Shown: one piece after another, positions 1 to 64,000 of the stretch | How positions within the stretch are numbered: the first letter of the stretch is position 1 | Layout: each line of letters begins with the position of its first letter | DNA from: Candidatus Marinacidobacterales bacterium | Lineage (GTDB): Bacteria; Acidobacteriota; Vicinamibacteria; Marinacidobacterales; SMYC01 | Assembly (NCBI GenBank): GCA_965262245.1 | Contig: OZ253507.1 | Coordinates: 8,220,911 to 8,284,910 of the forward strand | Reading direction: 5' to 3' | DNA: 64,000 bases | The notes under the pieces: generated by a model | The model's input: the letters and a program-made list of their open reading frames with translations, nothing else | Told to the model about the DNA's origin: nothing | Databases searched by the model: none | Translations under genes and position numbers: made by a program

Positions 1-612
1 GCACCGTATTGGGCAGAGGCCCGGCACGCGCTCGGTCGGGCTGACCCGATACTTGGCAAACTCATCCGCGCCGCCGGGGGATCTGTTCTGCGGCCTCGAA
101 ACGACCCCTTTTTCTCGCTGTCGCGCTCGATCGTGGCTCAACAGATTTCCGTTCACGCAGCGGAAGCAGTATGGCAGAAACTGATCGCGCATGTCGGCGC
201 AATGACTCCCGGTGCCGTGGCCAGCCAGACCGAGGACGCCTTGCACGGTTGCGGACTGTCACGGCCCAAGGCGCGCTATCTCCTGAGTCTGGCGGAGCAC
301 TTCACCGAAGGCACGCTCGACCATGAGTCATGGCATCGAATGGACGACGATGCGGTGATAGAACGTCTCGTCCAAATGAAAGGGATCGGCCGTTGGACTG
401 CTGAGATGTTCCTGATATTTCACCTGTTGAGACCGGACGTGCTTCCCGTTGCGGACATCGGTATCCAGAAGGCGATCGCCAGTCACTTCAACGATGGCGT
501 TCGCCCAGGTCCCGATGAGATGGTCGCAATCGCGGAGCCTTGGCGACCATGGCGGTCTGTCGCTTCGTGGTATCTCTGGCGTAGCCTTGACGCTGTACCC
601 GTCGAATACTAG
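1..612 (+). CDS. HhH-GPD DNA glycosylase, AlkA/Mag-like (5' partial; frame open to window start)
   Basis: Frame of ORF 133..612 has no stop back to nt 1 (..DPFFSLSRSIVAQQISVHAAEAVWQKL..). HhH motif LVQMKGIGRWTAEMF and catalytic Asp in VLPVADIGIQKAI. Confidence 0.8.
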   Translation, partial: APYWAEARHALGRADPILGKLIRAAGGSVLRPRNDPFFSLSRSIVAQQISVHAAEAVWQKLIAHVGAMTPGAVASQTEDALHGCGLSRPKARYLLSLAEHFTEGTLDHESWHRMDDDAVIERLVQMKGIGRWTAEMFLIFHLLRPDVLPVADIGIQKAIASHFNDGVRPGPDEMVAIAEPWRPWRSVASWYLWRSLDAVPVEY

Positions 613-759
613 CAACCCGGCCATCGGATTCCGCGTGTCGCCTGCTGCCCAGAGCACCAGACCCCGTCCTGTGCCAAAACTCGGCCCTTTTGAAATAAAC
701 GATAAATCAACAGCTTAGAGTCTGTGTTTGCGACCGTGCCAAGGGCCGTAGGCTCTACA

Positions 760-975
760 ATCGCGTCGTGTCCGAAAATACGAACAGAGCCCGACAGCCC
801 GAATCCTCGAGGCGTTCTCGAAATTCGCGGAGACCAGCCGACGGGGCACTGACTCTGTGATCGGTGCTCCCGAACAGACCTCTCAGTCTAGCTCCCATTG
901 CAAACCAAGCCTAGACACCTCTCATCCGAAACGCCCCGGCGCGCCGGTCTTGAGTCCGTTTGTATTTTTGGACAC
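760..975. repeat. ~215-bp MITE-like element, inverted ends of family B (CGTCGTGTCCGAAAATACGAAC ... GTTTGTATTTTTGGACACGACGG)
   Basis: Inverted pair visible in sequence. The same end motif recurs at 7186, 7360, 11745, 32940, 33150, 39975, 40085, 44130 and 49255. Confidence 0.6.
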
Positions 976-1079
976 GACGGGATAGTGCTGTGGTCGCGGC
1001 TGGCTCGGCCCAGCGCTGCAGATAACGCGCAACTACGGAGCGGCCATGAACATCGTATACATCTTCTTACTCCCCTTCG

Positions 1080-1892
1080 CTACCTCGTCAGAATGAACCG
1101 CCGATAGAGTGGCTGGACCGGACGCGCGTTGGTCGGATATAGGGCAGCGAAGGCATCGACCTGTGCCTGCGAAACTGCAATTGCCTCGGTAAGCACCACC
1201 CAGTTGACCACCTCAGAGCAGGGTGGCGTCGTCAGGGAGCCGGCGTACCGGAAGTAGCTCCGGCCTCCGGGCAGGAAGGCGTTCGGATCGAGGTCGACCA
1301 GCGGTGTGGGCGCCTGATCGACGCCTGGTATGGCATCCCAGATGCTCTGGACGGCCGAGTGCACGCCGCCGACGTCCATGAAGACCCCGATCACCGCAAG
1401 ATCACCCTCCTCGGCCTGATGCACAAAGTGGACCTCCAACGGGTACTCTTCCCCATCGACTGTGTGTTCGCTCGGCAGATGGAAGTGGAACTGCAAGAGC
1501 GAGAATTGCCGGCCCTGCAGAGTGATGGAACTCCCGGCGTCTATGTTGACCTGGATGGTATGTCCGTTATCCACGACCTCGCCCGCCGCGGGTTGCCACT
1601 GGATTTCGAGTCCCCCTCCGCCTGCCGAGATCGCATCCGTCAGATCGATCGGAGATTGCTGGACCCCGCTGTCACAGACCGCGAAGGACGAATCCAGCCC
1701 ACCCCATTGGTACGGTCCGGTGTCGCCTTCGTAGCTCCAGTGAACCTCGCCGGTCGCTGCGCCCTGCGCGCGCTCCGCGTCCATCTGGTCCTCTGCATCC
1801 CCCTGGCTCGGTGCATCCGCCCGGCAGGCATATTGTGTGCCAGCGAGGAAGACAACCGCGAGTACCTGCAGGAATGAATGACGATACTTCAC
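1080..1892 (-). CDS. alpha-class carbonic anhydrase, secreted
   Basis: Motifs HWSYEG, QSPIDL, HFHLPSEH and SLTTPPCSE. GTG start after GGAGGAG RBS gives N-terminal signal peptide MKYRHSFLQVLAVVFLAG. Confidence 0.9.
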   Translation of the reverse strand: MKYRHSFLQVLAVVFLAGTQYACRADAPSQGDAEDQMDAERAQGAATGEVHWSYEGDTGPYQWGGLDSSFAVCDSGVQQSPIDLTDAISAGGGGLEIQWQPAAGEVVDNGHTIQVNIDAGSSITLQGRQFSLLQFHFHLPSEHTVDGEEYPLEVHFVHQAEEGDLAVIGVFMDVGGVHSAVQSIWDAIPGVDQAPTPLVDLDPNAFLPGGRSYFRYAGSLTTPPCSEVVNWVVLTEAIAVSQAQVDAFAALYPTNARPVQPLYRRFILTR

Positions 1893-2289
1893 GTTTCTCC
1901 TCCTCTCGGGTTTAGACGGTCCGCTGCGAACCGGCCTGACCAAAGAAACGCTCGGCGACCGCATCTTGACCAAGATCTGCGGTGCCGCCCAGCGGTGTGG
2001 TCCATGACCAGCCCCCCTTGTGGCGAGGTATCAAGGGTCACCCAGTTTTCCCCAGTTGTGGTCATTGAAGAGTCTGGTGATCGACGGGGGTCACGAGTCA
2101 GAATCCCCCTGAGCCGCGCGCCGCGCTTGCTCCTGAGCCAGCTTGAGGAGTCCTCCGAGAGTAGGAGGAGGGGGAGCGATCATTTCAACGGCCCTCCCGC
2201 GATGTGCCAGCGACCACACGGACGGGTTCTTTCTGAGCGTTTCCCGCACAGCCCCCCATCCGGCTTCCCCATATCGGTTGACCAATATG

Positions 2290-4050
2290 ATCTGCACCCC
2301 GTCCTGTGCCAAAACTCGGATCTTTCGAAATAGACCATAAATCAGCAGCTTAGCAAGTTCGGTGCGCGCGGATGAATAAATAGAAGGCACACCCAAAATC
2401 GGGTGCTTCCGCCATCAAGTGTTGCTACGCCGTGTTTGAATGCTAATGTCAGCTGGCCTGCCTGTGTCGGCGAACGCCATTAATAAGGATGTCGGCGTGC
2501 ACACGAAGGCGTCCCTGAACGTCAGGCACCGTGTGGTCAGCCCAGCCCGCATCGCCGAAAGAACTGCGTCTCTCGAAATCAGGCTCAAACTCTAGCACAC
2601 GAGCGGGTTACGCGGCAGCCACCAACACTGGATTGCGGAAGCACCGTCGTGGACGCTCACGTGTACGCAGGATATACATACGATTATTATTTCAAACGCC
2701 ACAACCGGCGAGGCATCGACGACCAGGGTAGCGTCACGATCCTCATTCGTGATTCACCTCGACCGGCAACCACGTACGAGCAGAAGACGGGAGGCGCAGA
2801 CGGGGTCAAGGGCGCGTAGCGGCTCGCGTAGCGAGCGAACCCTTGACGCCGTCGAGCACTCCCGTACCCTCATGGAGTGGTGGCCGTTCTTGATATTTCA
2901 TCGCGGTGGATTACGGATTAAAGTGATAAACAACACTGCATGCGCTGGATGCAGGTTCCCGCTTATTCCCCCCCCTGGAAGGGGGTGTTGTATTCGCAGG
3001 TGACAGTGACCCGACGTCGGGTCGCACGCAATCTTGTTTGGCGGGAGGGAGATTACATCAACGTGCGCGCGCACGTCGAGTGGAATCTGGATCAGAAAGA
3101 GTTCCGGCGTATCAAAGGCTATCGCCATATGGGCGCTCTCGTTCACGCGCTTAGAAGCAAACAGAAATCTCTTGACAGCGATGAGTTTGCTGCCTAAGAG
3201 TATTCACAGGTGCCGCCGCTACCCGACCAAATTCAACAGCGGCCGGGACATCCCCAGAATGTAAGCGATGTATACGAAGCGCGTCCAGCTAATCAATTAC
3301 GGACCAGTCGAGACACTAGATATTTGGTGTCCCTTCGAAGGCGACACCCCTAAACCAGTCGTCCTAGTTGGTACAAACGGTTCCGGGAAGAGCATTCTCT
3401 TGTCTCACATTGTCAGCGGACTGGTTAGGGCTAAAGACATTGTTTATCCAGAGACTCCTGAAGTCGAACCACACGGCCCTCTTTCAAGCGTCCAGGAGGT
3501 TGAGATTGCCGTATAGAAAATTTGATTGAAGCAAATTCGATTCCGGCTCGAACGACCACCCGTCGATGAGATGTACGGGGACCAGCACGTGGTAGCTTCC
3601 TTTAAGTCACTGTACAAAAACAGGATAGAACGCTGTGGGCATCAGAGCTTCTCTGAGTTTTCGCTACATTGCCCCAACCACGCGCACGGCCCAAAGTTCG
3701 ATCATGACTCCCAAAATTGCCAAAATACCTTTTGCCGAGACCGGATGGCTCGAGACTGCACCATCCGCCACCCAGTCTTTGCAAATTGTGGCACTGCAGA
3801 GACGGGTGAGATTTTCCGCGCGGTTGGCGGGGTTTTGCAGGGGTAGGTGTCACCAGAGACGCGCTAGAAGGGCTGAACTGGCCTCATTTTCGGTTTTGGT
3901 CTCTAATCTCGATTTTCGAGTGCCACGTTTGCGCCAAATTGGGAAGCGGGCGCTGACCGGGCCATGCGGGTGGCGGGAAAAGAGGCCGGGGCTACCGGGG
4001 CGTAGCAGGCTAGCACGTTCTGGTCCAGGTGCGGCGGCCCGGGCCTCCTT
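2290..4050. repeat. mosaic repeat cluster, copy 1 (family-A terminal repeat, GATGAATAAATAGAAGGCACA end, sub-repeats F3, F2, F5 and R4)
   Basis: The same sub-repeats recur at 18583-19645 and 31535-32730, some in inverted relative orientation. Confidence 0.6.
3268..3516 (+). pseudogene. N-terminal fragment of an OLD/ABC-type AAA ATPase (Walker A GTNGSGKS), truncated
   Basis: MYTKRVQLINYGPVETLDI...VVLVGTNGSGKSILLSHI resembles OLD/Gabija/PARIS-type ATPase N-termini. ORF ends after 82 aa in a low-GC patch. Confidence 0.5.
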
Positions 4051-4424
4051 AGTGCGAACGTTCGGTGATGCCGCAGGATACAGGAGTTGGCCGGAACGTC
4101 GTTTTGGACGGTTTGGACTTCGCCAGCTTACGGCGGGTCTGGGAGCAGACCTTTGGGGCAGCTCCGCCAAGCTCAAGACCATGCTGTCCGGAAACTGCAA
4201 AACCGCCCGCATGGTAGCCCACTACTCCGCCGGTGCCGCCACCGAAGTCGGGGCCGTCAAGAAGTACCTGTAGCCCACGTTCGAGAAGGGAAGACGGACT
4301 GCGAGCCGTAAGTCAAAACGGGGCAGAATCTAAGCTCTCGTAAAACTCGGCCCAGGGGGTTTTCTGCGGAATACTCAGGATGTTGAAGATTCGTTGTTCA
4401 CCATAGTGTATTCTACCCAACCTA

Positions 4425-5822
4425 ATGTGGATTACTTCCGGCACGCTCCGCCCGGTGTACGACTGCTATGTAATTGGCTCTGGCCCGGCGGGCATCACGC
4501 TCGCCCTGGAGCTAGCCAAAGCAAATAAGAAGGTACTGCTCTTTGAGTCTGGAACTGCAACCGATGCGCGGGCCGACATGCCAAACGCCATCAACCAAGG
4601 ACACCTCCCAGACGGCTGGTGGGATCAACACTCTATCCGCACACTCGGTGGCACCTCAAAGGTTTGGACGGGCTGGTGTATCACGCTGACGGAACGGGAT
4701 TTCGATAACCCGGCCGTCGGCGTTCGCTGGCCGATTACTCGCCCCGAGTTGGTGCCGTACTATCGGCGCGCGACTGAAGTCTTGGACCGAGACACCTCTA
4801 TCGTCGATGTCGAGACACCCCTGGTGCCCGGGTTCGTCTACCGACCGTTCTCAAGAGCTACTCCGACCCGCCTCGGCCTCAAGTATCTCGATGTACTGGA
4901 GAAGTCCTCGACGATTCACGTTGCGCTCGGATTCTCGGTGGTTGGCCTCGACGCCGATACGTCGCGCTCCGCGGTACGGACGCTGACGTATTGTCATCAT
5001 TCTTCGGGCACCACGCACCAGCTTGCCATCCATCCCGCACAGCCGGTCGTCCTCGCGGGCGGCGGCATCAGCAACGCGCAACTGCTACTTCAGCCTCGAT
5101 CGGACGGTGCGGTCCCGGTCGGCAACGAGAGCGACCAGGCGGGGAAGTTCCTGATGGAGCATCCGCATTTCTTTCATGTGGCCGAACTCGTGCTTGATGA
5201 AGACCTGAACCATCAACCCAGGCCTGCGGCCTTTGGGGGAATCACCCATGCGATGGTACCGGACGATGCGCTGACAATGCGGCACGGGCTATTCGGGTGC
5301 AGTGTGGAGTGTCGCGACCAGACCACCGATCATTCAATGGTCGAATATCTCTCCAGGGAGTACGGGAAGCCCTTCTATCACTACATCAGCACTGTACGAT
5401 CCGAAATGTTGCCCTCTGCCAGTAATCGTGTGTTGCTGACCGGCGAGCGCGACGCCGCTGGGTTCTACCGGCCCAGCGTCCGATGTGTCTTCAACGCCGG
5501 GGACTTCCTCAACGTGGAGACGACGCTGCGGCTCCTCGGAGAATCGCTGATCGAGTCGAAGAAGGGCCGGGTACGCATTCACAATAATGTCCTATACCGG
5601 GGGGCGTACGGTGGCGGGCACATCATGGGGACAACCAGAATGGGCACGAGTCGGTCGACTTCGGTGGTCGATCGGGACTGCCGGGTGCACGGGTACCGCA
5701 ACCTGTTCGTGGCTGGCTCGTCCGTGTTTCCCACCGGCGGGTACGCGAACCCAACGCTGACGATTGTCGCGCTGTCACTGCGACTGGCTGACACGCTTCG
5801 ACGTCAGGGTGAAGGTGCCTGA
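4425..5822 (+). CDS. GMC-family FAD-dependent oxidoreductase
   Basis: N-terminal Rossmann motif YDCYVIGSGPAG. C-terminal GMC motif GTTRMG..VVD..RVHGYRNLFVAGSSVFPTGG. Confidence 0.85.
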   Translation: MWITSGTLRPVYDCYVIGSGPAGITLALELAKANKKVLLFESGTATDARADMPNAINQGHLPDGWWDQHSIRTLGGTSKVWTGWCITLTERDFDNPAVGVRWPITRPELVPYYRRATEVLDRDTSIVDVETPLVPGFVYRPFSRATPTRLGLKYLDVLEKSSTIHVALGFSVVGLDADTSRSAVRTLTYCHHSSGTTHQLAIHPAQPVVLAGGGISNAQLLLQPRSDGAVPVGNESDQAGKFLMEHPHFFHVAELVLDEDLNHQPRPAAFGGITHAMVPDDALTMRHGLFGCSVECRDQTTDHSMVEYLSREYGKPFYHYISTVRSEMLPSASNRVLLTGERDAAGFYRPSVRCVFNAGDFLNVETTLRLLGESLIESKKGRVRIHNNVLYRGAYGGGHIMGTTRMGTSRSTSVVDRDCRVHGYRNLFVAGSSVFPTGGYANPTLTIVALSLRLADTLRRQGEGA

Positions 5823-5823
5823 C

Positions 5824-6420
5824 ATGACACGCCGCATCTCACGACGGACATTCGTGATGGGCGTCGGCGGCGGTGCCGCTTCCGCGACGCTCGTCTGGGG
5901 ACTCTGGGGGTTTAGGCGTTGGCCGCGAACGCCTGGCGAAAAACATCCGGTCATCGCGGGGTGTTGTGCCTACGCCGAGTACGATGGGTGGCTGGTCACG
6001 ACCGAGGACAAAAGGCGCCTCCCCTTTTCACTGGCCTACACCAGCGGCTGGTACCCGGAGGAAACGGCTCCGGAATCGATGTGGCGATGGACCCATCAGA
6101 CCGCAACGTTGTCGTTTTTGAACCCGAAAGCGGACGCAACATTCACCCTCGACTACGCCGCACTCGCGAATCAGGCGGTCACGGTCAGTGTAGGCGGCCA
6201 ACTGCTGCAGTTGTTAGTCGCCGAGGCGTCCGCTCGGCGCCGCCGCCGTATTCCCATCCCCTCAGCGGCGCTGGGAAATGGAGACAGGGCCGAGATTCAG
6301 ATCACCGTGGACCGAATGTTCGTGCCGGCGAATCTGAACGTGGACTCCCACGACGCCCGCGAACTTGGCATTAAGGTCTACCATGCTGCCGTTGAACGCG
6401 ACCCCGTCCCAACTCCCTAA
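5824..6420 (+). CDS. Tat-signal protein, likely small partner subunit of the GMC oxidoreductase (gluconate 2-dehydrogenase subunit-3-like)
   Basis: ATG after GGTGAAGGTG. Twin-arginine signal MTRRISRRTFVMGVGGGAASATLV. Start overlaps the upstream stop. Confidence 0.6.
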   Translation: MTRRISRRTFVMGVGGGAASATLVWGLWGFRRWPRTPGEKHPVIAGCCAYAEYDGWLVTTEDKRRLPFSLAYTSGWYPEETAPESMWRWTHQTATLSFLNPKADATFTLDYAALANQAVTVSVGGQLLQLLVAEASARRRRRIPIPSAALGNGDRAEIQITVDRMFVPANLNVDSHDARELGIKVYHAAVERDPVPTP

Positions 6421-6615
6421 ACAGGTACTGCCACGTTGACGATTAGCTAGCTGTTGTCCCTTCCATAAATTCGATCCCCGGTCGTCAAGGTCTTCTCGGC
6501 CCCGGACTGAGTTCATGTCAGTGCTTCGGGCAGCATCACGGTGATCGCGGGATCGAAGCCCGCCCAAGAACGCCGCGACTCGTGTCCCACGGACACCGCG
6601 TCAAGCGTAGCGAGC

Positions 6616-7185
6616 TCAGGCAGCGAGACGACTGTAATAATGATGGAGGCCGCCGACCTTCGGAATGGCTGTCACGCGCCCCATCGAAGGCCACTGCACA
6701 GGTCGTTGCTCGGGGGCATCTTTCTCGAGCGATAAATGAGTCCGGCAGGAATGATAGTAGTCGACGTATCCGCGCAGCATTCGCCTGAGGTGTCGCTCGT
6801 CGAGGATGATCACGTGATCGAGACACTCGCGCCGAATGCTTCCAATGACCCGTTCGACGTAGGGGCTCTGCCACGGGAACGCGGCGCCGTCGGAACCTGC
6901 TCGATGTCGAGTCCCGCAACGCGCCGTTTGAAGTACGGCCCGTAGATTCCATCCCGGTCTCGCAGCAGGTAACGCAGCGCCGTATCCCACGGAAAAGCAT
7001 CAACGATCTGCTGCGCGGTCCACTCTGCCGAAGGATGCTCCGTGACATTGAAATGGACGATGCGCCGGCGATCGTGACGGAGAATGATGAAAACGAACAG
7101 AATCCGGAAGGTGGCGGTCGGCAACGTGAAGAAGTCGATGGACACCAAGTCCTCGAGATCAAAATACTCATGCGCCTTCTGTCCA
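6616..7185 (-). pseudogene. IS481-like (rve integrase-core) transposase, frameshifted and truncated
   Basis: Two frames (6616..6990 and 6810..7259) together match the core of the intact transposases at 13309 and 23935 (FFTLPTATFRILFVF..HDRRRIVHFNVT ; PWQSPYVERVIGSIRRECLDH). Confidence 0.75.
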
Positions 7186-7385
7186 AAAACACAAACGAAC
7201 TCAAGAACTGGCGCGCCGGGACGTTTCGGATCAGAGACGTCTGAGGCTTGGTTGGCCAATGGAAGCTAGAATCCTCGGTCATGAGGAGGCAGAGCCAGCC
7301 CTGAACCTTGTTGGTCGTCGCCATCGCTGGCTGGCTCCAGCGTAACCAACAGGCCGCTATCGTTTGTGTTTTTGGACACGACGCG
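7186..7385. repeat. ~200-bp MITE-like element, family-B inverted ends
   Basis: CTGTCCAAAAACACAAACGAACTCAAG ... CGTTTGTGTTTTTGGACACGACGCG. Confidence 0.55.
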
Positions 7386-7422
7386 ATCCACGGCTGGGGC
7401 TGCAACAAACGGGTGCAGATGG

Positions 7423-7986
7423 CTAACCGGCCTGGAGGGCGTAAGTGGCAAGCCCGATCGCCACCACACGGTCGCTGCCCTCGACGACCTCGAGCCGGCA
7501 GGCGGCCAGCGTACGTCCCTTACGTACGAGTTCTCCAATGGCGAGCAAGTCTCCCTGGACTCCCGCCAGCAAGCTCATCTTGAACTCCACCGTCTTGACC
7601 GTGGAGCCCGACGAGACCGAACCCACCGCGAAGTTGCCCGCCGTGTCGGCGATCAGACCGATGAGACCCCCGTGGATGACGCCATGCCCGTCTTCGAACG
7701 CGGCCCGAAACGGCAACCGCACGCGTGCCACGCCGTTCTCGCAATAGCCGAGTGTCATGCCCAGGTAGCGGCTGATCGGGGCCGCCTCGAAGAGTTGCTT
7801 AAGTTTCTTGAGATGCGCGGGCGTGGAACGTTCCGACGTTTCACCCACCCGCTGGTGGCGGACACCTTCGGGCAGAGGAACCGGCACCAGCTTGGGCTCA
7901 TTGAGGGGAGCCGAACGAGGCCGTGAGGCGGCTTTCTTGCTAGCAGGCCTCGAAAGGATGTCTCTCTTCCCTGGTCCTTCTTTCAT
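7423..7986 (-). CDS. PaaI/4HBT-type hotdog-fold thioesterase (start uncertain)
   Basis: HGGLIGLIADTAGNFAVGS and VKTVEFKMSLLAGV..GELVRKGRTLAACRLEV. The listed ORF reads through from an upstream integrase remnant. Confidence 0.7.
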   Translation of the reverse strand: MKEGPGKRDILSRPASKKAASRPRSAPLNEPKLVPVPLPEGVRHQRVGETSERSTPAHLKKLKQLFEAAPISRYLGMTLGYCENGVARVRLPFRAAFEDGHGVIHGGLIGLIADTAGNFAVGSVSSGSTVKTVEFKMSLLAGVQGDLLAIGELVRKGRTLAACRLEVVEGSDRVVAIGLATYALQAG

Positions 7987-8012
7987 ATCGAGACACGCTC
8001 CACGATGTTTGC

Positions 8013-8100
8013 GAGTGACGTGCCGTCTACACCGGTCATAGATCTGTGTGGTCCTGGGGTCGGAGCGTCCGGCCAGGTACTGCACGTCCTCCGGGGGCAC
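8013..8100 (-). pseudogene. C-terminal remnant of a tyrosine recombinase/integrase
   Basis: YLAGRSDPRTTQIYD, typical of the integrase C-terminus. Only about 30 codons remain. Confidence 0.45.
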
Positions 8101-8212
8101 GTTCTGGTTGAGTATATCCGTAATCCCGTGAGGAGTCTCTTATCGAGACCAAGCTCGTTCTGGGCAACCCCACGAAATCCGTCGACCGCACACTCCTGCG
8201 CAATATCGCCAA

Positions 8213-8390
8213 CGCCCTCTCCGGTGCTTCTGCTATCAAGTGTTGGTGAGATGACGCTAAGACTTTACACTGCATTAAGTTACAGCCAAAATAGCGATCG
8301 TGACCTTCGCTGCGCGCTAAATAGAGCGTAAGCGCCTTTTTTGCAAAGGGATACGTACACATCACCAACAGTAAACAGCGCAAGCACCGC
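8213..8390. repeat. MITE family F1 copy (about 170 bp; TIR GGTGCTTCCGCCATTAAGTGTTGGTG)
   Basis: Inverted termini GGTGCTTC(T/C)GC..GTGTTGGTG and CACCAACAG.AAACAGCGCAAGCACC. Same unit at 10780, 11301, 44329, 46185, 53168 and 53922. Confidence 0.75.
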
Positions 8391-8394
8391 GTCA

Positions 8395-8700
8395 CGAGCT
8401 GGTCGATCTCCGCGTCGGCATATACCTGATAGCCGTCGAGCGCGGCCTTGAGGTCGTGCAACTTGTTGGGATCGGTCTCCTCGCTCAGGACCGTCGTCCG
8501 GTAGTAGTCAGCGAACGCCTCTTGGATGGTGTCGACATCGTTCATGAAGTCGAGCACGAACGCGTCGTGTTTCTGCGGGTGCGCTCGATTGAGACGCGAC
8601 AGCGTCTGGACCGCCTTGATCCCGGACAAGATCTTGTCCACGGACAGTGTCGAGGTGACGGCATTGGGAGGGTCACGTTTCTTGTTGCCGAGGCGCGCAC
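8395..8700 (-). pseudogene. Type I restriction enzyme R-subunit (HsdR) C-terminal fragment
   Basis: VDKILSGIKAVQTLSRLNRAHPQKHDAFVLDFMNDVDTIQEAFADYYRTTVLSEETDPNKL is the conserved HsdR C-terminal segment. It is truncated by the MITE. Confidence 0.6.
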
Positions 8701-9437
8701 CAAATCCACCCCTCGCGCTTCGCCTGCCCGATTTCGACCGGGGGCGTTGCGTCTGAGGGGTGAATCGAACGGTTCTCGAGGAAGTCTTTGGCAGCAAGAA
8801 CGCACACGACGGCGTCGATTGCGTCATCGCTAGCCTCTAGTTTGTTCACGTCAACCTCCAGTTGGAGCGATGCGGTTAAGGCATTGATGATCTGCCGACG
8901 TTCTTCGACGCTCGTAGGTTTCTTGTACGCGGTCGATCGGATCCTATGAGTAGCGAGAGTTGCAGCTGGGTAGACTTCGATCGCAGAAACATGCGCGAGC
9001 TCTTGCGGCGACCAAGCTAGCGGTAACGGCGATTGCAGGGCGCGGCGAAGGTCACCAAGGAGCCGTAGGGCAGCATGTGCGGTCCGAGCGATTCGGTCGG
9101 CACCTACGTCCAGCGGGGTCTTGTGTATCGTCTTTTGGATGAAGCGATCGGTCGCGCGTCGGAAGATTTCGTTTTTCGGGACGCGGATTTCTTCCCCAGC
9201 TGAATGCCCGACCAGCGTGTCACCCAATTCGGCAGGCCAGCCCAGCGGCGCATCGATGGCGAGTAGCACTCGGTCGTCGACGATGTCCAGCCACTCGCAT
9301 ATGACGTCCCTTGGTGGGACCCGACCGCACGTCTTCGCCGCGGTCACCGAAACCGAGCCGTCCTCCCAAGTACCCAGAGCGACGCCCACTTTCGCGCTTT
9401 CGGTTGCGCAGTCGACGCCGACAATCACAGTACGCAT
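8673..9437 (-). CDS. DUF429-family protein (RNase H-like fold)
   Basis: N-terminus MRTVIVGVDCA...GW matches DUF429. Its start overlaps the HIT stop by 13 nt. Confidence 0.65.
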   Translation of the reverse strand: MRTVIVGVDCATESAKVGVALGTWEDGSVSVTAAKTCGRVPPRDVICEWLDIVDDRVLLAIDAPLGWPAELGDTLVGHSAGEEIRVPKNEIFRRATDRFIQKTIHKTPLDVGADRIARTAHAALRLLGDLRRALQSPLPLAWSPQELAHVSAIEVYPAATLATHRIRSTAYKKPTSVEERRQIINALTASLQLEVDVNKLEASDDAIDAVVCVLAAKDFLENRSIHPSDATPPVEIGQAKREGWIWCAPRQQET

Positions 9438-9781
9438 TCAACCCTGCCGTTCACGCTAGTGCTGCATTCACAGCGAGGGATCAAATGAACGTGAAGGTGC
9501 GGCACCGTCTGTCCCGCGGCTTCTCCAATGTTGACCCCGATGTTGAAGCCGTCGGGAAGGTGTTTGGACGAGACGGCCTCGCGGGCGACGGCAAGGGCGG
9601 TGAGAAGGTCGGCCTGCTCGTCGCGCGACGCGTCGAACCATGTCGCGACGTGTCTTTTAGTGACGATGAGGGCGTGGCCGTCGCTGACGGGGAAGGCGTC
9701 CCAGAGAGCGAACACGCGCTCGCCCCGGTAGAAGACGCGCTCGGCGTCCGGGGTGCAGAAGGGGCAGGCGGGCTCGGTCAT
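9425..9781 (-). CDS. HIT-family nucleotide hydrolase
   Basis: CPFC...GHALIVTKRHV...HLHVHLIPR histidine triad. Start ATG overlaps the SprT stop (ATGA). Confidence 0.8.
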   Translation of the reverse strand: MTEPACPFCTPDAERVFYRGERVFALWDAFPVSDGHALIVTKRHVATWFDASRDEQADLLTALAVAREAVSSKHLPDGFNIGVNIGEAAGQTVPHLHVHLIPRCECSTSVNGRVECVL

Positions 9782-10302
9782 CGTTTGCGTCGCGTAATCG
9801 TGAGGATGCCGTCGAGCCCGGCGTCGACGCAGGCTCGGCAGCACCAGCGGCGCATCGATCGTCGGGCAACGTGAGTGCGTTGGCACACAGGACATCGATG
9901 GATGTAGTGCCAGTCGTGTCGGCTTCTTTTGGGTGATGCAGCCTTGGTGAGGCTTTTCGGTACGGGAAGGCGTGTTCTCGGTTCATAGCCAGCGGCTTCG
10001 ATGAGCGCTTTCCATTCGGTGCCGTGGGGGCGGATGCGTTGGCCGTGGAGCTCGTGAGCGGCGAGATGTGCCATTTCGTGACAAAGGACTTCCTCGAGAA
10101 GTCCAAGCTCTGCGGATTGGAGGCGCGCTGCGAGTCGCACTTTGCGCTTGTGCGGGTAGCAACGCCCCAGGCTGCGCGTTAGGCGGGAGCTCCATTCGAT
10201 GGAGCTTCTTCTGGGCAGGTTGGGCAGTTTCCAGAGATTGGCCCATCGTTCTAGGGCGCGCACCAGTCTCGGGGGAAGGGCGTTTTCCTGCTCGGGCGTC
10301 AT
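9778..10302 (-). CDS. SprT-like zinc metalloprotease domain protein
   Basis: HExxH motif in LCHEMAHLAAHELHG, plus Cys-rich zinc ribbon HRCPVCQ...WCCRAC. Confidence 0.7.
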   Translation of the reverse strand: MTPEQENALPPRLVRALERWANLWKLPNLPRRSSIEWSSRLTRSLGRCYPHKRKVRLAARLQSAELGLLEEVLCHEMAHLAAHELHGQRIRPHGTEWKALIEAAGYEPRTRLPVPKSLTKAASPKRSRHDWHYIHRCPVCQRTHVARRSMRRWCCRACVDAGLDGILTITRRKR

Positions 10303-10779
10303 GCTCCGAAGGCTAACACGGGAGATGTTTTCTGAAAGATGACGGCGTCCAGACGGGGAAGGGCGGGTTCACGGCTATTGATGAGGGAGGTTTTGGAGTT
10401 CCTGAATGACGGGGAAGGACGTTCAGGTTACTCCCCGAGGGACAAAACTTCCACGATGGGATTCCCTAGCATTCAGGTTACTCCCCGGGCTTTCACGGCC
10501 TCGGGGCGAAGGCTAACACGAAGGGTGGAGCGCGGTGAGGGTTGCCTTGGTGCACAAATACAGGTAAGTCATTGATTCCCGCCGAGGCGACGGGGCATAC
10601 GGACGCCGCCATCTACTGGCACCTGCAGCGGATCTACCAGAAGCACTCCCTCTCGCGGCAGGCGGACCTGGTGCGGTTGGTGCTGTCACTCGCCGAGATC
10701 GGATGAGGGCGGCGCGGGCGTGATCCGCGCGGGTGCGGTAGACGTTGACGGCCTCGACGCCCTCGGCCTGCCGCGCGTC

Positions 10780-10950
10780 GCGCGGTGCTTGCGCTGTTTG
10801 CTGTTGGTGATAAGTACGCATCCCTTTGCAAAAAAGACGCTTACGCTCTATTTAGCGTGCAGCGAAGGTCACGAACGCTATTTTGGCTGTAATGTAATGC
10901 ACCGTAAAGTCTTAGCGTCATCTCACCAACACTTAATGGCGGAAGCACCG
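10780..10950. repeat. MITE F1 copy
   Basis: Same unit as 8213..8390, opposite orientation. Confidence 0.75.
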
Positions 10951-11300
10951 GAAGTTCGCCAATCTCATACAGCTCGAGTTTATGGAAGGGACAGGTGCTT
11001 GAATCTGTGTTAGCAAAGTGAGGACTCGGGTTGCGTCGCGAGCTCGTGACGCCGTCAGTTCGGACGCAACAATGTTCCCGGTCTCGCGATCAACGGCGAT
11101 GTGCAACTTGCGCCATGCGCGCTGCTTTGGCGGTTTGCGAGCGTTTCCAACATGAATCCTCAAGCCCGTGCTATCGATCATCAGGTGGATGGGTTGAGTG
11201 CTCGCGGCTTTCGGAATCCGCAGCTTCTTGCGGAGCAACCTCGAGCGCCGACACAACGTCGAGTAGTCCGGGATCTCGATACCGAGCCCGAGAAGCGAGG
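10951..11300 (-). mobile_element. internal fragment of IS5-family element, sandwiched between two MITE F1 copies
   Basis: Encodes ..TEGFLHSIASLLGLGIEIPDYSTLCRRSRLLRKKLRIPKAASTQPIHLMIDSTGLRIHVGNARKPP.., identical to the transposases at 36625 and 43131. Confidence 0.8.
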
Positions 11301-11480
11301 CGATCGAGTGGGTGCTTGCGCTGTTTGCTGTTGGTGATGTGTACGTATCTCTTTGCAAAAAAAGTACTTACGCTCCATTTAGCGCGCGGCGAAGGTCGTG
11401 AGCGCTATTTTGGCTGTAATCTAATGCAGCATAAAGTCTTAGCGTCATCTTACCAACACTTAATGGCGGAAGCACCGATT
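11301..11480. repeat. MITE F1 copy
   Basis: Same unit; followed directly by a reverse family-A terminal repeat (11480-11520). Confidence 0.75.
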
Positions 11481-11814
11481 TATGGCCTATTTCAAAAGGG
11501 CCGAGTTTTGGCACAGGACGGGGTCCAAAGGGACACCGGCGGCGCTCGTCAACTCAATCGCTCATCGCCAAGCTGCCTGAAACAGGCCGGCTCAGCGAAC
11601 AGACTTCTTCCACGGGCTGCTAGGCTTGGTTGGCAATGGGAGCTAGAATGAGAGGTCTGCTGGGGAGCACCTATCACAGAGCCAGTGCCACGTCGGCTGG
11701 TTTCTGCGAATTTTGAGAACGCCTCCAGGATTCGAGCTTTCGGGCTCCGTTCATATTTTCGGACACGACGGGTAACGTGTGCCGCCTGACGAGAGCATAA
11801 GGAAGTCAGTTCGG

Positions 11815-11858
11815 CGCGATAGGTTCGCTCGATCAACGTCAACTTGACAATACTCTTT
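11815..11858. repeat. solo IS6-family right end (about 44 bp)
   Basis: GCGATAGGTTCGCTCGATCAACGTCAACTTGACAATACTC matches the IS6 copy end at 61615..61655. Confidence 0.7.
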
Positions 11859-11948
11859 TTCAGTATCAAGTTACTGAGATAGGATGTGCTACTAACTGCG
11901 GGGTCAGGTCACGTTGACAGCGAAGGTTGAAAAGGTAATCTCGAATTA

Positions 11949-13130
11949 TTGGGGCAGTTGAGGAGAGGAGCATTGCCCGTATCGATACCCCGCCTTGTCG
12001 TCATTGACTGTGAGACCACTGGCCTAGGGCAACATGACCGTATTGTAGAGATCGCGGCGATTACACTCGATCCGTTGACATGGGAACCGACGGATGAGTA
12101 CGACACCCTGATTAACCCAGAGCGCGATGTCGGCCCGGTGGGTATCCATGGAGTAACGGCATCAATGGTCGAGGCCGCGCCCACCTTTCCCGAGGTTGCC
12201 ACTGTACTGGCCCGCCGTCTCCATGGCTCGATCCTGGTCGCGCATAACCTTCCCTTCGATACCCGAATGCTGGGGTACGAGTTTGACCGGCTCGGAGTTG
12301 CGTTCAACGTCGGCTCAGGTCTGTGCACCCTCAGAGCCACTGGCGAGAAACTCGTAGCCGCGTGCCACAGGTTTGGGATCGCGCTGAACTTCCAGCATCG
12401 AGCGCTCGCCGACGCCCGCGCCACCGCCGCCCTTGCCAGAGAGGTCTTGGCCGGTGACGAGTCTGACTCCGAAGCGGCGACGGTCGGGTATGTCTCCGGA
12501 GTTGCCAATCCAAGGACTCTGCGACGGGAGGGCACGGATGTCGGAATTAGCGAGTTAGCACGCGTCGTGTCTCTCGCTTATTACCCGTCCTCGGATGAGG
12601 CGTTACTCCAGTACCTTGACGCCCTAGACTGGGCGCTGGACGATAACCACATCGATGATCAGGAACGCGCAGCCATTGATAAGTTCGCCGCGACACTTGG
12701 CATCTCCAACGAGGTTCGCCGGGAAGCGCACCGTGCCTATCTGGCGTCGATTATCGCTGCCGCCAAACGTGATGGCGTTGTCACCGAAGCCGAGCACCAC
12801 CTCATCAGTGAGGTCGCGGACACGCTGGGAGTCACCGGAGTGACCATCCCCGAGGTGACAGACCTCCCGGACACAACCAGCCTTCGCAAGGGGATGCGCG
12901 TCTGCTTCACGGGCGAGGCCACCGTCGCCGGGAACTCGATCTCCAGATCTTTCCTGGAGGAAACTGCCGCCCTGTCCGGAATGCAACCTGTTGGTTCCGT
13001 TACGAAGAACGGCTGTGATCTGCTGGTGGTGGCTGATTCCTCCAGTCAGTCGGGAAAAGCACGCAAAGCGCGCGACTACGGTATTCCGGTGATGACGGTG
13101 GTGGATTTCCTCAACAAAGCCGGGTCGTAG
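11949..13130 (+). CDS. DnaQ-like 3'-5' exonuclease (DEDDh) fused to a C-terminal BRCT domain
   Basis: VVIDCETTGL, ILVAHNLPFDTRML and HRALADARAT. C-terminal GMRVCFTGEA...GCDLLVVAD...ARKARDYGIPVMTVVDFL. Confidence 0.75.
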   Translation: MGQLRRGALPVSIPRLVVIDCETTGLGQHDRIVEIAAITLDPLTWEPTDEYDTLINPERDVGPVGIHGVTASMVEAAPTFPEVATVLARRLHGSILVAHNLPFDTRMLGYEFDRLGVAFNVGSGLCTLRATGEKLVAACHRFGIALNFQHRALADARATAALAREVLAGDESDSEAATVGYVSGVANPRTLRREGTDVGISELARVVSLAYYPSSDEALLQYLDALDWALDDNHIDDQERAAIDKFAATLGISNEVRREAHRAYLASIIAAAKRDGVVTEAEHHLISEVADTLGVTGVTIPEVTDLPDTTSLRKGMRVCFTGEATVAGNSISRSFLEETAALSGMQPVGSVTKNGCDLLVVADSSSQSGKARKARDYGIPVMTVVDFLNKAGS

Positions 13131-13197
13131 CTGTATCTCGGGAACATGTACGCAGGTGATTGATGACGCGAGCAGATCTCAACAAGGCGATGCCGTC

Positions 13198-14388
13198 TGG
13201 TCAAAATACTCGAACGCCCAGCGGGTCAGCAGTTTGCACCTTTCCAAAGGCTGCTTGAATCCGCCATCGTGGTCGGATACGTATTCCAGTTCAGCGGAAG
13301 GAGTCGCGATGGACTGGAAGACCATGCTGAGCTACATCTCAGGGTCCGTAGATGAGGAGTTGCTCCTGCGCAACGAGTATCTTGTAGCAGAGAATCGAGT
13401 TCTTCGAAATCAGCTCCAGGGTCGCTTGCGTCTGACCGATGGCGAACGGCGGTCTCTGGCCGAGATCGGAAAGCGTCTGGGTAAGCAAGCCCGTGATGAG
13501 GTCGCGAGTATCGTGAAGCCCGACACGATCTTGGGTTGGCACCGGAGGCTTGTCGCGAAGAAGTTCGATGGCTCCAAGAACCGTCCGTATCCAGGGCGAC
13601 CGCGGGTCGACGCCGACATCGAAGAGCTGGTGGTGCGTCTCGCCAAGGAGAACAAGTCCTGGGGTTACGACCGGATTGCCGGGGCGCTAGCCAACCTCGG
13701 GCATGAAGTGGCCGACCAAACCGTCGGTAACATTCTGAAACGCCACGGCATTCCGCTCGCACCAGAGCGTCGGAAGACCACGACGTGGAGGGAGTTCATC
13801 CGCTCGCACATGGACGTCCTCGCGGCGACAGATTTTTTCACCACGGAAGTGTGGACTCAGGGCGGGTTGGTGACGTACTACGTTCTGTTCTTCATACACC
13901 TGGCTACCCGTCGAGTCCACGTTGCCGGCATCACGCCGCATCCGAACGAACAGTGGATGACTCAAGTGGCTCGCAACGTGACCATGGCGGATGTCGGCTT
14001 TCTGTCCTCGAGCCGATACCTCATTCACGACCGAGACACGAAGTTCTGCCAGTCGTTCCACCGGACCATCGAGGCGATTGGCGTCGCGCCCGTCAAGCTG
14101 CCCGCACGGAGCCCGGATTTGAACTCGTTCGCGGAGCGCTGGGTGAAGTCAGTCAAAGAGGAATGTCTCTCGAAGCTCATCCTGTTCGGCGAGAAGTCGC
14201 TCCGTCATGCGCTTAGGGAGTACGTCGTCTACTGTCACCACGAGAGGAATCATCAAGGCAAGGAGAATCTGCTGCTGTTCCCAGCCAGCGACCAGTTACC
14301 TCAGTCCGAGCGCAAGGTACGCTCCTGTGAACGGCTTGGCGGGTTACTACGTTTCTACCATCGGGAAGCCGCATGAGTATTTTGACCT
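13198..14388 (+). mobile_element. IS481-like insertion sequence, copy 1 (about 1.19 kb; 13-bp TIR GGTCAAAATACTC)
   Basis: GGTCAAAATACTCG at 13199 and its reverse complement GAGTATTTTGACC at 14375. A solo left end also lies at 52349-52395. Confidence 0.7.
13309..14376 (+). CDS. DDE transposase (N-terminal HTH plus rve integrase core), IS481-like
   Basis: ATG after GGAAGGAG. 46% identical in architecture to the 23935..25008 paralog; ..LIHDRDTKF.. core. Confidence 0.8.
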   Translation: MDWKTMLSYISGSVDEELLLRNEYLVAENRVLRNQLQGRLRLTDGERRSLAEIGKRLGKQARDEVASIVKPDTILGWHRRLVAKKFDGSKNRPYPGRPRVDADIEELVVRLAKENKSWGYDRIAGALANLGHEVADQTVGNILKRHGIPLAPERRKTTTWREFIRSHMDVLAATDFFTTEVWTQGGLVTYYVLFFIHLATRRVHVAGITPHPNEQWMTQVARNVTMADVGFLSSSRYLIHDRDTKFCQSFHRTIEAIGVAPVKLPARSPDLNSFAERWVKSVKEECLSKLILFGEKSLRHALREYVVYCHHERNHQGKENLLLFPASDQLPQSERKVRSCERLGGLLRFYHREAA

Positions 14389-14915
14389 CACGGTGCGCCG
14401 GCACAAACCGGTAAGTCTCGCGGGTGCAAGTCCCGCCTAATGAAGGAGTAGCGAACCAGATTGGCCCCGAGTCATGCGTTGTTGTTCGCGAGAGCAAAGG
14501 CGAAGCGTTGACAGGGAGACGTGCGGGCTGGATATTGAGCCGCGAAAGTAAAATAAACTTCGGGGGGCCGACGGCGTCGTATGGCACGGAAGGCAACACG
14601 GAGCAGATCGTTATCGCAAGAGCTGTTCCGCCCCCGCGTGGTCCGAGACCCTGCGCACGCACGCCAAGAGACATACACGGGAGCCGGGAGGTCCCGCATC
14701 TGGTCCTGAGTGGCATCGGGGTCCGCGCTGTGAATCCGCAAGGAGCACGACAGCGACGTACGGATGCGGGAAGTCTGACAGGCCCATAGTAGCTGAGAAG
14801 CCTTTGAACAAAGGCTGGGGTGCGCCTCAGCTCGCGGAGGAGGTGGAGCCAAGGGGGCTGACCAAAGGAAATCCGTTACGGCAAATCAGGTCCCGGACAC
14901 AGCGCCGGGCAGGGA

Positions 14916-15458
14916 GTGAATATGGACAACCCTAAACGGGCACGAAGCGAGAAACCGCGGAAACAGCCAAGGGAGTGCGCCTACGTTCGGTCCCCTGACC
15001 TGCAAAGCGCGCTGGAGCGGATACGGCAGGTTGCCTGCCGGGATAAAGGAGCACGGTTCACAGCGCTCTGGCATCATGTCTACAACGTCGACCGCCTCCG
15101 GGAGGCCTACTTTAGCCTCAAGCGGAATGCTGCACCGGGAGTAGACGGGGAGACGTGGCAGCACTACGGCGAGGACCTGGAGGGCAACCTGCAGGAACTA
15201 TGCACGAGGCTGAAGCGTGGGGCGTACCGGGCGAAGCCGGTCAGGAGAGTGTACATTCCCAAGGCCGATGGGCGGCAGCGGCCGCTCGGAGTAACCGCAC
15301 TAGAGGACAAGGTAGTCCAGCGCGCGGTGGTCAAGGTGTTGAACGCGATCTATGAGAGCGACTTCCTCGGCTTCTCCTATGGCTTCCGACCGAGGCGCAA
15401 TCCGCACAATGCGCTGGATGCCCTCTACGTCGGAATCATGCGCAAGAGGGTGAATGAA
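14916..15458 (+). pseudogene. group II intron reverse transcriptase, N-terminal part (RT domains 0-2), cut by IS3 insertion
   Basis: LWHHVYNVDRLREAYFSLKRNAAPGVDGETW...RPLGVTALEDKVVQRAV...SYGFRPRRNPHNALD. Ends ..RKRVN at the IS junction. Confidence 0.8.
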
Positions 15459-15532
15459 GTGGACCCCATTTTTTAGACCAGGGGTTAAGGTGGTAAAACA
15501 AGCCTGCTCAATAAAAAAAGGAGCAGAGAAAA

Positions 15533-15820
15533 GTGAAGAAAAATCGTACGAAGCACAGCCCTGTTTTCAAGGCGAAAGTTGCATTGGCGGTACTACGCGA
15601 GCAGGAGACAGTGGCGGAACTATCCCGCCGGCACAAGGTTCACGCGAACCAGATCTACAAATGGAAGCGGCAGCTTTTGGAGAACGTCACGCGTGCTTTC
15701 GAGACCGAAGAGGTGGGCGGAGGCGATGCCTCGATGCGCGAGGCCGAACTGCTTCAGAAAATCGGGGAGCTGACGATGGAGCGCGATTTTTTATCACACG
15801 GGCTCGGTCGATTGCGATGA
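15533..15820 (+). CDS. IS3-family transposase OrfA (HTH)
   Basis: [49 protein letters not shown] second copy lies at 55024..55605. Confidence 0.8.
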
Positions 15821-16656
15821 CGCCCCGGCGGGAGTTGGTCGAACCCAACGCTCCGCTGTCGATGCGCTGGCAGTGCGAGCTGCTCGGCGTGAATCGGTCG
15901 AGCCTGTACTACGAACCTGTCGAGCCGGATGGCGAGCAACTCGCATTGATGCGTCGGATGGACGAGCTACATCTGAAGCATCCATTTTTCGGCAGCCGCA
16001 TGATGACACAGACACTCAAAGCGGAGGGGTCGGCCGTCAACCGCAAGCGCGTGCAGCGTCTTATGCGGTTGATGGGGCTCGAGAGCACTGCGCCCAAGCC
16101 GAACACAAGCAAGCCAGCGCCGGAACACGCCGTATACCCTTATCTACTGAGGAATCTGACGGTTTCTCGGATCAATCAGGTGTGGGCCGCCGACATCACA
16201 TACATCCCGATGGCGCGAGGCTTCGTATACCTGGTGGCGGTCATCGATTGGTATTCGCGGCGGGTGCTCGCCTGGCGCTTGTCCAACACGTTGGAGACGA
16301 CCTTCTGCGTGGAGGCTCTGAACGAAGCTGTGGCACGCTACGGTTGCCCAGAGATATTCAACACGGACCAGGGCTCTCAGTTCACCTCGGAGGAGTTCAC
16401 CAGTGTATTGCTTGCTCTTGAGATCAAGATCAGCATGGATGGCAAAGGTCGCTGTATCGACAACATCTTCGTGGAGCGGCTCTGGCGCTCGCTGAAGTAC
16501 GAGGAGGTCTACCTGTACGCCTACGACACCGTGCAAATGGCTCGCGCGGGCATCGCTTGCTACTTCGATTTCTTCAATGACGAGCGCCCGCACAAAGCGT
16601 TAGGCTATCAAACGCCCGCGAGCTTCTACGATGGACTGCTTGGCGAGGTTGCTTGA
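15817..16656 (+). CDS. IS3-family transposase OrfB (rve; made by a -1 frameshift from OrfA)
   Basis: [37 protein letters not shown]...[13 protein letters not shown]...[18 protein letters not shown]. Confidence 0.8.
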
Positions 16657-16917
16657 AGATGATTGGCCATCGACCGATTTGTACATCACAGCATCATCCT
16701 GGAGCTCAACGTCGGCAGTTACCGACTGGGGCAATCGAAGCAGAACAAGGCCAAAGAGGCCACGGCGGTAGAAAACCGGGAAAAGGAATGAACCTTGCCA
16801 CGAGTCCACAAAACGAATGCGAGAATCGCCGCAGGAGACCCTCTCGCGGCTTGGCCCATACCCCAGGTACCCCGATTTTTGCACTATTCAGGTGGACCAG
16901 CGAAAGGGCGGCTTCGA

Positions 16918-16999
16918 TCCGGGGCCCCGACGGAGGGAGCGGACAAGGAAGCTTCGCATCTTTTTTTAAGGGTCCGCTCCCTCCGTCGGGGCCCCGGAT
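16918..16999. repeat. perfect 25-bp-stem palindrome (CCGGGGCCCCGACGGAGGGAGCGGAC ... GTCCGCTCCCTCCGTCGGGGCCCCGG) inside the IS3 passenger region
   Basis: Seen directly in the sequence. Not followed by a T-tract. Confidence 0.7.
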
Positions 17000-17280
17000 C
17001 GAACATGGGACACTTTGCTGATAAGTGACGGAGCAAGACCGGTAGGTACCCGGGAATTCTAACTTGTTGCTGAAGAGAAATAATAATTGCCGCTAGACAC
17101 AATGATGGCTACAGCGAAAAACAAACTGTCCACAGATTTTCAATCTGCCATAAACTGTGTTCCCGAACGCTCCCTTCTAGGAGCCTTCGGGAAACAACAT
17201 CACGACTATGACCACGACGTGTTCAACTCGGCAGGCTCCACCTTAGCTACCCCCCATTTTGGTCCAGAGAATGGGGTCCA

Positions 17281-18153
17281 CCTCAGAACTGGATGCTCGA
17301 CGCGGACATTCGCGGGTTCTTCGATGCCATCGACCACGAATGGCTGATGAAGTTCGTCGAGCATCGGATAGCAGACCAGCGTGTGCTGCGACACATCAAG
17401 AAGTGGCTGAACGCTGGTGTGATGGAGGATGGGAAGCGAACACAGGCGGAGAAGGGAACGCCTCAAGGGGGAAGTGTATCCCCTTTGCTAGCGAACGTGT
17501 ATCTGCACTACGTGTTCGATCTATGGGTCCACCAGTGGAGGAAGAGGCATGCTCGCGGTGAAGTGATCATCGTGCGCTTTGCCGATGACTTCACGGTAGG
17601 ATTCCAGTACCGCGAGGACGCCGAGCGATTCCTGGAGGAACTCAGGGAGCGATTCCAGAGATTCCATCTTGAACTGCACCCCGAAAAGACGCGCCTGATG
17701 GAATTCGGCCGCTATGCTGCCGAGAACCGCAAACGGCGCGGCGAGGGGAAACCCGAGTCTTTCGACTTTCTTGGCTTCACACATACGTGTGACAAGACAA
17801 GGAATGGGAAATTCATAGTGCTTCGGCAGACGATGCGGAAACGGCTGCAGTCGAAACTTCGCGAGATCAAAATCGAGCTGAAGCGACGGCTGCACCATCC
17901 TGTCCCTGAGGTGGGGCAATGGCTAAGGTCGGTCATGCAGGGGCATTTCAACTATTATGCGGTGCCTCGTAACCAACGGAAACTCGGCGCTCTCAAGTAT
18001 CAGGTGTACCGTCTGTGGCTCCGTACGCTACGGCAGAGGAGCCAACGACACCGGATGACCGGGGAGCGCATGAACCGTTTGGCCGACCGCTGGTTTCCAC
18101 CTATTCGTATTTTGCACCCGTACCCCGAACAGCGACTGCGCGTCATGACCTGA
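17281..18153 (+). pseudogene. group II intron RT/maturase, C-terminal part (RT domains 3-7 plus X domain)
   Basis: LDADIRGFFDAIDHEWLMKFV...GTPQGGSVSPLLANVYLH...VRFADDFTVGF...FLGFTH. Confidence 0.8.
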
Positions 18154-18292
18154 GGTAGGAGCCCAGTGCGTTAGCAGCGCTCGCTGGGATCTGTGCGGGG
18201 GGCCGCCCGTAAGGGCGGTCCCTACCGCGAAGGTCCTAGGAACGTACCTGTCAGGGTGCGACAGTCGTCGGATTCGCAAGGCCCTGAAGGCG

Positions 18293-18508
18293 TTGCTCGG
18301 TGACGAGCACCTGTCCAAGAGCGCTGTGTCGAGTGTGGTCAGCCGACTCAAAGAGCGCGTCGAAGAGTGGCAAGGCCGGGACTTGAGCGACGAGGCCTAC
18401 GTCATCGTCTTCCTGGACGGCTTCCACCTGAAGGTGCGGATGGCGAAGCGTGTTGTGAGCGTTCCCGTGCTCGCCGCTCTCGGAGTCGTGCCAGAAGTGC
18501 AAAAATAG
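18293..18508 (+). pseudogene. IS256-family (mutator-type) transposase internal fragment
   Basis: SKSAVSSVVSRLKERVEEWQGRDLSDEAYVIVFLDGFHLKVRMAKRVVSVPVLAALGV. Confidence 0.6.
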
Positions 18509-18582
18509 ATTTTGTCGCTCCGGCTCGCGGCGAATGAAGCCTCGGCTCATTGGAGCTCGCTGGTCGAAGAGCTTCAGAGTCG

Positions 18583-19645
18583 GGTGCTTCCGCAATCGAG
18601 TGTTGGCAGCCGCCGCGTAACCCGCTCGCATGCTAGAGTTGGAGCCTGATTTCGAGAGACACAGTTCTTTCGTCGACAAGGCCCACGTGAAGTGAATCCC
18701 TAAGCTGTCTCAACCCCGAGTGTCCGCCGTATGAAGCGGAAGCACCGGCACACGCAGGACCCTAGCATTCAAATGCCTCGAGACGGCGTAGCAACACTTA
18801 ATGGCAGAAGCACCGCTGTACTGGTGCTTCCGCCATCAAGTGATGGGATGGACTCCTCCGCTGACATAGACGGCATCGTGCCAAAGTCAGTCGAAAGAAC
18901 GCATCGAAAAAGGAGGAGTCCGAATGAAAGATACGACGATCGCTGTGGGTTGTTGTTTTTTACATTGAATCGCGAAGATTTCTCATTCGTGATTCACCTC
19001 GACCGGCAACCACGTACGAGCAGAAGACGGGAGGCGCAGACGGGGTCAAGGGCGCGTAGCGGCTCGCGTAGCGAGCGAACCCTGGACGCCGTCGAGCACT
19101 CCCGTACCCTCATGGAGTGGTGGCCGTTCTTGATATTTCATCGCGGTGGATTACGGATTAAAGTGATAAACAACATGGGTCTTGCAAAGAACGTCTTCGA
19201 GATTGCCATCTCGCGCGAAGCGGGGAAGGTGTCCAAGCAACTCCGTGTGAGTCGACCCAAGTTGGTGTCGTTTTTTGCGAAACAGAGCGCTGCCACCGTG
19301 CTTCTCGAAGCCTGCGGCTCGGCTCACTTCTGGGCAAGGACGTTGCGACGGTTGGGACACGACGTCGTCCTGCTCCCCGTCCTGTGCCAAAACTCCGCCC
19401 TTTTGAAATAGGCCATAAATCAGCAGCTTAGTGTCCGTGTTTGTCCCCGGGCCAACGAAACGCCAGCCGATGAGACTCTTTAGAAGGGCTGAACGGGCCT
19501 CATTTTCGGTTTTGGTCTCGAATCTCGATTTCCGAGGGACACGTTTGCGCCAAATAGGAGAGCGGGCGCTGACCGGGGGCCGTGCGGCAGCGGAAAAGAG
19601 GCCACCCGAGAGGCCCAGAATCGAGGCCGGGGCTATCGCAGCTTA
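18583..19645. repeat. mosaic repeat cluster, copy 2 (F2, F3, F5, family-A terminal repeat, R4)
   Basis: Nucleotide matches to 2395-4050 and 31535-32730. Confidence 0.6.
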
Positions 19646-19997
19646 GCGTACGCTTTCCCAGTCAGTCCAGATTCTGCGCAACAGCACCCAAAACCCGCGG
19701 TCGACATTCGAGAGCCGCGGCCGTTTTACCGAACGACGGAGGACGGCAAGCTGGTGCCGAAGAGCGACTTTCTCGAGAGCCAGTTCGCGACGAGCCTTAA
19801 AAGCAGAGATGAGAGCGGAAACCAACGACGAAATCATGCCGGCATGGTGCCGGCAGACCGGAGATTAATCAAGTTCGGGGCGCGCGGATGAATAAATAGA
19901 AGGCACACCTCGCTCCAACTCTTGACAATAGCTCCGTGACCACCACGGCTGATTCAATACTCGAAGCCGCCAGTCTTCCACCAGAACACTTCGGATT

Positions 19998-20420
19998 TTA
20001 GTAGACAACTCCCAGTTTCTGCGAGGCGCAACCCTGGCAAATGGCTCGACTATGCATCCACTCTGGCGGATTCCGCTCGTTGCAGAGCTTACACTTACGG
20101 AACCGTTGCCGCCGTCGCCTCCTGGTTACCTTAACCAATGCGGAGAGCAGCCGTTTTAGGTCCGTCCCTGATAACCCTGATAACCCGGCCAGACGAATGT
20201 CGCCCAACGGAGCGTGTCTCTCGACCGGAGTGCCGGGTCCCTGCCATTCGATGGCATACTCAAAGACGCTGACCCTCTCTTTGCTGACCGTGACAACGAC
20301 CTCGCCCGGGTCCCCAGCGATCAGCTGAGTTGTTCCGTCCGGAGAGGCTTCCTCACGGAGTGGCTTCCCCATGACGACACGGACGATATCGAGAGTTCGT
20401 TCCTTGACTCCAGCCTCCAC
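19998..20420 (-). CDS. hypothetical 140-aa protein with Cys-rich C-terminus
   Basis: Open frame only; RFRKCKLCNERNPPEWMHSRAICQGCA may be a zinc finger. No good RBS. Confidence 0.25.
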   Translation of the reverse strand: MEAGVKERTLDIVRVVMGKPLREEASPDGTTQLIAGDPGEVVVTVSKERVSVFEYAIEWQGPGTPVERHAPLGDIRLAGLSGLSGTDLKRLLSALVKVTRRRRRQRFRKCKLCNERNPPEWMHSRAICQGCASQKLGVVY

Positions 20421-20429
20421 AACTGCGAG

Positions 20430-22270
20430 CTCCTGCGCCTAATAGTACTCCTGTTCACACCCCGTCCTGTGCCAAAACTCGGCCTTTTTGAAATAGACCA
20501 TAAATCAGCAGCTTGGTGTCTGTGTTTGCGACCGGGCCAAGGGCCGTAGGCTTTACAATCGTCTGGCCCGAGGGAGCCTCTCCAAGTTCATAAGACGCAG
20601 GTGGCGTCGTCGGGTCGCGGCGCGAAGCAGCTGATCATGGCAGGTATAAACCGCGCAATGAACGCTGGATAGACTTTTTGCGGAGCACAGGTTCCGAAAG
20701 CAACCGCCGCGCCGCTGCCAGGAGTCGATCCTTCCAGGCAACACGTTCCCGCCAGTGGTCGGGGATAGCGTTCAGGCCGTAGAGGGCGCCGGCGAGCTGC
20801 CCCGTCACTGCTGCTACCGTATCGGCGTCGTCGGCCAGGTTGGCCGCGAGCAGCACCGCGCCGCGGAAGTCTCCGGTGCGGGCGACTGACCAGATGGCGG
20901 CTTCGAGCGTGTGAACGACGTACCCGCTGGAGCGGATCGTATCCCGTGTCCGTCCTCGCCAGCTGCCGGCTATGACCTGAGTGATTGCCGCCGCTCCCGT
21001 GAACCGTCTCGGAGCCAGAACGTCCGAGAACGGTGACCCGGCGATGGCGTCTGCCAGGAGTGCGCCGAACGCCCGGCAGGCGTCCACTGCTTCCTCGGCT
21101 CCGTGGGTCGTCCGGGACTGGTCGGCGGCTGCTGCGAGCAGGCGCGGCCGGTCGTGCCTGAACCGGAGCGCAACGGGGGCGAGCCGCATCAGCGAGCCGT
21201 TGCCTGCGCTCCAGGGATCGGTCGAACCCGCGACCGGGTCACCCGTCCGTAGGTACCGGGTGAGCGCTTGGCAGGTCGTGTTTCCGATGTCGAAGCAGTC
21301 TCCGCTCCACGAGTAGTCTCCGTCTCGCCACCACTTCACGAAACGGTCCATCAGGTCCCGGCAGTCGAGCGTCTTGGATTCCGCCAGGCTGTCGGCAAGG
21401 GCCAGCGCCATGGCCGTGTCGTCGGTCCAGGCACCGGCCGGCAGATCGAACGGGCCGCCACCGACCATGTCTTCTAGACGCGGCTGCGTATCGCGAGAGC
21501 AGAATTCGAGCGTCGTGCCGACCGCGTCGCCCACCGCCAGACCGAGGAAGGCCCCGAGCGCCCGGTCGTGAATGTCGTCCGCGGTCCGGGATGGAACCGA
21601 TGGTGCTTGTGCCGAACACTGCCTCACGTGGGCCAGCTGGGAGTCGTTCTCGATGGTCCCTTCGTGGGCGTCGCGCACGCGGCGGATCGCATCGTCCGGT
21701 TGCACGCCCAACTCCACCAGCAGGCGGGCTGTGATGGTCCCGGCGCGTCCCAGACCACCCCGGCAGTGGAGCAGCACGTCGAAGCCGAGCCGCAGCCGGT
21801 TCCTGATGGACTCACCGGTGGCCTTCCAGGCGTGCTCGAAGTCCTGTTCCGGTGCCTCTCCGTCGGGAATCGGGGCATGCCACCACTCCATGTGCCGGTC
21901 TCGAACCGCCCTCGGGAGATCGTGCACCTTTAGATAGGCGATTTCTTCGTGGGTGATCAGGCTGACCACCGCAGTCGCTTCCCAGCGCTGAATCGCGTCG
22001 AGGTCGGTGTCGAGATCCCGCTTCCAGGGCCCGGATATTGCGTAGCGATCGATCCTACCGGGGCACTGCGAGAAGCCGATCCGGCCCCGGCCGTCGCCCA
22101 GGGTCATCGCCGTGATGCGGAGTGGGTGGCTCTCGCTGGTTCTTGCCGTCGGCATGGACTCTATTCTCTAACGGGGCTGTGCTCCGCAAAAAAGAAGATT
22201 GGCCAGAAGCAGCCAAACATAGTAGGTCTAGAACGTGCAATCAACGCCGGATCGATTTATTGCGGAGCAC
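20430..22270. repeat. 1.8-kb direct repeat (segmental duplication), copy 1, carrying the PTP-ARH gene
   Basis: Near-identical to 29790..31510. One edge is a family-A terminal repeat and the other a palindromic TGTGCTCCGCAA element. Confidence 0.8.
20635..22155 (-). CDS. fusion protein: N-terminal dual-specificity/PTP-like phosphatase (CX5R) plus C-terminal ADP-ribosylglycohydrolase (DraG/ARH family), copy 1
   Basis: VLLHCRGGLGRAGTI is the PTP active-site loop. ARH motifs ALGAFLGLAVGDAVGTTLEF, GAWTDDTAMALALADSL, FDIGNTT and GNGSLMRLAPVAL. C-terminus diverges at the repeat edge. Confidence 0.75.
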   Translation of the reverse strand: MPTARTSESHPLRITAMTLGDGRGRIGFSQCPGRIDRYAISGPWKRDLDTDLDAIQRWEATAVVSLITHEEIAYLKVHDLPRAVRDRHMEWWHAPIPDGEAPEQDFEHAWKATGESIRNRLRLGFDVLLHCRGGLGRAGTITARLLVELGVQPDDAIRRVRDAHEGTIENDSQLAHVRQCSAQAPSVPSRTADDIHDRALGAFLGLAVGDAVGTTLEFCSRDTQPRLEDMVGGGPFDLPAGAWTDDTAMALALADSLAESKTLDCRDLMDRFVKWWRDGDYSWSGDCFDIGNTTCQALTRYLRTGDPVAGSTDPWSAGNGSLMRLAPVALRFRHDRPRLLAAAADQSRTTHGAEEAVDACRAFGALLADAIAGSPFSDVLAPRRFTGAAAITQVIAGSWRGRTRDTIRSSGYVVHTLEAAIWSVARTGDFRGAVLLAANLADDADTVAAVTGQLAGALYGLNAIPDHWRERVAWKDRLLAAARRLLSEPVLRKKSIQRSLRGLYLP

Positions 22271-22276
22271 AACCAA

Positions 22277-23119
22277 TCAAAACGCGTAACGCAGGGACAG
22301 TCGAAGCCCGTGGTTCCTCAACTTCGCCCGTGTCGGAGCCAGTTCGAGCGCCAACGGTTCCCTGCTTCCGTCACGCCATTCGACCCGGCCCATGCCTTCG
22401 CCGGTCTCTATGACACCATAATCCGTGTAACGCCAGGCAAGATCGAGCATCGTCCGCTCGCCTCCCAACGACATCCCCAGCCCGGCTGTCAGCATCCAGG
22501 TCAAACCAGTCCGGCTGGTGCCCGGAACGATGGTCGTCGTCTTCGGGAACGTCATGCGCGTCTCACCGATTGCAACTCGAGCGGCGCCGATGCCTCCACC
22601 GATGAATGGGTTGAACAGGCCGAGCTTGCGTAAACCCAATTCCGGAAGATTGACATAAGCGGCCAGCATCCCGGACAGAGAGGATAGATCCGCGGAAACC
22701 GATTGCAGGCGTTCGGGGTCTAGGAAGTTGGCACGACCATCGAAAGTGAATCGCGGCCAGTATTCAACCAGAGCCTCCAGACTCACGGTGGGCGCAACGG
22801 CGTAACCTAGCCCAAACTCAACGCCCGCAGCCGTACTGAAGTTCCCAACCGAACGGAGCGGCGCGCCGTCGCCGCCGGTACTGCAACCATAAAGAGCAGC
22901 CGGGAAAACGCTCGAACAGTCCTCGTCGGTGAATTGGGTTTCGGCCGGGCGGTCTAGGCTGATCCCTGCTCGCAGGTAGAAGTCTTCAGCCTCGGCCGTT
23001 CCGGACAGCAGCCACGCCGCGGCCGCGCTCGAAGTCACCACCGCCGCGCGGCCCCAGTGGTTCCAAAACTTTTCTGTCCGCGTGGGTGGAGCGTCAAGAG
23101 TGCGTGTCATCTGTTTCAT
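22277..23119 (-). CDS. outer-membrane beta-barrel protein
   Basis: Signal peptide ..AAAAWLLSGTAEA. Alternating amphipathic strands. C-terminal aromatic ..LRLSLRYAF. Confidence 0.6.
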   Translation of the reverse strand: MKQMTRTLDAPPTRTEKFWNHWGRAAVVTSSAAAAWLLSGTAEAEDFYLRAGISLDRPAETQFTDEDCSSVFPAALYGCSTGGDGAPLRSVGNFSTAAGVEFGLGYAVAPTVSLEALVEYWPRFTFDGRANFLDPERLQSVSADLSSLSGMLAAYVNLPELGLRKLGLFNPFIGGGIGAARVAIGETRMTFPKTTTIVPGTSRTGLTWMLTAGLGMSLGGERTMLDLAWRYTDYGVIETGEGMGRVEWRDGSREPLALELAPTRAKLRNHGLRLSLRYAF

Positions 23120-23246
23120 GATAGGCTTAACCCTAATCGCAAAAAAAGAGAGCAAAGTAGCGCGAAAGTATTGACAAAGGAGCCTCTGGGTTTATGTTTG
23201 GAGCGTTGCTTCCAAACAAAACACCAAACGACCAGAGGCCCCTATA

Positions 23247-23723
23247 GTGCGCTTGAAACTATCTCGATTTCGCCGGAACTTCAACAAGGATCTTCCGGTC
23301 GAGTTCACAGAGCAGAACCTGAGCTCGTTTGGTGGACTGGAACTGTTTTCACGATATTTGCGCCGCGTTGAGCTAAGCCGCCGGGTAGGAAAGGCGTGCA
23401 GAGGAAAAGGCATTCGGTCGGACTACGGGAGCGTCCGACTGGTTCTGGTGTTGGTTGGGATGCTGCTCGTGGGAGCTCGTCGTCTAGAGCACCTGCAGTA
23501 TGTCTGTGATGACCCGATGCTGCTTCGCTTCTGTGGGTTGAGAAGACTACCGAGCCGTCCGACGATCGTGAATTGGCTGAAGCAATTCACGGGAGAGCGG
23601 CTCAAGGGCCTATCGGAGTTGAACGGTGTATTGGTCCACGAGCAGAACGAGCGATTGGGTCTGAACCGTCTGACGGTAGATATGGACGGCACCGTGGTTC
23701 AGGCAGGCAATCAGGTTGGATAG
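23247..23723 (+). pseudogene. IS1380/IS4-type transposase N-terminal fragment
   Basis: FTEQNLSSFGGLELFSRYL...GIRSDYGSVRLVLVLVGMLLVGARRLEHL...TVDMDGTVVQAG. Truncated by the adjacent IS. Confidence 0.55.
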
Positions 23724-23776
23724 GCGGCCAAGAGAAAACCTTCGCCGAATTGCGCAGCCAGTTCGCTCTCGACGTC

Positions 23777-25112
23777 GTAGTGTGCCAAAACCCGATCGAG
23801 CGACTCCATCATTATTAGAAGGCCATTCTCGGCGTTGAGAATGCGGAGACGGCTGTCGGGAAACGAGGCGAGCTCTGATAAGGTGCCAGCCGTCGGCAAA
23901 CTGCTTGGGAAACTATATTGGCGTTAAAGTCCGCTCACGCCGCGTCTCGATAGTAATATCGGAGCGTTCCGCCGAGGCGCTCCCGACATCGGATGCGACC
24001 GTCGGACCCCAGCGAATCCTGCGCCGAGCAGATGAGCTCGTTATCGAGACCTTGATGATTCCTCTCCAGATGATAATGGGCGACGAAAGCGCGGATACTC
24101 ACGCGGAGATGATTCTCTCCCAAGGGAATCATCCGACTAAGGCACTCGCTTTTGATGGACCGCACAAAGCGTTCGGCGTAGGCGTTCAAATTCGGACTCC
24201 TCACCGGCAGCTTCACCGTCTCCACGCCGACAGCACCGAGTGTGGCGCAGAATGATGCTGAAAAGAGCGGGTCGCGGTCGTGAATGAGAAACCGCGCGTC
24301 TCGAAGAAAACCGTCAATGGCGTCGGTCAGGTTTCTGGCCACTTGCCTCATCCAATCGTCGTAGGGCTGGTGACAGATGCCCGCGATCTCCACTCGGCGC
24401 GTCTTGAGGTCGATCACGAAGAGCACGAAGTATCGAACAAGCCCGCGAGACGTCAGCACTTCAACGGTGAAGAAGTCCGTCGCAGCTATGGCTCCCCAGT
24501 GAGCCTTCAGGAACGTACTCCAGGGCATTCGTTTACTTCGTTCATTCGCGGGCTCGATCCCATGCTCAGCGAGAATGCGCTTTACGGTGTTGCGGCCGAC
24601 GTCATGGCCGAGGTTTCGAAGAGCGCCGCAAATTCTCGTATAGCCCCAGGTTGAATTCTCGGTCGCCATCCTGACCACGAGTGCGCGTATCGTTTCCAGC
24701 ACACGAGGCCGTCCTGGCCCGCGGCGCTGGCTCCCGTCGTACTTTTTCGCGATCAGTTCTTTGTACCAGCGCAACAAGGTATCGGGCGTCACGAGATCCG
24801 CGATTTCCTTCAGGCCATCCCTACCCAACGTCCTCGCCTTCGCCGCGAGCCGCCGCCGCTGCGCATCGGTAAAACGTAGTCGGCGTCCACCCAGTTGTTC
24901 CCGAAAAACGCGATTCTCTTCTTTCAGGTATTCGATCGCGTCCTGTTGGAACCGGTTGACCCATCCGGCGAAGGCCATGACGAAGAACTGCCATAGGTAC
25001 GGTTGCATGGGTCCGGATTCTAGCCGCCCATCGAGCCCGGCGGGCTTGCTCCTGGACGCTTCAACGACCTGCCAACACTCAGCATCCGGCGTTGATCGAG
25101 TTTTGGCACACT
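23777..25112 (-). mobile_element. IS481-like insertion sequence, copy 2 (about 1.34 kb; TIR CCCCGTAGTGTGCCAAAAC(T/C)CGATC)
   Basis: CGTAGTGTGCCAAAACCCGATCGAGCG at 23777 and its reverse complement at 25085-25112. TIR is related to abundant repeat family A. Confidence 0.7.
23935..25008 (-). CDS. DDE transposase (HTH plus rve), IS481-like
   Basis: 357-aa intact ORF; ..[14 protein letters not shown].. core. Confidence 0.8.
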
Positions 25113-25324
25113 ACGGGGTGGAAGGTACTGTCAAATTGAGATCTTAAGTTCGGAGCGGGCCTCTAGATAATGGGGCTGGGGCGCACCGCGTTGCCAACAT
25201 CTAGGTGTCGGATCGGCCCTGAATGCCTCAACTTGGCAGTAGCCAAAGGGATGCTGACTGAGAACAAGCGAGAGAACAAGGCAGTGTAGAATGCCTTCGC
25301 CAAACTGACCATTAGGAAACAAAA

Positions 25325-28300
25325 TTGCCTGACGAAAATGCTGATTTTGATGTAACGCCATTCAACGCGTTCATGGCCGAACGCATGCGATGGGCGGGAC
25401 TTCTTGTGACGATCCAAGAGATTGCTGAGGATAACAAGGCGCTTGTCCATGATCTCTCGACATACGATCCGACCGTGGCTGTTCCATTCTTAGCAGGCCT
25501 CCTGACCTTGCCTGACTATCAATCACATTGCCTTCGCCTTGAAATACTAGTTGCGTTGGCCGTGGCATACTGCCACGGTCGGAAGAAAGCGAATGTCAAC
25601 GAAGCGCAGCGCTGGTTCTCTCAGATCGGAAAATCGCAATGCACGGCCTCCGAGGATCCAGCCGAGGATGTCTTTGTTTCCCTCATCCAGGACGACCGCG
25701 GAGATTACCGACTCTTCGAAGGTGTTTGGGAAGAGGCGGGTTTCTATACCCAGCGCGTTCTTGATGTCATTGCGACGATGCCCGACAGGGGGCAATTTGG
25801 GCAGATCAAGAAAAGCGTTCGCGCGATGCTCACTATCTCTGATTTGGTGTGCGACAAAGCTAAATTACAACGCTATCAGCTCGGCTCCGATAAGCTGCAC
25901 TCCGCGCTGTCGCCACGTAAACTTCCTGGGCGAAATGCCCTGATCTCTCGCGTGACGGTTACTTTCGCTGAGCTCCAAGGGCGTGGGGTCACACATTCCG
26001 ATATCGAGCCATTCCTGTTTCGTCCGCAAATGAAGAAGGATCTCACTGCGCAGAAAATAGGATGCAGCTATTTGGACCGCTATCCACTGATCATGCAGGC
26101 GGACACGCATCTGACAGTCGCACTTCCCTCAGCGCTATCAGTCGCAACGCGGAACTACGCGATTGCCAGCATCATCGAAGGCGGATTGAGCAAGACTTTC
26201 GATGACAGACTCGCAAGGAACTATGCGAAATTGCTTAGCGATACTCCTTTACTCGGCGGCCCCACGGGCGCGCCTGTTCAGTGGGAGACAGTGGGTGAGC
26301 ACCGATGGTCCAATTTCGAACTCAAGGTCGACGAGGGATACTACATCTCCTATCACATCCTTCTGCCATCGATCCAAACGCACACTAATGGCGGTTTCCT
26401 AACCGATTATCAGGTCGAAGACGCTCTGTTCGAAACGCTGGAAAGGTCGATCGATGACGTTATCGCAAAATTAGCGAAGCAACGCGACTTCAAGGAAGGC
26501 CTGGTCATCCTCGTTCGCTCCGGTTGGGGAAAGGCTTGTGCCATTCAAAGTATCGAGTTGAATAATCCCAAATGGCGTTTCCAAAACATGTCCGCAGCTG
26601 ACCTTGTACGACTGAGCAGGTTACGCGATATGAACCCAAACTACTTTTGGCGCATTCAAGATGGGCTGGAGGCTGTGACGAAGGCTGGTGTGAAGATCGT
26701 AAATCTCAACGGCATCCTGAACCTGATCGGCTGGGTGCGCAGCAATGACGGCCATCTCGTGCCACACGCGCGGCTCCCCGACGGCAAGATCTCGCCTGAA
26801 CAACCATTGATGCTCACCCCGCCGCTTAACCTATTGAGGGAGGTACGGGCTGAATCCGACCGGAGTTACGACCGACACAGCTCGTTCGACAACACCGGGA
26901 CGTGGCACCATGTCCAACGTGTCTCCCCCAACCCGTTCTTTGACAGTGAGAGCAGCCGCCGCGTCTATGGCTCTATGGATGATCTGCGCAGCGGAGCCCT
27001 GACATCCGTTTACGAGGGTGCGTTTCGTCTCTGGATCTCTATTGCCACACCGAACATCACCCAAAGAGAGGTCACGTATCGCCTTTGGGAAATGGCCAAT
27101 GAATGGCTGCATCGCATCGGCGCTGCTCTTGATGCACGCGCTGAACGTGTGCCGGAGACACGCAATCTCAAAGTCTACGTTGATTTCCGAGATGTCGATC
27201 CACCCAAGGAGGTAGACGGAAAGCCGACGCCAGAGGAGCTCATTCCGCTCGGCGCAATCGAGGCACATAGCGAGCCGAACGCTTGCAAAGCCGTCTTCGG
27301 GGTCGGTTTTTTGAGGGGCTTCCTCATCGCTGAAAACGTCGCCGAACGCCTATTTGTTCGAAATCTCGTGCGAGCCTTCCTACTCCTTCTTGGTATGGAG
27401 AATGGCGATGGCGAGGCCGAGGCCGAGGCAATTGAGTCTCGCGTCGTTAAAAACAACGAAGCGCGCAGCTTTCACTTCTTCCACGCCCAGAAATTCATGG
27501 ACCATCTTCGGGATACACTGCCCGATGAACTCATCGCGATTGATCCTATAGACGATGGCACTGTCAAGATTGGACTGGGTTGGCGTGTTATTGGGAAAGA
27601 CCAAGGCAACAAGATCGAAGGACGGGAGGCATGCACCGGCTTTCTGGAGAAGGTCGTCGATGTCTTGTTGGACGAAGTCATCAACGCGCTTGCCACGTTC
27701 GACCGTCTTTCCACGCTCAAAAGGCTTGTGACCAATTATGAGAGAGCAAGCACCGAGGAAGACCACTGGACGCGAACATCGGCAGCCCTTCTCGGCCTGT
27801 ACGGGCACGATCCAGGAACCGTTGATCGCATTGTCAAGCAGATGTCGAAGTTTTCCGGTGCCCGTGTTACAAGCCGCATTTTGAGTGAAATTGCTTTGTG
27901 CGTCTGCCCTTCGGAAGGCGGTACCAAGTTATCCAGCATCGAAATGAGCAAATTGATCGCACGCGCTGCACTGGTTGTCCGTATTGGCGGCCTGTCTGAT
28001 GCGATCTATTACAATGCGCTTGCCCCGGAAATTAAGATCTCTCCATTGGGTGATATTCTTTTTCGAGATGAGTTTGGTGAATTGGTGGTTGAACCGATGC
28101 TATCCCACGTGATGGCGGACAGATTTATTGCCAATGCCCCGTTGCAAGATAAAAACTATGAAAAGCCAAGAATCGTAACTAATACGCGAGGGATAATCAG
28201 TAACGAGTTTTGGGATATCTGGAAAAGTGAAATGGGATTCGATATAGATGAAGCGCGCAGCATTATAGACGCTTTAGAGCATAGAGGCATCGCGGAAAAC

Positions 28301-29119
28301 ACTGCGATTCTTGAGATCACTCAAGACGAATATTTCCCATTGGTATGCTCGGATTCGGTCCCCAAAGACGCGGCCGCAAGGTTCTTGAGCCAATTCTCGC
28401 TTGCAACGCGCCAGCGGTGGCAAGATGTTCCCGGAGGCTTTGCGTCCAAGGATATCTATCCGTGGCGTTTTGATCGACGACTGTCTTTCATGACGCGCCC
28501 TATTTTGAAAGTAGACGACAGCGATAACCCCCTGTTGGTTATTCCGCCCGCCGCATTACGAAATGGCTTTGCCTATGTCGTTGATGCTGCCTATAGAGGT
28601 CGGCTCAACCGGTCCTTTTTTCGCACGAAGGAGATGAAAGATACCTGGTGGGGCAAGGCACGTGAAGGTCACAGCTTCAATTCTGAAGTCGCGCTGGCGT
28701 TGTCAGACGCTGGCTGGCAAATCCGAAAAAATATAGGACTTCCAGAACTCCTTAATCGCAAGATGGAGCGGGATTGGGGGGATATTGATGTACTTGCTTG
28801 GAGGTCGGATCGGAACCAGGTACTGGTAATCGAGTGCAAAGATCTTTCCCAGGCGCGCAACTATTCAGAGATCGCTGCATTGCTTTCTGACTACCAAGGT
28901 ATCGAAGCTGACGGAGACGCGGACAGGCTCAAGAAGCATCTCAACCGAGTCTCGCTGCTCCAGGAAAACCAAGAACAGCTTCAGCGGGTTACCAACATTC
29001 AGCGGCCTCAGATTGTTTCCTGCCTTGTTTGTAGTGGTGTCGTACCGATGCAATACGCAAAAATTGACGCGTTAGCGGACACGCACGTCGGTACGATTGA
29101 GAAGATTCTAGCCTTGTAG
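25325..29119 (+). CDS. large (1264 aa) uncharacterised protein with a C-terminal PD-(D/E)xK-like nuclease motif
   Basis: C-terminal ..SEVALALSDAGW..DWGDIDVLAWRSDRNQVLVIECKDL.. fits E..D..ExK. No Walker A or other known motif was found in the first 1080 aa. Confidence 0.6.
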   Translation: MPDENADFDVTPFNAFMAERMRWAGLLVTIQEIAEDNKALVHDLSTYDPTVAVPFLAGLLTLPDYQSHCLRLEILVALAVAYCHGRKKANVNEAQRWFSQIGKSQCTASEDPAEDVFVSLIQDDRGDYRLFEGVWEEAGFYTQRVLDVIATMPDRGQFGQIKKSVRAMLTISDLVCDKAKLQRYQLGSDKLHSALSPRKLPGRNALISRVTVTFAELQGRGVTHSDIEPFLFRPQMKKDLTAQKIGCSYLDRYPLIMQADTHLTVALPSALSVATRNYAIASIIEGGLSKTFDDRLARNYAKLLSDTPLLGGPTGAPVQWETVGEHRWSNFELKVDEGYYISYHILLPSIQTHTNGGFLTDYQVEDALFETLERSIDDVIAKLAKQRDFKEGLVILVRSGWGKACAIQSIELNNPKWRFQNMSAADLVRLSRLRDMNPNYFWRIQDGLEAVTKAGVKIVNLNGILNLIGWVRSNDGHLVPHARLPDGKISPEQPLMLTPPLNLLREVRAESDRSYDRHSSFDNTGTWHHVQRVSPNPFFDSESSRRVYGSMDDLRSGALTSVYEGAFRLWISIATPNITQREVTYRLWEMANEWLHRIGAALDARAERVPETRNLKVYVDFRDVDPPKEVDGKPTPEELIPLGAIEAHSEPNACKAVFGVGFLRGFLIAENVAERLFVRNLVRAFLLLLGMENGDGEAEAEAIESRVVKNNEARSFHFFHAQKFMDHLRDTLPDELIAIDPIDDGTVKIGLGWRVIGKDQGNKIEGREACTGFLEKVVDVLLDEVINALATFDRLSTLKRLVTNYERASTEEDHWTRTSAALLGLYGHDPGTVDRIVKQMSKFSGARVTSRILSEIALCVCPSEGGTKLSSIEMSKLIARAALVVRIGGLSDAIYYNALAPEIKISPLGDILFRDEFGELVVEPMLSHVMADRFIANAPLQDKNYEKPRIVTNTRGIISNEFWDIWKSEMGFDIDEARSIIDALEHRGIAENTAILEITQDEYFPLVCSDSVPKDAAARFLSQFSLATRQRWQDVPGGFASKDIYPWRFDRRLSFMTRPILKVDDSDNPLLVIPPAALRNGFAYVVDAAYRGRLNRSFFRTKEMKDTWWGKAREGHSFNSEVALALSDAGWQIRKNIGLPELLNRKMERDWGDIDVLAWRSDRNQVLVIECKDLSQARNYSEIAALLSDYQGIEADGDADRLKKHLNRVSLLQENQEQLQRVTNIQRPQIVSCLVCSGVVPMQYAKIDALADTHVGTIEKILAL

Positions 29120-29154
29120 TTTACTACGGCAGGGAACACTTTAGAACGGTACTG

Positions 29155-29481
29155 TCAAGTTTTCCACGGCCTGACGGCCACCCCGAATGACGTGGTGAGC
29201 TTCGCTTCGATCAGATCAGCTAGAAAAGGATTCACTTCGATAATTGTCGGATACACACCTAGGAACTGGCAGGCCAGTGCGGTCGTGCCCGATCCTCCGA
29301 ACGGGTCGACGCACCGCACGACGGGAATTTCACTTTCTTCAACGGCCCGGGCAATCAGCTCCGGTGCATAGGCCTCCTTGAAATTCCGCCATGTCTGAAA
29401 CGGTAGCTCGTCTGCGCCGGCGTTGGTCCCCAACGATGTGATCGTTCTTCCTTGCGTCCATTCCTCAAAGGTTACAAACAT
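29155..29481 (-). pseudogene. C-terminal fragment of a beta-class N4/N6 DNA methyltransferase
   Basis: FKEAYAPELIARAVE...VVRCVDPFGGSGTTALAC has motif I. The DPPY/NPPY half is absent upstream. Stop codon lies inside a solo IS6 end. Confidence 0.6.
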
Positions 29482-29789
29482 TACTTTCCGCCTTCAAGAC
29501 GCGATATGGACTGCGTGCGTTCCTGAGTTTCTCGTTGAGCACTGCGTCGCCGCAGGCCAAAGTCGAAGTTGGGGAACTAGCGGCTTCGTTTCATTCAAGA
29601 TAGTGGGCGAAGCGGACGTTTGCTGCGCCCGGCGGCCTATTCTAAGGATTCGACCTGTGATCCGCAAAAAAGAAGATCGCGAATTGACGGGCAGACAGCC
29701 ATGGGAGTTGAGGTCCTGCGAACTCGTCTTCGCCTCGGTGGAGATTCTGCACTCTGTCGCTGCCGGGCCACCGACGCAATAACGTGCTT

Positions 29790-31510
29790 GAGAAAGAACG
29801 CGGTGTTCCCCGTCCTGTGCCAAAACTCGGCCTTTTGAAACAGACCATAATATCAGCAGCTTAGTGTCTGTGCTTGCGACCGGGTCAAGAGCCGTGCTTC
29901 GGCTACCCACCCAACTTCTACCGGTCGGCAAAGGGTTCCGACAGCAACCGCCGCGCCGCTGCCAGGAGTCGATCCTTCCAGGCAACGCGTTCCCGCCAGT
30001 GGTCGGGGATGGCGTTCAGGCCGTAGAGGGCGCCGGCGAGCTGCCCCGTCACTGCTGCTACCGTATCGGCGTCGTCGGCCAGGTTGGCCGCGAGCAGCAC
30101 CGCGCCGCGGAAGTCTCCGGTGCGGGCGACTGACCAGATGGCGGCTTCGAGCGTGTGAACGACGTACCCGCTGGAGCGGATCGTATCCCGTGTCCGTCCT
30201 CGCCAGCTGCCGGCTATGACCTGAGTGATTGCCGCCGCTCCCGTGAACCGTCTCGGAGCCAGAACGTCCGAGAACGGTGACCCGGCGATGGCGTCCGCTA
30301 GGAGCTCGCCGAACGCCCGGCAGGCGTCCACTGCTTCCTCGGCTCCGTGGGTCGTCCGGGACTGGTCGGCGGCTGCTGCGATCAGGCGCGGCCGGTCGTG
30401 CCTGAACCGGAGCGCAACGGGGGCGAGCCGCATCAGCGAGCCGTTGCCTGCGCTCCAGGGATCGGTCGAACCCGCGACCGGATCACCCGTCTGCAGGTAT
30501 CGAGCGAGTGCTTCTTGGATTGTGTTTCCGATGTCGAAGCAGTGTCCGGTGCACGAGTAGTCTCCGTCCTGCCACCACTTCACGAAACGGGCCATCAGGT
30601 CCCGGCAGTCGAGCGTCTTGGATTCCGCCAGGCTGTCGGCAAGGGCCAGCGCCATGGCCGTGTCGTCGGTCCAGGCACCGGCCGGCAGATCGAAGGGGCC
30701 GCCACCGACCATGTCTTCTAGATGCGGCTGCGTATCGCGAGAGCAGAATTCGAGCGTCGTGCCGACCGCGTCGCCCACCGCCAGACCGAGGAAGGCCCCG
30801 AGCGCCCGGTCGTGGATGTCGTCCGCGGTCCGGGATGGAACCGATGGTGCTTGTGCCGAACACTGCCTCACGTGGGCCAGCTGGGAGTCGTTCTCGATGG
30901 TCCCTTCGTGGGCGTCGCGCACGCGGCGGATCGCATCGTCCGGTTGCACGCCCAACTCCACCAGCAGGCGGGCTGCGATGGTCCCGGCGCGTCCCAGACC
31001 ACCCCGACAGTGGAGCAGCACGTCGAAGCCGAGCCGCAGTCGGTTCCTGATGGACTCGCCGGTGGCCTTCCAGGCGTGCTCGAAGTCCTGTTCCGGCGCC
31101 TCTCCGTCGGGAATCGGGGCATGCCACCACTCCATGTGCCGGTCTCGAACCGCCCTCGGGAGATTGTGCACCTTCAGATAGGCGATTTCTTCGTGGGTGA
31201 TCAGGCTGACCACCGCAGTCGCTCCCCAGTGCTGAATCGCGTCGAGGTCGGCGTCGAGATCCCGCTTCCAGGGCCCGGATATTGCGTAGCGATCGATCCT
31301 ACCGGGGCACTGCGAGAAGCCGATCCGGCCCCGGCCGTCGCCCAGGGTCATCGCCGTGATGCGGAGTGGGTAGCTCTCGCTGGTTCTTGCCGTCGGCATG
31401 GACTCTATTCTCTAACGGGGCTGTGCTCCGCAAAAAAGAAGATTGGCCAGAAGCAGCCAAACATAGTAGGTCTAGAACGTGCAATCAACGCCGGATCGAT
31501 TTTATTGCGG
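29790..31510. repeat. 1.8-kb direct repeat, copy 2
   Basis: See 20430..22270. Confidence 0.8.
29918..31399 (-). CDS. PTP-like phosphatase plus ADP-ribosylglycohydrolase fusion, copy 2
   Basis: About 97% identical to copy 1, with a different C-terminal tail. Confidence 0.75.
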   Translation of the reverse strand: MPTARTSESYPLRITAMTLGDGRGRIGFSQCPGRIDRYAISGPWKRDLDADLDAIQHWGATAVVSLITHEEIAYLKVHNLPRAVRDRHMEWWHAPIPDGEAPEQDFEHAWKATGESIRNRLRLGFDVLLHCRGGLGRAGTIAARLLVELGVQPDDAIRRVRDAHEGTIENDSQLAHVRQCSAQAPSVPSRTADDIHDRALGAFLGLAVGDAVGTTLEFCSRDTQPHLEDMVGGGPFDLPAGAWTDDTAMALALADSLAESKTLDCRDLMARFVKWWQDGDYSCTGHCFDIGNTIQEALARYLQTGDPVAGSTDPWSAGNGSLMRLAPVALRFRHDRPRLIAAAADQSRTTHGAEEAVDACRAFGELLADAIAGSPFSDVLAPRRFTGAAAITQVIAGSWRGRTRDTIRSSGYVVHTLEAAIWSVARTGDFRGAVLLAANLADDADTVAAVTGQLAGALYGLNAIPDHWRERVAWKDRLLAAARRLLSEPFADR

Positions 31511-31534
31511 AGCACAGGGCAACAGTAAACGAAG

Positions 31535-32730
31535 CAAGCAGCCGCGGATGAATAAATAGAAGGCACAGGGCTGGCCACACGGTGCCTGACGTTCAGGGAC
31601 ACCTTCGTGTGCACGCCGACATCCTTACTAATGGCGTTCGCCGACACAGGCAGGCCAGCTGACATTAGCATTCAAATACGGCGTAGCAACACTTGATGGC
31701 GGAAGCACCAGGAAACCCACCGAAAGGCGAGTGGAATGACCAGTGTGCATCGTGGCCGACTCCTTGTATGGGATTTTGGTAAATGTCGTACAGCGAGCCT
31801 GGGCGTTACCGTACGAAATTCTACACCTCACCGCGAGGTAAATGACAGAGATGGCGGTCGTGAGTGTTCCGGAACGGATCTACAGGACAGTGCGGCGGCA
31901 CCTTCTACGTCGGTGGCATCGGACCGAAGACGCCGCGTTTCTGTACACGGCAACCAATGAGGACCCTTTCAAGTACGTAGAATGGTTCCCGTTCGGGGCG
32001 CGCGGATGAATAAATAGAAGGCACAGGATCCACGCGACAACGAAGGCGATCCAGTCCCGACCAACTTTGGGTTTGTCGTCAGTGTTGTTCATGGAAACGA
32101 GTGTTACCGAGTGATTGAAGGGTAGCAGATCCGAACAGCTAGGCAAAAAAGCGGGGCGCCTTTTTCCGTAGTGTAGCTAGGTGTTGTTTATCACTTTAAT
32201 CCGTAATCCACCGCGATGAAATATCAAGACCGGCCACCACTCCATGAGGGTACGGGAGTGCTCGACGGCGTCAAGGGTTCGCTCGCTACGCGAGCCGCTA
32301 CGCGCCCTTGACCCCGTCTGCGCCTCCCGTCTTCTGCTCGTACGTGGTTGCCGGTCGAGGTGAATCACGAATGAGAAATCTTCGCGATTCAATATAAAAA
32401 AACAACACTAGACCACTTTTGCCGAGACCGGATGGCTCCAGACTGCACCATCCGCCACCCAGTCTGCCCAATTGTGGCACTGCAGAGACGGTTGAGATTT
32501 TCCGCGCGGTTGGCGTGGGTTTTCAAGATTAGGTGTCACCAGAGACGCGCTATAAGGCCTGAACAGGCCTCATTTTCGGTATTGGTCTCTAATCTCGATT
32601 TTCGAGCGCCACGTTTGCGCCAAATTGGGGAGAGGGCGCTGACCGGGCCATGCGGGTGGCGGGAAAAGAGGCCGCCCGAGAGGCTCAGAATCGAGGCCGG
32701 GGCTACTGCCGCGTAGCTGGCCTAGCACGT
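31535..32730. repeat. mosaic repeat cluster, copy 3
   Basis: GATGAATAAATAGAAGGCACA ends at 31535 and 31995, F3 (inverted), F5 (inverted), R4. Confidence 0.6.
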
Positions 32731-33190
32731 TCTGGTCCAGGTGTGGCCCTGGCCTCCTTAATGTCCATCTTTGCCCAGGACCTGGATCCAGGTCTTCGCC
32801 CAGGGAGCGTAGCATCCCGTTGCTGGACGGTGTTTTCCCTGCGCGTGCGGAGAACCCGAATCGCCGACATCGCCTCCGACACGCCCCTGATCTGGGGCTC
32901 GCCACGGGGTGATGACGATCGAAACGGCCCAGCGCGCCAGTCTTGAGTTCGTTTGTGTTTTTGGACAGGACGGGCTTCCCGATGGTAGAAACGTAGCAAC
33001 CCGCCAAGCCGTTCACGGAAGCGCACCATAGACACTAAGCTGACACTAAGCTGCTGATTTATGGTCTATTTCAAAAGGGCCGAGTTTTGGCACAGGACGG
33101 GGTTGCGCGCCTCCGTGAACAGGAACACTTCGACCTCCAACTGATGCAGGTCTTGAGTTCGTTCGTGTTTTTGGATACGACGGGGGTCGT

Positions 33191-36040
33191 TCAGGCATTT
33201 ATTCGAGTACCTTTCCCGCCATGTACGGATGGCTCAGCGCACCACTGTTTTCGCAGCAGGTCTAGTCCACCCTTTAGACCTGGGTCGATTTGCAGTACGC
33301 TAGTAATTCCGAACAGCAGTTCGCGGTCAAGCGCCTTGCGCGTCTCGTCGCGCCACGCCTCGTTAGCGGGTAGGAACTCGCGATCCTTGAAGTCATCGAA
33401 GATCGCACGGCAGTGATCCACCTGCTCCTCCGTCAAGGTGCGGGGATCGAGCACGGGAAGATCTGGCAGCTTGGAGATCGTGAGTATGGATCGACCTTCC
33501 TGCTGTCTCGTGCCGTGCCACCAGAACAGGATCAGTCCTAGCGTCGAGTTGCACCACAGCAGTAGCGGGATCGCGTACTTCGGTTCGCGCGGGATTACGT
33601 TCGGCCATGCCCTGCCGCCGAGACACTTCTCCGGTGTGAGACACATTGCCAAACTCTGTGAGTTGAGCTGGAAGTCTCGGTTGGAATGGAGACGGGATGC
33701 CGTTCGACGCCACGTCTTGACCGCATGAGACTTCATCTTCGGACGCACTTCGCCACATCTGTCTGGCGGAACGACAAACTGCCGTTCTCGCTCAGCGTTG
33801 TGTCCCCACAACGCGGGATAGGTGGGAATTTCATCCTTGCGGATGGGGCGGATATCGAACGCACCCCGAGGCAGGGCATTGCTTGCGGGTGGCTTGCCGT
33901 TGATGTCCCTATCAACGAGCCCTCGTTCTGCAACATTCCCTAGCTGGGTGACGGCAATGCCTCCCGACGCTAGCGATTGGGGGAACACGAGCTCCCCGCA
34001 AGCTAGTGCCCGTGCTGCATTTCCCACGCTCTCGCTAAGCACTCCTGCTCCGCATGGGTCGAGAAGGCTGCCGTTAAAGGCGCTGCGGATTGCCGGAGCG
34101 TTCGACGTCCCCTGTCCTGTCTCCCTTGCAGTCAGAGCCGATTCCAGCAACCCTGCTGGCCGGTAGGACAGATTCGTGAAACGCATTCCGCCTCCGCTCC
34201 GTTTATTGGCTACGACAAGGCACTCGGCCATGCCCGTGTCTGCCGAGAAAGCCCTTGCCGTCGTCCCCGTCGCGGCGATGGACAGGATGTGGATATCGGA
34301 ATAGCTTGCCGCCAGCGCCTTTCTCGCCTTCTCCCATGCCTGGCCTCGTGCAAGTGAGGATGGCAGTACCAAGGCCAGCACGCCTCCATCTCTCAGCTTG
34401 CGGTGGCCGAGATCCATGAAGTTCGACGCCAGCCCAGCGTTGCCGTGACCGAACTCGGGCTTGCACTTGCCGAGCATTCTCGACATAGCCCTCTGTTCGC
34501 TAAGAGGAGTGCCGAATCCCGCGAAGGATGGGATCGGTATCTCGGCGTGGCCTCCCTCATGGTTTGTGGGCCTCGTGAACGGGGGGTTCATGATGACCAG
34601 ATCGCAGGAGTTGTCCTTGATCGTGACGGAATGCTCGCTACGGCTCTCCGATTCTGTACCGCCCATAGACGCGCCCGTGGCGAACAGGGAGTAGGAATGG
34701 TCGGAATCGAGAAGGTCGAGTGCTCCGATGTGTGTACTGCCCGCGCCATCGATGCCGTAGGGCATCGTGTGGATCTGGGATTTGCCGTAGGCGAGCGACG
34801 GGTGGGAGCTGGACAGCATGGAACAGGTGAGATGCGTTGCGGCGGGCATGATGTCCAGCCCGCTCAGGACGCGCTCCATCAGGGCTTGATGCAAGTCCTT
34901 GTCATCGCAGCCGGCACGTCGATAGCGCCGATACACTGCCCGCTGCGCGGCCGAGAGCAAGGCTCCCGTGCCGCAGGCGAAATCCGCAATCCGCAGCCCT
35001 TCTATCGCGACCCGGTCCGACCAGTCCACGTCCAGCTGCTCGACCGCTAGTTCGGCGAGGAGGCAGGCTGACTCGGGCAATGTGTAGAAGGTGGCCAGGA
35101 ACTTCCGACCCGTGATAAGGGTCTGGAACATCCTCCCAGTAAGGTCGTGATAGGTCGTCGCGCCCAGCTGCGCCAAGTCGGAGATGGACTCCGCGATGCG
35201 GTTCATGACCGGCGGAACCGCCTTGATCGGCAATTCCTTCACCAAATCACTGGCGACGCTGAAGATCGGCCAGTAGTTGACTTCGAGAATCGCGTTCCAT
35301 ACGCCCAGAAGCGTCCCCTTGTCGATAGATCCCGCTAACGGAACCGGCGGGATCTGTTGCTGCCTTTCGATCGCTGCATGAAACACGAAGGCCGAGACGC
35401 AGATAGCCGCTGCCATGCGCTCGGTCTGCTTGCCTTCTCCTTGGTGCAGGTCACGGGCGATCCGCGCCAGTGGGCCCTCACCGGCGTGCTCGGCCAGCAG
35501 TCCCGCCGCGTTCCGTACCACTTGTTCAAGGGCTTCCGTCCCTCGCGCCAGTTGCCGTTCCGAGAGGGACAGGTATTCGATGGCATCAGCAAGGTCGTCC
35601 ACGCCCCCCTCAAGCCACTTCCTCTCCGGCGGCCAGCGGATGCTTTCTCCCTTGGAATCCAGGTAATGCGTGGCGTAGCGCAACGCTGCGCTTTCGATGG
35701 TTTCGAGGTCACCTGTCTTGAGGCTCTCCGGCAAGACAACGGAGAGCACACCTTCGATGTCCTCTCCGGTACTGTGCAAGCTCGTCCCGAGCCTGGCGGT
35801 CGCGTCTTGATCGACCGTGTGTGCGGGGGCGAACTCCGTCTCCACGATCACTGGCTGGCGGCGAGGCGGGGCTATGAGAATGTCCGGCCTCTTGCCTGTC
35901 CCCGTGCCTGGCACAGCTTGCTGAATCACGTGGGTCCGTTCGGCGTGGACAGTGTTGTCGTTCCAGCCTGGGTTTCGTCGTCTCAGCGCACGAGCCAGCG
36001 CACCGTTCGCTTGCGGCTCCGTGTTGCGCGGGCCGCTCAT
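33191..36040 (-). CDS. gamma-class N6-adenine DNA methyltransferase with long N- and C-terminal extensions; candidate MmeI-like Type IIG/IIL enzyme
   Basis: Motif I LRIADFACGTGALL and motif IV DLVIMNPPFTR. N-terminal RPDILIAPPRRQPVIVETEF is a possible nuclease motif that lacks the canonical Lys. 949 aa. Confidence 0.6.
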   Translation of the reverse strand: MSGPRNTEPQANGALARALRRRNPGWNDNTVHAERTHVIQQAVPGTGTGKRPDILIAPPRRQPVIVETEFAPAHTVDQDATARLGTSLHSTGEDIEGVLSVVLPESLKTGDLETIESAALRYATHYLDSKGESIRWPPERKWLEGGVDDLADAIEYLSLSERQLARGTEALEQVVRNAAGLLAEHAGEGPLARIARDLHQGEGKQTERMAAAICVSAFVFHAAIERQQQIPPVPLAGSIDKGTLLGVWNAILEVNYWPIFSVASDLVKELPIKAVPPVMNRIAESISDLAQLGATTYHDLTGRMFQTLITGRKFLATFYTLPESACLLAELAVEQLDVDWSDRVAIEGLRIADFACGTGALLSAAQRAVYRRYRRAGCDDKDLHQALMERVLSGLDIMPAATHLTCSMLSSSHPSLAYGKSQIHTMPYGIDGAGSTHIGALDLLDSDHSYSLFATGASMGGTESESRSEHSVTIKDNSCDLVIMNPPFTRPTNHEGGHAEIPIPSFAGFGTPLSEQRAMSRMLGKCKPEFGHGNAGLASNFMDLGHRKLRDGGVLALVLPSSLARGQAWEKARKALAASYSDIHILSIAATGTTARAFSADTGMAECLVVANKRSGGGMRFTNLSYRPAGLLESALTARETGQGTSNAPAIRSAFNGSLLDPCGAGVLSESVGNAARALACGELVFPQSLASGGIAVTQLGNVAERGLVDRDINGKPPASNALPRGAFDIRPIRKDEIPTYPALWGHNAERERQFVVPPDRCGEVRPKMKSHAVKTWRRTASRLHSNRDFQLNSQSLAMCLTPEKCLGGRAWPNVIPREPKYAIPLLLWCNSTLGLILFWWHGTRQQEGRSILTISKLPDLPVLDPRTLTEEQVDHCRAIFDDFKDREFLPANEAWRDETRKALDRELLFGITSVLQIDPGLKGGLDLLRKQWCAEPSVHGGKGTRINA

Positions 36041-36600
36041 ATTGACATAGCCCTCGCGTCGGAAGGTAGACCATTGAAGCGGATCAAGTCCTTGTAGCGC
36101 AATCGTTTGCCGTTCATGCTCTGGCTCATGATGACAATCTGAGCAATGGTATCAAGATCCCGGATGTTGTGACGGCCCGCAAACTCGTTGACGTGGCGGT
36201 ACAGGTGCTTCGCGCTGATCTTGTGATATGTGCCGTAGTAGCCGCGCTTCAATAGCGACCAGAATGATTCTATGCCGTTCGTGTCCGCTTTTCCATGGAC
36301 GTATTCCTTGGCAATGTTTGGTTGACCGTATCGTGCTCGAATCCCTCCACGCTGTCGTAGGCGCTGGCACCGTCCGTGAAGACAGTGGAGCCGGACTCAA
36401 TGGCGTCCTGCACGAATCCGCTCAGAGTCTCGCTGTCCGTGGATTGCACCGGCTGAGCCTTGACCCGGCCATCGCGCTCCTTCGCGCCCACAACCGCCGT
36501 CTTGCCCATCGTTCCACGGCCTTCCAGATCCTTGCGCTTCGCGTTGCTCATGTTCTTGCGCTTGCAGCCGGCGTTGTTGCACGGCCCGGAGCAAATCGCT
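36037..36600 (-). pseudogene. IS1595-family transposase C-terminal half, frameshifted and truncated by the IS5 insertion
   Basis: KRKNMSNAKRKDLEGRGTMGKTAVVGAKERDGRVKAQ...TDGASAYDS, then shifted ..FWSLLKRGYYGTYHKISAKHLYRHVNEFAGRHN. Confidence 0.6.
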
Positions 36601-37654
36601 GACCTCCCTGTGCCGGTTTCAGAGTCACCCGGCGCAGTACGTATCGGGCATCCCGAGCGCAGCCATCTTGTTGAGTATCTCGCACCCAATTCGGTGTTCA
36701 ACTCGTTGCCTCGCCAACGTTCGAGCCCGCATCTCCGGCCCGATGATCGCCTTGTAACGATAGACCGCGTTCTCCACCATGCTTCGCTTGGTGTAGCCTG
36801 AGAGCTTGTACCATTCACGTCGGCCGTGTCTTTCGATTGCACGAATATGGCGATCGCGCTCCTGCATGGCGGTGTTCGAATTCTGACTGAGCGTCGCGTT
36901 TCGTTGCGGCGGAATCACCACGCGCGTCCTTCGTCCAGGACTGTGCGCTTCGATGGCTTCGTAGACAGCTTCCTTGTCGTATGCACTGTCCGCCGCCACC
37001 GACACTAGAGGTGCTTGAATCTGTGTTAGCAAAGCGGGGACTCGGGTTGCGTCGCGAGCTCGTGACGCCGTCAGTTCGGACGCAACAATGTTCCCTGTCT
37101 CGCGATCAACGGCGATGTGCAACTTGCGCCATGCGCGCTGCTTTGGCGGTTTGCGGGCGGTTCCAACATGAATCCTCAAGCCCGTGCTATCGATCATCAG
37201 GTGGATGGGTTGAGTGCTCGCGGCTTTCGGAATCCGCAGCTTCTTGCGGAGCAACCTCGAGCGCCGACACAACGTCGAGTAGTCCGGGATCTCGATACCG
37301 AGCCCGAGAAGCGAGGCGATCGAGTGCAAGAAGCCTTCGGTTTGTCGGTAGGCGAGCTTGTACACCATCCGGACAACCAGGCCCGTTTCAATCGCCATGT
37401 CTGAATAGACCCGTTGACCGCCAGGCTTACCGGTCTTGTCGGCCTTCCAGTTCGCGATTGCCTCCTCGTCAAACCAGACTGTCAAATCGCCCCGGCGGCG
37501 CAGCCCTTCGTTGTATTCCGCCCAGTTGCGAACGTGGTACTTCTTCTGCTTCGCGTGCTTGTACTGGCAGCGCTTGGGATACTTCATGCTCGAACATACC
37601 TCGGCCACCACCATAGGCGGATTTCGCTCTCAGCCAGAGCGGTGCAACAACGCC
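36570..37654 (-). mobile_element. IS5-family insertion sequence, complete copy (about 1085 bp; TIR GGCGTTGTTGCAC)
   Basis: GGCGTTGTTGCACGG at 36570 and CGGTGCAACAACGCC at 37640-37654. Inserted into the IS1595 fragment. Confidence 0.8.
36625..37614 (-). CDS. IS5-family DDE transposase
   Basis: 329-aa intact ORF. Partial copies at 43131, 54102 and 10951. Confidence 0.85.
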   Translation of the reverse strand: MVVAEVCSSMKYPKRCQYKHAKQKKYHVRNWAEYNEGLRRRGDLTVWFDEEAIANWKADKTGKPGGQRVYSDMAIETGLVVRMVYKLAYRQTEGFLHSIASLLGLGIEIPDYSTLCRRSRLLRKKLRIPKAASTQPIHLMIDSTGLRIHVGTARKPPKQRAWRKLHIAVDRETGNIVASELTASRARDATRVPALLTQIQAPLVSVAADSAYDKEAVYEAIEAHSPGRRTRVVIPPQRNATLSQNSNTAMQERDRHIRAIERHGRREWYKLSGYTKRSMVENAVYRYKAIIGPEMRARTLARQRVEHRIGCEILNKMAALGMPDTYCAG

Positions 37655-37854
37655 GTCAAAGGCCGCCACCTCAAGCGCGTCAAGTGAGATGAGCCCTTAC
37701 CACTATGAGACATGCCAAACCCACCGTTCCAAAAGAGCCGCACCCATTTCAAAAGGGCCGAGTTTTGGCACAGGACGAGTGAGACGGGCCGTGGCAAAAA
37801 TGCTCACGCCCTCGACTCGAAGGCTCGCTACTTCGTCGAACTCCCTAACGGGCC

Positions 37855-39468
37855 TCAATGGCTGGAAACCGGAAGATGCTCGCCGCAATACCCGATCACG
37901 ATCTTTTGGCGGTCTCCATCCCAGTGGAAATGAACGCGTATCGTCCGCGTCGAGTCATCGTCTACACCGATCTTGAGATGCCGGAACATCTCCACCTGCG
38001 TCCCGTCATAGTCGAAGGTTCTCTGACGGCGCATAGCTTTGTTCGTCATGACCGTTTCTGATTCCTTAGCTGCGTACTCGCTCTTCCCAAGCACCCGACG
38101 TGCCTTGCTGTCACCTCCATCCATCAGCCGGTCGCGGTAGGTCGTTACCAGCCGCATGAGTAAGTCGAGCAAGTCGCGCCCATAGATGAATCGCGTCATC
38201 TTGATCGCGCTGGCCCGGGCACTATCTAAGACCGTACACCTATCGCCATAGAATTGTTCGATGATCTCGATGCAATCCAATGGGCTCGGTTCCTCCTTGC
38301 GCACAATCCATTCCAGAAGCGGCTCTGGATTGAAGGCGCCGACGTCGGCGGGGGAAAATCCATCTTTCAGAGATTTGAGCTCGAACTTCTTCGTCCGCAG
38401 CTCCTTCTGCGTCTCCTCGAGATCCTCCTTGTAGCGTGAGAGCTCAGTTTCGAGGTTTGCGTTTTCATCGACGATCTCGTTGAAGTAGCGCTCCTGCTCG
38501 TCCGCGCGGTTCGACGCTTCATCCAGCACCTGACGTAGCTGCTCCGCGTTCATCTTGGCGCTGGTCGCGTGCACCTTCTCCATGCGCCGCCGCATCGAAA
38601 GCTGCATAACGCCTTCTGGCCGCACATGCAGCCGCAGCCTCGGAATGTTGGTGCTCGCGGTGACCCAAGCCAGTACCCGCGAAATGCGCTGCTGCTCTTC
38701 GCCCCAAGCTCGGACTTCGTCGCGGAGGAAGTACCGCGACCGCACGCCCGACATCGACGGGATGGCCAGCACGTTGACGGCTCCGTCCCATGCGGACCAT
38801 GACTGGCCTAGGACCTCTGCCATCTCATAACTGTTTGATCCCGGTAGGACCCGTACAACGTGCGCCAGGCCCACGAGCGTCTTCTGAAGTTTGGTTGGGT
38901 TGACGAGGTACTCCTCGTCACGCATGGCGCTGACTAGCACGATGGCATTGTCCCGGTCACGCCGCTCGACCTCGGCGACAAAGGCCCGGTACGAATCCCG
39001 GTCCTGGCCGACTGTCCTTAAGATCTCGCCGGGCCAGGCGTCTGCGAAGTCCGCACCCTTAGCGGAAAGAACGTTCTTGGTGATGAATTGGATAACACGA
39101 GGCTGCGACGCACTGACAGGGCTTGATACGAGTGTGCTACGTTCATCCGTCTTCACGACGCAAGAGACTTCCAACGTCCCTGCGAACTTCTTGACCCCAA
39201 CCTCCACAATCCATTGCCGTCCGCGGATGTTGTCGTCGCCGTGCTTCAGCACCCATGCGCACAGGGCCGGCTCACCGTCATAGCAACTGTGGATCCGCAG
39301 CCGCGCCTGGTTCTCACCACGATGGCCGTAGTGCTCTCCACCCTGCTTCAATTGATCCGGACGAAGGCCGAACCCGAGTTGCTGCTTGAGCCAACCGCCG
39401 ATGGCCTTGAATACGGCCCACTCGGCATCGACCCCCTGGACACGCAGATGGTTCGCATAAACCAGCAT
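37855..39468 (-). CDS. uncharacterised 537-aa protein with a central coiled-coil segment
   Basis: AAAGGAG RBS 8 nt upstream. Residues 300-370 are a coiled coil (..LRQVLDEASNRADEQERYFNEIVDENANLETELSRYKEDLEETQKELRTKKFELK..). No recognisable catalytic motif. Confidence 0.5.
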   Translation of the reverse strand: MLVYANHLRVQGVDAEWAVFKAIGGWLKQQLGFGLRPDQLKQGGEHYGHRGENQARLRIHSCYDGEPALCAWVLKHGDDNIRGRQWIVEVGVKKFAGTLEVSCVVKTDERSTLVSSPVSASQPRVIQFITKNVLSAKGADFADAWPGEILRTVGQDRDSYRAFVAEVERRDRDNAIVLVSAMRDEEYLVNPTKLQKTLVGLAHVVRVLPGSNSYEMAEVLGQSWSAWDGAVNVLAIPSMSGVRSRYFLRDEVRAWGEEQQRISRVLAWVTASTNIPRLRLHVRPEGVMQLSMRRRMEKVHATSAKMNAEQLRQVLDEASNRADEQERYFNEIVDENANLETELSRYKEDLEETQKELRTKKFELKSLKDGFSPADVGAFNPEPLLEWIVRKEEPSPLDCIEIIEQFYGDRCTVLDSARASAIKMTRFIYGRDLLDLLMRLVTTYRDRLMDGGDSKARRVLGKSEYAAKESETVMTNKAMRRQRTFDYDGTQVEMFRHLKIGVDDDSTRTIRVHFHWDGDRQKIVIGYCGEHLPVSSH

Positions 39469-39485
39469 CGATCAGTACTCCTTTG

Positions 39486-39959
39486 AGTGACCGTTAACCG
39501 AAGTTCGCTGCGCTAACTGTTTGAACCGCTCCAGGTTTTCCGGAGACTGTTTTAGTTGAGTCTCGCCGTCTCTAGCGAGCCTTCCTGCGACCGATAGTAG
39601 TTCATCTCGTACTCGACCGGGGAGACATTTCCAATCGGCTCCAAGAGTCGTTGCGTGTTGTGCCAATGCACTCACTCTAGGGTGACGAACTCGACGTCCT
39701 CGAGACCACGCCAGGGCCCGCGTCGACGGGTCACCTCGGTCTTGTAGAGGCCGATGATGGATTCAGCCAAAGCGTTATCGTAGGAGTCGCCTCGGCTTCC
39801 GACAGAGGGCTTGATGCCGAACTCGGCGAGCCGCTCGGTGTAACGGATCGAGAAGTACTGCACGCCCCGATCACTGTGATGCACCAACGGATCCTCGAGG
39901 TCGAGTCGACGCTCATGCAGCGCTTGCTCCAATGCATCGAGGACGATGTCAACGCTCAA
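39486..39959 (-). pseudogene. IS3-family OrfB C-terminal fragment (frameshifted), ending TGAGTGACC
   Basis: HHSDRGVQYFSIRYT...SRGDSYDNALAESIIGLYKTE, then out of frame EWVHWHNTQRLLEPIGNVSPVEYE. Confidence 0.7.
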
Positions 39960-40212
39960 CGATGTCGCCTGTCCCTTCCCGTCGTGTCCGAAAATACAAA
40001 CGAACTCTAAGACCCGCGCGCCGGTCCGGCGCCGAGTTCATCTATCATTATCGTGGAGAGCGCAACCATCAAGGGCTTGGCAACGCCTTTGTGTTCTTGG
40101 ACACGACGCGCTCCAGACTTCACCCCGCGCTTGGTCCGAACCGCACCCCGGTCTAACATGCCTGGGTTGCCAGCCGTGCGTCTACGCATGGCATAAAGGG
40201 AGGTTCTCTTCG

Positions 40213-40731
40213 ATGCACAGCCAAGTGACTCGTTTTGTTGTTCTTGTCGCGATCGCTGCCGTTGCGGTGAGCGTTGTGGCGTGGGCTCAGTCTCCCCGCG
40301 GCGCATCCAAAGCGACCATAGGCGGAAGCGAGGTTTCCGTGGACTACGGCCGGCCGAGTCTCCGGGGACGCGACATGCTCGGCCAAGCCCCCGTGGGTAC
40401 CGTTTGGCGCACAGGGGCGGATCAATCCACCACGTTCACGACCGGGGCCGACATCACCGTTTCCGGCACTGCGATCGCGAAGGGCGCGTACAGCTTGTTC
40501 ACGAAACGAGTGAGCGAAGACACGTGGCACCTAGTGTTCAACTCCCAGACCGGGCAGTGGGGCACGTCCCACGACGCCAGCCGCGACGTGGGCGAAGCCC
40601 AGCTTACGTGGAAGAAGGACGGAGACGCGACGGAACAGCTCACGATCGAGCTGTCCGGCTCCGGCAACAGCGGCGAGATCAAGCTGATGTGGGGGACCAA
40701 CGTCCTGATCGCTCTGATCGAGTCCAACTAG
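40213..40731 (+). CDS. DUF2911-family secreted protein
   Basis: Signal peptide MHSQVTRFVVLVAIAAVAVSVVAWAQSP, then ..VSVDYGRPSLRGRDMLGQAPVGTVWRTGAD..GQWGT.. Confidence 0.6.
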   Translation: MHSQVTRFVVLVAIAAVAVSVVAWAQSPRGASKATIGGSEVSVDYGRPSLRGRDMLGQAPVGTVWRTGADQSTTFTTGADITVSGTAIAKGAYSLFTKRVSEDTWHLVFNSQTGQWGTSHDASRDVGEAQLTWKKDGDATEQLTIELSGSGNSGEIKLMWGTNVLIALIESN

Positions 40732-41094
40732 CCGCGTTCTCGACTGGAATCCGGAGACGGCGCACTCCGTTTCACTCGCGAAGAGTGGTCGTGACGGGAT
40801 CCGTGCGGGTGACTCTTGTCGCAGGAACCCAACACGCGACGTACGCGACGGCGCGGAAGGAGAGCGAATCAAAGCGAGAAACACCGCGCAGGATACTCTG
40901 AAGAAGCTGGGTAACCTGTGCTCCGCAAAAAGTCGACCCCGTCCTGTGCCAAAACTCGGCCCTCTTGAAATAGACCACAAATCAGCAGCTTAGACGCCCT
41001 TGGAATCCGCCGACCTGACGAAGCTCCGGCACCAGCCGATCATATGGAAAGGCAATCCGCAGTCGCAAGCGACGTGAGCTTCGATGCGGGCACT

Positions 41095-43032
41095 CTAACC
41101 GCGATCGGGCGCCGGCTTCTGCTCCTCGAGCTCCATCCACCGCTCGAGTGCCTGCTCTAGGGACGTCTTGGCCGCCTCGAGCTCCTCGAGCACAGGCTCG
41201 ACCTCTTCAAAAGGCTGTGCGTAGAAATCAGACGCGCCCGTGCGCTCCTCGAGCACCGCGACTTCTTGCTCCAACGCTTCTATCTTCTCCGGGAGAGCGT
41301 CGAGCTCGAGCTTGAGCTTGTAGCTCAGCTTGGTCGCTGCCCGAGGCGGCTCGGGGCGCGGCTTCTGCTTCGCGTCGTCTCGGGGCGCTCGCGTGGGCCC
41401 TTCCTTCACCGCCAGCGCCCGGCCCTGCCGCGCCCAATCGCTGTAACCACCAACGTAATGCTGGAGCACGCCGCCCTCCTCGAAAACGAGCGTGCTCGTC
41501 ACGACGTTGTCGAGGAAGGTGCGGTCGTGGCTGACGAGGATCAACGTCCCTTTGTAGTCCACGAGCTGCTGTTCCAAAACCTCCAGCGTCTCGAGATCCA
41601 AATCGTTCGTCGGCTCGTCGAGCACGAGCAGGTTGGACGCGCGCGCGAACAGGCGCGCAAGGACGAGCCGGTTGCGCTCGCCTCCCGAAAGCGCCGCGAC
41701 TTTGGACCGCGTCCGCTTGGGACTGAACAGGAATGCGCCGAGGTAGCCGATGACGTGGCGATCGTTCCCCCCATTCGTCACGCTGCGCACAAACTCGCCG
41801 CCGTCGCTTACTGTCTCGGCGACGGTCTTGTCAGGGACGAGCTCCCGTCTCAGCTGATCGAAATAGGCGACCTCGAGCTTCGTCCCGAGCTTCACCGTGC
41901 CGGCCTCGGGCTCGAGCTCTCCGAGCATGATACGCAAGAGCGTGGTCTTCCCGACGCCGTTATTTCCGATGAGCCCTAGCCGGCCGCCGCGAAGAAGCTC
42001 GAGCGAGAGGCCCTCGAACAAGCGGTCCTCTCCATAGCCGTGAGCGACATTCTCGAGCTCGATCACTCGGCGACCGGAGCTCCGCGCCCGCTCGACACGC
42101 ATCCGAGCCGTGCCCTCGCGTTGCGCCCGCTCCCCATGGACCTTCCTCATCGCTTCGAGCGCACGCACGCGCCCTTCGTTTCTCGTGCGCCTCGCCTTGA
42201 TGCCTTGCCGAACCCACGCCTCTTCCTCCGAAAGGCGTTTGTCGAACAAAGCCTCGGCGCGCTCTTCAGCTTCGAGCGCCGCCTCTTTCCGGCGAAGAAA
42301 GTTCTGATAATCCCCCGGCCAGCTCGTGAGCGTCGCCCGATCGAGCTCGACGATTCGAGTCGCGATCCGCTCGAGAAGCGTGCGGTCATGGGTCACGAAG
42401 AGCAAGCTGCCCGAGAACGCTCGCACCCGTTCCTCGAGCCACTCGATCGTATCGAGATCGAGATGGTTCGTCGGCTCGTCGAGCAACAAAAGCTCGGGAC
42501 GGGAGACCAGCGCGCGCGCGAGGGCCGCTCGGCGCCGCCAGCCTCCCGATAGCGCGCTCATCTTTCGATCCGCGGGCAAGCCCATCTCGAGCATCAAGCT
42601 CTCCACGCGCTTCTCGAGATCCCATCCGGACTCGGCGTCGATACGGTGCTGAAGCTTCTCGAGCTCGCGGAGTCCAGGGGCATCCAGATTCTGCGTCGTA
42701 AGGCGTTGATACTCGTCGATCAAAAGCTGCAGTGAGCGCAACCCAGCCGCGACGTGATCGCGAACTGTGGCGTCGCCGGCTTCGGGGAGTGTCTGCGCGA
42801 GCTGGCTTATGCGGAGGTCCGCTTTGTGTTTGATTTGGCCGGCATCGGGCTTCTCGTCTCCGGCGATGAGTCGGAGCAAGGTCGTTTTACCGGCGCCGTT
42901 GCGCCCGATGAGGCACACCCGCTCACCCGGCTCGAGCACGAGAGAGGCCTCGCGCAATATGGGGTGGTCGCCGATCTCGTAGCTTACAGCGTCGACGGTC
43001 AGAAGCGGCATCAGCGCCGGGATTATAGACAT
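41095..43032 (-). CDS. ABC-F family ATPase (two ABC domains, linker, C-terminal coiled coil; Uup/EttA-like)
   Basis: Two Walker A (GRNGAGKTT, GNNGVGKTT), two LSGG signatures, and coiled-coil tail. Confidence 0.85.
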   Translation of the reverse strand: MSIIPALMPLLTVDAVSYEIGDHPILREASLVLEPGERVCLIGRNGAGKTTLLRLIAGDEKPDAGQIKHKADLRISQLAQTLPEAGDATVRDHVAAGLRSLQLLIDEYQRLTTQNLDAPGLRELEKLQHRIDAESGWDLEKRVESLMLEMGLPADRKMSALSGGWRRRAALARALVSRPELLLLDEPTNHLDLDTIEWLEERVRAFSGSLLFVTHDRTLLERIATRIVELDRATLTSWPGDYQNFLRRKEAALEAEERAEALFDKRLSEEEAWVRQGIKARRTRNEGRVRALEAMRKVHGERAQREGTARMRVERARSSGRRVIELENVAHGYGEDRLFEGLSLELLRGGRLGLIGNNGVGKTTLLRIMLGELEPEAGTVKLGTKLEVAYFDQLRRELVPDKTVAETVSDGGEFVRSVTNGGNDRHVIGYLGAFLFSPKRTRSKVAALSGGERNRLVLARLFARASNLLVLDEPTNDLDLETLEVLEQQLVDYKGTLILVSHDRTFLDNVVTSTLVFEEGGVLQHYVGGYSDWARQGRALAVKEGPTRAPRDDAKQKPRPEPPRAATKLSYKLKLELDALPEKIEALEQEVAVLEERTGASDFYAQPFEEVEPVLEELEAAKTSLEQALERWMELEEQKPAPDRG

Positions 43033-43090
43033 TTCGTTGCGATGGGCGTCCACGGGGGAGTCGAGTTACGATGAAATTCCGGCAGTTGTC

Positions 43091-44115
43091 GGCGTTGTTG
43101 CACCGCTCTGGCTGAGAGCGAAATCCGCCTATGGTGGTGGCCGAGGTATGTTCGAGCATGAAGTATCCCAAGCGCTGCCAGTACAAGCACGCGAAGCAGA
43201 AGAAGTACCACGTTCGCAACTGGGCGGAATACAACGAAGGGCTGCGCCGCCGGGGCGATTTGACAGTCTGGTTTGACGAGGAGGCAATCGCGAACTGGAA
43301 GGCCGACAAGACCGGTAAGCCTGGCGGTCAACGGGTCTATTCAGACATGGCGATTGAAACGGGCCTGGTTGTCCGGATGGTGTACAAGCTCGCCTACCGA
43401 CAAACCGAAGGCTTCTTGCACTCGATCGCCTCGCTTCTCGGGCTCGGTATCGAGATCCCGGACTACTCGACGTTGTGTCGGCGCTCGATGTTGCTCCGCA
43501 AGAAGCTGCGGATTCCGAAAGCCGCGAGCACTCAACCCATCCACCTGATGATCGATAGCACGGGCTTGAGGATTCATGTTGGAAACGCTCGCAAACCGCC
43601 AAAGCAGCGCGCATGGCGCAAGTTGCACATCGCCGTTGATCGCGAGACAGGGAACATTGTTGCGTCCGAACTGACGGCGTCACGAGCTCGCGACGCAACC
43701 CGAGTCCCCGCTTTGCTAACACAGATTCAAGCACCTCTAGTGTCGGTGGCGGCGGACAGTGCATACGACAAGGAAGCGGTCTACGAAGCCATCGAAGCGC
43801 ACAGTCCTGGACGAAGGACGCGCGTGGTGATTCCGCCGCAACGAAACGCGACGCTCAGTCAGAATTCGAACACCGCCATGCAGGAGCGCGATCGCCATAT
43901 TCGTGCCATCGAAAGACACGGCCGACGTGAATGGTACAAGCTCTCAGGCTACACCAAGCGAAGCATGGTGGAGAACGCGGTCTATCGTTACAAGGCGATC
44001 ATCGGGCCGGAGATGCGGGCTCGAACGTTGGCGAGGCAACGAGTTGAACACCGAATTGGGTGCGAGATACTCAACAAGATGGCTGCGCTCGGGATGCCCG
44101 ATACGTACTGCGCCG
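43091..44115 (+). mobile_element. IS5-family copy, right end truncated and replaced by a family-B terminal repeat
   Basis: Left TIR GGCGTTGTTGCACCG at 43091. Transposase 43131.. diverges after ..MPDTYCA. Confidence 0.75.
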
Positions 44116-44328
44116 AGGCGCGGCCTATCTCGTTGTGTCCAAAAACACAAACGAACTCAAGATCGGCGCGCCGGGGCCGTTTCGATCGTCATCAACCTGT
44201 GGCGAGCTCCAGATCTGGGGGTCGGAGGCGATGTCGGCGATTCGAGTTCTCCGTACGCGCAGGGAAAACACCGTCCAGCAAGGGGATGCCACGCTCCCGA
44301 GCGGAAACCTTGGGTCCAGGGCCCAGGC

Positions 44329-44495
44329 GGTGCTTGCGCTGTTTACTGTTGGTGATGTGTACGCATCCCTTTGCAAAAAAGGCGCTTACGCTCTATTTAG
44401 CGCGCAGCGAAGGTCACGAGCGCTATTTTAGCTGTAACTTAATGCACCGTAAAGTCTTAGCGTCATCTCACCAACACTTGATGGCGCAAGCACCG
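44329..44495. repeat. MITE F1 copy
   Basis: Same unit. Confidence 0.7.
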
Positions 44496-44640
44496 GGCTG
44501 CCGAGCTCTTGGACGCCTCCACGAGGGCTGAAGCGCAAGGCAAGAACCCTGTCGCCGTAGCGCTAGGACTCGGGAATCGTAAGAGCCTCCTTCCTCTTCG
44601 ATCCGAATAGAACGGCGGTCAATTATAGTTGTGAAAGCCA

Positions 44641-44991
44641 ATGGAATATTCTAAACGAAAAGAACTCTATAGTTGCATTGAACGGGACCGAAACACCAAG
44701 GTGCTGTCCTTCATAACGAGTGACCGCAAAGGCATGGAAACGGTCATTGCTCAGGATTGCATTGATCCATTTGTTGACCTTCTCGAAAAAATAGGACCGA
44801 CCAAGCGGATATCTTTAATTCTGCACACTAACGGAGGGCAAACTCTCGCGGCATGGCGGCTAGTGAATCTTATACGCATATTTTGCGACGAACTTGAAGT
44901 ACTAATTCCACTGAAAGCTCTTAGTGCTGGCACTCTAATTTCTATAGGTGCAGATCGAGTGGTCATGACGAAGCAGGCGAGGATATCCTGA
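44641..44991 (+). pseudogene. ClpP/crotonase-fold serine protease (S49/SDH-like) N-terminal fragment in an AT-rich patch
   Basis: LILHTNGGQTLAAWRLVNLIR...LKALSAGTLISIGADRVVM. Only 116 aa; followed by the IS256 transposase. Confidence 0.45.
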
Positions 44992-45010
44992 ATCTAGTTG
45001 AAATCGGTGA

Positions 45011-46210
45011 GTGACTCCCTTCAAGATCGTCGGTGTCAAAGCTGGCGATCAAAAAGAAAGGAGCCACCCGGTGAGAGCAGATACGAAGAAGAGAAAGAAT
45101 GCAACACAGATGCTGAGGGCGACGCAGGAGCAAGAGTGGTGGGCGGATCAAGTTGTGCATGTGATGCTGGAGGGCAAGCGAGCGCTGGACGCCGCGATGC
45201 TCGATGTCGGACGCCTGGTAGCTGAGACGCTCATGTACATGGAGCGCGAAGAGAGATCTGGGCCAGACTACCATCCTACGTCGTCCGGGCTTCGCAAATG
45301 GGCGAGTCAACGTGGGTCGATCTATGTCGGTGACCAGAAGCTCCCTGTCGAGCACCCTCGATTGCGGGGCCCGGAGGGTGAGGTCGGGCTGAGAACCTAC
45401 GAGCAGCTCAAGAATCGCGGGGGCTTTTCGGAGGAACTCCTGTCGGAGGTGCTTCGGGGAATGTCTGCTCGCAAGTACGAAGAGACGGTGACGGCGGCAG
45501 GCAAGGCTTTCGGTGTGACGCCGAGCTCGGTGTCCCGCCATCTGGTCGAGGCGACGGCGAAGCAGCTGAAGCAGTTCCAGGAGCGCAGTCTCGAAGAGTT
45601 TCCGCTCTTCGCGATGTACCTAGACACGGTCCACCGCGGCGGTCAGGCGTTCGTGGTCGCGCTCGGCGTGGACCGTGAAGGGAAAAAGCTCCCCCTGGGC
45701 TTCTGGGAAGGGGCGACGGAGAACCACGAGATCTGCGAGGAATTGCTGGAAGAGTTGGAGCGACGGGGGTTAAAGCTCTCCAAACGGATCCTCTGGGTAA
45801 CCGATGGTGGCGGGGGGATCATCAAGGCGCTCAAAGACCGATACGGTAAGAAGCTCATCCACCAGCGGTGTACTTTGCACAAAGACCGCAACATCCAGCG
45901 CCACCTGCCCAAACGCTACCGCAAGCAGGCACACCACCTCTTCGCGACTGCCTTGGAGCAGAACAGCTACAAGGACGCGAAGAAGATGTTGCAGGAGTTC
46001 GAGCGCTGGCTTCGCGACATCAACGAGTCGGCGGCAGACTCACTCCTCGAGGCACTCGAGGAGGTGCTGATGCTCCACAAGTTGAAGGTCCCCGCTCTAC
46101 TGCGCCAGAGCCTGCACTCGACGAATCCTATAGAGAGTATGTTCTCCATGGTTCGTAGTTGCGAGCGCAACATCAAACGCTACGGTGCTTCCGCCATTAA
46201 GTGTTGGTGA
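45011..46210 (+). CDS. IS256-family (mutator-type) transposase, 3' end replaced by MITE F1
   Basis: ..LHSTNPIESMFSMVRSCERN.. then ..YGASAIKCW* is encoded by the MITE terminal inverted repeat. Confidence 0.75.
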   Translation: MTPFKIVGVKAGDQKERSHPVRADTKKRKNATQMLRATQEQEWWADQVVHVMLEGKRALDAAMLDVGRLVAETLMYMEREERSGPDYHPTSSGLRKWASQRGSIYVGDQKLPVEHPRLRGPEGEVGLRTYEQLKNRGGFSEELLSEVLRGMSARKYEETVTAAGKAFGVTPSSVSRHLVEATAKQLKQFQERSLEEFPLFAMYLDTVHRGGQAFVVALGVDREGKKLPLGFWEGATENHEICEELLEELERRGLKLSKRILWVTDGGGGIIKALKDRYGKKLIHQRCTLHKDRNIQRHLPKRYRKQAHHLFATALEQNSYKDAKKMLQEFERWLRDINESAADSLLEALEEVLMLHKLKVPALLRQSLHSTNPIESMFSMVRSCERNIKRYGASAIKCW

Positions 46211-46349
46211 GATGACGCTAAGACTTTACGCTGCATTAAATTACAGCCAAAATAGCGCTCGCGACCTTTGCCGCGCGCTACATAGAGCGTAAGCGCTTTT
46301 TTTGCAAATGGATACGTACACATCACCAACAGCAAACAGCGCAAGCACC
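46185..46349. repeat. MITE F1 copy abutting the IS256 transposase
   Basis: GGTGCTTCCGCCATTAAGTGTTGGTG...CACCAACAGCAAACAGCGCAAGCACC. Confidence 0.75.
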
Positions 46350-47415
46350 ATCATGGAGCTGAAGATAACACCCTCGGGCCAGACGATTGTAAAGCCTACG
46401 GCCCTTGGCCCCGGCGCAAACACAGACACTAAGCTGCTGATTTATGGCCTATTTCAAAAGGGCCGAGTTTTGGCACAGGACGGGGTATACACGAATTCGC
46501 GGTGCCCTCTCGAATCTCGGCCATATCGTAGCCAGGAGCACCATCGCAAGTATTCTGCGGGAACACGGCATCGAGCCCGCGCCGCTTAGGGCTTCCGCTT
46601 TAACCGAAGCATGCTTAGAGGAAAATCTTCAGTAGCAATCATCGAACCAATCACGAGCAATCGGAATGAACGAGTTGACGGCCGCGCCAAGTTGAGCACC
46701 CATCGCGGGTGACGCCGCGTAGACCTTTTTCCCCTGGTTCCGAACGGCCTCCACTGCCGGGCGCGCACCGAACTTGACTAGTCTCCGGTCTGCCGGGACC
46801 ATGCCGGCATGATTTCGTCGTTTGTTCGCGCTCTCGTCTCTAGAGGACCTAGAACCGAGGCCGGGGCTACCGCGGCGCAGCGGGCTAAAGCACGTTCTGG
46901 TCCAGGTGCGGCCCGGGCCTGGACCCAGGTTTCCGCTCGGGAGCGTGGCATCCCGTCCTGTGCCAAAACTCGGCCCTTTTGAAATAGACCACAAATCAGC
47001 AGCTTAGACCCCCTTGGAATCCGCGCAGAGGGGAATCCAGGGTATTTCGCGCCGCAGGGCTGACTTCCGACCCATGGGCTGGCGGATGAATAAATAGAAG
47101 GCACAACCGGCTAGGACCGGCGCACCCACAAAGTTACTCGGTCTATCAGTCCTCAAACCAGAACTCAAGCCCGGCCCGCCACCAGCCGACGCCTATTTCC
47201 CACTGGATGGAGGTCTTGTATTCAGCGAGCGACCCGGCGACTCAAAGGCATGTAGCGGGACGACCGACATTTTGGCGTGGGAAGATTACCACAGGACAAT
47301 GTGATATAAATACCAATCCGTGCGATATGCTAGCTTTTTACCAAGAGATGTGAGAGCGCCATGAGCCGAGAGCGTGCTAGCGTGAGCCGAACATCTTTCT
47401 AAGAAATGAGATAGG

Positions 47416-47640
47416 ATGAGCCAAGAACTGATTGGAATCATCACTGTGGGCGTCTCCCTCGGTGGAGGAATGTTTCTTGCGTGGCGGGAATTGTCACGAG
47501 AGATCACGGACCTCAGAGAGCGTATGTCACGAGAGATCACGGACCTCAGAGAGCGTATGTCACGAGAGATCACGGACCTCAGAGAGCGTATGGCGAAACT
47601 CGAAGGATTGTTCGAGGGCTTCGTGGGGAGAAGTCAATGA
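47416..47640 (+). CDS. small protein: N-terminal TM helix plus 3x perfect 11-residue repeat (SREITDLRERM)
   Basis: MSQELIGIITVGVSLGGGMFLAW then three identical repeats. AT-rich islet. Confidence 0.45.
   Translation: MSQELIGIITVGVSLGGGMFLAWRELSREITDLRERMSREITDLRERMSREITDLRERMAKLEGLFEGFVGRSQ
47493..47591 (+). repeat. 3x perfect 33-bp tandem repeat (GTCACGAGAGATCACGGACCTCAGAGAGCGTAT)
   Basis: Seen directly. In frame inside ORF 47416..47640. Confidence 0.95.
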
Positions 47641-47930
47641 ACGCCGATTTCGCTAACCGATTCAAATACGAATTCGATGCAGCTATGAGAATATTGACTC
47701 GAATCTCAAAACAGCACGATAAGTTGATAAAAAATGCGATCGAACTCGACACAGGTTTGGAATCTACTAGCGGCCAAAAAGTTATGGAAGCCGCAGAACT
47801 AACCGTAACGCAAGGTATTGCTGTTCAGGATGCCATGCAAGAATTCAAGTCTGCAACCTCACATCTTCATGAAAAATGGGCTGGTTTATTCAAGTTATTT
47901 GATGATTTGAGGTACACGAAATTTTCATGA
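47638..47930 (+). CDS. hypothetical protein (97 aa), start overlaps the upstream stop (ATGA)
   Basis: Open frame in the AT-rich islet. Confidence 0.35.
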
Positions 47931-47996
47931 ATAACCTTTGCTTGACAAAAATACATAAAGTAGTATACCCGTCCTAAAGAAAAAGGAGGAGTAGCC

Positions 47997-48371
47997 ATGG
48001 CTTTAACGTCCATAATCACTTTTAATGCCCAGCTGTGTGCTGGCATCAAATGGGACAAGGAAGCTGGTGTGTTTGTCACTTGGGCTCCCAGTCTTCAACT
48101 GTTCTCTCAAGGGAAATCCAGAACTGAAGCCAAAAGAGCACTCACGGATGCAGTTGGCTTGCTACTGACCACTGCCTATGACATGGACATCTTGGAAACT
48201 GTGCTCAAAGGTGCAGGGCTACAACCTGCATCTCCCAGTACATCTATCGCAGATCTGGATGAATACATCTCTGTTCAGGAAGAGATTCTTGAACAGAAAG
48301 AGTTTGCCCCTTTTGCACTAGCACCCATCCCCATCAGACTGACCAATGCTGCAATGGTTGCCACAGCCTAA
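47997..48371 (+). CDS. HicB-like (UPF0150) antitoxin-family protein
   Basis: GGAGGAG RBS. ..ITFNAQLCAGIKWDKEAGVFVTWAPSLQLFSQGKSRTEAKRALTDAVGLLL matches the HicB N-domain pattern. Confidence 0.5.
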   Translation: MALTSIITFNAQLCAGIKWDKEAGVFVTWAPSLQLFSQGKSRTEAKRALTDAVGLLLTTAYDMDILETVLKGAGLQPASPSTSIADLDEYISVQEEILEQKEFAPFALAPIPIRLTNAAMVATA

Positions 48372-48663
48372 TCGAGTGCCAGTACCTGCCCCAACCTCTC
48401 CGATTAAGTTCAAAGAACTTCTGGAGAAGTTTGGATGTGGTGTGGTCAATGAAAGTGATTACAACTGGGTTCTGAAAACCCCGGACCCCAGTCGGCCTCT
48501 CATCACCATTCCAAAGAAGGGAGATACAATCTCCCTGTCCATAATGATGCCCACCATGGATATGTTGCGTATGGACAATGGCACCTACTTCAAATTAAAG
48601 AGAGAGGTGGAGGAAGGCAGGGACGATGAGCCCCCGGTCCTCGCCAGCCGGCCCAAGATGTAG
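48346..48663 (+). CDS. HicA/YcfA-like toxin-family protein (putative)
   Basis: ..IKFKELLEKFGCGVVNESDYNWVLKTPDPSRPLITIPKKGDTISLSIMMPTMDMLRM. Start overlaps the HicB-like gene by 26 nt. Lacks the usual His. Confidence 0.4.
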   Translation: MLQWLPQPNRVPVPAPTSPIKFKELLEKFGCGVVNESDYNWVLKTPDPSRPLITIPKKGDTISLSIMMPTMDMLRMDNGTYFKLKREVEEGRDDEPPVLASRPKM

Positions 48664-49825
48664 GGGTCAGGGTCGGTGCTTCCGCAATTAAGTGTTGGTG
48701 GCTGCCGCGTAACCCGCTCGTGTGCTAGAGTTTGAGCCTGATTTCGAGAGACGCAGTTCTTTCGGCGATGCGGGCTGGGCTGACCACACGGTGGGGAGTG
48801 ACCGAAATCGTTCGTTCACTCGAAAGTACCGTTCCGCATCATCGACCGGCAGGCCGACCAGATGGACGGCCTGATCGGCGACCTGCTCGATGCCGGGCGC
48901 ATCGAGACGGGCACGCTGTCGGTCGCGCCCGAGCCGACCCAGGTGACGGCGCTGGTAGACCAGGCGCGCAGCACCTTCGTGAGCGGCGGCGCCCGGCACA
49001 CGCTCCTCATCGACCTCGCGCCGGACCTGCCTGTGCCTTCTATTTATTCATCCGCGCGCATCGAACTGGATTAGTCTCCAGTCTGCCGGCATCATGCCTG
49101 CATGATTTCGTCGTTTGTTCGCGCTCTCATCGCAGCCCTCAAGGCTCGGCCCGAGCTAGCTCTCGGGAAAGTCGCTCTTCGCGCGTCTGGAGATTCAGGG
49201 TTTAGTCCGACATCTGCTGGTAGCCGCTTCCGGCTCCCTTCGCGTTTTCAGACACGACGGGGTCCAGGCGCGCCTGTCTTGAGTTCGTTTGTATTCTTGG
49301 ACACGACGCGAAGAGCGACAGGACTACGCCGGCCGTTGCGCGCTGATGTGTGCAACGCCGCGAAAACAGGACGACGCACAACCCGACCTGAACGCGAGGA
49401 CTGATACTGAACGCGCGATGCGAGGTCTGATTCTGGTGGCGGTCGGCGCCGCCTCTCTTGCCGCCGGCGGTTTCATCGCGCTGAGACGCGCCCACGTGGA
49501 ACGCGCGCGATCGGGCCGGGTCACCGTGCCGACGGTCATCGCCGCCTTTGTCGCCTACCTTGGGCCGAGCGTCTGTTCGCTGCTGGCGTCGTGGTGGTCG
49601 GGCCTGGCTGCTTCCGCTTCCGCGCGGGCTGGCCTACCCCGTCCTGTGCCAACACTCGGCCCTTTTGAAATAGACCATCAGTGTCATGAATTGACGGACA
49701 CGAGCTACCCTCAAAAGGAGTGGAAATGAAGTAAAGTAATTGGAATCCTTCGTTCAAGGGGAAACCGTAGTACCCTAAGAGCGTCTTTCAATGCAGAAGA
49801 GGGCAGTGCCATTTGGAGGAGGACT

Positions 49826-50077
49826 ATGGCCAAAGCGCGAGTGTTGACGAGGTCGGAACTAGCCGAGCATTTGGGCGTCGATAAACAGATGGTAACAAAA
49901 TGGGCGCGGTCTGGGATGCCGGTCCACACTAGAGGGCGCGGCGTGGCGTCTCAATTCCGTCTGCGGGAGGTCCGGGCGTGGCTAAAGGTGCGGGAAGCCA
50001 AGGCCAAAGCGGCGGAGAAGGCAAAGGTGCGAGAAGCCAAAGCGGCAGAGAAGGCGAAGAAGACAGCGAAGCAATAA
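49826..50077 (+). CDS. AlpA/excisionase-like HTH DNA-binding protein with Lys/Ala-rich tail
   Basis: VLTRSELAEHLGVDKQMVTKWARSGMPVHTRGRGVASQFRLREVRAWL. Confidence 0.55.
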   Translation: MAKARVLTRSELAEHLGVDKQMVTKWARSGMPVHTRGRGVASQFRLREVRAWLKVREAKAKAAEKAKVREAKAAEKAKKTAKQ

Positions 50078-50636
50078 GACGCGGCGGCGATAAGGTGAGA
50101 CAAGTCTGACTGCGCGAGTCCTTGGAACTCGCTAGTCTCGCGGTACCGGTTGCCAACGACGCTGCTCGGGGAGCGCGATGACGTCGTACTCCTGGTCTTC
50201 GGTGACGAGTGCCTCTTCGAAACTGCGAAAGCTGTCGACGGCTTGCTTGCCCAGATGGAGCTCTATTCGCCGGAAGATAATCAGCTGGCTTCGATTCATC
50301 GTTCACACTCTCTCGAATACCAGCCGTTCGAGCCAGTTGAGACAGTCGAGCCCGTCCTGTGCCAAAACTCGGCCCTTTTGAAATAGACCACAAATCAGCA
50401 GCTTAGACGCCCTTGGAATCCGCGCAGAATCGAGGGTGTTTCGCGCCGCAGGGCTGACTTACGACCCCTGGGCTGCGGGTGGCGAGCGACAGGCCCACCG
50501 GGGGTGCGCACGGCTGGCTCAAATCGGCTGTGGGGCGAGCTACGGGCAGTGAGCTTCGCACCCGGAGGGCAGTGAGCTTCGCACCCGGAAGTCCCTCATT
50601 AGACTGGACTTTATCGAGCAGAAGAGCGAACGTTCG

Positions 50637-51071
50637 GTGATGCCGCAAGATACAGGGGTTGGCCGGAACGTCGTTTTGGACGGTTTGGACTTCGCCAGCT
50701 TACGGCGGGTCTGGGAGCAAACCTTTGGGGCTACTCCGCCAAGCTCGCTCTCGCGCGTTTTCCTGCACCGTGTTCTGGCGTACGAACGCCAGTGCCGGAC
50801 CCATGGCGGGCATTCGGCTACAACCCGGCGCATTCTGGCTGCCATGGCGAACGAGACACCAAGCTCCGGCGCTCCCGCAGGGTCCGTTTCTGCCGGTACC
50901 CATCTCGTCCGCGAGTGGAATGGCCGGACCTACCAGGTCGAGATACTCGACAGCGGCTATCGGTTCGATGGCAAAACCTATCCGTCCCTCACGGCCATCA
51001 CAAAGCGAATCACCGGAACCCACTGGTCCGGACCACGCTTTTTCGGTCTGACGCCCAAGCGCAAGGCCTAA
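50637..51071 (+). CDS. DUF2924-family protein, copy 1
   Basis: ..LDGLDFASLRRVWEQTFGATPPSSLSRVFLHRVLAYERQCRTHGG.. matches DUF2924. A third truncated copy lies at 4060-4180. Confidence 0.6.
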   Translation: MMPQDTGVGRNVVLDGLDFASLRRVWEQTFGATPPSSLSRVFLHRVLAYERQCRTHGGHSATTRRILAAMANETPSSGAPAGSVSAGTHLVREWNGRTYQVEILDSGYRFDGKTYPSLTAITKRITGTHWSGPRFFGLTPKRKA

Positions 51072-51072
51072 C

Positions 51073-51414
51073 ATGAAGAAAATCCGTTGCGCCATCTATA
51101 CGCGAAAGAGTGCGGAAGAAGGTCTCGAACAGGAGTTCAACTCCCTCGATGCGCAGCGCGAGGCCTGCACCGCGTATGTTGCGAGCCACAAGGCGGAAGG
51201 CTGGGTGCTGCTGCCAACCGTCTACGAGGACGCAGGGAGCTCGGGAGGAACCTTGGAGCGCCCGGGCCTGCAGCGCTTGCTCACCGACATCGACGCCGGT
51301 CTCGTCGAGCAGATCGTGGTCTACAAGGTCGACCGACTGACCCGTTCCCTCTCCGACTTTGCAAAGCTCGTCGAGCGGCTCGACGTGGGGCCGGCACCGG
51401 TTTTGTCTCGGTGA
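51073..51414 (+). pseudogene. large serine recombinase N-terminal catalytic domain, truncated by a family-A terminal repeat
   Basis: MKKIRCAIYTRKSAEEGLEQEFNSLDAQREAC...VVYKVDRLTRSL is the resolvase domain with catalytic Ser. Ends at 51414. Confidence 0.7.
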
Positions 51415-51681
51415 CCCCGTCCTGTGTCAAAACTCGGCCCTTTTGAAATAGACCACAAATCAGCAGCTTAGACGCCCTTGGAATCCGCGCAGAATCGAGG
51501 GTATTTCGCGCCGCAGGGCTGGCTTCCGACCCCTGAGCTGCGGGTGGCGAGCGACAGGCCCACCGGGGGTGCGCACGGCTGGCTCAAATCGGCTGCGGGG
51601 CGAGCTACGGGCAGTGAACTGCGCACCCGGAAGTCCCTCATTAGACTGGACTTTATCGAGCACAAGAGCGAACGTTCGGTG

Positions 51682-52113
51682 ATGCCGCAGGATACAGGGG
51701 TTGGCCGGAACGTCGTTTTGGACGGTTTGGACTTCGCCAGCTTACGGCGAGTCTGGGAGCAGACCTTTGGGGCTGCTCCTCCAAGCTCGCTCTCGCGCGT
51801 TTTCCTGCGCCGCGTTCTTGCGTACGAACGCCAGTGCCGGACCCATGGCGGGCATTCGGCTGCAACCCGGCGCACTCTGGCTGCCATGGTGAACGGGACA
51901 CCAGGCAACAGCGCCGCCGCAGGGTCCGTTTCTGCCGGCACCCATCTCGTCCGCGAGTGGAATGGCCGGACCTACCAGGTCGAGGTAATCGACAACGGCT
52001 ATCGGTTCGATGGCAAAACCTATCCGTCCCTCACTACCATCGCAAAGCGAATCACCGGCACCCACTGGTCAGGACCACGCTTTTTCGGTCTCACGCCCAA
52101 GCGCAAGGCCTAA
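51682..52113 (+). CDS. DUF2924-family protein, copy 2 (tandem duplicate)
   Basis: About 90% identical to copy 1. Confidence 0.6.
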   Translation: MPQDTGVGRNVVLDGLDFASLRRVWEQTFGAAPPSSLSRVFLRRVLAYERQCRTHGGHSAATRRTLAAMVNGTPGNSAAAGSVSAGTHLVREWNGRTYQVEVIDNGYRFDGKTYPSLTTIAKRITGTHWSGPRFFGLTPKRKA

Positions 52114-52115
52114 CA

Positions 52116-52240
52116 TGAAGAAGATCCGCTGTGCCATCTATACGCGAAAGAGCGCGGAAGAGGGTCTCGAACAGGAGTTCAACTCCCTCGATGTGCTCCA
52201 CAGGGGACGCCGCCGGATTAGGGTCCGGGATCCCTCCCGG
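52116..52240 (+). pseudogene. serine recombinase N-terminus, second copy, truncated after about 25 codons by an IS6 end
   Basis: MKKIRCAIYTRKSAEEGLEQEFNSLD, then diverges at the IS6-type end at 52245. Confidence 0.6.
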
Positions 52241-52244
52241 CGGT

Positions 52245-52350
52245 ACTGTCAAGTTGACGAAAAACTAGCTGACCGACCCCCAAGATACTGGGCTCGAGCC
52301 CGTCGTGAACCCGCCATGTTGGGCATCAGGAACGGCTGTCAGCCTCAACT
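52245..52350. repeat. 106-bp IS6-derived miniature element with perfect 16-bp TIRs (GGTACTGTCAAGTTGA)
   Basis: GGTACTGTCAAGTTGACG...CGTCAACTTGACAGTACC. Confidence 0.7.
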
Positions 52351-52579
52351 TGACAGTACCGTGCAAACTGCTGACCCGCTGGGCGTTCGAGTATTTTGAC
52401 CTCACGGGAAATCCTGTACACCGGAAATCAGTTATTTCAATGACGGTTATCGGGTAGCTGCCGCTCTCGGGTTTCAATCCGCCCCTTCGACGGCAACCTG
52501 CCAGCCGATCCTTCAGGCCCGTACGTTCGGGGACATCTTCGTGGGCACGCCTGCGTCGTCGGTTCGGCCGGGCCGGCTA

Positions 52580-53165
52580 CTACAGCAGTCCGTTCAGAAC
52601 CTTGAAGGCAGCCTCGAAGCGGTCAAGGGTCGCCCTGTTCAGTTTCGGTCCTAGCGTGGCGATGTTCTCGGCGAAGTAGCGAGCTGGGCGATAGTGATCG
52701 AAGCTCCCGGTCTTCAGCGGGTTTGCCTTCAGCCATTCCTTAATGTTGACGAGGATTCGCGGAGGCTTGCCAAGGTCCTCCGGCTTAATCGGTTTCACCA
52801 GTTCGTTGGCGTATTCCGCGTTGACTGCGTCGAGGTATAGCTGGGGTTCGAACATGTCCTCGATGTCCGCCTCACTCGTGCCAGTGTACCGCGCGAAAGT
52901 GTGGACATTCTTCTTGGCCAGCAGTTTCTTCTTGTAGAGGTTCTCAATGCTCTGCTGGTCGCGCCGCTGAAAATCGATGAGCGTCGCGACCTTCATCTTC
53001 TTCTGTGAGCCGAGCAGAGACACGAACGTTGTTACCTTCTTGGATCCACCGACAGGCGTAATGGTCCAGGCATCGGAAAGGCCAATGCGTTGCTGGCTGG
53101 CCAGCACGCCGGACATAGTCGACAGGTAGAGGAGGTCGGAAACCCCTTCCACGATGAGGCAGTTC
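52580..53165 (-). pseudogene. C-terminal fragment of a Toprim/OLD-family (DUF4435-like) nuclease, N-terminus replaced by MITE F1
   Basis: ..NCLIVEGVSDLLYLSTMSGVL...ITPVGGSKKV.. is Toprim-like. The MQRDTYTSPTANSAST start is a MITE read-through. Lower-GC segment. Confidence 0.4.
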
Positions 53166-53167
53166 GG

Positions 53168-53334
53168 GGTGCTTGCGCTGTTTGCTGTTGGTGATGTGTA
53201 CGTATCCCTTTGCAAAAAAAGAGCTTACGCGCCATTTACCGTGCGGCGAAGGTCGTGAGCGCTATTTTGGCTGTAATTTAATGCAGCGTAAAGTCTTAGC
53301 GTCATCTCACCAACACTTAATGGCGGAAGCACCC
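53168..53334. repeat. MITE F1 copy
   Basis: Same unit. Confidence 0.75.
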
Positions 53335-53340
53335 ACTCCT

Positions 53341-53592
53341 GCGCAATATCGCCAACGCCCTCTCCTGGCTCGACCGAATCAAAGCAGGCAAAACCTATGA
53401 GCAGATTGCCACCGAAGACGCCATCCCAACGGACCGCGTGCGCAAGGCAATCCGCTATGCCTTCCTGGCTCCCGACATCGTCCGCGCCATTGTCGAAGGC
53501 CGCCAGCCCGTTGGGCTGACCTCGAGCTACCTCTTGCATCATCCGCTTCCCGACGATTGGGAGAAACAGCAAGTGCTCGTCAAAACGCTGTG
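53341..53592 (+). pseudogene. 3' half of a split gene (HTH-like region plus conserved tail ..AFLAPDIVRAIVEGRQPVGLT..); 5' continuation lies at 8128..8212
   Basis: The 31 nt ACTCCTGCGCAATATCGCCAACGCCCTCTCC flank MITE F1 copies at both loci. Joined, they give one open frame ..VDRTLLRNIANALSWLDRIKAGKTYEQIA... Confidence 0.5.
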
Positions 53593-53921
53593 AGCCTGCC
53601 AGCGCCCACTCCGTGAATGGCCTCGGTTAGCAGCAAGCTGCTCTCCGACACTGGCCTCCACCAATCAGCCTCAAACTGGCCCAAATTCCCTGTCATGGTT
53701 TCCAGACTCGGATAGCTCCTTGTACTGGACCGTCTGCGGAGTCATCTTCGTTTCCTCCATAAAACTCCGCTGGATGAATTCGAGGTTTGGCCAATTCGAA
53801 TTCCGCTATTCGCCTTCTCCTCAGGCGCGATCTAGGCGTTAAGCGTCTTCTCATTGTCTGCGCGATTAAGTGGAAAAACGGGCCGATAAGCCCCAAAATC
53901 GCCCCAAATTGCACGTTAAGG

Positions 53922-54088
53922 GGTGTTTGCGCTGTTTACTGTTGGTGATGTGTAGGCATCCCATTGCAAAAGAGGCGCTTACGCTCCATTTAGCGCGCAG
54001 CGAAGGTCACGAACGCTATTTTGGCTGTAATTTAATGTACCGTAAAGTCTTAGTGTCATCTCACCAACACTTAATGGCGGAAGCACCG
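53922..54088. repeat. MITE F1 copy joined to internal IS5 sequence
   Basis: MITE end abuts the IS5 body at CCTGGTTGTCCGGATGG. Confidence 0.75.
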
Positions 54089-54090
54089 CC

Positions 54091-54900
54091 TGGTTGTCCG
54101 GATGGTGTACAAGCTCGCCTACCGACAAACCGAAGGCTTCTTGCACTCGATCGCCTCGCTGCTCGGGCTCGGTATCGAGATCCCGGACTACTCGACGTTG
54201 TGTCGGCGCTCGAGGTTGCTCCGCAAGAAGCTGCGGATTCCGAAAGCCGCGAGCACTCAACCCATCCACCTGATGATCGATAGCACGGGCTTGAGGATTC
54301 ATGTTGGAAACGCTCGCAAACCGCCAAAGCAGCGCGCATGGCGCAAGTTGCACATCGCCGTTGATCGCGAGACAGGGAACATTGTTGCGCCCGAACTGAC
54401 GGCGTCACGTGCTCGCGACGCAACCCGAGTCCCCGCTTTGCTAACACAGATTCAAGCACCTCTAGTGTCGGTGGCGGCGGACAGTGCATACGACAAGGAA
54501 GCGGTCTACGAAGCCATCGAAGCGCACAGTCCTGGACGAAGGACGCGCGTGGTGATTCCGCCGCAACGAAACGCGACGCTCAGTCAGAATTCGAACACCG
54601 CCATGCAGGAGCGCGATCGCCATATTCGTGCAATCGAAAGACACGGCCGACGTGAATGGTACAAGCTCTCAGGCTACACCAAGCGAAGCATGGTGGAGAA
54701 CGCGGTCTATCGTTACAGGGCGATCATCGGGCCGGAGATGCGGGCTCGAACGTTGGCGAGGCAACGAGTTGAACACCGAATTGGGTGCGAGATACTCAAC
54801 AAGATGGCTGCGCTCGGGATGCCCGATACGTACTGCGCCGGGTGACTCTGCAACCGGCACAGGGAGGTCAGCGATTTGCTCCGGGCCGTGCAACAACGCC
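54091..54900 (+). mobile_element. IS5-family copy, 5' truncated (transposase fragment 54102..54845), right TIR intact
   Basis: Starts MVYKLAYRQTEGF..; ends ..CGTGCAACAACGCC. Confidence 0.8.
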
Positions 54901-55023
54901 TGATCCCGGCCACAGTAGCGAAGGTTGCGGCCGCGCTTTTCGGGATGGAAACCCGCATAACTTCCCCTTGCCCTCAATGGCGACCTTCGAGCGCGTGTCC
55001 TGGCTCTGTTCATGCAATGAACG

Positions 55024-55619
55024 CTAGGGCCTTTTATGGCTCCGTCGATGGGCTCCGAGCCCCATCAACCGCATAAGACGCTGCACGCGCTTGCGGTTGA
55101 CGGCCGACCCCTCCGCTTTGAGTGTCTGTGTCATCATGCGGCTGCCGAAAAATGGATGCTTCAGATGTAGCTCGTCCATCCGACGCATCAATGCGAGTTG
55201 CTCGCCATCCGGCTCGACAGGTTCGTAGTACAGGCTCGACCGATTCACGCCGAGCAGCTCGCACTGCCAGCGCATCGACAGCGGAGCGTTGGGTTCGACC
55301 AACTCCCGCCGGGGCGTCATCGCAATCGACCGAGCCCGTGTGATAAAAATTCGCCGCTCCATCGTCAGCTCCCCGATTTTCTGAAGCAGTTCGGCCTCGC
55401 GCATCGAGGCATCGCCTCCGCCCACCTCTTCGGTCTCGAAAGCACGCGTGACGTTCTCCAAAAGCTGCCGCTTCCATTTGTAGATCTGGTTCGCGTGAAC
55501 CTTGTGCCGGCGGGATAGTTCCGCCACTGTCTCCTGCTCGCGTAGTACCGCCAATGCAACTTTCGCCTTGAAAACAGGGCTGTGCTTCGTACGATTTTTC
55601 TTCACTTTTCTCTGCTCCT
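55024..55619 (-). mobile_element. IS3-family fragment (OrfA plus start of OrfB), second copy of the element at 15459
   Basis: OrfA identical to 15533..15820; truncated at both ends. Confidence 0.75.
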
Positions 55620-56258
55620 CAGCGAGGCATCACGGTTTCCTACGAAGCGATCCGACTTTGGTGCATCAAGTTCGGGCCGGAATACGCTCGGCGACTGAAG
55701 CGTCGGCAGGGTCGTCTCGGTGACACGTGGCACCTAGACGAGGTCTTCATAAAGATACAAGGTGAACGCCAATACCTCTGGCGTGCGGTAGACCAAGATG
55801 GTGATGTGATTGATATCCTCGTCCAGCCTCGCTGTGATCAGAAAGCCGCCAAACGATTCTTCCGCAAGCTGTTGAAGGGGCAAGGCCGCCCGCCCTGGCA
55901 GCTGGTCACCGACAAACTGAGAAGCTACAGTGCCGCTCACCGCGAGGTCATGCCGTCCGTCGTCCACGACACTGACCAGTACAGAAACAACCTAGCCGAA
56001 GTCTCGCACGAACCGACGCGACAACGGGAACGACAGATGCGGAAGTTTAAAGCTCCTGGGCAGGCGCAACGATTCTTGACCGTGCACGGACTCGTGCAAA
56101 ACCTCTTTCGCGTCGGACGGCATTTGTTGCAAGCGCATCATCATCGGGAGCTACGAGACCGCGCTTTCATCGTCTGGCAGGAGGTAACCTGTGCCGTCCG
56201 ATGAGAGCAACGGAAATCAGCTCGACGCGATAGGTTCGCTCGCTCAACGTCAACTTGA
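55620..56258 (+). mobile_element. IS6-family partial copy (3' two-thirds, right IR intact)
   Basis: Matches 61010..61655. Transposase fragment 55806..56204. IRR GCTCAACGTCAACTTGACAATACCG. Confidence 0.8.
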
Positions 56259-56306
56259 CAATACCGTCGTGCGCCCCGCCGACGACGGCTTGAATCGGAC
56301 CGCCGC

Positions 56307-57959
56307 ATGACACCGAACGAGCTGGTCTTCACACCTTCCGGATGCACCGCGACGCTCGTTTCGGGCGAAAGCTTCGAGGTGGACCTGCCCGAGACGAATC
56401 TCAAGCAGGCTTTGAGCTGGATCCAATGGCTCAACGAAGCCCGTACCGAGGACGGGCGTCGACTGCCGTCGCTGGTGACCGAGGATGGATACGAAGTGTG
56501 GTGGTTCGTTCAAGATCGCCTGTTCACGCGGTTCCTCGTTCCGTACACACGGTACGAACGCGTCGTGTCGTGGGCATTGGAGGGCGCCACCGTAGTCGAC
56601 CCGCCTCCGGATTTGGAGCGGCTTCTGCGCATCCTAGCCCGCGCAAGCGAGAGCGTCACCGTCGTGCACCGGGCGCCTAAGAACATTCTCCGTTCCTGGC
56701 GACGGTGGCTGGGAGCGCCTCTCGTGCCGATGGCGGTCGTCGCTTCGTGGCTCGCCGCTTGGTGGTTTCGCGCTCGTGGGCGAGCTGTCGTGGTCTACAC
56801 GGTGGACATCGTGAGCCCCGGGCTGCGCCATGATTTCAGGATCGATCCGATCTACCGTGAGCTCGAACGCCGCGAGCTCAGCTACGGTGAGTTCGTGCAC
56901 TCGCTCGGAGGCGTTGGCGCAGTGCAAAATTTTTTCCGACGACGTCGCTTGAGCATCGACATGCAGGCGACGGCGATGCTCGAGACGCGCCCCGCCGTCG
57001 ATATGAGCGCCGCCGCTTCGATTCGAGCCGGCGATATGCCGGTTGACCGGGCACGATTCTTCTGTGCGCTCGCGCGTGAAGGCTGTCGCGCCAGCAGTGA
57101 AGCGGTCCGCAGGTACCGGGCTTTGAGACGCTTGGTGCGACTCCATCGGCCACGCTTCGCTCTCGTCCTCGACGATAGCCGGCATGCCCATGAGCTCGTA
57201 GCCGCGTGTCGCTCCGAAGGCGTGTACGTCGTGAGCTACCAGCACGGCCAGTTCAATCGATATTTTGTCGGCCTTATGGCGTACGGCTTTCTAGATGGAA
57301 AGCCGCACCGCGCAAACGCTTACGGACTTTGGAGTGATTACTTCCGCCATCGGCTGTTGCGTGACTCGCGACTCTACGACGCATCGACGACGTTCGTGTG
57401 CGGGATGCTGCGCTCGCCGGGGCCCGACGTCGAAGCGAAAGACCGATCTTCCGAAGGTCGCGTTCGCGTTCTCGTGGTCTCCGAGAGTAAGGGACGCACA
57501 GAAGAGGTCGTCCCGTTCGTGGCTCAGCTACTCGACCGCGAGGCCTACGAAGTAACCCTGAAACTGCGGCCCGGGGAACAAGCGCCGACGCTGTGGCGGC
57601 CGCTTCTCGAACGCGGCCTCGGTACGAGCGAGCAAAGCGTCTACGACGCGGTACGAGACTGTGACGTGGTGCTGGGAACCTATAGCTCGGTGCTCTATGA
57701 AGCAACCTTTTTCCTCAAGCCGCTAGTGGTGGTGAAGACGACGGTTCCGTTTGGGTTCGAGTTCGGGCAGGAGAGCTTAGCGGAGCGAGCGAGCGGTCCG
57801 GACGGCATCGAACAAGCCGTGGCCCGTGCGGTGGCTTTGCCGTCGTCCGAACTCGAGCGAAGACGCGCCGTCTTGTGGGGCGAGGGACGAGCGGACGGTG
57901 CTCGCCACCTCGTCGAGCACGCGCTCGCGCGGAGCACTACGTCTACGGACCGGTGGTGA
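56307..57959 (+). CDS. putative polysaccharide-biosynthesis transferase (membrane-anchored, GT-B / TagF-KpsS-like C-terminal domain)
   Basis: Predicted TM segment LGAPLVPMAVVASWLAAWWF. C-terminal ..DVVLGTYSSVLYEATFFLKPLVVVK.. resembles GT-B transferases. Confidence 0.35.
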   Translation: MTPNELVFTPSGCTATLVSGESFEVDLPETNLKQALSWIQWLNEARTEDGRRLPSLVTEDGYEVWWFVQDRLFTRFLVPYTRYERVVSWALEGATVVDPPPDLERLLRILARASESVTVVHRAPKNILRSWRRWLGAPLVPMAVVASWLAAWWFRARGRAVVVYTVDIVSPGLRHDFRIDPIYRELERRELSYGEFVHSLGGVGAVQNFFRRRRLSIDMQATAMLETRPAVDMSAAASIRAGDMPVDRARFFCALAREGCRASSEAVRRYRALRRLVRLHRPRFALVLDDSRHAHELVAACRSEGVYVVSYQHGQFNRYFVGLMAYGFLDGKPHRANAYGLWSDYFRHRLLRDSRLYDASTTFVCGMLRSPGPDVEAKDRSSEGRVRVLVVSESKGRTEEVVPFVAQLLDREAYEVTLKLRPGEQAPTLWRPLLERGLGTSEQSVYDAVRDCDVVLGTYSSVLYEATFFLKPLVVVKTTVPFGFEFGQESLAERASGPDGIEQAVARAVALPSSELERRRAVLWGEGRADGARHLVEHALARSTTSTDRW

Positions 57960-58917
57960 AAGTCACCGTGTTCGACAGCGGCGATACGTTGCCGGCATCG
58001 TCTATCACCTTAACGGCGAAGTAGTACGTGGTTGATGCCGCAAGTCCGGTTACGACCAAGCTGTGCGGCGGGCCCGGGAGTAGGCTCCCCGACGACCGGT
58101 GTTGCCGCTTGAAAGGTTGGCTCGCCGGTAATAGGTGACGTGGAGAAGCGATTGTCGAACGATGCCGCGGTGCCGACGCTTGCGTTGTCACAGGTGGCCG
58201 TCCAACTGAGGTTGGCTCGGTCGGGTTGGGGGAAAGCGCCCAACACCTCGACTTCGTTGATCTGGACGTAGAAGTTGCCGTCGGAAAAAGCGTTGGTCTC
58301 GTTGATATGGAGCCGCACGTGAAAGCCCACCATCGGCGCGGCAAACGTGAACTCGAACCACATCGCGGGAGATGCGGTGGCGACGAAGTCGTTGATGGTG
58401 TGCACGGTGGTGAACGGACCGCCAGCGCTGTTGCCCACTTGAATCTCAAAATCCCTCGGCATCAGAGTTCCGAGGGAGTGGCGTGAGCGCATGCGGAACC
58501 TGCCGACGTTGACGGGTGTGCCGAGGTCGAAGGTGACGAACTCGTTCTGCATGGATGCTCGCGCCGGCGTGGACCACAAGGTATTGACGTTGCCGTCGAC
58601 GAGAAAGCTCTTGTCACGATTGGTGTTCCACTGAAACGTTGGCGTCGTGTCGTTGGTGACGTCAATGGGGGCTTGTGTGAGGGCGACGAAGACGATCGTG
58701 ATGCCCACGAGCCAATGAGCCCGCCCGCCGATAGAAGATTCAACACGTGCAGGACGATGCCGAGCAGCGTCAGCCAACCCGCGCCCCACGCGATGGCGAA
58801 GGCCACGATCTCGCCGCGACCACGGGCCTCTCCAGGTTTGGCGAAACAAAAAGCGATGAGATAGCCCGGTACGAAAAGCAAGGCCACTCCCCAGAGGAGC
58901 AGCAGGAGCGGGCTCAT
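57943..58917 (-). pseudogene. membrane-anchored F5/8-type-C (discoidin) plus fibronectin type III domain protein, split over three frames
   Basis: TM-rich N-terminus (58917-58700); discoidin-like ..NTLWSTPARASMQNEFVTFDLGTPVNVGRFRMRSRH..; FN3-like LAASTTYYFAVKVIDDAGNVSPLSNTVTFTT in another frame. Confidence 0.5.
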
Positions 58918-59291
58918 CGTTACCGTTCGAGCCTATCGGCGGAGCCGCATTCGAGAGGCCGTCGCATCATGGACTCTCCGACGGACGCTTGCGGGCGACG
59001 ACGATGCTGCCGTAACCCAAAGAGCGAAAGAAGGGCGCCTTTCTCAGACGGTCTATCTGCGACTGCATCCAAAGGGCGCAGGGCAGCACCGACGCGAGAT
59101 AAGGCACGGGTATGCTGGGAGCCTCGAACCGAAGGATCTCGTAGCCGGCCGCTTCCACCTGCGCCGCAACACCCACGGATAGCGCCACACGTGTGGCAGG
59201 TCGCTCCGCCCCACATAGCAGCCTGTGGCAAAAGTCCGGGCTCGGGCAGGCTCTGAGTCGACGGTGGCGATCGAGTTCCGTACACTGAGGC

Positions 59292-59500
59292 ATGGCGATG
59301 GGCAAGAAACCGGCGGCGCGGCAGGCGTCACCGATGTGGGTGAACACGGAAGACCTTCCGACGAGCAGCGGTCATCCTTTCTTCGAGCGACTGAACCGGG
59401 TCCTGGGAGAGTCCGGGTTCGACGCCTTCGTGGAAGGGTTGTGCGCGGCCTTCTACGCGGACCGGCTGGGCCGGCCGAGTCTGCGCCTGGGTCGGTATTT
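59292..59500 (+). pseudogene. IS5/IS1182-type transposase N-terminal (InsH-N/DUF772-like) fragment
   Basis: MGKKPAARQ...SGHPFFERLNRVLGESGFDAFVEGLCAAFYADRLGRPSLRLGRY. Confidence 0.55.
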
Positions 59501-59605
59501 GCGGAAGCACCGTTCGGTGCATAACCTGTTGCCACTGTCACTATATACTGGTCAAGCCGTTATCTGGAAGCATGATCTTCCAAATTTGCGAGCGCTGCTG
59601 GGGAA

Positions 59606-60529
59606 ATGAACCACACCGTATTCATCCATACCAACGAGAAGCAATGGGTTGGAGCGAAGGTAGCGGAGTACTCTATCCGGAAGGCGTCCCCGAACCGAGA
59701 GAAATTTGCCATCTCCATCCTACGCCTTGAGGATCATGACGCTCTCTGCGGCCGGGAGGGTCAGACTTACCTGCGGGACCGCCGGCCGGCGCTATGGCGT
59801 AACGGCGATCTACAGTCCTTCACTCCCCTGCGTTTCCTACCTCCCCAGCTCATGAGCTATGAGGGCCGGGCGGTGGTCATCGACCCGGATGTTTTCGCGC
59901 TATCGGACATCTACGAGCTCTTGACTCGCGACATGAAGGGAAAGGCGATTCTCTGCAAACCCGTCTATACCGCGGCGGGAAGATTCCGCTACCATGCCTC
60001 AAGCGTCATGTTGCTCGACTGTAGCCGCCTGCGGCATTGGCGGTGGCAAGATCAAATCGAGGAGATGTTCACCGGAAAACGAGACTACCGGCAATGGATC
60101 TGGCTGCTGCTGGAGCCTTCCGAGAACATCGGCCCGCTGGAAGAGGAGTGGAATCATTTTGATAGGCTCGATGAGAACACCAAGCTCCTCCACAACACCC
60201 AACGCCTGACGCAGCCCTGGAAGACCGGTCTCCCCATCGACTTCACGCGGACGAAGAACACCCTTCCGCAAGGGAGGAAGTGGGGCATCATTCCCCGCTC
60301 CTGGCTCGTTCAAACCCAGTCGAGAATTTTGTCGGTCTGGCCGGGTCGATATCAGCGGCATCCCGATCCCGATCAAGAGCGGTTCTTTTTTTCGTTGCTC
60401 AGAGAATGCCTGGAGGCAGGCCACCTAACCGAGAGTCTGCTCCGGTCGGAGATAGAGAAAAAGCATCTCCGCCCCGACACACTCTCGCTGCTCGAAACGG
60501 CAACCGGTTCCCAGCCCCTGGCTCCCTGA
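59606..60529 (+). CDS. putative glycosyltransferase (DxD motif), lower-GC
   Basis: ..GRAVVIDPDVFALSDIYELL.. resembles a GT-A DxD region. No stronger family signature. Confidence 0.3.
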   Translation: MNHTVFIHTNEKQWVGAKVAEYSIRKASPNREKFAISILRLEDHDALCGREGQTYLRDRRPALWRNGDLQSFTPLRFLPPQLMSYEGRAVVIDPDVFALSDIYELLTRDMKGKAILCKPVYTAAGRFRYHASSVMLLDCSRLRHWRWQDQIEEMFTGKRDYRQWIWLLLEPSENIGPLEEEWNHFDRLDENTKLLHNTQRLTQPWKTGLPIDFTRTKNTLPQGRKWGIIPRSWLVQTQSRILSVWPGRYQRHPDPDQERFFFSLLRECLEAGHLTESLLRSEIEKKHLRPDTLSLLETATGSQPLAP

Positions 60530-60846
60530 AGAGCGCTCCCGGGACGCTCCAGTCTCACCGCCCCGCCTGAGGTCCAGCCCCCGCCGTACTGACGGAGCGC
60601 GCTACTGCCGCGGGTGCCGGCCCTTGAACGCGCAGTGCCTCCCTTGGCCGCACCGCCACCGGCCTCGCAAACAATCCCGTCGCCGTCGCGCAGATAGGCG
60701 TAGGTCGGATGGTCGCGGCGCACCGGGGCGATCCCATGCGCGCGGGCCTCGGCGCACGTGATACGGCCGTCGTCGTTGTCGTCCCACTGGGCGAGCACCT
60801 CACGCGCATCGGCGGCCGTTGAGGTGACGTCCTGAGTGGCTGGTGA

Positions 60847-61655
60847 GGGGTATTGTCAAATTGAGCTGGTGACTGACAGAATGGTCCAATGAAGACCGAT
60901 GCGCCAAGCTACCACGGCTATCGATTTCCACCGGAAATCATCAGCCACGCCGTCTGGCTCTACTACCGATTCTGCGTGAGCTTTCGAAACGTCGAAGAGT
61001 TGCTCGCTCAGCGAGGCATCACGGTTTCTTACGAAGCGGTCCGACTGTGGTGCATTAAGTTCGGGCCGGAATACGCTCGACGACTGAAGCGTCGGCAGGG
61101 TCGTCTCGGTGACACATGGCACCTGGACGAGGTCTTCATAAAGATACAAGGTGAACGCCAATACCTCTGGCGCGCGGTAGACCAAGATGGTGATGTAATC
61201 GATATCCTCGTCCAGCCTCGCCGTGATCAGAAAGCCGCCAAACGATTCTTCCGCAAGCTGTTGAAGGGGCAAGGCCGTCCGCCCTGGCAGCTGGTCACCG
61301 ACAAACTGAGAAGCTACAGCGCCGCTCACCGCGAGGTCATGCCGTCCGTCGTCCACGACACTGACCAGTACAGAAACAACCTAGCCGAAGTCTCGCACGA
61401 ACCGACGCGACAACGGGAACGACAGATGCGGAAGTTTAAAGCTCCTGGGCAGGCGCAACGATTCTTGACCGTGCATGGACTCGTGCAAAATCTCTTTCGC
61501 GTCGGACGGCATTTGTTGCAAGCGCATCATCATCGGGAGCTACGAGACCGCGCTTTCATCGTCTGGCAGGAGGTAACCTGTGCCGTCCGATGAGAGCAAA
61601 GGAAGTCAGCTCGACGCGATAGGTTCGCTCGCTCAACGTCAACTTGACAATACCG
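60847..61655 (+). mobile_element. IS6-family insertion sequence, complete (about 810 bp; TIR GGTATTGTCAA(A/G)TTGA)
   Basis: IRL GGTATTGTCAAATTGAGC at 60847; IRR CGTCAACTTGACAATACCG at 61637-61655. Confidence 0.85.
60889..61593 (+). CDS. IS6-family DDE transposase
   Basis: YRFPPEIISHAVWLYYRF...WHLDEVFIKIQGERQYLWRAVDQDGDVIDILVQPRRD. Confidence 0.85.
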   Translation: MKTDAPSYHGYRFPPEIISHAVWLYYRFCVSFRNVEELLAQRGITVSYEAVRLWCIKFGPEYARRLKRRQGRLGDTWHLDEVFIKIQGERQYLWRAVDQDGDVIDILVQPRRDQKAAKRFFRKLLKGQGRPPWQLVTDKLRSYSAAHREVMPSVVHDTDQYRNNLAEVSHEPTRQRERQMRKFKAPGQAQRFLTVHGLVQNLFRVGRHLLQAHHHRELRDRAFIVWQEVTCAVR

Positions 61656-61680
61656 TAAGAAGGATTTGGTGATGTAACCA

Positions 61681-62070
61681 ATGAGCCCAAATGATAATTA
61701 TTTCGACTGGGTGAACACAAGGAAAGCATGTTCGCTTGAGGCTAAGTTCGGTCAACTGAATGTGAATGCAAAAAAGGATGCAGATCGGGCAGGTTTTGAG
61801 TTTGAATCTAATGGCGACTACTTCATGGTCTATCGTCCATCCGACGAGTCGGTCAAAGGTCGCAGCGTGACGTTCAAACTGGAAAACGACCGAATCCTGG
61901 TAGGTAGCAATCCTGCGTCTCTAGCTTCATTCACCATAACTCTTACCCTGAACGATGAAGGAGACTGCCGATATCGGATCGATAATAAGGGTGAGCACAA
62001 GTGCTGGCAGGTACTCCGCCGAGCTCTGGAGCAGCTTTTCTTTGATTCGGATCTTGACGTTTTTTTGTAA
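61681..62070 (+). CDS. hypothetical protein (129 aa) in an AT-rich segment
   Basis: Open frame only; about 45% GC against a 62% background. No motif recognised. Confidence 0.3.
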
Positions 62071-62255
62071 GGTGGAAACCTATGTCAACCCAACGATGTA
62101 AGTCCCTTTACAATCGTCTTGGGCGAGCGGGTCGTCACCATGCAGATGACCTCCTAGTCGAGAGCGAATATCGAAGCGTGTTCCTGAAGCTGTTTCCACG
62201 CTACGCCGGTCGAGCCCGCCGAGGGGCTACCGAGTCGCGCATCCTCTCCCACTCC

Positions 62256-62478
62256 TCAAGAAGGCTCGAGGGCGAGTTCGGCGTACATCCGCTTCAGCTT
62301 TGCTTTCTCGGATTCGAGTTCCTTCATACGCTTGAGTTCGGAGACGCTCGTGCCCGCGTACTTCGACCGCCAGTTGAAATAGCTCCCCCGGCTGATGCCG
62401 TGCTTGCGCACCAGGTCGGCGAGCGGGACCCCCGCCTCGCCCTCTTTCAAGATGCCCACGATCTGACTTTCCAGAATG
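62256..62478 (-). pseudogene. IS3-family (IS407-like) OrfA fragment
   Basis: [65 protein letters not shown]. Confidence 0.65.
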
Positions 62479-62804
62479 TGGATCAGTGTGCTGACTATCT
62501 GCTCAATCACGCCTCTTATCTGCACTACGACGAGTGCCTCGCCGCTGGATTCCCGATCGCTACCGGCGTGATCGAAGGCGCCTGCCGCCACCTGGTCTCG
62601 GACCGCATGGACCTCACCGGAGCGCGTTGGTCCCTCGCTGGCGCCGAAGCCGTGCTGCGGCTTCGCGCTCTCCGCTCCAGCGGAGACTTCGATGAGTACT
62701 GGCGCTTCCACGAGCAGTGCGAGTACGAGCGCAACCACGCCTCGCGCTACGCCGACGGCAAGGTCGTCCCCGTCAAAGGCCGCCACCTCAAGCGCGTCAA
62801 GTGA
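62478..62804 (+). pseudogene. ISKra4-like transposase C-terminal fragment
   Basis: ..[50 protein letters not shown]... The same 3' sequence reappears at 37640-37700 next to IS5 copy 1. Confidence 0.5.
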
Positions 62805-62868
62805 GATGAGCCCTTACCACTATGAGACATGCCAAACCCACCGTTCCAAAAGAGCCGCACCCAATTGT

Positions 62869-64000
62869 TTACCGCTCTGGGTTGACCAAGGGGACGGGGG
62901 TGTTGTCGGGAGCACGAAGGATTGACGTGACGATGTCGATCACGCGGATCCCTTTGTGACAGCAGCTCTGGAGGACGCTCATGAGGATCGACTGGGCCTG
63001 TGCCCCTTTCGCGGTACGGTTGCCGCCTCCGCAGGTCTTGCGGTTGACCACGGCGATGCGAATGTCTTGTTCGGCGGGATAGTTGGTGGCCTCGACATCC
63101 GCACGGTCGAGGAACACAAAGAGGTTGTCCCGATAGCGTCGCAGATGTTTCGCGAATCGCTGGTTGGCAGGATTGGTGAATCGGCCGTGCAGCAGGCGGT
63201 TCATCTTCGCCTGGAGGAGTCCCTTGGCAACGCGCAGGCCATGCGGGCTGATCTCGCCAGCATCGCGCCGATCGCGCAAGGCGAGGGCGTGCCGGAGGAT
63301 GGCCTTGACCAAGCGTGGGAAGCGCACCGCCCCGCGCGTGGCCGTCTCCAGTAGCTCGTGGCAACGGTGCAGCAGATGGTTGTAGCAGGTCTGTAGCGTC
63401 GCTTCCTTGAAGCAACGGTAGGGGGCCCAGCCGTCTACCCCGAGGGTGCCCGCGTAGTTTTTCCCCAGCACCGAGGCGGCCTGCTCGAAACCACGGCCCG
63501 GAAGGATCTCGTAGACGGTCTCGCGCAGGTTCGTGAAGACCCACAGCCAGACCCGACGACCTCCCTGCTTCCAGCCCGTCTCATCGGCGTAGACGACGGG
63601 GCTGGCCCGCAGCGCCTCCACCAAGGCATCTCGGGTGGGCTTGGCACGCCGGGCAAGACGCTGCATGGCACGACACAATGTGGAGCGCGCCACGGGGAAA
63701 CCCCGCATCTGCTCGAATCCCAGGCGGGTCTTGTCGTACGACACCCCGCAGATCATCTTCTGGAACGCGGCGAAGGCGAGCAGCCTGGGCCCAAAATGCA
63801 CCGTGCCCACCTCGAACGCCTTCGAAATCAGCAGCGGATGCTGGCCACGGACACGCCGACCACACTCCTGGCAGTGGCCATGACCCACTACGAACTTCCA
63901 GGTCTCGGGTTGGATGGGCGGAATGTCGACCTGGTACAGATCGATGCTCCCTTCCGCTCCTACCTTACCTCCGCACGGGCACTGCTCCGGGCACTGCTCC
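62869..64000 (-). CDS. IS66-family transposase (TnpC); N-terminus beyond window end
   Basis: ..ADETGWKQGGRRVWLWVF.. and ..CYNHLLHRCHELLE... The frame stays open to nt 64000 through the zinc-finger region CPCGGKV...CQECG. Confidence 0.75.
   Translation of the reverse strand, partial: EQCPEQCPCGGKVGAEGSIDLYQVDIPPIQPETWKFVVGHGHCQECGRRVRGQHPLLISKAFEVGTVHFGPRLLAFAAFQKMICGVSYDKTRLGFEQMRGFPVARSTLCRAMQRLARRAKPTRDALVEALRASPVVYADETGWKQGGRRVWLWVFTNLRETVYEILPGRGFEQAASVLGKNYAGTLGVDGWAPYRCFKEATLQTCYNHLLHRCHELLETATRGAVRFPRLVKAILRHALALRDRRDAGEISPHGLRVAKGLLQAKMNRLLHGRFTNPANQRFAKHLRRYRDNLFVFLDRADVEATNYPAEQDIRIAVVNRKTCGGGNRTAKGAQAQSILMSVLQSCCHKGIRVIDIVTSILRAPDNTPVPLVNPER

Follow-up and report, generated by a model that had tools for sequence, protein, structure and literature searches.

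A miniature element family at sequence junctions in a “Ca. Marinacidobacterales” genome and its putative IS1-family partner

The window analyzed here, a stretch of 64,000 nucleotides (64 kb) from a bacterium of “Ca. Marinacidobacterales,” carries a short repeat, F1, which an earlier note had described as a MITE family found repeatedly at the breakpoints of other elements. This raises the questions of what F1 is, which enzyme could move it, and how its copies came to lie where unrelated sequences meet. According to our analysis, F1 is probably a non-autonomous MITE-type element that has the ends of a 1.2-kb IS1-family insertion sequence (IS) and owes its footprint to end-adjacent rearrangement.

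The F1 unit and its neighbors in the window

F1 is a unit of 166 bp, and in the alignment of its seven full copies similarity was lost abruptly at both borders. Exactly seven full copies, and no fragments, were found in the window by BLAST and, independently, by a profile search. The left (L) terminus had 12 matches and the right (R) terminus seven at no more than three mismatches, with none expected for either (100 shuffles). The terminal inverted repeats (TIRs) are 26 bp long, with 20 of the 26 positions identical between L and R; across 59 copies, conservation of the outermost 10 bp reaches 99%. The copy number and the TIR length of about 26 bp had been recognized correctly; the starts at 44329, 53168, and 53922 were exact, those placed at 8213, 10780, and 11301 were off by 10, 4, and 10 bp, and the one placed at 46185 by 1 bp (Table 1). 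In the orientation taken as plus, F1 reads GGTGCTTCCGCC... at its 5' end. The unit is without coding capacity: its sole open frame, (TTG)QRDTYTSPTANSAST, which accounts for the peptide reported from the reverse reading, runs outward through the R terminus and has no family match. F1 is therefore a small, non-coding, multi-copy, TIR-bounded element, of an ordinary type with an unusual footprint.

This footprint is seen in all seven copies, each of which lies at a junction of unrelated sequences (IS256, IS5, an OLD/Toprim-like gene, a recombinase-like gene); in none of the seven does F1 lie between the two halves of a single sequence. All 14 termini are intact to the last base, and the sequences adjoining them differ. 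The IS256-family transposase is indeed truncated by F1, which supplies its final 8 codons and the stop, not 9 codons as had been proposed; an intact copy in L106 is about 150 nt longer. The bracketing of an IS5 internal fragment by two F1 copies was corroborated, as was the fusion to internal IS5 sequence at 54088, from which point the sequence is the counterpart of 43363 onward. Interruption of a Toprim-like gene holds on a weak Pfam match. The gene described as HsdR is cut, but that name finds no backing in Pfam, NCBIfam, or PDB.

Table 1. Positions of F1, F2, and adjoining features in the window (L and R, left and right termini of F1).
Feature	Position	Strand	Remarks
F1 copy c8223	8223-8388	+	Subfamily B; L adjoins 80-bp fragment of recombinase-like gene X
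F1 copy c10784	10784-10949	-	R flush with 213-bp haplotype difference
F1 copy c11311	11311-11476	-	R adjoins IS5 internal fragment; L adjoins last ~48 nt of “E”-type IS end
F1 copy c44329	44329-44494	-	3' of IS5-family element (transposase 43131 to ~44082)
F1 copy c46184	46184-46349	+	L cuts IS256-family transposase gene; R adjoins internal point of “E” element
F1 copy c53168	53168-53333	-	Subfamily A; R adjoins OLD/Toprim-like fragment; L adjoins gene X
F1 copy c53922	53922-54087	-	L fused to internal IS5 sequence at 54088
IS5-family internal fragment	10993-11310		Between two directly oriented F1 copies
IS256-family transposase gene	45011-46183	+	3'-truncated at F1 L terminus (NCBIfam E=5e-60; Pfam)
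IS5-family element	54088-54845	+	First ~230+ nt missing; begins flush with F1 L terminus
Gene cut by c8223 R terminus, 5' part	8389-8827	-	Uninterrupted 316-aa form at L103:2426-3376
OLD-like Toprim gene fragment	52583-53167	-	Truncated at c53168 R terminus; weak Pfam match, E=0.016
32-bp direct repeat, copy 1	8191-8222	+	Part of gene X; adjoins outward L terminus of c8223
32-bp direct repeat, copy 2	53334-53365	+	Part of gene X; adjoins outward L terminus of c53168
F2 copy, 244 bp	2402-2645	+	TIRs same as F1 and the 1.2-kb IS
F2 variant copy, 232 bp	18583-18814	-	
F2 fragment (F2 positions 1-142)	31568-31709	-	Cut by other IS end
F2 fragment (F2 positions 126-244)	48675-48793	-	17-bp overlap with fragment at 31568-31709
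IS1-type TIR stub, 20 bp	18823-18842	+	Left when IS1111-type element inserted at fixed target point
Broken IS1111-type element	18843-19377	+	IS110-family DEDD transposase N-terminus; cut by “E” end

A putative IS1-family element with the same termini

The search for an autonomous partner with the same TIRs, suggested in the earlier note, led to a 1200-bp single-ORF IS in related “Ca. Marinacidobacterales” MAGs; BLAST revealed no copy of it inside the 64-kb window. Full-length copies (n = 23) measure 1195-1206 bp, their termini read GGTGCTTCCGC..., and the single, uninterrupted ORF encodes 355-371 aa. The top family match of the transposase was NCBIfam transpos_IS1 (E=9e-24), at 84 bits and thus below the curated cut-off of 100, and Pfam DDE_Tnp_IS1 gave a weak match (E=3e-4); among its more than 3000 homologues, many have PF03400 or are annotated by JGI as “IS1 family transposase.” A length of 0.7-1.2 kb and TIRs of about 20-30 bp starting with GGT, which are traits of the IS1 family, are both present. 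Like IS1 of Escherichia coli, the element has termini starting GGTG..., a predicted N-terminal zinc finger/HTH and IS1-type DDE region, and an 8-bp target-site duplication (TSD) in its one verified simple insertion. Unlike IS1, it has a single 355-aa ORF and lacks the classical two-ORF insA/insB' arrangement with a -1 frameshift, is 1200 bp long compared with 768 bp, scores under the NCBIfam IS1 cut-off, is nearly always TSD-free, and resides in uncultured Acidobacteriota. The single ORF presumably fits the single-ORF IS1 subgroup of ISfinder.

The left TIR of F1 and the IRL of the IS are identical at 25 of 26 positions, and one copy of the IS lies together with an F1 copy on a metagenome contig (L111). 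Two IS copies are 100% identical, and one of them is a simple insertion, flanked by an 8-bp TSD (CAACGACG), whose empty site was located at L111:685-692. The 1200-bp IS is thus demonstrably active, as seen from the identical copies and the fresh TSD checked against its empty site. The IS and F1 have their termini in common, and the 355-aa transposase, with its zinc finger, HTH, and DDE domains, would be expected to recognize the F1 termini and to act on them in trans. Points against this pairing are the absence of the IS from the window, its IS1 score below the cut-off, and the agreement of the right TIR of F1 with the left one at no more than 20 of 26 positions. A second small family in the window, F2 (232-244 bp), has subterminal sequence in common with the 1.2-kb IS (profile search, E=5e-14 to 5e-18) and is an internal-deletion derivative of it.

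In its small size, absence of coding sequence, multiple copies, and TIRs matching those of an autonomous IS, F1 resembles bacterial MITEs such as MITEAba12 (PMC6382973), as it does in having copies within genes and other IS elements. It differs from them in a conserved core, a nearly invariant length, and the lack of a TSD, normally the defining mark of a MITE. Overall, 72 F1 copies from at least nine species-level MAGs were examined, the seven of the window included. The copies diverge by 5-10% and form two subfamilies by linked variants, and because of this a recent burst of a single master copy, as one sense of the term “recently active” that had been applied to F1, is not sustained. Mosaic copies also occur, and flanks have been shuffled by recombination between F1 copies.

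Missing duplications and rearrangements at element ends

TSDs around F1, proposed earlier as a check, were found in 0 of the 72 copies (8- or 9-bp flanks within two mismatches), and flank mismatches are distributed just as expected from shuffling. F2 gave 0-1 of 16 copies, and the full-length IS 1 of 23 (1/9 and 0/14), the single case being the clean 8-bp duplication described above. We also searched for a clean pair of F1 insertion and empty site and found none; with neither such a pair nor a TSD, we infer rather than observe that F1 moves as a unit. Copies that lacked TSDs and always lay in the same larger repeat would, according to the earlier note, be sub-parts of a bigger element. The first half of this description applies, but the second does not: one copy, that at 8223, lies within a larger repeat (1.24 kb), which occurs in at least five contexts at 99.4-99.8% identity.

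Such a pattern could mean that F1, F2, and the IS insert without duplication by the nature of the enzyme, through blunt or variable cleavage, and that most copies are simple insertions. The ISfinder tables give direct repeats of 0-9 bp for the single-ORF IS1 subgroup, 22 of the 23 IS copies of full length lack TSDs, as do about 100 small elements drawn from a wide range of unrelated lineages and environments, and the odd overlaps seen at pairs of termini, 21 and 32 bp long, may reflect a variable stagger. However, the sole insertion that could be checked against an empty site has a TSD of the canonical 8 bp, no empty site was found for any duplication-free insertion, and the window copies of F1 join unrelated fragments, never the halves of one sequence. 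We therefore regard this explanation as quite unlikely. Missing TSDs have elsewhere been attributed mostly to adjacent deletions or IS-IS recombination (PMC11708052).

Comparison of the window with a second haplotype (L103/L104), 99.7% identical to it, bears directly on this question. A segment of 213 bp flush with the R terminus of the copy at 10784 is present in L103/L104 and absent from the window, by deletion or by gain, both of which are possible; the longer haplotype has no second F1 at that spot. In L103/L104, the gene that in the window meets the R terminus of the copy at 8223 is uninterrupted and F1-free at that point. Across the contexts of the unit containing this copy, the R terminus adjoins a different sequence in each of five cases, and the L-side DNA (window 8222 back to 7149) is constant in all of them. 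F1 termini are thus flush with strain-level differences, which agrees with the placement of F1 at rearrangement breakpoints proposed earlier, and these differences point to end-adjacent rearrangement of the transposase type. The further proposal that F1 is a “major driver of rearrangement” here goes beyond these observations; it may apply, but the window is so IS-dense that any junction is likely to land in an IS element.

The same data have to be weighed against the idea that the F1 copies are inert relics, spread by segmental duplication, with flanks reshuffled by homologous recombination alone and no transposase acting on them today. The absence of a TSD from every F1 copy, the divergence of 5-10% with subfamilies and mosaics, and the recurrence of the copy at 8223 inside the 1.24-kb repeat are all in keeping with it. 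Yet the 213-bp difference begins exactly at an F1 terminus, with no F1 at its far end in the longer haplotype; the copy at 8223 has its R terminus inside a gene for which an F1-free form exists; all 14 termini in the window have kept their last base next to differing neighbors; and the cognate IS is active. This makes inert relics an unlikely account.

Under the explanation that we favor, a transposase-driven rearrangement at the ends of F1, events in this IS clade would seldom yield a simple insertion that duplicates 8 bp of its target. IS1-style intramolecular (replicative) transposition would instead produce an adjacent deletion or inversion flush with the F1 or IS termini, and recombination between copies may add to such joints. 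End-adjacent deletion or inversion would explain both the breakpoint position of every window copy and the missing TSDs. Adjacent deletions are promoted by IS1, and these likewise begin exactly at the element end.

A similar situation is known for IS26 and the IS6 family in resistance regions, where flanking TSDs are often missing through intramolecular replicative events (PMC4471558, PMC7986276). As in these regions, F1 lies at breakpoints with truncated neighbors, and two copies bracket a short foreign fragment in direct orientation (10784-11476). Unlike IS26, F1 is non-autonomous and associated with another transposase family, and the 8-bp inverted-duplication pairs expected from replicative inversion were not found among the termini collected, which sample a small part of each genome. 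The inverted F1 copies that enclose 45.1 kb of the window, with the 32-bp direct repeat on the outside, recall the TIMEs and TIME-COMPs derived from Tn3, in which a miniature pair brackets a large segment (PMC13367494). They differ in that the flanking repeat, at 32 bp, is longer than the 8 bp expected of the enzyme, the bracketing copies are of different subfamilies, and one junction recurs elsewhere, so that composite transposition of this segment is unproven.

The conserved core and the IS1111-type element

F1 belongs to a widespread family with a near-constant length of about 166 bp and a core conserved across very divergent lineages, as might be expected if it were a functional repeat of the host (a small-RNA gene, a terminator or promoter cassette, or a REP-like element). 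Folding of the minus strand is also more stable than that of shuffled sequence (z = -7.1). However, when the core was folded, as the earlier note had suggested, the consensus of 57 close and 19 divergent copies gave only the TIR stem on both strands, with no covarying RNA structure (covariation terms of -0.83, +0.32, and -0.15, i.e., about 0). F1 had no match to Rfam, even at E=5, and no promoter-like or terminator-like site; furthermore, its copies sit within broken genes and IS fragments. A host function is hence very improbable. The core is not an RNA gene; it is made up of short blocks of sequence with fixed distances between them, and these may serve in cis as an architecture to which proteins of the transposition complex bind.

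One more candidate mobilizer, an IS110/IS1111-family (DEDD) recombinase, lies near the TIR at 18823. Its transposase starts 82 bp after this TIR copy, and the IS110 family is not known to make TSDs, which would accord with their absence around F1. However, the ends of this element are unrelated to those of F1, and its intact copies sit inside an IS1-type TIR, with the left junction at the same point in every case; we consider its role as the F1 partner refuted and the probability of this explanation vanishingly small.

In the window, a 227-bp repeat (18949-19175) breaks up the DEDD element. The intact element is 1425 bp long, has its own subterminal repeats and no Rfam match, and is inserted after nucleotide 20 of the IS1-type TIR; beyond its far end, the remaining TIR is followed by the F2 body. 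Its left junction falls at the same TIR point in 10 of 10 cases. IS4321 and IS5075 of the IS1111 group target the TIRs of Tn21-family transposons. The element described here similarly enters the TIR of another transposon at one position and in one orientation, whereas the TIR that it targets belongs to an IS1-family IS and to the F2 derivative of that IS.

F1 and its probable partner insertion sequence

According to our analysis, F1 is a family of non-autonomous derivatives of an IS1-family insertion sequence. Alignment of the seven loci with 20-bp flanks gave a unit of 166 bp with abrupt borders, similarity starting at GGTGCTTCCGCC... and stopping at ...GCGCAAGCACC; its terminal inverted repeats (TIRs) are 26 bp long, and the left (L) and right (R) termini agree at 20 of 26 positions. 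The repeat with these termini, described in an earlier note, proved to be real: at up to three mismatches, 12 matches to the L terminus and seven to the R terminus were found in the window, with none expected for either in 100 shuffles. BLAST and an independent profile search agreed on exactly seven full copies and no fragments in the window (see table); all copies listed in that note were present, and three of their starts were corrected by 4–10 bp. Identity to c46184 (copies are named by their start) was 90–95% by BLAST, and the copies, which diverge by 5–10%, form two subfamilies with linked variants, plus some mosaics. No DNA match to F1 was found in the plasmid database, and an F1-specific 24-mer had 0 matches in the JGI metagenomes.

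Positions of F1, F2 and IS1111-type features (window coordinates, unless a locus from another genome or metagenome is named)
Feature	Position	Strand	Note
F1 c8223	8223–8388	+	alignment
F1 c10784	10784–10949	-	alignment
F1 c11311	11311–11476	-	alignment
F1 c44329	44329–44494	-	alignment
F1 c46184	46184–46349	+	alignment
F1 c53168	53168–53333	-	alignment
F1 c53922	53922–54087	-	alignment
F2 full copy	2402–2645		
F2 full copy	18583–18814		
F2 fragment	31568–31709		
F2 fragment	48675–48793		
Lone 20-bp TIR stub	18823		DEDD transposase gene start comes next
IS1111-type element	18823–19377		
IS1111-type element	L013:956–2380 and 4994–6420		
IS1111-type element	L093, L078, L007, L040, L029, L038, L077		

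The earlier note had proposed a search for an autonomous element with the same TIRs, and such an element, a 1200-bp insertion sequence that probably belongs to the IS1 family (hereafter the IS), was found in other Acidobacteriota genomes. When species-representative genomes were scanned for the TIR pattern, at least 100 stretches matched, and nearly all of those listed come from MAGs of Acidobacteriota that carry the label ‘Candidatus Marinacidobacterales’, Terriglobia or Bryobacterales; among the matches listed, the TIRs were spaced 166–167 bp apart at least 41 times, 244–246 bp at least eight times and exactly 1200 bp at least three times. The 1200-bp element bears one ORF of 355–371 aa with a CxxC...CxxC motif, a helix-turn-helix and a DDE-like region. 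Its best family match was NCBIfam transpos_IS1 (E = 9e-24, 84 bits against a curated cut-off of 100), accompanied in Pfam by weak matches to DDE_Tnp_IS1 and rve_3. The transposase has more than 3000 homologues, typically of 355 aa, many of them with PF03400 or the JGI name ‘IS1 family transposase’; a search of a literature library returned nothing on ISMhu11 or on single-ORF IS1 tables. On one contig (L111), the IS occurs together with an F1 copy, and no copy of the IS transposase is encoded in the 64-kb window according to BLAST.

The sequence common to F1 and the IS consists of the TIRs only, the left TIR of F1 agreeing with the left inverted repeat of the IS (IRL) at 25 of 26 positions. A MAFFT alignment suggested that the F1 core derives from the 5' untranslated region of the IS, but this was not supported by profiles: an IS left-end profile from which the TIR had been removed detected F2 and missed F1, and a MITE-core profile gave no convincing match to IS left ends. 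F2, a second family of 232–244 bp with the same TIRs, has subterminal sequence in common with the IS (BLAST; profile E = 5e-14 to 5e-18) and is therefore an internal-deletion derivative of the 1.2-kb element. With a relaxed terminus pattern, 21 termini of this type were counted in the window; the two F2 halves there overlap by 17 bp in F2 sequence and stand in the “wrong” order. The repeat family itself is new, while its kind, the non-autonomous IS1-family derivative, is already known. An abundant repeat in the large, IS-rich genomes of uncultured Acidobacteriota is thereby given a defined structure and a plausible partner transposase.

The conserved core and the wider family

F1 is one member of a widespread family whose length hardly varies. 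Most small elements with these TIRs in JGI metagenomes and other MAGs have a length of exactly 166 bp, and the elements can be aligned with F1 from end to end; those from JGI (L115–L234), which come from many unrelated environments, have core blocks in common with F1 despite a divergence of ~50%. When a core profile was built from 18 sequences of the JGI and other-MAG elements, with the TIRs removed and F1 left out, it detected all seven F1 cores in the 64-kb window (E = 1.7e-12 to 1.7e-7), and these were its only matches there. The conserved blocks are TAAGnCTTTAT, TTACAGCCnAATTT and ATAAGTG; among 59 F1 copies, column conservation was ~93% throughout and 99% at the termini.

Folding of the core, also proposed in the earlier note, gave a promising result for the minus strand of single sequences, with z = -7.1 relative to shuffled sequences and z = -3.5 for the plus strand. 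However, folds of alignments, whether the copies were close or divergent (the latter on either strand), contained only the TIR stem, with no covariation beyond it, and Rfam gave no match for F1 even at E = 5; the core as an RNA was rejected on these grounds. No promoter-like or terminator-like pattern was found in F1. The conserved blocks seem to fit a protein-binding architecture better than an RNA.

Target-site duplications and end joints

F1 lacks one textbook feature of MITEs, the target-site duplication (TSD), and so do nearly all copies of the parent IS. The view of the F1 copies as MITEs with TSDs was not borne out: 8- or 9-bp flanks at most two mismatches apart were found in 0 of 72 copies, the distribution of flank mismatches was that of the shuffled expectation, and no empty site for F1 was present among all sequences collected. 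A TSD was seen in 0–1 of 16 F2 copies and in one of nine full-length IS copies (genome and ENA loci). The JGI metagenome scan added 14 full-length IS copies and 13 elements of 151–167 bp from unrelated environments, among which there was no perfect TSD and one 7/9 match. Overall, none of about 100 small copies and one of 23 full IS copies had a TSD; since TSDs are almost always missing from F1, F2 and the IS across environments, their absence is the norm for the whole clade and not a peculiarity of F1.

The exception comes from two 100%-identical IS copies recovered via the identical transposase P0002. One of them (L112:1392–2591) interrupts an IS21-family element and has an 8-bp TSD, CAACGACG, with the empty site at L111:685–692; the second joins IS21 to unrelated DNA without duplication. 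The verified TSD and the identity of the copies indicate that the IS enzyme is able to make the canonical IS1-type 8-bp TSD and was active very recently.

Unrelated sequences are joined by each of the seven F1 copies in the window. As the earlier note had described, an IS256-family transposase gene is truncated at its 3' end by c46184 (NCBIfam E = 5e-60; the intact copy in L106 is ~150 nt longer), c10784 and c11311 bracket an IS5 internal fragment, and c53922 is fused to internal IS5 sequence. The two bracketing copies stand in direct orientation. The right side of c46184 adjoins an internal position of the abundant element E. Interruptions of a Toprim-like and an HsdR gene had also been proposed. 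We found that c53168 joins an OLD/Toprim-like fragment (weak Pfam match, E = 0.016) to a recombinase-like gene, gene X, and that c8223 lies between an 80-bp X fragment and a gene that is truncated indeed; the HsdR label was given up for this gene (8389–8827), which had no match in Pfam, NCBIfam or PDB. For the gene at 44641–44991, the database look-up returned no record. The IS fragments at the joints are 98–99% identical to other copies, compared with the 5–10% divergence among F1 copies, which makes the joints younger than the F1 copies. This anatomy helps annotation, as F1 gives rise to spurious and chimeric ORFs and marks where genes are cut.

Two further features of the window were recorded. 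A very abundant IS or MITE end (CCCCGTCCTGTGCCAAAACTCGGCCCTTTTGAAATAGACCAT...) occupies 14 sites (e.g., 661–703, 2296–2338, 11477–11524 and 46425–46486), and F1 or IS termini are often joined inside it; in other genomes the joint repeatedly follows nucleotide 14 of this end. A group II intron domain lies at 14427–14651 (Rfam RF02005, 179 bits, E = 2.8e-52).

Look-up of the neighbouring host gene DUF429 (8673–9437) retrieved a window-type contig (L101, 99.96% identity) and a second haplotype (L103 and L104), 99.7–99.8% identical over window 10791–8389. Haplotypes similar to the window are also present in the ENA samples ERZ25068833, ERZ25068966, ERZ25069191 and ERZ25071132. In the second haplotype, the orthologue of c10784 is followed by 213 bp that have no counterpart in the window, a difference that starts exactly at the c10784 R terminus. 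There is no second F1 copy at the far end of the 213 bp in L103/L104, so homologous recombination cannot explain this case; a coding argument for its polarity was uninformative. The gene joined in the window to the c8223 R terminus (joint after ...GTGACGC) is an uninterrupted 316-aa ORF in L103/L104, and the part that it has lost does not occur anywhere in the window. Furthermore, c8223 forms a 1.24-kb unit (window 7149–8388) with the 80-bp X fragment and a 4HBT thioesterase-like gene, and this unit is found again, 99.4–99.8% identical, in L106, L107, L109 and L110. Its F1 R terminus is linked to at least five different sequences, the L terminus, X fragment and 4HBT gene up to window 7149 being the same in all five contexts, and its other end to at least three.

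These haplotype differences and the five joints bear the hallmarks of adjacent deletions and of new joints at element ends, which are classical for IS1. An IS1-like process of this type probably lies behind the F1 joints. Adjacent deletions, or recombination between IS copies, usually account for missing TSDs (PMC11708052). Homologous recombination between copies surely also contributes. The terminus-flush strain differences support the earlier description of F1 as a driver of rearrangement, by what would be an IS1-like mechanism; recent activity, also claimed there, holds for the ends and the partner IS, with no burst of new F1 copies. The scarcity of TSDs, set against one verified 8-bp TSD and the terminus-flush differences, makes this clade a natural test case for how often IS ends yield deletions or rearrangements rather than simple insertions.

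We also looked for TSDs of any length between 1 and 60 bp, around each copy and between all pairs of termini, both direct and inverted; this returned only overlaps within multi-copy elements and one 32-bp pair in the window. This perfect direct repeat (8191–8222 and 53334–53365), which is part of gene X, adjoins the outward L termini of the inverted c8223 and c53168 and is the only such pair among the 21 window termini. The 45.1-kb segment bounded by these copies (8223–53333), with the repeat outside, looks like an F1-bounded composite with a 32-bp duplication. However, the TSD that could be verified has a length of 8 bp, the two copies come from different subfamilies, and the c8223–X joint is present in other contexts too. 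Two independent joints into separate copies of the multi-copy gene X are a possible source of the repeat. In two MAGs (L023:5640–5805 and L078:362–527), the L and R termini of F1 are joined inside the IS1-like IS at points 21 bp apart, the overlap having the polarity of a target duplication.

A broader reading, to which we give little credence, would regard the ~166-bp elements as an ancient, nearly length-invariant family, widely distributed over soil, peat, freshwater and marine metagenomes, with the core as a protein-binding scaffold. Its termini, together with a TSD-poor IS1-like transposase clade, would act mainly as one-ended “recombination ends,” causing deletions, inversions and, on occasion, the transfer of segments of tens of kilobases that lie between two copies, where target duplications would be long and of variable size (e.g., the 45.1-kb segment with its 32-bp repeat and the 21-bp overlap of L023/L078). 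If true, the elements would be a principal source of plasticity in the genomes of these Acidobacteriota.

An IS1111-type element inside the TIR

The IS110-family gene at 18823 was considered as a partner of F1 and rejected: the DEDD element to which it belongs has inserted itself into the TIR, which it parasitises, and does not mobilise F1. Its transposase matched DEDD_Tnp_IS110 and Transposase_20 in Pfam; the 18823 region had no DNA match in the plasmid database, where its protein matches were generic IS110 only. Intact copies in other genomes are 1425 bp long, with subterminal repeats of their own (GGACTCCTCC/GGAGGAGTCC) and a long 3' non-coding region (~330 bp). The insertion point lies after nucleotide 20 of the IS1-type TIR (GGTGCTTCCGCCATCAAGTG^TTGCTACGCC) and was the same in 10 of 10 left junctions; right junctions lead into the remaining TIR or a look-alike site within the element's own gene. 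Beyond the far end of the intact element, the remaining TIR is followed by the F2 body. The element resembles IS4321/IS5075, which target the TIRs of Tn21, whereas here an IS1-type TIR is hit, and it adds a second natural case in which this recombinase family targets a TIR.

A repeat of ~200–230 bp, 98–99% identical among 18949–19175, 2742–2935 and 32181–32407 of the window, is probably another small mobile element; its copy at 18949–19175 interrupts the IS1111-type transposase gene.

Follow-up and report, generated by a model that had tools for sequence, protein, structure and literature searches.

The window, the whole 64-kb stretch of DNA analysed here, contains two intact, slightly diverged copies of a gene encoding a small PTP/DSP-type cysteine phosphatase (KAP/PRL/archaeal-PTP-like) at the N-terminus, joined to a Tri1-like ADP-ribosylglycohydrolase (ARH) of the DraG family. 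On balance, we think that the two are functional paralogues acting as a solo counter-ADP-ribosylation module, which would reverse the marks placed by foreign ADP-ribosyltransferases (ARTs) on host protein arginines. This gene type was predicted in 2022 to reverse viral ADP-ribose marks, and additional members are described here.

Table 1. Coordinates of the fusion genes, repeats and neighbouring genes in the window
Feature	Coordinates	Strand	Remarks
PTP-ARH fusion gene, copy 1	20635..22155	-	506 aa; ORF, translation, Pfam
PTP-ARH fusion gene, copy 2	29918..31399	-	493 aa; ancestral C-terminus
Direct repeat arm 1	20690..22271		1,582 nt; codon 1 to ~488 of copy 1 plus 116 nt upstream including 12-mer element
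Direct repeat arm 2	29934..31516		blastn match to arm 1
A-module (head CCCCGTCCTGTGCCAAAACTCGGCC...)	20459..20574	+	downstream of copy 1; outer terminus at left
A-module	29808..29895	+	22-nt spacer after copy 2 stop codon
Inverted A-module	33042..33103	-	with 29808 brackets 3.3-kb unit holding copy 2
94-nt palindromic-ended element (TGTGCTCCGCAA ... TTGCGGAGCACA)	22178..22271	-	22 nt upstream of copy 1 ATG
Palindromic-ended element, as upstream of copy 1	31422..31516	-	upstream of copy 2
Diverged partial 12-mer element, 77% identical	20618..20689	-	joined to copy 1 codon 488; source of aberrant tail
Outer-membrane beta-barrel protein gene	22277..23155	-	Pfam OMP_b-brl; directly upstream of copy 1
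IS481/IS3-like transposase	23935..25008	-	within segment bracketed by the two copies
Upx anti-phage protein gene	25325..29119	+	1,264 aa; NCBIfam NF042954, PADLOC
N6-adenine methyltransferase-like gene	33191..36040	-	949 aa; weak type IIG / PglX-like matches; just beyond copy 2 unit

Domain architecture of the fusion proteins

Both proteins match PF03747 over its full length at aa 201–467 (E about 5e-74; 250 and 246 bits) and carry the sequence HCRGGLGRAGT at aa 130–140. The PTP domain of copy 1 spans about aa 45–180 and its ARH domain aa 195–487. Across an alignment of 42 family sequences, the P-loop residues HC[RK]GGLGRAGT are invariant or nearly so, and no variation occurs at D98, the candidate general acid, or in the ARH motifs GDAxG, WTDDT and DDxDT. 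Pfam and the alignment thus bear out the original prediction of a PTP-like phosphatase fused to a complete ADP-ribosylglycohydrolase with intact catalytic motifs.

Among characterised proteins, the ARH domain is most closely related to Tri1 of Serratia proteamaculans (PDB 6DRE/6DRH), an ADP-ribosylarginine hydrolase that confers immunity to the T6SS toxin Tre1. Tri1 ranks first by NCBIfam profile (NF041672, 370 bits), by family-profile comparison with the PDB (6DRE, 324 bits, E 1e-95) and by Foldseek (6dre), and the two share their fold and conserved metal-site motifs. Extrapolating from about 43–55% similarity to Tri1, the ARH domain is predicted to act on arginine. Unlike Tri1, the fusion scores under the equivalog cut-off of 490, begins to match at profile position 52, with the phosphatase domain standing in place of the toxin-occluding N-terminal extension, and has neither an adjacent Tre1-like ART nor a T6SS context. 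DraG, the dinitrogenase reductase-activating glycohydrolase, shares superfamily and fold (TIGR02662, 164 bits; PDB 2WOC, 158 bits), but the fusion falls far under its equivalog cut-off of 337, lacks a DraT/nif context and carries the extra phosphatase.

Among solved structures, the N-terminal domain is best matched by small Cys-based phosphatases, namely Tk-PTP (5Z59), ShufPTP, SsoPTP (2I6I), PRL/PTP4A, KAP/CDKN3 (1FPZ) and DUSP23, with which it shares the HCX5R(S/T) P-loop, an invariant upstream Asp and a length of ~150 aa; unlike them, it comes permanently joined to an ARH domain. Pfam links it, at weak scores (36–38 bits), to PTP-SAK (36.3 bits for copy 1 and 38 bits for copy 2, gathering score 27) and to Tc-R-P, a phosphatase family known from polymorphic toxin systems. 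The PTP subfamily, with 263 representatives at E<=1e-30, occurs alone and fused to ARH in either order (PTP-ARH, and ARH-PTP in P0129). Fusion in both orders suggests that the two domains are functionally linked.

Distribution and possible functions

A search of other genomes, as the original prediction had proposed, recovered hundreds of homologues of ~495 aa at 67–78% amino-acid identity in at least five phyla, spanning Acidobacteriota, Deinococcota, Gemmatimonadota, Latescibacterota and Gammaproteobacteria MAGs; cultured Alphaproteobacteria hold homologues at 50–58% identity. Several copies may share a genome, with three inside 90 kb of OZ250169.1 and at least three or four in the Marinacidobacterales-like host genome. 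We clustered the neighbours of 48 full-length homologue loci. A serine recombinase with DUF2924 recurs at eight loci in two phyla, an IS110 transposase at four, and an NrtR-like Nudix/winged-helix regulator at five (six by tblastn) in Alphaproteobacteria, with a related regulator fused in P0026. Genes of IS110, IS481, IS5 and IS256 elements and integrases surround the fusion genes, and loci L001–L008 lie among PD-(D/E)XK + UvrD, DUF4011 helicase, DruA, AAA_21 + RloB, GmrSD, integrase and transposase genes; this apparent association with defence genes covers a handful of loci. The fusion is a widespread, mobile single-gene module that spreads horizontally between phyla.

The original prediction noted that such enzymes can serve as antitoxins to ART toxins. 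No ART was detected among window ORFs of at least 180 aa between 11.9 and 46 kb, nor as a recurrent neighbour across the 48 loci, and the antitoxin role finds no partner there. The phosphatase, held to be unexplained, had already been described with a predicted role. Iyer, Burroughs, Anantharaman and Aravind (2022, Viruses 14:1977, section 3.8; PMC9503650) predicted ARG-centric counter-ADP-ribosylation systems and gave both an architecture and a proposed mechanism for the ARG-phosphatase coupling. The fusion is common, which the original prediction had named as a finding that would count against it, and its role is known as a prediction only: the ARG-centric systems themselves come from computational analysis, PADLOC has no model for the PTP-ARH fusion, and we found no experiments on any family member in the literature.

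The window genes resemble these systems in pairing an ARG/ARH domain with a same-polypeptide phosphatase of the metal-independent Cys (rhodanese-phosphatase) superfamily, in lacking a linked ART or sirtuin, and in their patchy spread over bacterial phyla; in their alphaproteobacterial relatives, the gene is immediately preceded by the NrtR-like Nudix regulator of the prediction. They differ in being solo, duplicated and set in IS debris. Among neighbouring ORFs, Pfam detected no Nudix/WYL regulator, chaperone (vWA, SseB, TY-Chap), ARPP or REase effector near the window copies, and tblastn with NrtR-like queries found no such regulator there. The missing regulator, chaperones and effectors, which many ARG-centric systems have, count against an ARG-centric reading, and we suggest that the window genes may be the simplest version of such a system, a solo gene that has no Nudix/WYL regulator. 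As we picture it, a foreign ART, perhaps an injected toxin or an enzyme like T4 Alt/ModA/ModB with which a phage takes over its host, would attach mono-ADP-ribose to arginine residues of host proteins, and the ARH domain would strip it off. The fused phosphatase could then perform a coupled second hydrolysis, on ADP-ribose-derived phosphate (released or still attached) or on proteins that the invader has phosphorylated. The solved structures nearest to it are protein phosphatases, whereas the 2022 prediction favours ADP-ribose processing; its substrate may be of either kind. The Upx and methyltransferase genes in the window favour a role in conflict. The strong association with mobile elements would suit element-borne anti-defence or orphan immunity just as well.

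Orphan immunity is a distinctly less probable account. In a dense community, several copies borne on mobile elements would be retained to reverse Arg-ADP-ribosylation of FtsZ and other proteins by Tre1-type T6SS/Rhs/CDI toxins, like the enzymatic half of Tri1. Tri1 is the best ARH match, Tc-R-P matches the N-terminal domain, an unlinked cognate ART is what this account expects, and Tri1-type ARH immunity is said to be common (PMC8120803, section 5.6). However, the sub-cut-off score and the lost toxin-occluding extension set the fusion apart from Tri1, T6SS, Rhs and CDI genes were seen neither in the scanned window ORFs nor among the recurrent neighbours of the 48 loci, and the conserved phosphatase would be left without explanation.

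We consider it unlikely that the gene is anti-defence cargo of integrative elements or IS-rich islands, erasing ADP-ribosylation (and phosphorylation) that host defences impose on host factors or on the element as it enters. The adjoining DUF2924 and large serine recombinase genes, the nearby IS elements and integrases, the multiple copies and the high cross-phylum identity all suit such a role. To our knowledge, however, ADP-ribosylating defences target DNA or RNA, not protein arginine. Moreover, coupling to an NrtR-like repressor in Alphaproteobacteria suits an inducible host response (PMC9503650), and some copies, such as that of L006, sit in a chromosomal context without element genes.

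Still more doubtful is a housekeeping DraG-like regulator that undoes endogenous ADP-ribosylation and was duplicated by chance. Membership of the DraG/ARH superfamily, purifying selection on both copies and a seven-locus block with conserved synteny to aminotransferase genes are in its favour, but neither DraT nor another ART was found in the scanned window ORFs or the 48 loci, the distribution is patchy and identity between phyla far exceeds the expectation of vertical descent, the neighbourhoods are variable and rich in mobile elements, and genomes hold multiple copies.

The duplicated copies and their repeats

As originally predicted, the two genes, both intact minus-strand ORFs, lie in direct repeats. 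The repeats, described there as near-identical and 1.8 kb long, are composite: by blastn the main arms are 97.35% identical over 1,583 nt (41 mismatches, 1 gap), and a separate 88-nt 'family A' block (20460–20547 against 29808–29895, 92%) is set apart by a non-homologous spacer of 142 nt at copy 1 and 38 nt at copy 2. Differences between the arms are clustered, with 18/42 in 21238–21326, corresponding to ARH aa 277–306. No stop codon interrupts either ORF and dN/dS is 0.35 between the copies (0.17–0.53 against sister copies), which suggests that both are functional. At the C-terminus, copy 2 ends in ...SEPFADR and the homologues in ...SEPLADR, and copy 1 in ...SEP followed by VLRKKSIQRSLRGLYLP. 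The last 19 residues of copy 1 are non-ancestral and translated out of the 12-mer repeat element; they replace only the last six ancestral residues, which vary across the 42-sequence alignment. The duplication edge thus falls within the 3' end and gives the proteins different tails, as had been proposed.

That the duplication is an assembly artefact, a concern raised in the original prediction, or that one copy is a decaying pseudogene, is hardly credible: the window is extremely repeat-rich and the copy 1 C-terminus is non-native, but the ORFs are intact and under constraint, only six family-variable residues were swapped, the copies differ at 41 positions and have distinct unique flanks, and in each of two further samples a contig carries one of the copies between its unique flanks across 5.5 kb (L089, 100% identical to 27920–33399, 5,480 nt, for copy 2; L090, 99.98% identical to 18635–24154, for copy 1, including its upstream OMP gene). 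The copy 1 protein is identical on contigs from other samples, and the copy 2 protein on a contig from another sample. From the anatomy, the two copies may have arisen when repeats or IS elements mediated a rearrangement within an IS-saturated defence/mobile-element island of a Marinacidobacterales-like acidobacterial genome, and copy 1 probably lost the final six codons where it was joined to a small palindromic repeat.

The flanking repeats are lineage-specific families, and the A-module occurs 15 times in the window. The gene-plus-A-module junction of copy 2 recurs in three sister copies (L001, L010 and L030), and inverted A-modules bracket all four (29808 / 33103 for copy 2). Copy 1 has no upstream A-module mate, and no target-site duplication was seen at the A-module-bracketed unit. 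That the gene moves as cargo of a repeat-bounded unit, as the original prediction held, is plausible but unproven. The 12-mer TGTGCTCCGCAA has 7 matches against 0.57 expected, and 0/100 shuffles reached 7; inverted pairs lie at 22178/22260 and 31422/31505, immediately before the two start codons, and a further half-copy at 20678–20689 adjoins the 3' junction of copy 1. The element upstream of copy 1 starts 6 nt past the OMP gene stop codon, contains a terminator-like hairpin and folds as RNA at -39.4 kcal/mol (z -4.85). Repeat elements do lie on both sides of the genes; however, the palindromic one is missing before the ATG of the same three sister copies, where an IS110-like end adjoins 11 nt upstream instead, so it is a lineage-specific palindromic repeat and not a fixed unit boundary.

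The segment between the copies holds a transposase gene with 29-nt inverted repeats (23769–23797 and 25094–25122) and the Upx gene, of an anti-phage system reportedly described by Gao et al. in 2020. The Upx gene, taken for a large orphan ORF in the original prediction, encodes a characterised single-protein anti-phage nuclease with dual PD-(D/E)XK domains; it matches NF042954 at 1820 bits (cut-off 1900) over profile positions 1–1239 of 1240 and PADLOC Upx at 1770 bits. Two papers describe Upx as working alone (PMC13099982, PMC13601566). Its position between the copies gives the locus the setting of a defence island. No other fusion-homologue locus contains Upx, which is an independent neighbour of the fusion gene with no functional link to it. 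The general point that this segment could be deleted or amplified stands, given 1.6-kb repeats with a longest perfect run of 284 bp and 7.7 kb between them.

Domain architecture and nearest known systems

Both window genes encode a predicted cysteine phosphatase (PTP) module followed by an ADP-ribosylglycohydrolase (ARH, or ARG) domain, and profile matches assign the fusion to the ARH and Cys-PTP superfamilies. The ARH part matches PF03747 (ADP_ribosyl_GH) over the full profile (positions 1–287 of 287, residues 201–467), scoring 250 bits in copy 1 and 246.5 bits in copy 2 against a cut-off of 26.2. The motifs G209-D210-A211-x-G213, W243-T244-D245-D246-T247 and D443/D445/T446 (DDxDT) occur in both copies and are invariant in a 42-sequence alignment, and the metal-site motifs align with their counterparts in 6DRE. 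An AlphaFold2 model (pLDDT 79.8, pTM 0.86) has the all-α ARH fold; a Foldseek search with this model returned 6dre first (E 8e-19), and 2yzw matched with a target-normalised TM of 0.90 and an rmsd of 2.5. A family profile run against the PDB placed 6DRE at the top (324 bits, E 1e-95), followed by Thermus ARH (2CWC), Listeria Lmo0067 and DraG. The ARH domain is closest to Tri1, an ADP-ribosyl-arginine hydrolase that confers immunity to Tre1, a T6SS toxin of Serratia; this similarity suggests that the substrate is ADP-ribose linked to arginine on proteins.

The N-terminal domain carries the P-loop HCRGGLGRAGT (HCX5R(S/T), aa 130–140) in both copies. Across the 42 sequences H130, C131, G133–G136 and A138–T140 are invariant and R137 nearly so; upstream of the P-loop, D98 (PIPDG) is invariant as well and is a candidate general acid. 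The domain passes the cut-off of 27 bits both for PTP-SAK (36.3 and 37.6 bits) and for Tc-R-P (30.5 and 31.7 bits), and falls below that for DSPc (23 versus 33.5 bits). Profile matches in the PDB to Tk-PTP, PRL and KAP have E values of 1e-14 to 1e-8, and the best solved relatives are small protein phosphatases, namely Tk-PTP 5Z59, ShufPTP, SsoPTP, PRL, KAP/CDKN3 and DUSP23. At E ≤ 1e-30 the phosphatase module has 263 representatives, in which it stands alone, N-terminal to ARH or C-terminal to it (protein P0129); fusion in both orders is strong evidence that the two domains are functionally linked. The phosphatase subfamily also occurs with DUF6508, DUF6000 or ankyrin parts (the set of P0129, P0133, P0132 and P0153), and many stand-alone forms are about 185 aa long.

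Tri1 has a cognate ADP-ribosyltransferase (ART), Tre1, and a T6SS context, whereas neither an ART nor T6SS genes were found among the Pfam-scanned window ORFs or the recurrent neighbours of 48 loci. Against the NCBIfam Tri1 equivalog NF041672 the fusion scores 370.6 bits, below the cut-off of 490. The match begins at profile position 52 (residue 181): the N-terminal extension with which Tri1 occludes the Tre1 active site is missing, and the PTP domain stands in its place. With scores below the cut-offs, the extension missing and no partner ART found, the fusion is not a Tri1 or DraG equivalog.

A different precedent is provided by the ARG-centric systems (Iyer, Burroughs, Anantharaman and Aravind, Viruses 2022; PMC9503650, section 3.8), in which ARG domains occur without a cognate ART and are coupled, in the same polypeptide, to a Cys-phosphatase of the rhodanese-phosphatase superfamily, often with a Nudix or WYL repressor. 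This Nudix- or WYL-HTH repressor is an optional feature, found in about 42% of the systems (PMC9503650). The systems are predicted to reverse the ADP-ribosylation of host macromolecules by invader ARTs, with the phosphatase proposed to process the released ADP-ribose further (PMC9503650). The fusion fits their core definition in a minimal solo form: no ART or sirtuin is genomically coupled to its ARG domain among the scanned window ORFs or the recurrent neighbours of the 48 loci, and the phosphatase shares the polypeptide in both copies and in the best 120 homologues. It differs in that tblastn with NrtR-like queries found no NrtR-like repressor in the window or the Marinacidobacterales loci. 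The architecture has been described before and given a predicted role (PMC9503650); PADLOC matched the fusion with none of its models.

A genuine duplication among two families of repeats

Features of the window and related loci; positions are those of the window unless a homologue locus from another genome (L number) is named
Feature	Position	Strand	Description
Copy 1 fusion gene	20635–22155	minus	ORF, 506 aa
Copy 2 fusion gene	29918–31399	minus	ORF, 493 aa
A-module (head CCCCGTCCTGTGCCAAAACTCGGCCCTTTTGAAATAGACCATAAATCAGCAGCTTAG)	658, 2295, 11477, 19375, 20455, 25097, 29808, 33042, 37746, 40936, 46371, 46949, 49636, 50351, 51414		
94-nt element, 12-nt inverted ends TGTGCTCCGCAA / TTGCGGAGCACA	22178–22271, 31422–31516, 20618–20689, 29656–29667, 40917–40928		
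94-nt element, other loci	L009 7885–7978; L030 9603–9614; L050 8864–8960		
Upx	25325–29119	plus	TTG start, near-full-length
IS110-related inverted repeats	18956–19175 and 32182–32401		220 nt, 99% identical
Methyltransferase-like protein	33191–36040	minus	949 aa
Group II intron RNA domain (D1–D4)	14427–14651	plus	Rfam RF02005, 179 bits
Reverse-transcriptase ORF	17293–18153	plus	
RNase T/DEDD exonuclease–TerB fusion	11949–13130	plus	393 aa
ORF without Pfam match	37855–39468	minus	537 aa

By blastn between the two neighbourhoods, 20690–22271 aligns with 29934–31516 at 97.35% identity over 1,583 nt (41 mismatches and one gap), with a longest perfect run of 284 bp. A second block of 88 nt matches at 92% (20460–20547 and 29808–29895), set off from the first by a non-matching spacer of 142 nt at copy 1 and 38 nt at copy 2. 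The 1.8-kb near-identical repeats of the original prediction thus exist, but each is a composite and the two differ by about 2.7%. Its claim that the two proteins differ in their C-terminal tails holds: copy 2 ends in ...SEPFADR*, as do the closest homologues (...SEPLADR*), and copy 1 diverges after SEP, its last 19 residues being encoded by a diverged partial 12-mer element (junction 20689/20690).

Both copies are free of stop codons, and their 41 differing positions correspond to a dS of 0.056, a dN of 0.019 and a dN/dS of 0.35. Exact-protein look-up identified contigs from two other samples: L089 (ERZ25068833) is 100% identical to window 27920–33399, with the methyltransferase, copy 2 and Upx, and L090 (ERZ25069191) is 99.98% identical to window 18635–24154, with an IS481-like gene, an OMP gene and copy 1. 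Since each copy is reproduced on other-sample contigs, both copies and their distinct flanks are real. These contigs and the 41 differences contradict the assembly artefact that had been considered, and the duplication is genuine. Of the 42 nucleotide differences, 18 fall in a single 89-nt patch (21238–21326; ARH residues 277–306) that adjoins the CFDIGNTT motif, together with 12 of the 19 amino-acid changes. In this stretch copy 2 matches the family consensus, and the version in copy 1 is derived and recurs in sister copies; the patch is either a gene-conversion tract or the result of local diversification. Homologous recombination between the copies could delete or amplify Upx, the gene between them. 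The IS110-related inverted repeats enclose a 13-kb segment with both fusion copies and Upx, and recombination between them would invert it.

The A-module, a 'family A' repeat with 15 copies in the 64-kb window, has a head of about 58 nt that is conserved and leads into one of at least three different interiors. The modules at 40936, 46949, 50351 and 51414 have a common interior, which in L001 lies just upstream of a DUF2924 and serine-recombinase pair; window 50577–51423 and 51591–52193 match this pair. The shared interior next to a recombinase pair suggests that the A-module serves for recombination or attachment and is not the end of a classical IS. The weak module at 25097 overlaps an IS481-like inverted repeat, the motif TGTGCCAAAAC being common to both. 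All close copies (both window copies, L001, L009, L010 and L030) have the gene in common from 11 nt upstream of the ATG, and in copy 2, L001, L010 and L030 the common stretch also takes in the stop codon and, after a short spacer, the A-module. Outward-facing inverted A-modules enclose copy 2 (29808 / 33103, 3.3 kb), the transposase-free unit of L001 (9509 / 11591, 2.08 kb), and the genes of L010 and L030. This agrees in part with the repeat-bounded unit that had been proposed, but copy 1 has a downstream A-module only, and no direct repeat resembling a target-site duplication was seen flanking either the L001 or the copy 2 unit; at 15 A-modules per 64 kb, the bracketing could be chance. The gene with its downstream A-module behaves as a recurrent block in an IS mosaic, which fits passenger mobilisation or repeat-mediated recombination.

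The 94-nt element is a repeat separate from the A-module. Its terminal 12-mer occurs seven times in the window against 0.57 expected, and an inverted pair spans about 70 nt directly upstream of each start codon (22178/22260 and 31422/31505). The element folds as a long hairpin (z −4.85) with a terminator-like stem, is confined to the Marinacidobacterales lineage and often lies directly beside A-modules. It is found upstream of both window copies, in agreement with the palindromic element first noticed there, and of L009, but an IS110-like end adjoins the gene in its place in L001, L010 and L030. That the 12-mer pair might be an operator conserved throughout the gene family was considered and rejected, as it is restricted to Marinacidobacterales loci and missing upstream of L001, L010 and L030; its other sites and orientations also disfavour an operator, the element being downstream and inverted in L050 and beside A-modules in L030 and at window 40917. 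No sigma-70 promoter was found upstream of copy 1; all that was detected there is a terminator-like hairpin inside the element. Rfam matched none of the repeats, and in the window only the group II intron.

Genomic neighbourhood and distribution

The window is rich in IS481, IS3, IS5, IS256 and IS110 genes or fragments, and includes a group II intron and serine recombinases; the region is a mosaic of defence genes and mobile elements. Between the copies lie an OMP β-barrel gene, an IS481/IS3-like transposase with its own inverted repeats, and the large ORF originally taken for an orphan. The latter is Upx, matching NCBIfam with 1820 bits over profile positions 1–1239 of 1240, slightly below the equivalog cut-off of 1900, and PADLOC with 1770 bits. 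Upx has been characterised as a defence protein with two nuclease domains that works on its own (PMC13099982, PMC13601566). A search of all fetched loci with the window Upx by tblastn matched only L089, the same locus from another sample. As Upx is absent from every other homologue locus, its bracketing by the fusion genes is circumstantial; with Upx also known as a stand-alone system, a role for the fusion as a Upx-linked accessory gene was rejected.

Several further genes were observed in the window. Directly outside the inverted A-module at 33103, the 949-aa protein has weak matches to N6-adenine methyltransferases (Eco57I/MTS, PglX-like, type IIG-like) and may belong, in divergent form, to a restriction-modification or BREX-like system. 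The intron RNA domain is separated by about 2.6 kb, with an IS3-type transposase in between, from the reverse-transcriptase ORF, and the intron is probably interrupted. The exonuclease–TerB fusion is an unusual pairing in this defence and mobile-element region, and the 537-aa ORF is flanked by an IS5-type transposase on one side and a DUF2911 gene on the other.

The original prediction raised an antitoxin role against an ART toxin. No ART was found among 18 Pfam-scanned window ORFs (11.9–46 kb, at least 180 aa), nor among recurrent neighbours when those of 48 non-redundant full-length loci were clustered. The only recurrent neighbours in this set were DUF2924 with a large serine recombinase (8 of 48 loci, two phyla), IS110 transposases (4 of 48), a syntenic block of seven loci that looks vertical, and an NrtR-like Nudix/winged-helix regulator directly upstream in Alphaproteobacteria. 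The regulator was found in five loci by clustering and six by tblastn (L033, L034, L039, L041, L044 and L054), and a related one is fused or adjacent in P0026. In a handful of individual loci the gene has defence genes beside it, among them PD-(D/E)XK with UvrD, a DUF4011 helicase, DruA, AAA_21 with RloB, and GmrSD.

The best 120 database clusters are all about 490–500 aa long with both domains, at 70–98% identity; one is named 'ADP-ribosylglycohydrolase family protein [Truepera sp.]'. The nearest genome, the 8.1-Mb Candidatus Marinacidobacterales MAG OZ250169.1, holds three copies in 90 kb at 94–95% amino-acid identity. Full-length homologues at 67–78% occur in MAGs of Vicinamibacterales, Bryobacterales, Trueperaceae, Gemmatimonadetes, Latescibacterota and Gammaproteobacteria (L009–L030; labelled Acidobacteriota, Deinococcota, Gemmatimonadota and Latescibacterota besides Gammaproteobacteria), and homologues at 50–58% in cultured Alphaproteobacteria (Sulfitobacter brevis, Sphingobium, Novosphingobium, Methylobacterium iners and Microvirga). 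Because cross-phylum identity is far above that expected from vertical descent, we infer horizontal transfer. From the look of many isolate names, we suspect that the MAGs are sponge or aquatic-symbiont bins.

Predicted counter-ADP-ribosylation and its alternatives

Arginine-linked ADP-ribosylation is the chemistry of T4 Alt, ModA and ModB. To our knowledge, experiments have hardly addressed how bacteria reverse ADP-ribosylation brought about by phages or competitors. The best-supported reading of the fusion is ARG-centric counter-ADP-ribosylation, itself a computational prediction (PMC9503650), whereby the ARH domain would remove arginine-linked ADP-ribose put on host macromolecules by an invader ART. 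The phosphatase may process the released ADP-ribose, as the authors of PMC9503650 propose. Equally open, since its nearest solved relatives are protein phosphatases, is that it would act as a second 'eraser' on proteins phosphorylated by the invader.

Counter-ADP-ribosylation has three rivals. The fusion could provide orphan immunity against interbacterial ART toxins, a role near that of Tri1, at loci without the cognate toxin; or it could be an anti-defence factor carried by elements. Housekeeping regulation, the third, is less likely. Commonness was among the grounds on which the original prediction would count as refuted, and the fusion is indeed common, with relatives encoded in at least 588 stretches of species-representative genomes, but no experimentally demonstrated role was found. 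Literature searches found no experimental study of the fusion, including its protection against phage ARTs, and nothing under 'Marinacidobacterales'.

Counter-ADP-ribosylation may be extended, tentatively and with the odds against it as a whole, to a self-sufficient, single-gene 'double eraser' immunity factor that would strip both arginine-ADP-ribose and phosphate from invader-marked host proteins. Such a factor would have spread horizontally and recently over at least five phyla in one community type (the 67–78% copies) and reached several copies per genome in this acidobacterial lineage by hitch-hiking beside the A-module, a lineage-specific repeat, and the clustered substitutions between copies at ARH residues 277–303 would reflect diversified substrate or inhibitor recognition.

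ARG-plus-phosphatase systems are still a bioinformatic prediction of 2022, and the locus provides a compact version of two domains and no regulator, in which the catalytic residues are clear and the paralogues vary naturally. Useful outputs are a corrected annotation (Upx, a real duplication, a truncated copy 1), the spread over several phyla, and hosts in culture: as strains of Sulfitobacter, Sphingobium, Novosphingobium and Methylobacterium that can be grown have close relatives of the gene, the prediction can be tested directly.

Follow-up and report, generated by a model that had tools for sequence, protein, structure and literature searches.

A probable stand-alone anti-phage gene of the Upx family between IS6-derived repeats in an Acidobacteriota-type genome

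The window, by which we mean the whole 64-kb stretch of DNA that was analysed, contains an uninterrupted ORF of 1264 aa with IS6-type repeats on both sides of it. What does this ORF encode, and was it brought to its place by these repeats? As an earlier note on this DNA had it, this is the largest intact gene of the window; the next-longest ORF has 949 aa. We find that it is very probably an intact member of the Upx family, that is, a stand-alone anti-phage defence protein with no NTPase domain, acquired horizontally as a single-gene cassette. On the other hand, we see the role of the IS6-derived repeats in this acquisition as doubtful. The coordinates of all features are collected in Table 1.

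Table 1. Features of the Upx locus and of the complete IS6-family element in the window
Feature	Position	Strand	Basis
IS481/IS3-like insertion sequence abutting the MITE	23769..25122	-	29-nt inverted repeats at 23769-23797 and 25094-25122
MITE-like IS6 derivative, 120 bp	25124..25243	+	inverted repeats GGTACTGTCAAATTGAG / GCTACTGCCAAGTTGAGGC
Leader conserved with the Upx gene	25244..25324	+	DNA similarity to related loci, AGGAAA ribosome-binding site
Upx homologue, intact	25325..29119	+	ORF; PADLOC, NCBIfam and 9wuf_A matches
Upx N-terminal domain, aa 1-517 (= SeUpx NTD 1-515)	25325..26875	+	limits of PMC13099982 via 9wuf_A alignment
Upx middle domain, aa 518-719 (= SeUpx MD 516-714)	26876..27481	+	limits of PMC13099982, colinear 9wuf_A alignment
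Upx C-terminal domain, aa 720-1264	27482..29116	+	AlphaFold2 model, Foldseek, alignment to 9wuf_A
Predicted PD-(D/E)xK nuclease core, about aa 1115-1264	28667-29116	+	predicted fold around the motif
Predicted catalytic residues D1155, E1170, K1172	28787-28789, 28832-28834, 28838-28840	+	alignment to SeUpx, coordinates checked by translation
Solo IS6-derived end, 43 nt, 29 nt 3' of the Upx stop	29148..29190	+	IS6 inverted-repeat consensus in the first 14 nt
Methyltransferase remnant, 108 codons	29155..29481	-	Pfam, PADLOC, homologue N-termini
Complete IS6-family element, 806 bp	60849..61654	+	inverted repeats GGTATTGTCAAATTGAGC and GGTATTGTCAAGTTGACG

Family assignment and the C-terminal nuclease domain

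The ORF is a 3795-nt frame that starts with TTG and stops at 29117-29119. The start codon is supported by the N-termini of homologues (MPDEN..), which align to the TTG position, and by the AGGAAA ribosome-binding site 5 nt upstream. The protein matches the PADLOC Upx profile PDLC02221 (residues 1-1263 against profile positions 1-1270 of 1271, E=0, 1770.5 bits) and the NCBIfam model NF042954, "anti-phage protein Upx" (residues 19-1261 against positions 1-1239 of 1240, 1820.2 bits). Since the curated equivalog cut-off of NF042954 is 1900, that is, 80 bits above this score, the NCBI annotation pipeline would not name the protein Upx. The Salmonella Upx of PDB entry 9wuf_A was matched by HMMER in a single colinear stretch (27-1258 against 27-1266, 1048.8 bits).

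The ORF had been described as an orphan, which it is not. Among the scored candidates we found at least 299 homologues at E<=1e-5, some of which are named "anti-phage protein Upx" by NCBI or UniRef, and 974 representative clusters are matched by the N-terminal domain alone. Among the 120 matches listed, identity ranges from 51 to 86% and all carry the Pfam domain Upx-like (PF28173); our local Pfam copy gave no PF28173 match to the window protein itself. This copy also yielded no NTPase, helicase, SIR2, TIR or HEPN domain in the ORF, in agreement with the earlier note, which had seen no such signature. The proposal of an "uncharacterised defence or addiction module" can be kept as far as the defence gene is concerned; the family is covered by PADLOC, NCBIfam and Pfam models and by the structure 9WUF, and we found no support for addiction. 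Upx being a known and structurally characterised family, the window copy would, judged by its sequence, be an ordinary new member.

The protein was compared with SeUpx of Salmonella enterica NCTC6026, the structure of which was solved by cryo-EM (PDB 9WUF). The two are of the same length class (1272 aa in SeUpx), share a colinear order of N-terminal (NTD), middle (MD) and C-terminal (CTD) domains, have no NTPase domain and are encoded by a single gene with no conserved partner. However, identity is only about 38% in the NTD stretch compared and 55% in the CTD over aa 1051-1258, and SeUpx comes from an enterobacterium whereas the host of the window copy is an Acidobacteriota-type environmental bacterium. 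The domain limits were taken from PMC13099982 and transferred by sequence alignment; our structural model covers aa 701-1264.

By sequence comparison and structure prediction, the last ~150 residues are a PD-(D/E)xK nuclease core with its catalytic residues D1155, E1170 and K1172 intact. The D...ExK arrangement that had been pointed out here (GDIDVLAWRSD / VLVIECKDL) is indeed present, in a block that is nearly identical in SeUpx (GDIDxLAWRSDRNQVLVIECKDLS, with identical D, E and K), and its residues align to the catalytic D1161, E1176 and K1178 of the solved homologue. All three are invariant, both in the 36 of 36 close and in the 91 of 91 diverse family members. Structure prediction had been proposed as a check on this part of the protein. 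In the AlphaFold2 model of aa 701-1264 (pLDDT 84.3, pTM 0.81), a PD-(D/E)xK core is predicted, with a helix-strand-strand-strand-helix-strand arrangement around the motif, and the sole significant match in a Foldseek search against the PDB was 9wuf, "Cryo-EM structure of Upx" (E 1e-43, TMq 0.77).

Proposed mechanism

What would such a protein do in the cell? Upx is attributed to Gao et al. (2020, Science 369:1077) by reference 17 of PMC13601566 (Evans et al.), and there are two mechanistic papers on it, both from 2026 (PMC13099982, PMC13601566). According to both, Upx protects E. coli as a single gene. SeUpx is a Mg-dependent 3'-5' ssDNA exonuclease that loses defence with E1176A or E1176A/K1178A (PMC13099982); E1176A abolishes defence as well as terminase-induced toxicity (PMC13601566). 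SeUpx and the divergent HpUpx (Hydrobacter penzbergensis) and PbUpx (Pyrinomonadaceae bacterium) are activated by diverse large terminases via the ATPase domain (PMC13601566). The two papers disagree on the trigger (terminase or gp16) and on the outcome (cell death or direct immunity).

By analogy with these homologues, the N-terminal and middle part of the window protein would act as a sensor that prevents activity as long as no phage protein is bound, and the NTD is the proposed site of this sensing. The best-supported trigger would be the ATPase domain of the phage large terminase, with the ejection protein gp16 as the proposed alternative. Binding of the trigger may then release the Mg2+-dependent nuclease, which in homologues acts in vitro in the 3'-5' direction on single-stranded DNA and replication intermediates, and phage multiplication would be stopped either directly or through toxicity to the cell. 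Such a sensor mechanism appears to be family-wide and probably applies to the window Upx; the activation of the divergent HpUpx and PbUpx by diverse terminases supports this. HpUpx is 16% identical to SeUpx (PMC13601566), which makes it much more distant from SeUpx than the window protein is.

A different model was put forward by Zhou et al., in which a gp16-like ejection protein relieves the inhibition that the MD exerts on a minimalist nuclease in the NTD, both NTD and CTD degrade single-stranded replication intermediates of the phage, and the infected cell survives. The SeUpx NTD has exonuclease activity and is described as a weak second nuclease, defence is lost with D127A/R129A, gp16 was found to bind in a pull-down and to activate, and cells grew at MOI 3 (PMC13099982). 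On the other hand, a whole-genome screen of PhiV-1 identified the terminase gp19 as the sole activator, gp16 was without toxicity, and HpUpx partly defends against T4, which lacks gp16 (PMC13601566). Of the SeUpx residues D122, D127, R129, E147 and D173, three (D127, R129 and D173) are retained in the window protein, in which position 147 is D and position 122 is Q. These NTD positions, said to be catalytic, are poorly conserved across the family and perhaps do not serve to define it (among 91 members, N outnumbers D by 55 to 14 at position 127, 34 have N at position 147, and position 122 is not conserved), whereas the CTD triad is found in all 91. The residues of the NTD that are nearly invariant are others, namely the EDPAED motif (E110, D111, E114, D115) and E136. 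We regard two cooperating nucleases and direct immunity as possible for the window protein, but unlikely, and favour the terminase-sensing reading.

In outline, Upx resembles the antiviral STAND NTPase Avs2, which also combines a large sensor of the phage large terminase with an effector that stops infection (PMC13601566). However, Avs2 tetramerises, whereas Upx has no NTPase and a monomeric apo form, and there is no sequence or structural homology between Upx and Avs (PMC13601566). The window protein does not belong to Avs2.

A probable single-gene cassette next to IS6-derived ends

The closest genomic relatives of the window are MAGs of Ca. Marinacidobacterales and Vicinamibacterales. At the DNA level, related loci resemble the window from 25248 (locus L002), 25264 (L003) or 25179 (L005) onwards and up to 29106-29129; with five related loci, the similarity is limited to about -146/-14 to +10 around Upx, and the flanks all differ. 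The called neighbours of Upx differ in L001-L003 and the flanking DNA differs in L001-L006, and no conserved partner gene was found among these loci. At 52.6%, the G+C content of Upx (GC3 58.5%) is the lowest among the 13 genes checked (whole window, 58.8%), which argues for horizontal acquisition. In summary, Upx is very probably a horizontally acquired single-gene cassette that consists of leader and gene, at about 25244-29129.

Next, we asked whether IS6 elements have moved this cassette. The repeat GGTACTGTCAA was located on the plus strand at 25124 and at 29148. If one mismatch is tolerated, the window has 8 copies where 0.44 would be expected, a number that none of 100 shuffles reaches. 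Both ends match the inverted repeats of the complete, IS240-type element of the window, whose transposase at 60889..61593 belongs to the IS6 family (DDE_Tnp_IS240, PF13610, 129.7 bits) and which is 99.6% identical to a copy in L001. In contrast to IS6/IS26 elements, the copies that flank Upx are non-autonomous remnants (120 bp and 43 nt). The earlier note had placed solo IS6 ends of the same orientation at 25121 and 29148. It was right about the IS6 ends, their orientation and the solo end on the right; the left one lies at 25124 and is not solo. Its inverted counterpart lies at 25243 (GCTACTGCCAAGTTGAGGC), which makes it part of a discrete MITE-like IS6 derivative. This MITE aligns with a similar 119-bp element at 52242..52360, and a related genome has a full copy of it at another site (L005 17620-17740; 86% identity over 121 nt). 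The right-hand end has no inverted partner nearby; its 43 nt share 98% identity with the left end of an IS6 derivative of 390 bp (L003 532-921), which in that locus abuts the Upx leader.

No 8-bp target-site duplication was found at the MITE; the flanks GGGTGGAA and CAAAGGGA differ, the left flank being the end of another IS. The transposase of this IS481/IS3-like element (23935..25008) contains rve_3 and HTH_32 domains and reaches 88 bits with the NCBIfam IS481 model, which is below the cut-off. As a whole, the segment around the Upx locus is rich in repeats and insertion sequences, and the genome is of Acidobacteriota type.

Direct orientation of flanking copies is the usual layout of an IS26 pseudo-compound transposon, and delivery by IS6 is a possible part of the history of Upx. 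Specifically, Upx could be the cargo of an IS26-style pseudo-compound transposon or translocatable unit, the flanking copies of which have decayed to the MITE on the left and the 43-nt end on the right, and which the IS6 transposase of the window could mobilise in trans. The distance from Upx to the two directly oriented elements is 82 nt on the upstream and 29 nt on the downstream side, and with ~10 such ends per 64 kb it is unlikely by chance that two fall within 100 nt of the ends of one gene (a rough estimate is 1e-3). L003 has an independent junction 59 nt upstream, with a left end that is the same 43-nt variant as the one 3' of the window Upx. However, the junction positions differ (-82 in the window and in L005, -59 in L003), three of the six related loci (L002, L004 and L006) lack an IS6 end in the vicinity of Upx, and the right element breaks off after 43 nt. 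Moreover, in L002, L004 and L005 it is repeats of other families that border on Upx, and the region may just be prone to insertion and recombination. The claim of an "IS-delivered cargo" is thus not borne out: the ends have the same orientation, the left one is a self-contained MITE, no target duplication is readable, and half of the related loci do without an IS6 end. We consider this route of delivery doubtful.

Slightly less likely still is a version in which the leader and gene (~3.9 kb) were moved within the acidobacterial lineage as a minimal unit by non-autonomous IS6 derivatives, with the 120-bp MITE and the 390-bp derivative, in direct orientation, forming the ends of a translocatable unit of the IS26 kind and a resident IS6 transposase acting in trans. 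If true, pairs of MITEs would be a vehicle that shuffles single-gene defence systems.

Several related copies of the gene are broken. In L001, which is otherwise 99.97% identical to the window, Upx is interrupted by a 166-nt MITE at codon ~854; the L002 copy has an in-frame TAG at codon 45, and the L005 copy a 441-nt internal deletion. Selection for the gene has thus not been constant in the lineage. Potentially, the window copy could also be a silent or decaying relic that has lost its defence function: besides the broken copies, two insertions have reshaped the DNA upstream of it, and no sigma-70-type promoter was detected there by a scan that is, however, centred on E. coli. We find this improbable, with the whole reading frame open, every invariant family residue that we checked present, and the ribosome-binding site and leader conserved. 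Furthermore, a second assembly (L007) has the same intact right-hand arrangement as the window. Our preferred reading remains that of an intact defence gene.

The methyltransferase remnant

An unrelated gene, for a DNA methyltransferase, has been cut short by the right IS6-derived end. Residues 1-97 of the remnant (nt 29191-29481) are derived from the methyltransferase, and its last 11 codons and stop come from the 43-nt end; the TGA of this 108-aa ORF lies inside the IS6 repeat at 29148, just as had been noticed before. It is very improbable that Upx and this neighbour once were a restriction-modification-like or addiction pair with a methyltransferase that has since decayed, since this reading has in its favour only that the two are adjacent (the Upx stop is 36 nt away) and that the Upx CTD has a restriction-endonuclease fold, whereas the IS6-derived end separates the two and created the junction, the genes are convergent, L001-L006 hold no methyltransferase fragment, Upx defends E. 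coli as a single gene (PMC13099982, PMC13601566), and an intact lethal nuclease beside a dead methylase would not be tolerated in a true pair. The absence of any trace of it from these six loci and the differing called neighbours also led us to reject the remnant as a module partner of Upx.

The remnant scores 25.5 bits with Pfam N6_N4_Mtase, below the cut-off of 26.7, and 46 bits with PADLOC MTase_II (profile positions 63-134 of 481), and its Met1 aligns with the N-termini of homologues. In beta-class N6/N4 methyltransferases, motif IV (DPPY) comes before motif I (FxGxG), and motif I lies near the C-terminus. The description of the gene as a truncated beta-class DNA methyltransferase is therefore correct as to the truncation and wrong as to the class: motif I (DPFGGSGTT) is at residues 59-67 of this N-terminal fragment, and a full-length homologue of 444 aa is also motif-I-first, with FGGSGTT near residue 85 and then SPPY near residue 278.

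Family identity of the largest gene

The 1264-aa ORF is the longest within the 64 kb (the runner-up has 949 aa), as the earlier note had said, and its sequence places it clearly in the known Upx family of single-protein anti-phage defence nucleases. The PADLOC 'Upx' model matches it over the whole length (E = 0, 1770.5 bits, residues 1-1263 against profile positions 1-1270 of 1271), and the NCBIfam equivalog 'anti-phage protein Upx' gives 1820.2 bits (19-1261 against 1-1239 of 1240). Note that the curated cut-off of the latter is 1900 bits; being 80 bits short, the gene would be called a 'hypothetical protein' by the NCBI pipeline. In a PDB search the sole match was 9wuf_A (1272 aa; 1048.8 bits, a single stretch of 27-1258 against 27-1266), from the cryo-EM structure of the Salmonella enterica homologue SeUpx (PMC13099982), to which the window protein is about 38-55% identical over the two stretches compared. 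Upx is attributed to Gao et al. 2020, at least by reference 17 of PMC13601566.

The description of this gene as an orphan had to be given up. In a collection of 5.8 billion proteins, at least 299 homologues were found among the scored candidates at E <= 1e-5. The 120 matches listed are mostly full length, with 51-86% identity; PF28173 ('Upx-like') is recorded for all of the listed homologues, some of which bear the name Upx. The N-terminal 520 residues as the sole query matched 974 representative clusters. Since PF28173 is so widely recorded, the lack of a significant match in our local copy of Pfam-A reflects the age of that copy and not an orphan status. In the same copy we found no NTPase, helicase, SIR2, TIR or HEPN domain in the ORF, in agreement with the reading by eye. 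The proposal of an uncharacterised defence gene was thus right as to the kind of gene, a defence nuclease, and wrong in calling it uncharacterised, and the importance of the gene beyond its annotation is little.

The TTG start is credible because AGGAAA lies 5 nt upstream, the leader and the TTG are also found in related loci, and the N-termini of homologues (MPDEN..) line up with it. A scan of 24900-29600 for sigma-70 promoters and terminators returned nothing upstream of the gene, sigma-70 models being uninformative for an acidobacterial host. A search of PLSDB with the protein gave just 8 records, none full-length, so Upx is not notably plasmid-borne in that database.

Coordinates of features in the window and in related Upx loci (L001-L005)
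Feature	Position	Strand	Remarks
~166-nt MITE copies	8222-8390, 10784-10949, 11311-11476, 44326-44494, 46183-46349, 53168-53333, 53922-54087
PDC-S48 candidate	11949..13130	+	DEDDh (RNase_T) exonuclease fused to TerB-like domain; PADLOC 330 bits
IS481/IS3-like element	23769-25122		abuts 120-bp MITE
MITE-like IS6 derivative, 120 bp	25124-25243		inverted partner of GGTACTGTCAA at 25243
Upx ORF	25325..29119	+	1264 aa, TTG start, uninterrupted
N-terminal residues aa 110-136 and 173	25652-25732 and 25841-25843	+	family alignments
Catalytic D1155 / E1170 / K1172 codons	28787-28789 / 28832-28834 / 28838-28840	+	alignment to SeUpx, translation
Solo IS6-derived end, 43 nt	29148-29190		right of Upx
METHYLTRANSFERASE remnant (DNA methyltransferase)	29155..29481	-	N-terminal 97 residues of enzyme
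949-aa methyltransferase-like protein	33191..36040	-	weak methyltransferase / mad2 / PglX-like matches only
HEC-07 candidate, 537 aa	37855..39468	-	PADLOC 111 bits; no Pfam match
166-nt MITE in L001 Upx	L001 12560-12725		window-equivalent 27883
L002 similarity	window 25248-29106		88% identity
L003 similarity	window 25264-29122		91% identity
L004 similarity	window 25311-29122		86% identity
L005 similarity	window 25179-29129		441-nt deletion; 87% and 96% identity, two pieces

Nuclease domain, N-terminal part and trigger

The motif seen by eye (GDIDVLAWRSD...VLVIECKDL) is present in the translation, and several lines of evidence show that the PD-(D/E)xK assignment of the C-terminus is correct. 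In SeUpx, the core of the C-terminal domain runs from residue 1121 to 1272; strand beta-2 carries D1161, and beta-3 carries E1176 and K1178 (PMC13099982). These residues align to D1155, E1170 and K1172 of the window protein within an almost identical 25-residue block, and the triad is invariant in 36 of 36 close homologues as well as in all 91 full-length proteins that represent 50%-identity clusters. Residues 701-1264, modelled with AlphaFold2 (pLDDT 84.3, pTM 0.81), have a helix-strand-strand-strand-helix-strand arrangement surrounding the motif. When this model was compared with the PDB using Foldseek, 9wuf was the sole significant match (E 1e-43, TMq 0.77, 44% identity); the runner-up was Card1, a restriction-endonuclease-fold effector, at a marginal E of 0.064.

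Transferring the SeUpx limits via the 9wuf_A alignment gives an N-terminal domain of aa 1-517, a middle domain of 518-719 and a C-terminal domain of 720-1264. For the N-terminal domain of SeUpx a 'minimalist nuclease' site was reported, consisting of D122, D127, R129, E147 and D173 (PMC13099982); the window counterparts are Q122, D127, R129, D147 and D173. Conservation of this site is poor among 91 diverse Upx members: there is no consensus at 122, 55 members have N and 14 have D at 127, and at 147 the counts are 44 for D, 34 for N and 5 for E. On the other hand, the acidic EDPAED (E110/D111/E114/D115) and E136 are nearly invariant in the same set, a difference relevant to the debate over the dual-nuclease and the sensor model.

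SeUpx protects E. coli from PhiV-1, is a monomeric Mg2+-dependent 3'-5' exonuclease acting on ssDNA and replication intermediates, and loses its defence upon E1176A/K1178A mutation (Zhou et al., PMC13099982). In the study of Evans et al. [quoted passage not shown] No toxicity was seen in the whole-genome screen of Evans et al. with gp16, which Zhou et al. had proposed as the trigger. By analogy with these homologues, aa 1 to about 719 of the window protein would form a sensor part coupled to a nuclease effector at aa ~1115-1264, with a phage terminase as the most probable trigger. Whether activation would lead to toxicity or to direct immunity is disputed. As an Acidobacteriota-type member of the family, the window protein could help comparative tests of the disputed trigger.

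Related loci and flanking elements

MAGs of Ca. Marinacidobacterales and Vicinamibacterales are the closest relatives at the genome level. DNA similarity of the window to related Upx loci is found only in the gene and its short leader, and all flanks are different. Several copies of the gene are broken. In L001, which is the same strain (99.97% identical over 17286-27887), it is interrupted near codon 854 by a 166-nt MITE (GGTGCTTCCGCCATCAAGTG...CAGCGGAAGCACC); in the L002 gene codon 45 is an in-frame TAG (L002 7950-7952), and the L005 gene has a 441-nt internal deletion (L005 10961). The G+C content of Upx (52.6%) is the lowest among 13 genes checked, compared with 58.8% for the window. Taken together, the gene-limited similarity, differing flanks, broken copies and low G+C describe a one-gene defence cassette that was acquired horizontally and lies in a repeat-dense region changing at a fast pace. 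The repeated breakage and re-flanking of Upx by MITEs and IS in close relatives offers a snapshot of fast defence-gene turnover. A second assembly, L007, has the PTP-ARH gene, the methyltransferase remnant and Upx arranged as in the window. MITEs of about 166 nt with terminal inverted repeats, of the same family as the L001 disruptor, occur in at least seven copies in the window.

Of the solo IS6 ends that the earlier note placed on both sides of Upx, the right one is indeed solo, while the left one is paired with 25243 in a MITE. The motif GGTACTGTCAA occurs at 25124 and 29148, both (+); allowing one mismatch, the window has 8 copies where 0.44 would be expected. The motif makes up the inverted repeats of a complete element of 806 bp (60849-61654) whose transposase is DDE_Tnp_IS240, i.e. 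IS6 family. The left MITE resembles a 119-bp element at 52242-52360, has a complete copy elsewhere in a related genome and shares its Upx-proximal junction (-82) with L005; its target-site duplication is unreadable, as its left end is adjoined by another IS. The right end shares 98% identity with the left end of an IS6 derivative of 390 bp; this derivative lies in L003, directly next to the Upx leader and 59 nt before the start. No IS6 ends were found near Upx in L002, L004 and L006. Given the directly oriented derivatives on both sides and the independent L003 junction, delivery of Upx by IS6 is possible.

A GGCACTGTCAA site at 27557, within the Upx coding region, was set aside as a near-match arising by chance, its similarity to the IS6 inverted repeat ending after 12 nt. 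The window also holds a partial second IS6 copy at 55613-56267, which shares 97% identity with the right ~655 bp of the 60849-61654 element; another IS6 end, at 11854 (-), is degenerate. Repeats of ~60-120 nt beginning CCCCGTCCTGTGCCAAAACTCG (19375-19455, 20460-20540, 29808-29888, 33042-33103 (-) and others) form a family that resembles the ends of the IS481-like element; in L004 and L005 copies lie directly against Upx, as does a similar end in L002.

Methyltransferase remnant and other genes

The TGA of the methyltransferase remnant lies inside the IS6 repeat, as had been noticed, and its last 11 codons derive from the 43 IS6-derived nucleotides. Met1 of the remnant lines up with the start of homologous proteins, residues 59-67 hold motif I (DPFGGSGTT), and the best PADLOC MTase_II match covers profile positions 63-134 of 481. 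In a homologue of full length (444 aa), FGGSGTT is followed by SPPY about 190 residues on; this motif-I-first order contradicts the 'beta-class' label. A role as partner of Upx was rejected, as none of the six other Upx loci (L001-L006) has a methyltransferase fragment.

Further candidates for defence genes are found close by. One of them, at 11949..13130, strongly matches the PADLOC phage-defence candidate PDC-S48. The HEC-07 candidate and the adjoining gene for the 949-aa protein may constitute another defence locus. A PADLOC 'mad3' match at 41095..43053 was discarded as a defence gene, being an ordinary ABC-F ATPase according to Pfam. An RVT_1 reverse-transcriptase ORF at 17293..18153 (+) seems N-terminally shortened relative to a 465-aa call in L001; an Rfam scan of 15000-34000 gave no match, hence no group II intron RNA beside this fragment and no riboswitch. 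A fusion of a PTP-SAK dual-specificity phosphatase with an ADP-ribosylglycohydrolase is present in two ~97% identical copies, 20635..22155 (-) and 29918..31399 (-). They form direct repeats of ~1.5 kb, separated by 9244 bp, on either side of the block of OMP, IS, Upx and methyltransferase remnant. The fusion gene has a G+C of 67%, far above that of Upx; L002 also has a copy, some 4 kb upstream of its Upx gene.

Follow-up and report, generated by a model that had tools for sequence, protein, structure and literature searches.

A solitary 949-codon gene in a defence island of Candidatus Marinacidobacterales is a candidate single-polypeptide restriction-modification enzyme of an unnamed family

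The locus studied here lies within a stretch of 64,000 nucleotides of a Candidatus Marinacidobacterales genome, which we refer to as the window. It comprises one large gene on the minus strand, the domains and motifs of its product, and three neighbouring features:

33191..36040, minus strand: complete gene for 949 amino acids (ATG start, no internal stop in the translation), encoding a nuclease-like domain, a helical connector, a gamma-class N6-adenine methyltransferase, a variable cassette and a C-terminal domain
35561..36040, minus strand: N-terminal domain, aa 1-160, with a predicted PD-(D/E)xK-type endonuclease fold (domain model and fold matches)
36017-36019, minus strand: E8, a conserved acidic residue in helix 1 (42 of 44 diverse members)
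35939-35941, minus strand: E34, a conserved acidic residue (40 of 44 members)
35834..35887, minus strand: putative catalytic motif P52-D53 ... E67-T68-E69 (conservation and placement in the model)
35111..35560, minus strand: all-helical connector, aa 161-310 (AlphaFold model)
34166..35110, minus strand: gamma-class N6-adenine DNA methyltransferase domain, aa 311-625 (motifs and profile matches)
34964-34984, minus strand: motif I, DFACGTG, aa 353-359 (re-translated)
34577-34588, minus strand: motif IV, NPPF, aa 485-488 (re-translated)
33716..34165, minus strand: variable cassette, aa 626-775, candidate target-recognition determinant (homologue comparison)
33191..33715, minus strand: conserved C-terminal domain, aa 776-949, and stop codon (conservation; pLDDT mostly above 90)
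36041..36842, minus strand: frameshifted remnant of an IS1595-family transposase directly upstream, which is context and not part of the enzyme
25325-29119: Upx, an anti-phage gene within 8 kb of the gene
37855-39468: HEC-07, a candidate defence gene within 8 kb of the gene

The open reading frame is real and intact, and its product is under purifying selection (dN/dS of 0.11-0.27 against four homologues). It is not a chance frame because the protein has 6,473 homologues (E<=0.001), the best 120 of which match over their full length at 69-97% identity. Our re-translation agrees with the initial annotation on the coordinates and length of this 949-codon gene, shows an ATG start and an uninterrupted frame, and recovered the stretch RPDILIA...VIVETEF at aa 51-70 as well as motif I, which had been placed near residue 350 and is found as DFACGTGALL at aa 353-362. 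Motif IV is also present, though it lies some 15 residues beyond the approximate position 470 that had been given for it. By tblastn, the window contains no further copy of the gene, whether whole or partial.

Clustering at 50% identity (E<1e-30) resolves the family into 1,010 clusters, and its members occur in many phyla. They are named "hypothetical protein" or "N-6 DNA methylase" by NCBI, with no characterised member found behind either name, and no full-length model for the protein exists in Pfam, NCBIfam or PADLOC. PF07669 (Eco57I) is the recorded Pfam domain in 26 of the 120 listed homologues, for which scores are not displayed. The names of most related loci, which are from metagenome-assembled genomes, suggest sponge symbionts.

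The immediate surroundings of the gene have been reshaped by insertion sequences. The TGA that closes the last frame of the upstream remnant shares bases with the start codon of the methylase (ATATGA), the open reading frame at 36270-36842 matches IS1595 in NCBIfam, and an IS5-like element lies beyond the remnant. Since the IS1595 remnant replaced the native upstream region, expression of the gene in the window is uncertain. This arrangement is seen only in the window, in a duplicate contig (L095) and in a 97%-identical locus (L094), and we rejected the idea that the gene is cargo of IS1595 because the flanks at the remaining homologue loci that we inspected are unrelated. The flanks had at first been described as IS fragments, which is right for these two elements and incomplete in that Upx and HEC-07 also lie within 8 kb; PDC-S48 is present in the window, too. 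Defence-related neighbours recur elsewhere in the family, with a Gabija-like pair of OLD-TOPRIM and UvrD genes at one locus (L001), DruA, GmrSD and HEPN genes at another (L093), and toxin-antitoxin genes at three more (L004, L010 and L011). Several homologue loci are defence islands, as is the window itself.

The gene keeps no constant company. We compared 80 loci drawn from many phyla: No family of flanking open reading frames (at least 90 aa) was present at more than eight of them, and a search for controller or antitoxin genes among small open reading frames (at least 40 aa, within 1.5 kb) found no family at more than five. No second methyltransferase was found among the scanned flanking open reading frames of the window, so that the gene is solitary in the way that MmeI-family genes are, and no brx, drm, mad or hsd genes were found among the scanned open reading frames. 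The earlier statement that no separate restriction gene lies nearby holds, and no partner is conserved across the 80 loci.

The methyltransferase domain is the part of the protein with recognisable sequence relatives. Motif I precedes motif IV, and the variable region at aa 626-775 lies C-terminal to both, which is the order of the gamma class. In an alignment of 44 diverse members reaching down to 32% identity, which we used to score motif conservation, D353, C356, G357 and G359 of motif I and N485, P486 and P487 of motif IV are invariant. Pfam models for MTS, Eco57I and N6_Mtase match this domain below threshold (Eco57I with 18.9 bits at a cut-off of 25.3), and matches to the PADLOC models MTase_II, mad2, PglX and IIG are confined to aa 272-622, the longest covering aa 310-615. 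Profile searches of the PDB retrieved the methyltransferase domains of DrdV (7lo5, the best match with E 2.9e-4) and BrxX; with solved Type IIG, Type IIL and PglX enzymes, only these motifs of the methyltransferase show sequence likeness, and the E-values are no better than about 3e-4. Fold matches include TaqI-like and HsdM-like methylases. These motifs and matches point to a protein that would methylate adenine in DNA.

The N-terminal domain carries the question of whether the protein could also cut DNA. Modelled alone (pLDDT 89), it forms an alpha-beta-beta-beta-alpha-beta core composed of helix 8-22, strands 31-33, 54-56 and 64-70, helix 76-83 and strand 97-103, in which D53 opens strand 2 and E67 and E69 close strand 3. 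This topology fits the PD-(D/E)xK superfamily, which has an acidic residue at the start of strand 2 and (D/E)xK in strand 3, and residues D70, E80 and K82 of MmeI have the same strand placement as D53, E67 and E69 (PMC2731913). D53 and E67 are invariant in all 44 diverse members, while position 69 holds glutamate in 36 of them, lysine in 7 and aspartate in one. The canonical ExK motif thus exists within the family, and a plasmid homologue of 26% identity reads PD...E-G-K. The domain is as constrained as the methyltransferase domain (dN/dS of 0.10-0.12).

It had been suggested that this region might be a PD..ExK variant lacking the lysine. Position 69 does hold a glutamate in place of the lysine, and the motif is better read as an E-x-E of the BamHI type because 7 of the 44 members carry E-x-K at the very same position. 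In BamHI, the lysine is likewise replaced by glutamate and the enzyme is still active (PMC4081073), an arrangement that resembles D53 ... E67-x-E69 with E8 and E34 upstream. The parallel is one of active-site variant only. BamHI belongs to Type IIP, is small and homodimeric, has its methylase on a separate protein and shows no detectable homology to our protein.

Database comparisons of the isolated N-terminal domain yielded matches at the margin. A Foldseek search of a viral library returned named matches that are almost all PD-(D/E)XK nucleases, with E-values of 2e-3 to 0.3 and probabilities of up to 0.93. Against the PDB, the domain gave weak matches including Cas4, Exo5, AdnAB and SfsA, none of them significant (best E 0.1). 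Scanning 26 diverse N-terminal domains against Pfam at E<=10 produced scattered single matches only, a profile search of PDB sequences brought nothing relevant, and hhalign against the FokI cleavage domain gave no match (probability 0.2). The initial annotation had named a non-nuclease N-terminus as grounds for abandoning its reading; what we found is a nuclease topology with invariant acidic residues, and we infer from these that the protein may have nuclease activity.

The full-length AlphaFold model (pLDDT 82, pTM 0.84) places these domains in a familiar order, with the predicted nuclease-type domain followed by a connector of seven helices (161-185, 188-197, 204-224, 241-254, 258-269, 275-292 and 299-309), the gamma-class methylase and the C-terminal region, as in single-chain Type IIG/IIC enzymes. 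In Foldseek, BpuSI (3s1s, Type IIG, E 1.8e-16) ranks first among PDB entries and aligns over nearly the entire chain, followed by DrdV (Type IIL, E 3e-13) and then by LlaBIII (Type ISP), CamA and BrxX/PglX. The single-chain Type IIG/IIL-like domain order proposed from sequence is supported by this ranking. TM-scores to BpuSI and DrdV are 0.3-0.4, and the non-nuclease PglX and the orphan methylase CamA match the fold about equally well.

BpuSI (PDB 3S1S; Type IIG/IIS/IIC), of the Eco57I-like group, agrees with our protein in both domain order and boundaries, with its nuclease at residues 6-174, a helical connector at 175-289 in the position of our aa 161-310, the methyltransferase at 293-579 and the recognition domain thereafter (PMC3185434). 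Its residues E21, D60, E76 and K78 are paralleled by E8 of helix 1, the aspartate ahead of strand 2 and the E-x-(K/E) of strand 3. The two proteins also differ: Aligned identity is 14% at a TM-score of 0.36-0.39, the N-terminal domains are without detectable sequence similarity, position 69 is E instead of K in most members, motif IV reads NPPF instead of NPPY, and motifs I and IV of our protein lie roughly 130 residues apart, with an extra beta-rich insert. The gene is also solitary, unlike the BpuSI system, which includes two separate methylases.

In this last respect the closer parallel is with MmeI and DrdV (Type IIL; 5HR4, 7LO5 and 7LVV), which are solitary single-chain enzymes without an accompanying methylase and share the layout of N-terminal nuclease (D opening strand 2, ExK closing strand 3), helical spacer, gamma-class methylase and C-terminal recognition domain (PMC2731913, PMC4833311). 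The MmeI family methylates one strand and cleaves about 20/18 nt from its site. The label "MmeI-like" had been attached to the gene and finds no support: No MmeI Pfam model matched at E<=1 (MmeI_N, hel, Mtase, TRD and C), and neither the PDB sequence matches nor the top 50 fold matches include MmeI itself. We therefore rejected membership of the MmeI family.

The most variable part of the protein lies directly behind the methyltransferase. Residues 626-775 are the least conserved stretch of at least 50 residues in both alignments, and in 13 of 17 close homologues they are 36-46% identical to the window protein, compared with 68-89% in the other four segments; the remaining four homologues have the window's cassette type in common (69-87% identity). 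The dN/dS of the cassette is 0.24-0.34 versus about 0.1 elsewhere, and the two copies of a tandem pair at one locus (L051) diverge mainly in the cassette and the C-terminal domain. Such behaviour is that of a cassette that can be swapped, which would suit a target-recognition domain, and we infer that this segment takes part in recognition. In MmeI and DrdV, specificity changes with varying contact residues of the recognition domain (PMC2731913, PMC4833311), whereas the variation seen here looks like replacement of whole cassettes and not like point changes. The C-terminal domain carries conserved strings (LNSQSLA, GGRAWPN, WxNSTLGL and WCAEPSVHGGK), has no family match in Pfam and may belong to the recognition or clamp module. 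One match to aa 691-922 on a Dinoroseobacter plasmid was considered as an independent C-domain protein and rejected, as it is a gene fragment among IS elements.

Taken together, the gene probably encodes a self-contained restriction-modification enzyme on a single polypeptide of the Type IIG/IIL kind. The family is uncharacterised and unnamed in databases, whereas the type of enzyme is well known. In the mechanism that we propose, the cassette together with the C-terminal domain would read a short DNA sequence, and the methyltransferase domain would use S-adenosylmethionine to place an N6-methyl group on an adenine in it, marking host DNA as self. Incoming DNA without this mark would be cut by the N-terminal PD-(D/E)xK-type domain, probably a constant number of nucleotides away from the recognised sequence, with the cutting domain tethered by the helical connector as in BpuSI, MmeI and DrdV. 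E8, D53 and E67 are the likely metal-binding residues, and E69 would stand in place of the lysine as in BamHI. Combining protection and attack in one chain would allow the gene to move and work alone. Such autonomy agrees with the gene being found singly in many lineages and in defence islands, and the protein would serve in defence.

A simpler protein, which we consider rather unlikely though well ahead of the other alternatives, would be an orphan or solitary adenine methylase whose N-terminal domain of nuclease fold no longer cuts DNA but serves in DNA binding, oligomerisation or regulation, with a role in epigenetic control or in protection against the restriction systems of other organisms. 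Several observations speak for it, some of which also count against a restriction enzyme. The canonical lysine is missing from the window protein and from most other members (36 of 44), and an orphan methylase (CamA) and a protein with a non-nuclease N-terminal domain (PglX) match the fold about as strongly as the Type IIG/IIL enzymes. The low TM-scores to BpuSI and DrdV, and the lack of a significant Pfam or PDB sequence match between the N-terminal domain and nucleases, are further points against a restriction enzyme. MmeI relatives without nuclease motif that do not cleave are known (PMC2731913). Two loci (L026 and L031) appear to contain tandem near-identical copies of the gene, and a tandem array of 3,592 bp is seen in OZ244857.1; such amplification is atypical of restriction enzymes and easier to tolerate for a pure methylase. 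Distant homologues are carried by mobilizable plasmids, adjoining genes for ArdC-like proteins (zincin-like metallopeptidases) and topoisomerases. Mobilizable plasmids with ArdC-like genes are a setting where anti-restriction methylases occur.

The constraint on the N-terminal domain counts against this alternative. In members as distant as 32% identity, D53 and E67 never vary, E8 and E34 are each kept in at least 90% of sequences, and selection on this domain is as strong as on the methylase. The interchange of E and K falls exactly on the position of the catalytic lysine, where E is competent in BamHI (PMC4081073), and the variability of the cassette and the repeated location in defence islands fit a restriction system better than a lone methylase.

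It is highly improbable that the protein is a subunit of a multi-gene defence system, such as BREX PglX, DISARM DrmMI, MADS MAD2 or a Type I-like complex, with its partners encoded elsewhere. Like our protein, PglX/BrxX is a gamma-class m6A methylase of large size whose N-terminal region is helical and whose recognition domain is C-terminal, its motif I is similar (D-P-A-C-G-S-G beside our D-F-A-C-G-T-G), it gives the highest TM-scores for our query (0.38-0.45), and weak PADLOC and NCBIfam matches to PglX, mad2 and DrmMI fall on the methyltransferase motifs. However, the scores are far below family level for BREX-1 PglX (NF033452, 18.7 bits at a cut-off of 500) and MAD2 (NF047738, 9.6 bits at a cut-off of 720), the PADLOC matches to mad2 and DrmMI are partial, and neither brx, drm, mad or hsd genes nor any other conserved neighbour were found at the 80 loci or at those inspected by hand. 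PglX moreover needs other brx genes and is without nuclease motif, whereas our N-terminal domain has a conserved PD..ExE/K. On the family scores and the unconserved neighbours, we rejected all four of these assignments, including PglX, whose identification would have called for brx genes nearby. Methylation of RNA or protein instead of DNA, with no more than a shared Rossmann fold behind the likeness, is hardly credible: The best Pfam E-value does belong to the generic small-methyltransferase model MTS at NPPF and a PDB profile search did retrieve the rRNA m6A methylase METTL5 (E 0.004), but these matches span about 20 residues around NPPF, while every fold match over the whole chain is a restriction-modification enzyme or methylase that acts on DNA and has a recognition domain, and a helical connector joined to the methylase is also found in HsdM of Type I systems and in Type IIG enzymes (PMC3185434).

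For a single-polypeptide restriction-modification enzyme, the mechanism would be unsurprising to specialists because such single-chain enzymes are already known. Naming the family would still put right how many genomes are annotated, and the catalogues of defence islands would gain a system made of a single gene. A far bolder reading, which we regard as a long shot, is that of a restriction system of one gene, widespread in marine communities that live with a host and passed horizontally among their members, that combines a BamHI-like E-x-E site with cassette swapping and tandem amplification. If it were true and if unrelated symbionts of the same host had the same cassette type, these bacteria would share a methylation mark, which would act as a community-level label of "self" under which DNA could move among co-resident symbionts while phage DNA from outside is excluded. 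The apparent concentration of the family in symbiont genomes, if confirmed, would bear on phage pressure and gene flow in dense host-associated communities. In practical terms, the variable cassette and the natural alternation of E and K make this a convenient family for exploring new recognition specificities, and the same alternation allows the E-x-E variant to be tested in a fused enzyme.

The open reading frame at 33191-36040 (-) is a real gene: its 949 codons start with ATG and translate without internal stops, and codon-level comparison of the window gene with 4 homologues gave an overall dN/dS of 0.11-0.27. Searched with a word index, a set of 5.8 billion proteins yielded 6,473 homologues, the best 120 of which are 69-97% identical across their full length, and HMMER, run exhaustively on representatives at 50% identity, found 1,010 clusters at E<1e-30, with the majority of the clusters listed spanning 940-1,000 aa and aligning end to end. 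When the nucleotide coordinates were re-translated, DFACGTGALL (aa 353-362) and, in the N-terminal extension, RPDILIA...VIVETEF (aa 51-70) lay where the initial annotation had put them (the former at around aa 350), while NPPF is present a bit later (aa 485-488) than the approximate position 470 given there.

Pfam reported matches to MTS, Eco57I, and N6_Mtase at the two methylase motifs only, all of them sub-threshold, and the Eco57I score (18.9 bits against a cut-off of 25.3) makes membership in that family borderline. It reported no MmeI model for the window protein, which by sequence thus falls outside the MmeI family in spite of having been called "MmeI-like". Partial PADLOC matches to MTase_II, mad2, PglX, and Type IIG models all lie within aa 272-622, and the NCBIfam scores for BREX-1 PglX (18.7; cut-off 500) and MAD2 (9.6; cut-off 720) are far under threshold. 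Since members are moreover named "hypothetical protein" at NCBI and distant plasmid homologues "N-6 DNA methylase", the family is unannotated in the libraries searched.

An AlphaFold2 model based on a 56-sequence alignment of members 47-89% identical to the window protein was confident (mean pLDDT 82, pTM 0.84). Its top Foldseek match in the PDB is the Type IIG enzyme BpuSI (3S1S; E 1.8e-16), aligned over approximately the whole chain, followed by DrdV (Type IIL), LlaBIII (Type ISP), the orphan methylase CamA, BrxX/PglX of BREX, and Type I HsdM subunits; TM-scores are modest (0.3-0.45), in line with what multi-domain proteins with domains at differing angles would be expected to give. Judging from the model, the window protein mirrors the domain order and boundaries of BpuSI, in which nuclease (6-174), helical connector (175-289), and methylase (293-579) precede the recognition domain (PMC3185434):

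aa 1-160, N-terminal nuclease-type domain (N-domain)
aa 161-310, connector
aa 311-625, methylase
aa 626-949, C-terminal half, comprising a variable segment (the cassette, aa 626-775) and a final domain (aa 776-949)

Modelled by itself (pLDDT 89), the N-domain consists of a helix (8-22), three strands (31-33, 54-56, and 64-70), a second helix (76-83), and a further strand (97-103), and this predicted order is the alpha-beta-beta-beta-alpha-beta core of PD-(D/E)xK nucleases. In this model D53 directly precedes strand 2, and strand 3 has E67/E69 at its end, the same placement as reported for D70, E80, and K82 of MmeI (PMC2731913) and for D60, E76, and K78 of BpuSI (PMC3185434). Among 44 family members down to 32% identity, D53 and E67 are each present in 44/44, E8 in 42, and E34 in 40, while position 69 is E in 36, K in 7, and D in 1. 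A minority of the family therefore carries the canonical PD...ExK, and in a full-length, 26% identical homologue from Aminobacter plasmid pUSP4 the motif is PD...IEGKF. The "variant lacking Lys" of the earlier description corresponds to glutamate in the lysine's catalytic position (E69 in the window protein); active enzymes with glutamate replacing lysine are known, BamHI being the textbook case (PMC4081073). Purifying selection on the N-domain is as strong as on the methylase (dN/dS 0.10-0.12 versus 0.09-0.19; 4 homologues).

Taken from the model, the PD-(D/E)xK fold assignment is well supported and catalytic competence is predicted as probable, with statistical recognition of the domain as the weak point. 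The N-domain had no match in Pfam or PDB sequence profiles, and hhalign against the FokI cleavage domain (an approximate sequence) gave nothing. Foldseek with the N-domain alone reached a best E of 0.1 against the PDB, in a weak list including Cas4, Exo5, ACE1, AdnAB, SfsA, and Card1. The top matches in a viral predicted-structure library were marginal (E 2e-3 to 0.3), and those with names were nearly all PD-(D/E)XK nuclease, RecB-family exonuclease, MmcB, VRR-NUC, Mrr, or Holliday-junction resolvase.

Against 17 homologues that are 70-89% identical overall, identity in the cassette falls to 36-46% for 13, as against 68-89% for the remaining four segments; the other 4 carry the same cassette type as the window protein (69-87% identity). 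Across a diverse set, no other stretch of at least 50 residues is as poorly conserved, and the cassette's dN/dS is the highest (0.24-0.34). At L051 (6001-12492), a tandem paralogue pair in Hyphomonadaceae MAG OZ253505.1 with further copies in the same genome (L043 and L053), identity is 95-99% for N-domain, connector, and methylase and only 71-76% for cassette and C-terminal domain, a sequence pattern that suggests specificity-swapping recombination. Because such whole-segment replacement is seen in recognition modules of restriction-modification enzymes, we assign aa 626-775 as the likely candidate target-recognition determinant. The final domain is strongly conserved and belongs to no recognisable family.

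With moderate confidence, we favor the window protein being a self-sufficient Type IIG/IIL-like restriction-modification enzyme. The cassette would read a DNA site, the methylase would use SAM to mark an adenine within it, and the tethered PD..ExE domain would cut unmarked DNA at a distance probably set by the helical connector, a predicted working that we liken to BpuSI, MmeI, and DrdV. The main rival, in which the protein only methylates and its nuclease-fold domain serves some other function, is rather unlikely. In its favor are the absence of the lysine, fold matches to CamA and PglX that are just as good, and identical gene copies amplified in tandem; against it are the invariance of the acidic residues, the alternation of E and K at position 69, and the low dN/dS of the N-domain. 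The window protein is best described as a putative single-chain restriction-modification enzyme, from an uncharacterised sequence family inside this known class. The family differs from characterised examples of the class in its predominant E-x-E site, cassette-wise replacement of the recognition segment, NPPF instead of NPPY, and tandem arrays, none of which alters the kind of system; its worth lies in annotation, new specificities, and ecological pattern, not in a new mechanism.

We fetched 80 related loci from species-representative genomes and called and clustered their ORFs. Once ORFs overlapping the gene were set aside, the most frequent flanking family of at least 90 aa was found at 8/80 loci and the most frequent small one (at least 40 aa, within 1.5 kb) at 5/80, and nine further places inspected by hand gave the same result. 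The window-family gene is solitary: no separate nuclease, second methylase, or brx, drm, mad, or hsd gene recurs beside it across these places, and the initial claim of no separate restriction gene nearby is correct for the window. That the protein is one subunit of a dispersed multi-gene system is very improbable, and that the methylase acts on a non-DNA substrate even more so. What recurs is the kind of neighborhood, with defence or toxin-antitoxin genes such as a Gabija-like OLD-TOPRIM and UvrD pair (L001), DruA, GmrSD, and HEPN genes with integrases (L093), or toxin-antitoxin genes (L004, L010, and L011). The window itself contains:

11949-13130 (+), PDC-S48 candidate system, a DEDDh exonuclease-TerB fusion (full-length PADLOC match, E 4e-99)
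25325-29119 (+), Upx, a single-gene anti-phage protein, 1,264 aa (full-length PADLOC PDLC02221 match, E=0 over 1-1263; NCBIfam NF042954 1820 bits, slightly below the 1900 cut-off; no Pfam match)
37855-39468, HEC-07 candidate defence gene

The flanks had been described as IS fragments, which is accurate for a heavily IS-invaded window with an IS1595 remnant at the gene but leaves out Upx and the HEC-07 candidate. The window gene's ATG overlaps the stop codon of this frameshifted remnant, an arrangement limited to the window, its duplicate contig (L095), and a 97% identical locus (L094) and thus local history rather than part of the system; the gene's promoter in the window is uncertain.

By the labels in record titles, related loci occur in Acidobacteriota, Gemmatimonadota, Latescibacterota, Cyanobacteria, Alpha- and Gammaproteobacteria, Rhodothermales, Acidimicrobiia, Chloroflexota (many Dehalococcoidia, Caldilineaceae), Binatia, Spirochaetes, and Verrucomicrobia, with several copies in some genomes. 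Most records are metagenome-assembled genomes whose names we take to point to symbionts of sponges or other aquatic hosts, presumably including "Candidatus Poriferisodalis" and Thioalkalivibrio sp. HK1. The family extends beyond this habitat, as a member with 35% identity on the plasmid of a soil Nitrosospira shows. The pUSP4 homologue (Aminobacter sp. MSH1; L007 7404-10247; nearly whole length, canonical PD...E-G-K) and one on Sulfuricystis plasmid pSTJ1 (L008 7245-10160; 28.5% identity over aa 254-833) are on mobilizable plasmids beside genes of plasmid-establishment type (ArdC-like zincin-like metallopeptidase, DUF3560, topoisomerase, and PRTRC genes). In Rhodothermales MAG OZ244857.1 (L026 1967-14441), at least four head-to-tail 3,592-bp units, 100% identical over the stretches compared, each carry one full-length family gene (96-100% protein identity) in an array running past the fetched locus; L031 has two copies of this type, and both arrays could be either real amplification or assembly artefact. 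A tandem paralogue pair at L012 (4834-10952) is 78% identical throughout. At L090 (1587-4427; Paracoccaceae MAG), a family member adjoins a 946-aa protein with DLACGSG and NPPF that is only 16-25% identical, shows none of the acidic N-terminal residues when aligned, and could represent a second, distinct family of large methylases.

Elsewhere in the window, two genes for 96% identical proteins with dual-specificity phosphatase ("Swiss Army Knife" PTP-SAK type) and ADP-ribosylglycohydrolase domains (20635-22155 (-) and 29918-31399 (-)) flank a segment with an outer-membrane beta-barrel gene, an rve-type transposase, and Upx. Inverted IS5-like copies (36630-37665 and 43080-44115; 1,036 nt, 99% identical) enclose the HEC-07 candidate, a DUF2911 gene (39946-40731), and an ABC-F ATPase (41095-43053), a layout resembling a composite transposon (36630-44115). 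A 286-aa reverse-transcriptase ORF at 17293-18153 (+) matches only positions 71-204, the C-terminal part, of RVT_1; the ORF is apparently truncated, perhaps what is left of a group II intron or a defence RT. Repeats of 167-212 nt, 77-95% identical and in both orientations (near 8220, 10784, 11311, 44329, 46183, 53168, and 53922), often adjoin IS copies as MITE-like or IS-end sequences. A 550-aa ORF at 56307-57959 (+) had no match in Pfam, PADLOC, or NCBIfam, and a eukaryotic-type (alpha) carbonic anhydrase gene lies at 1080-1973 (-) (Pfam PF00194, E 8e-41).
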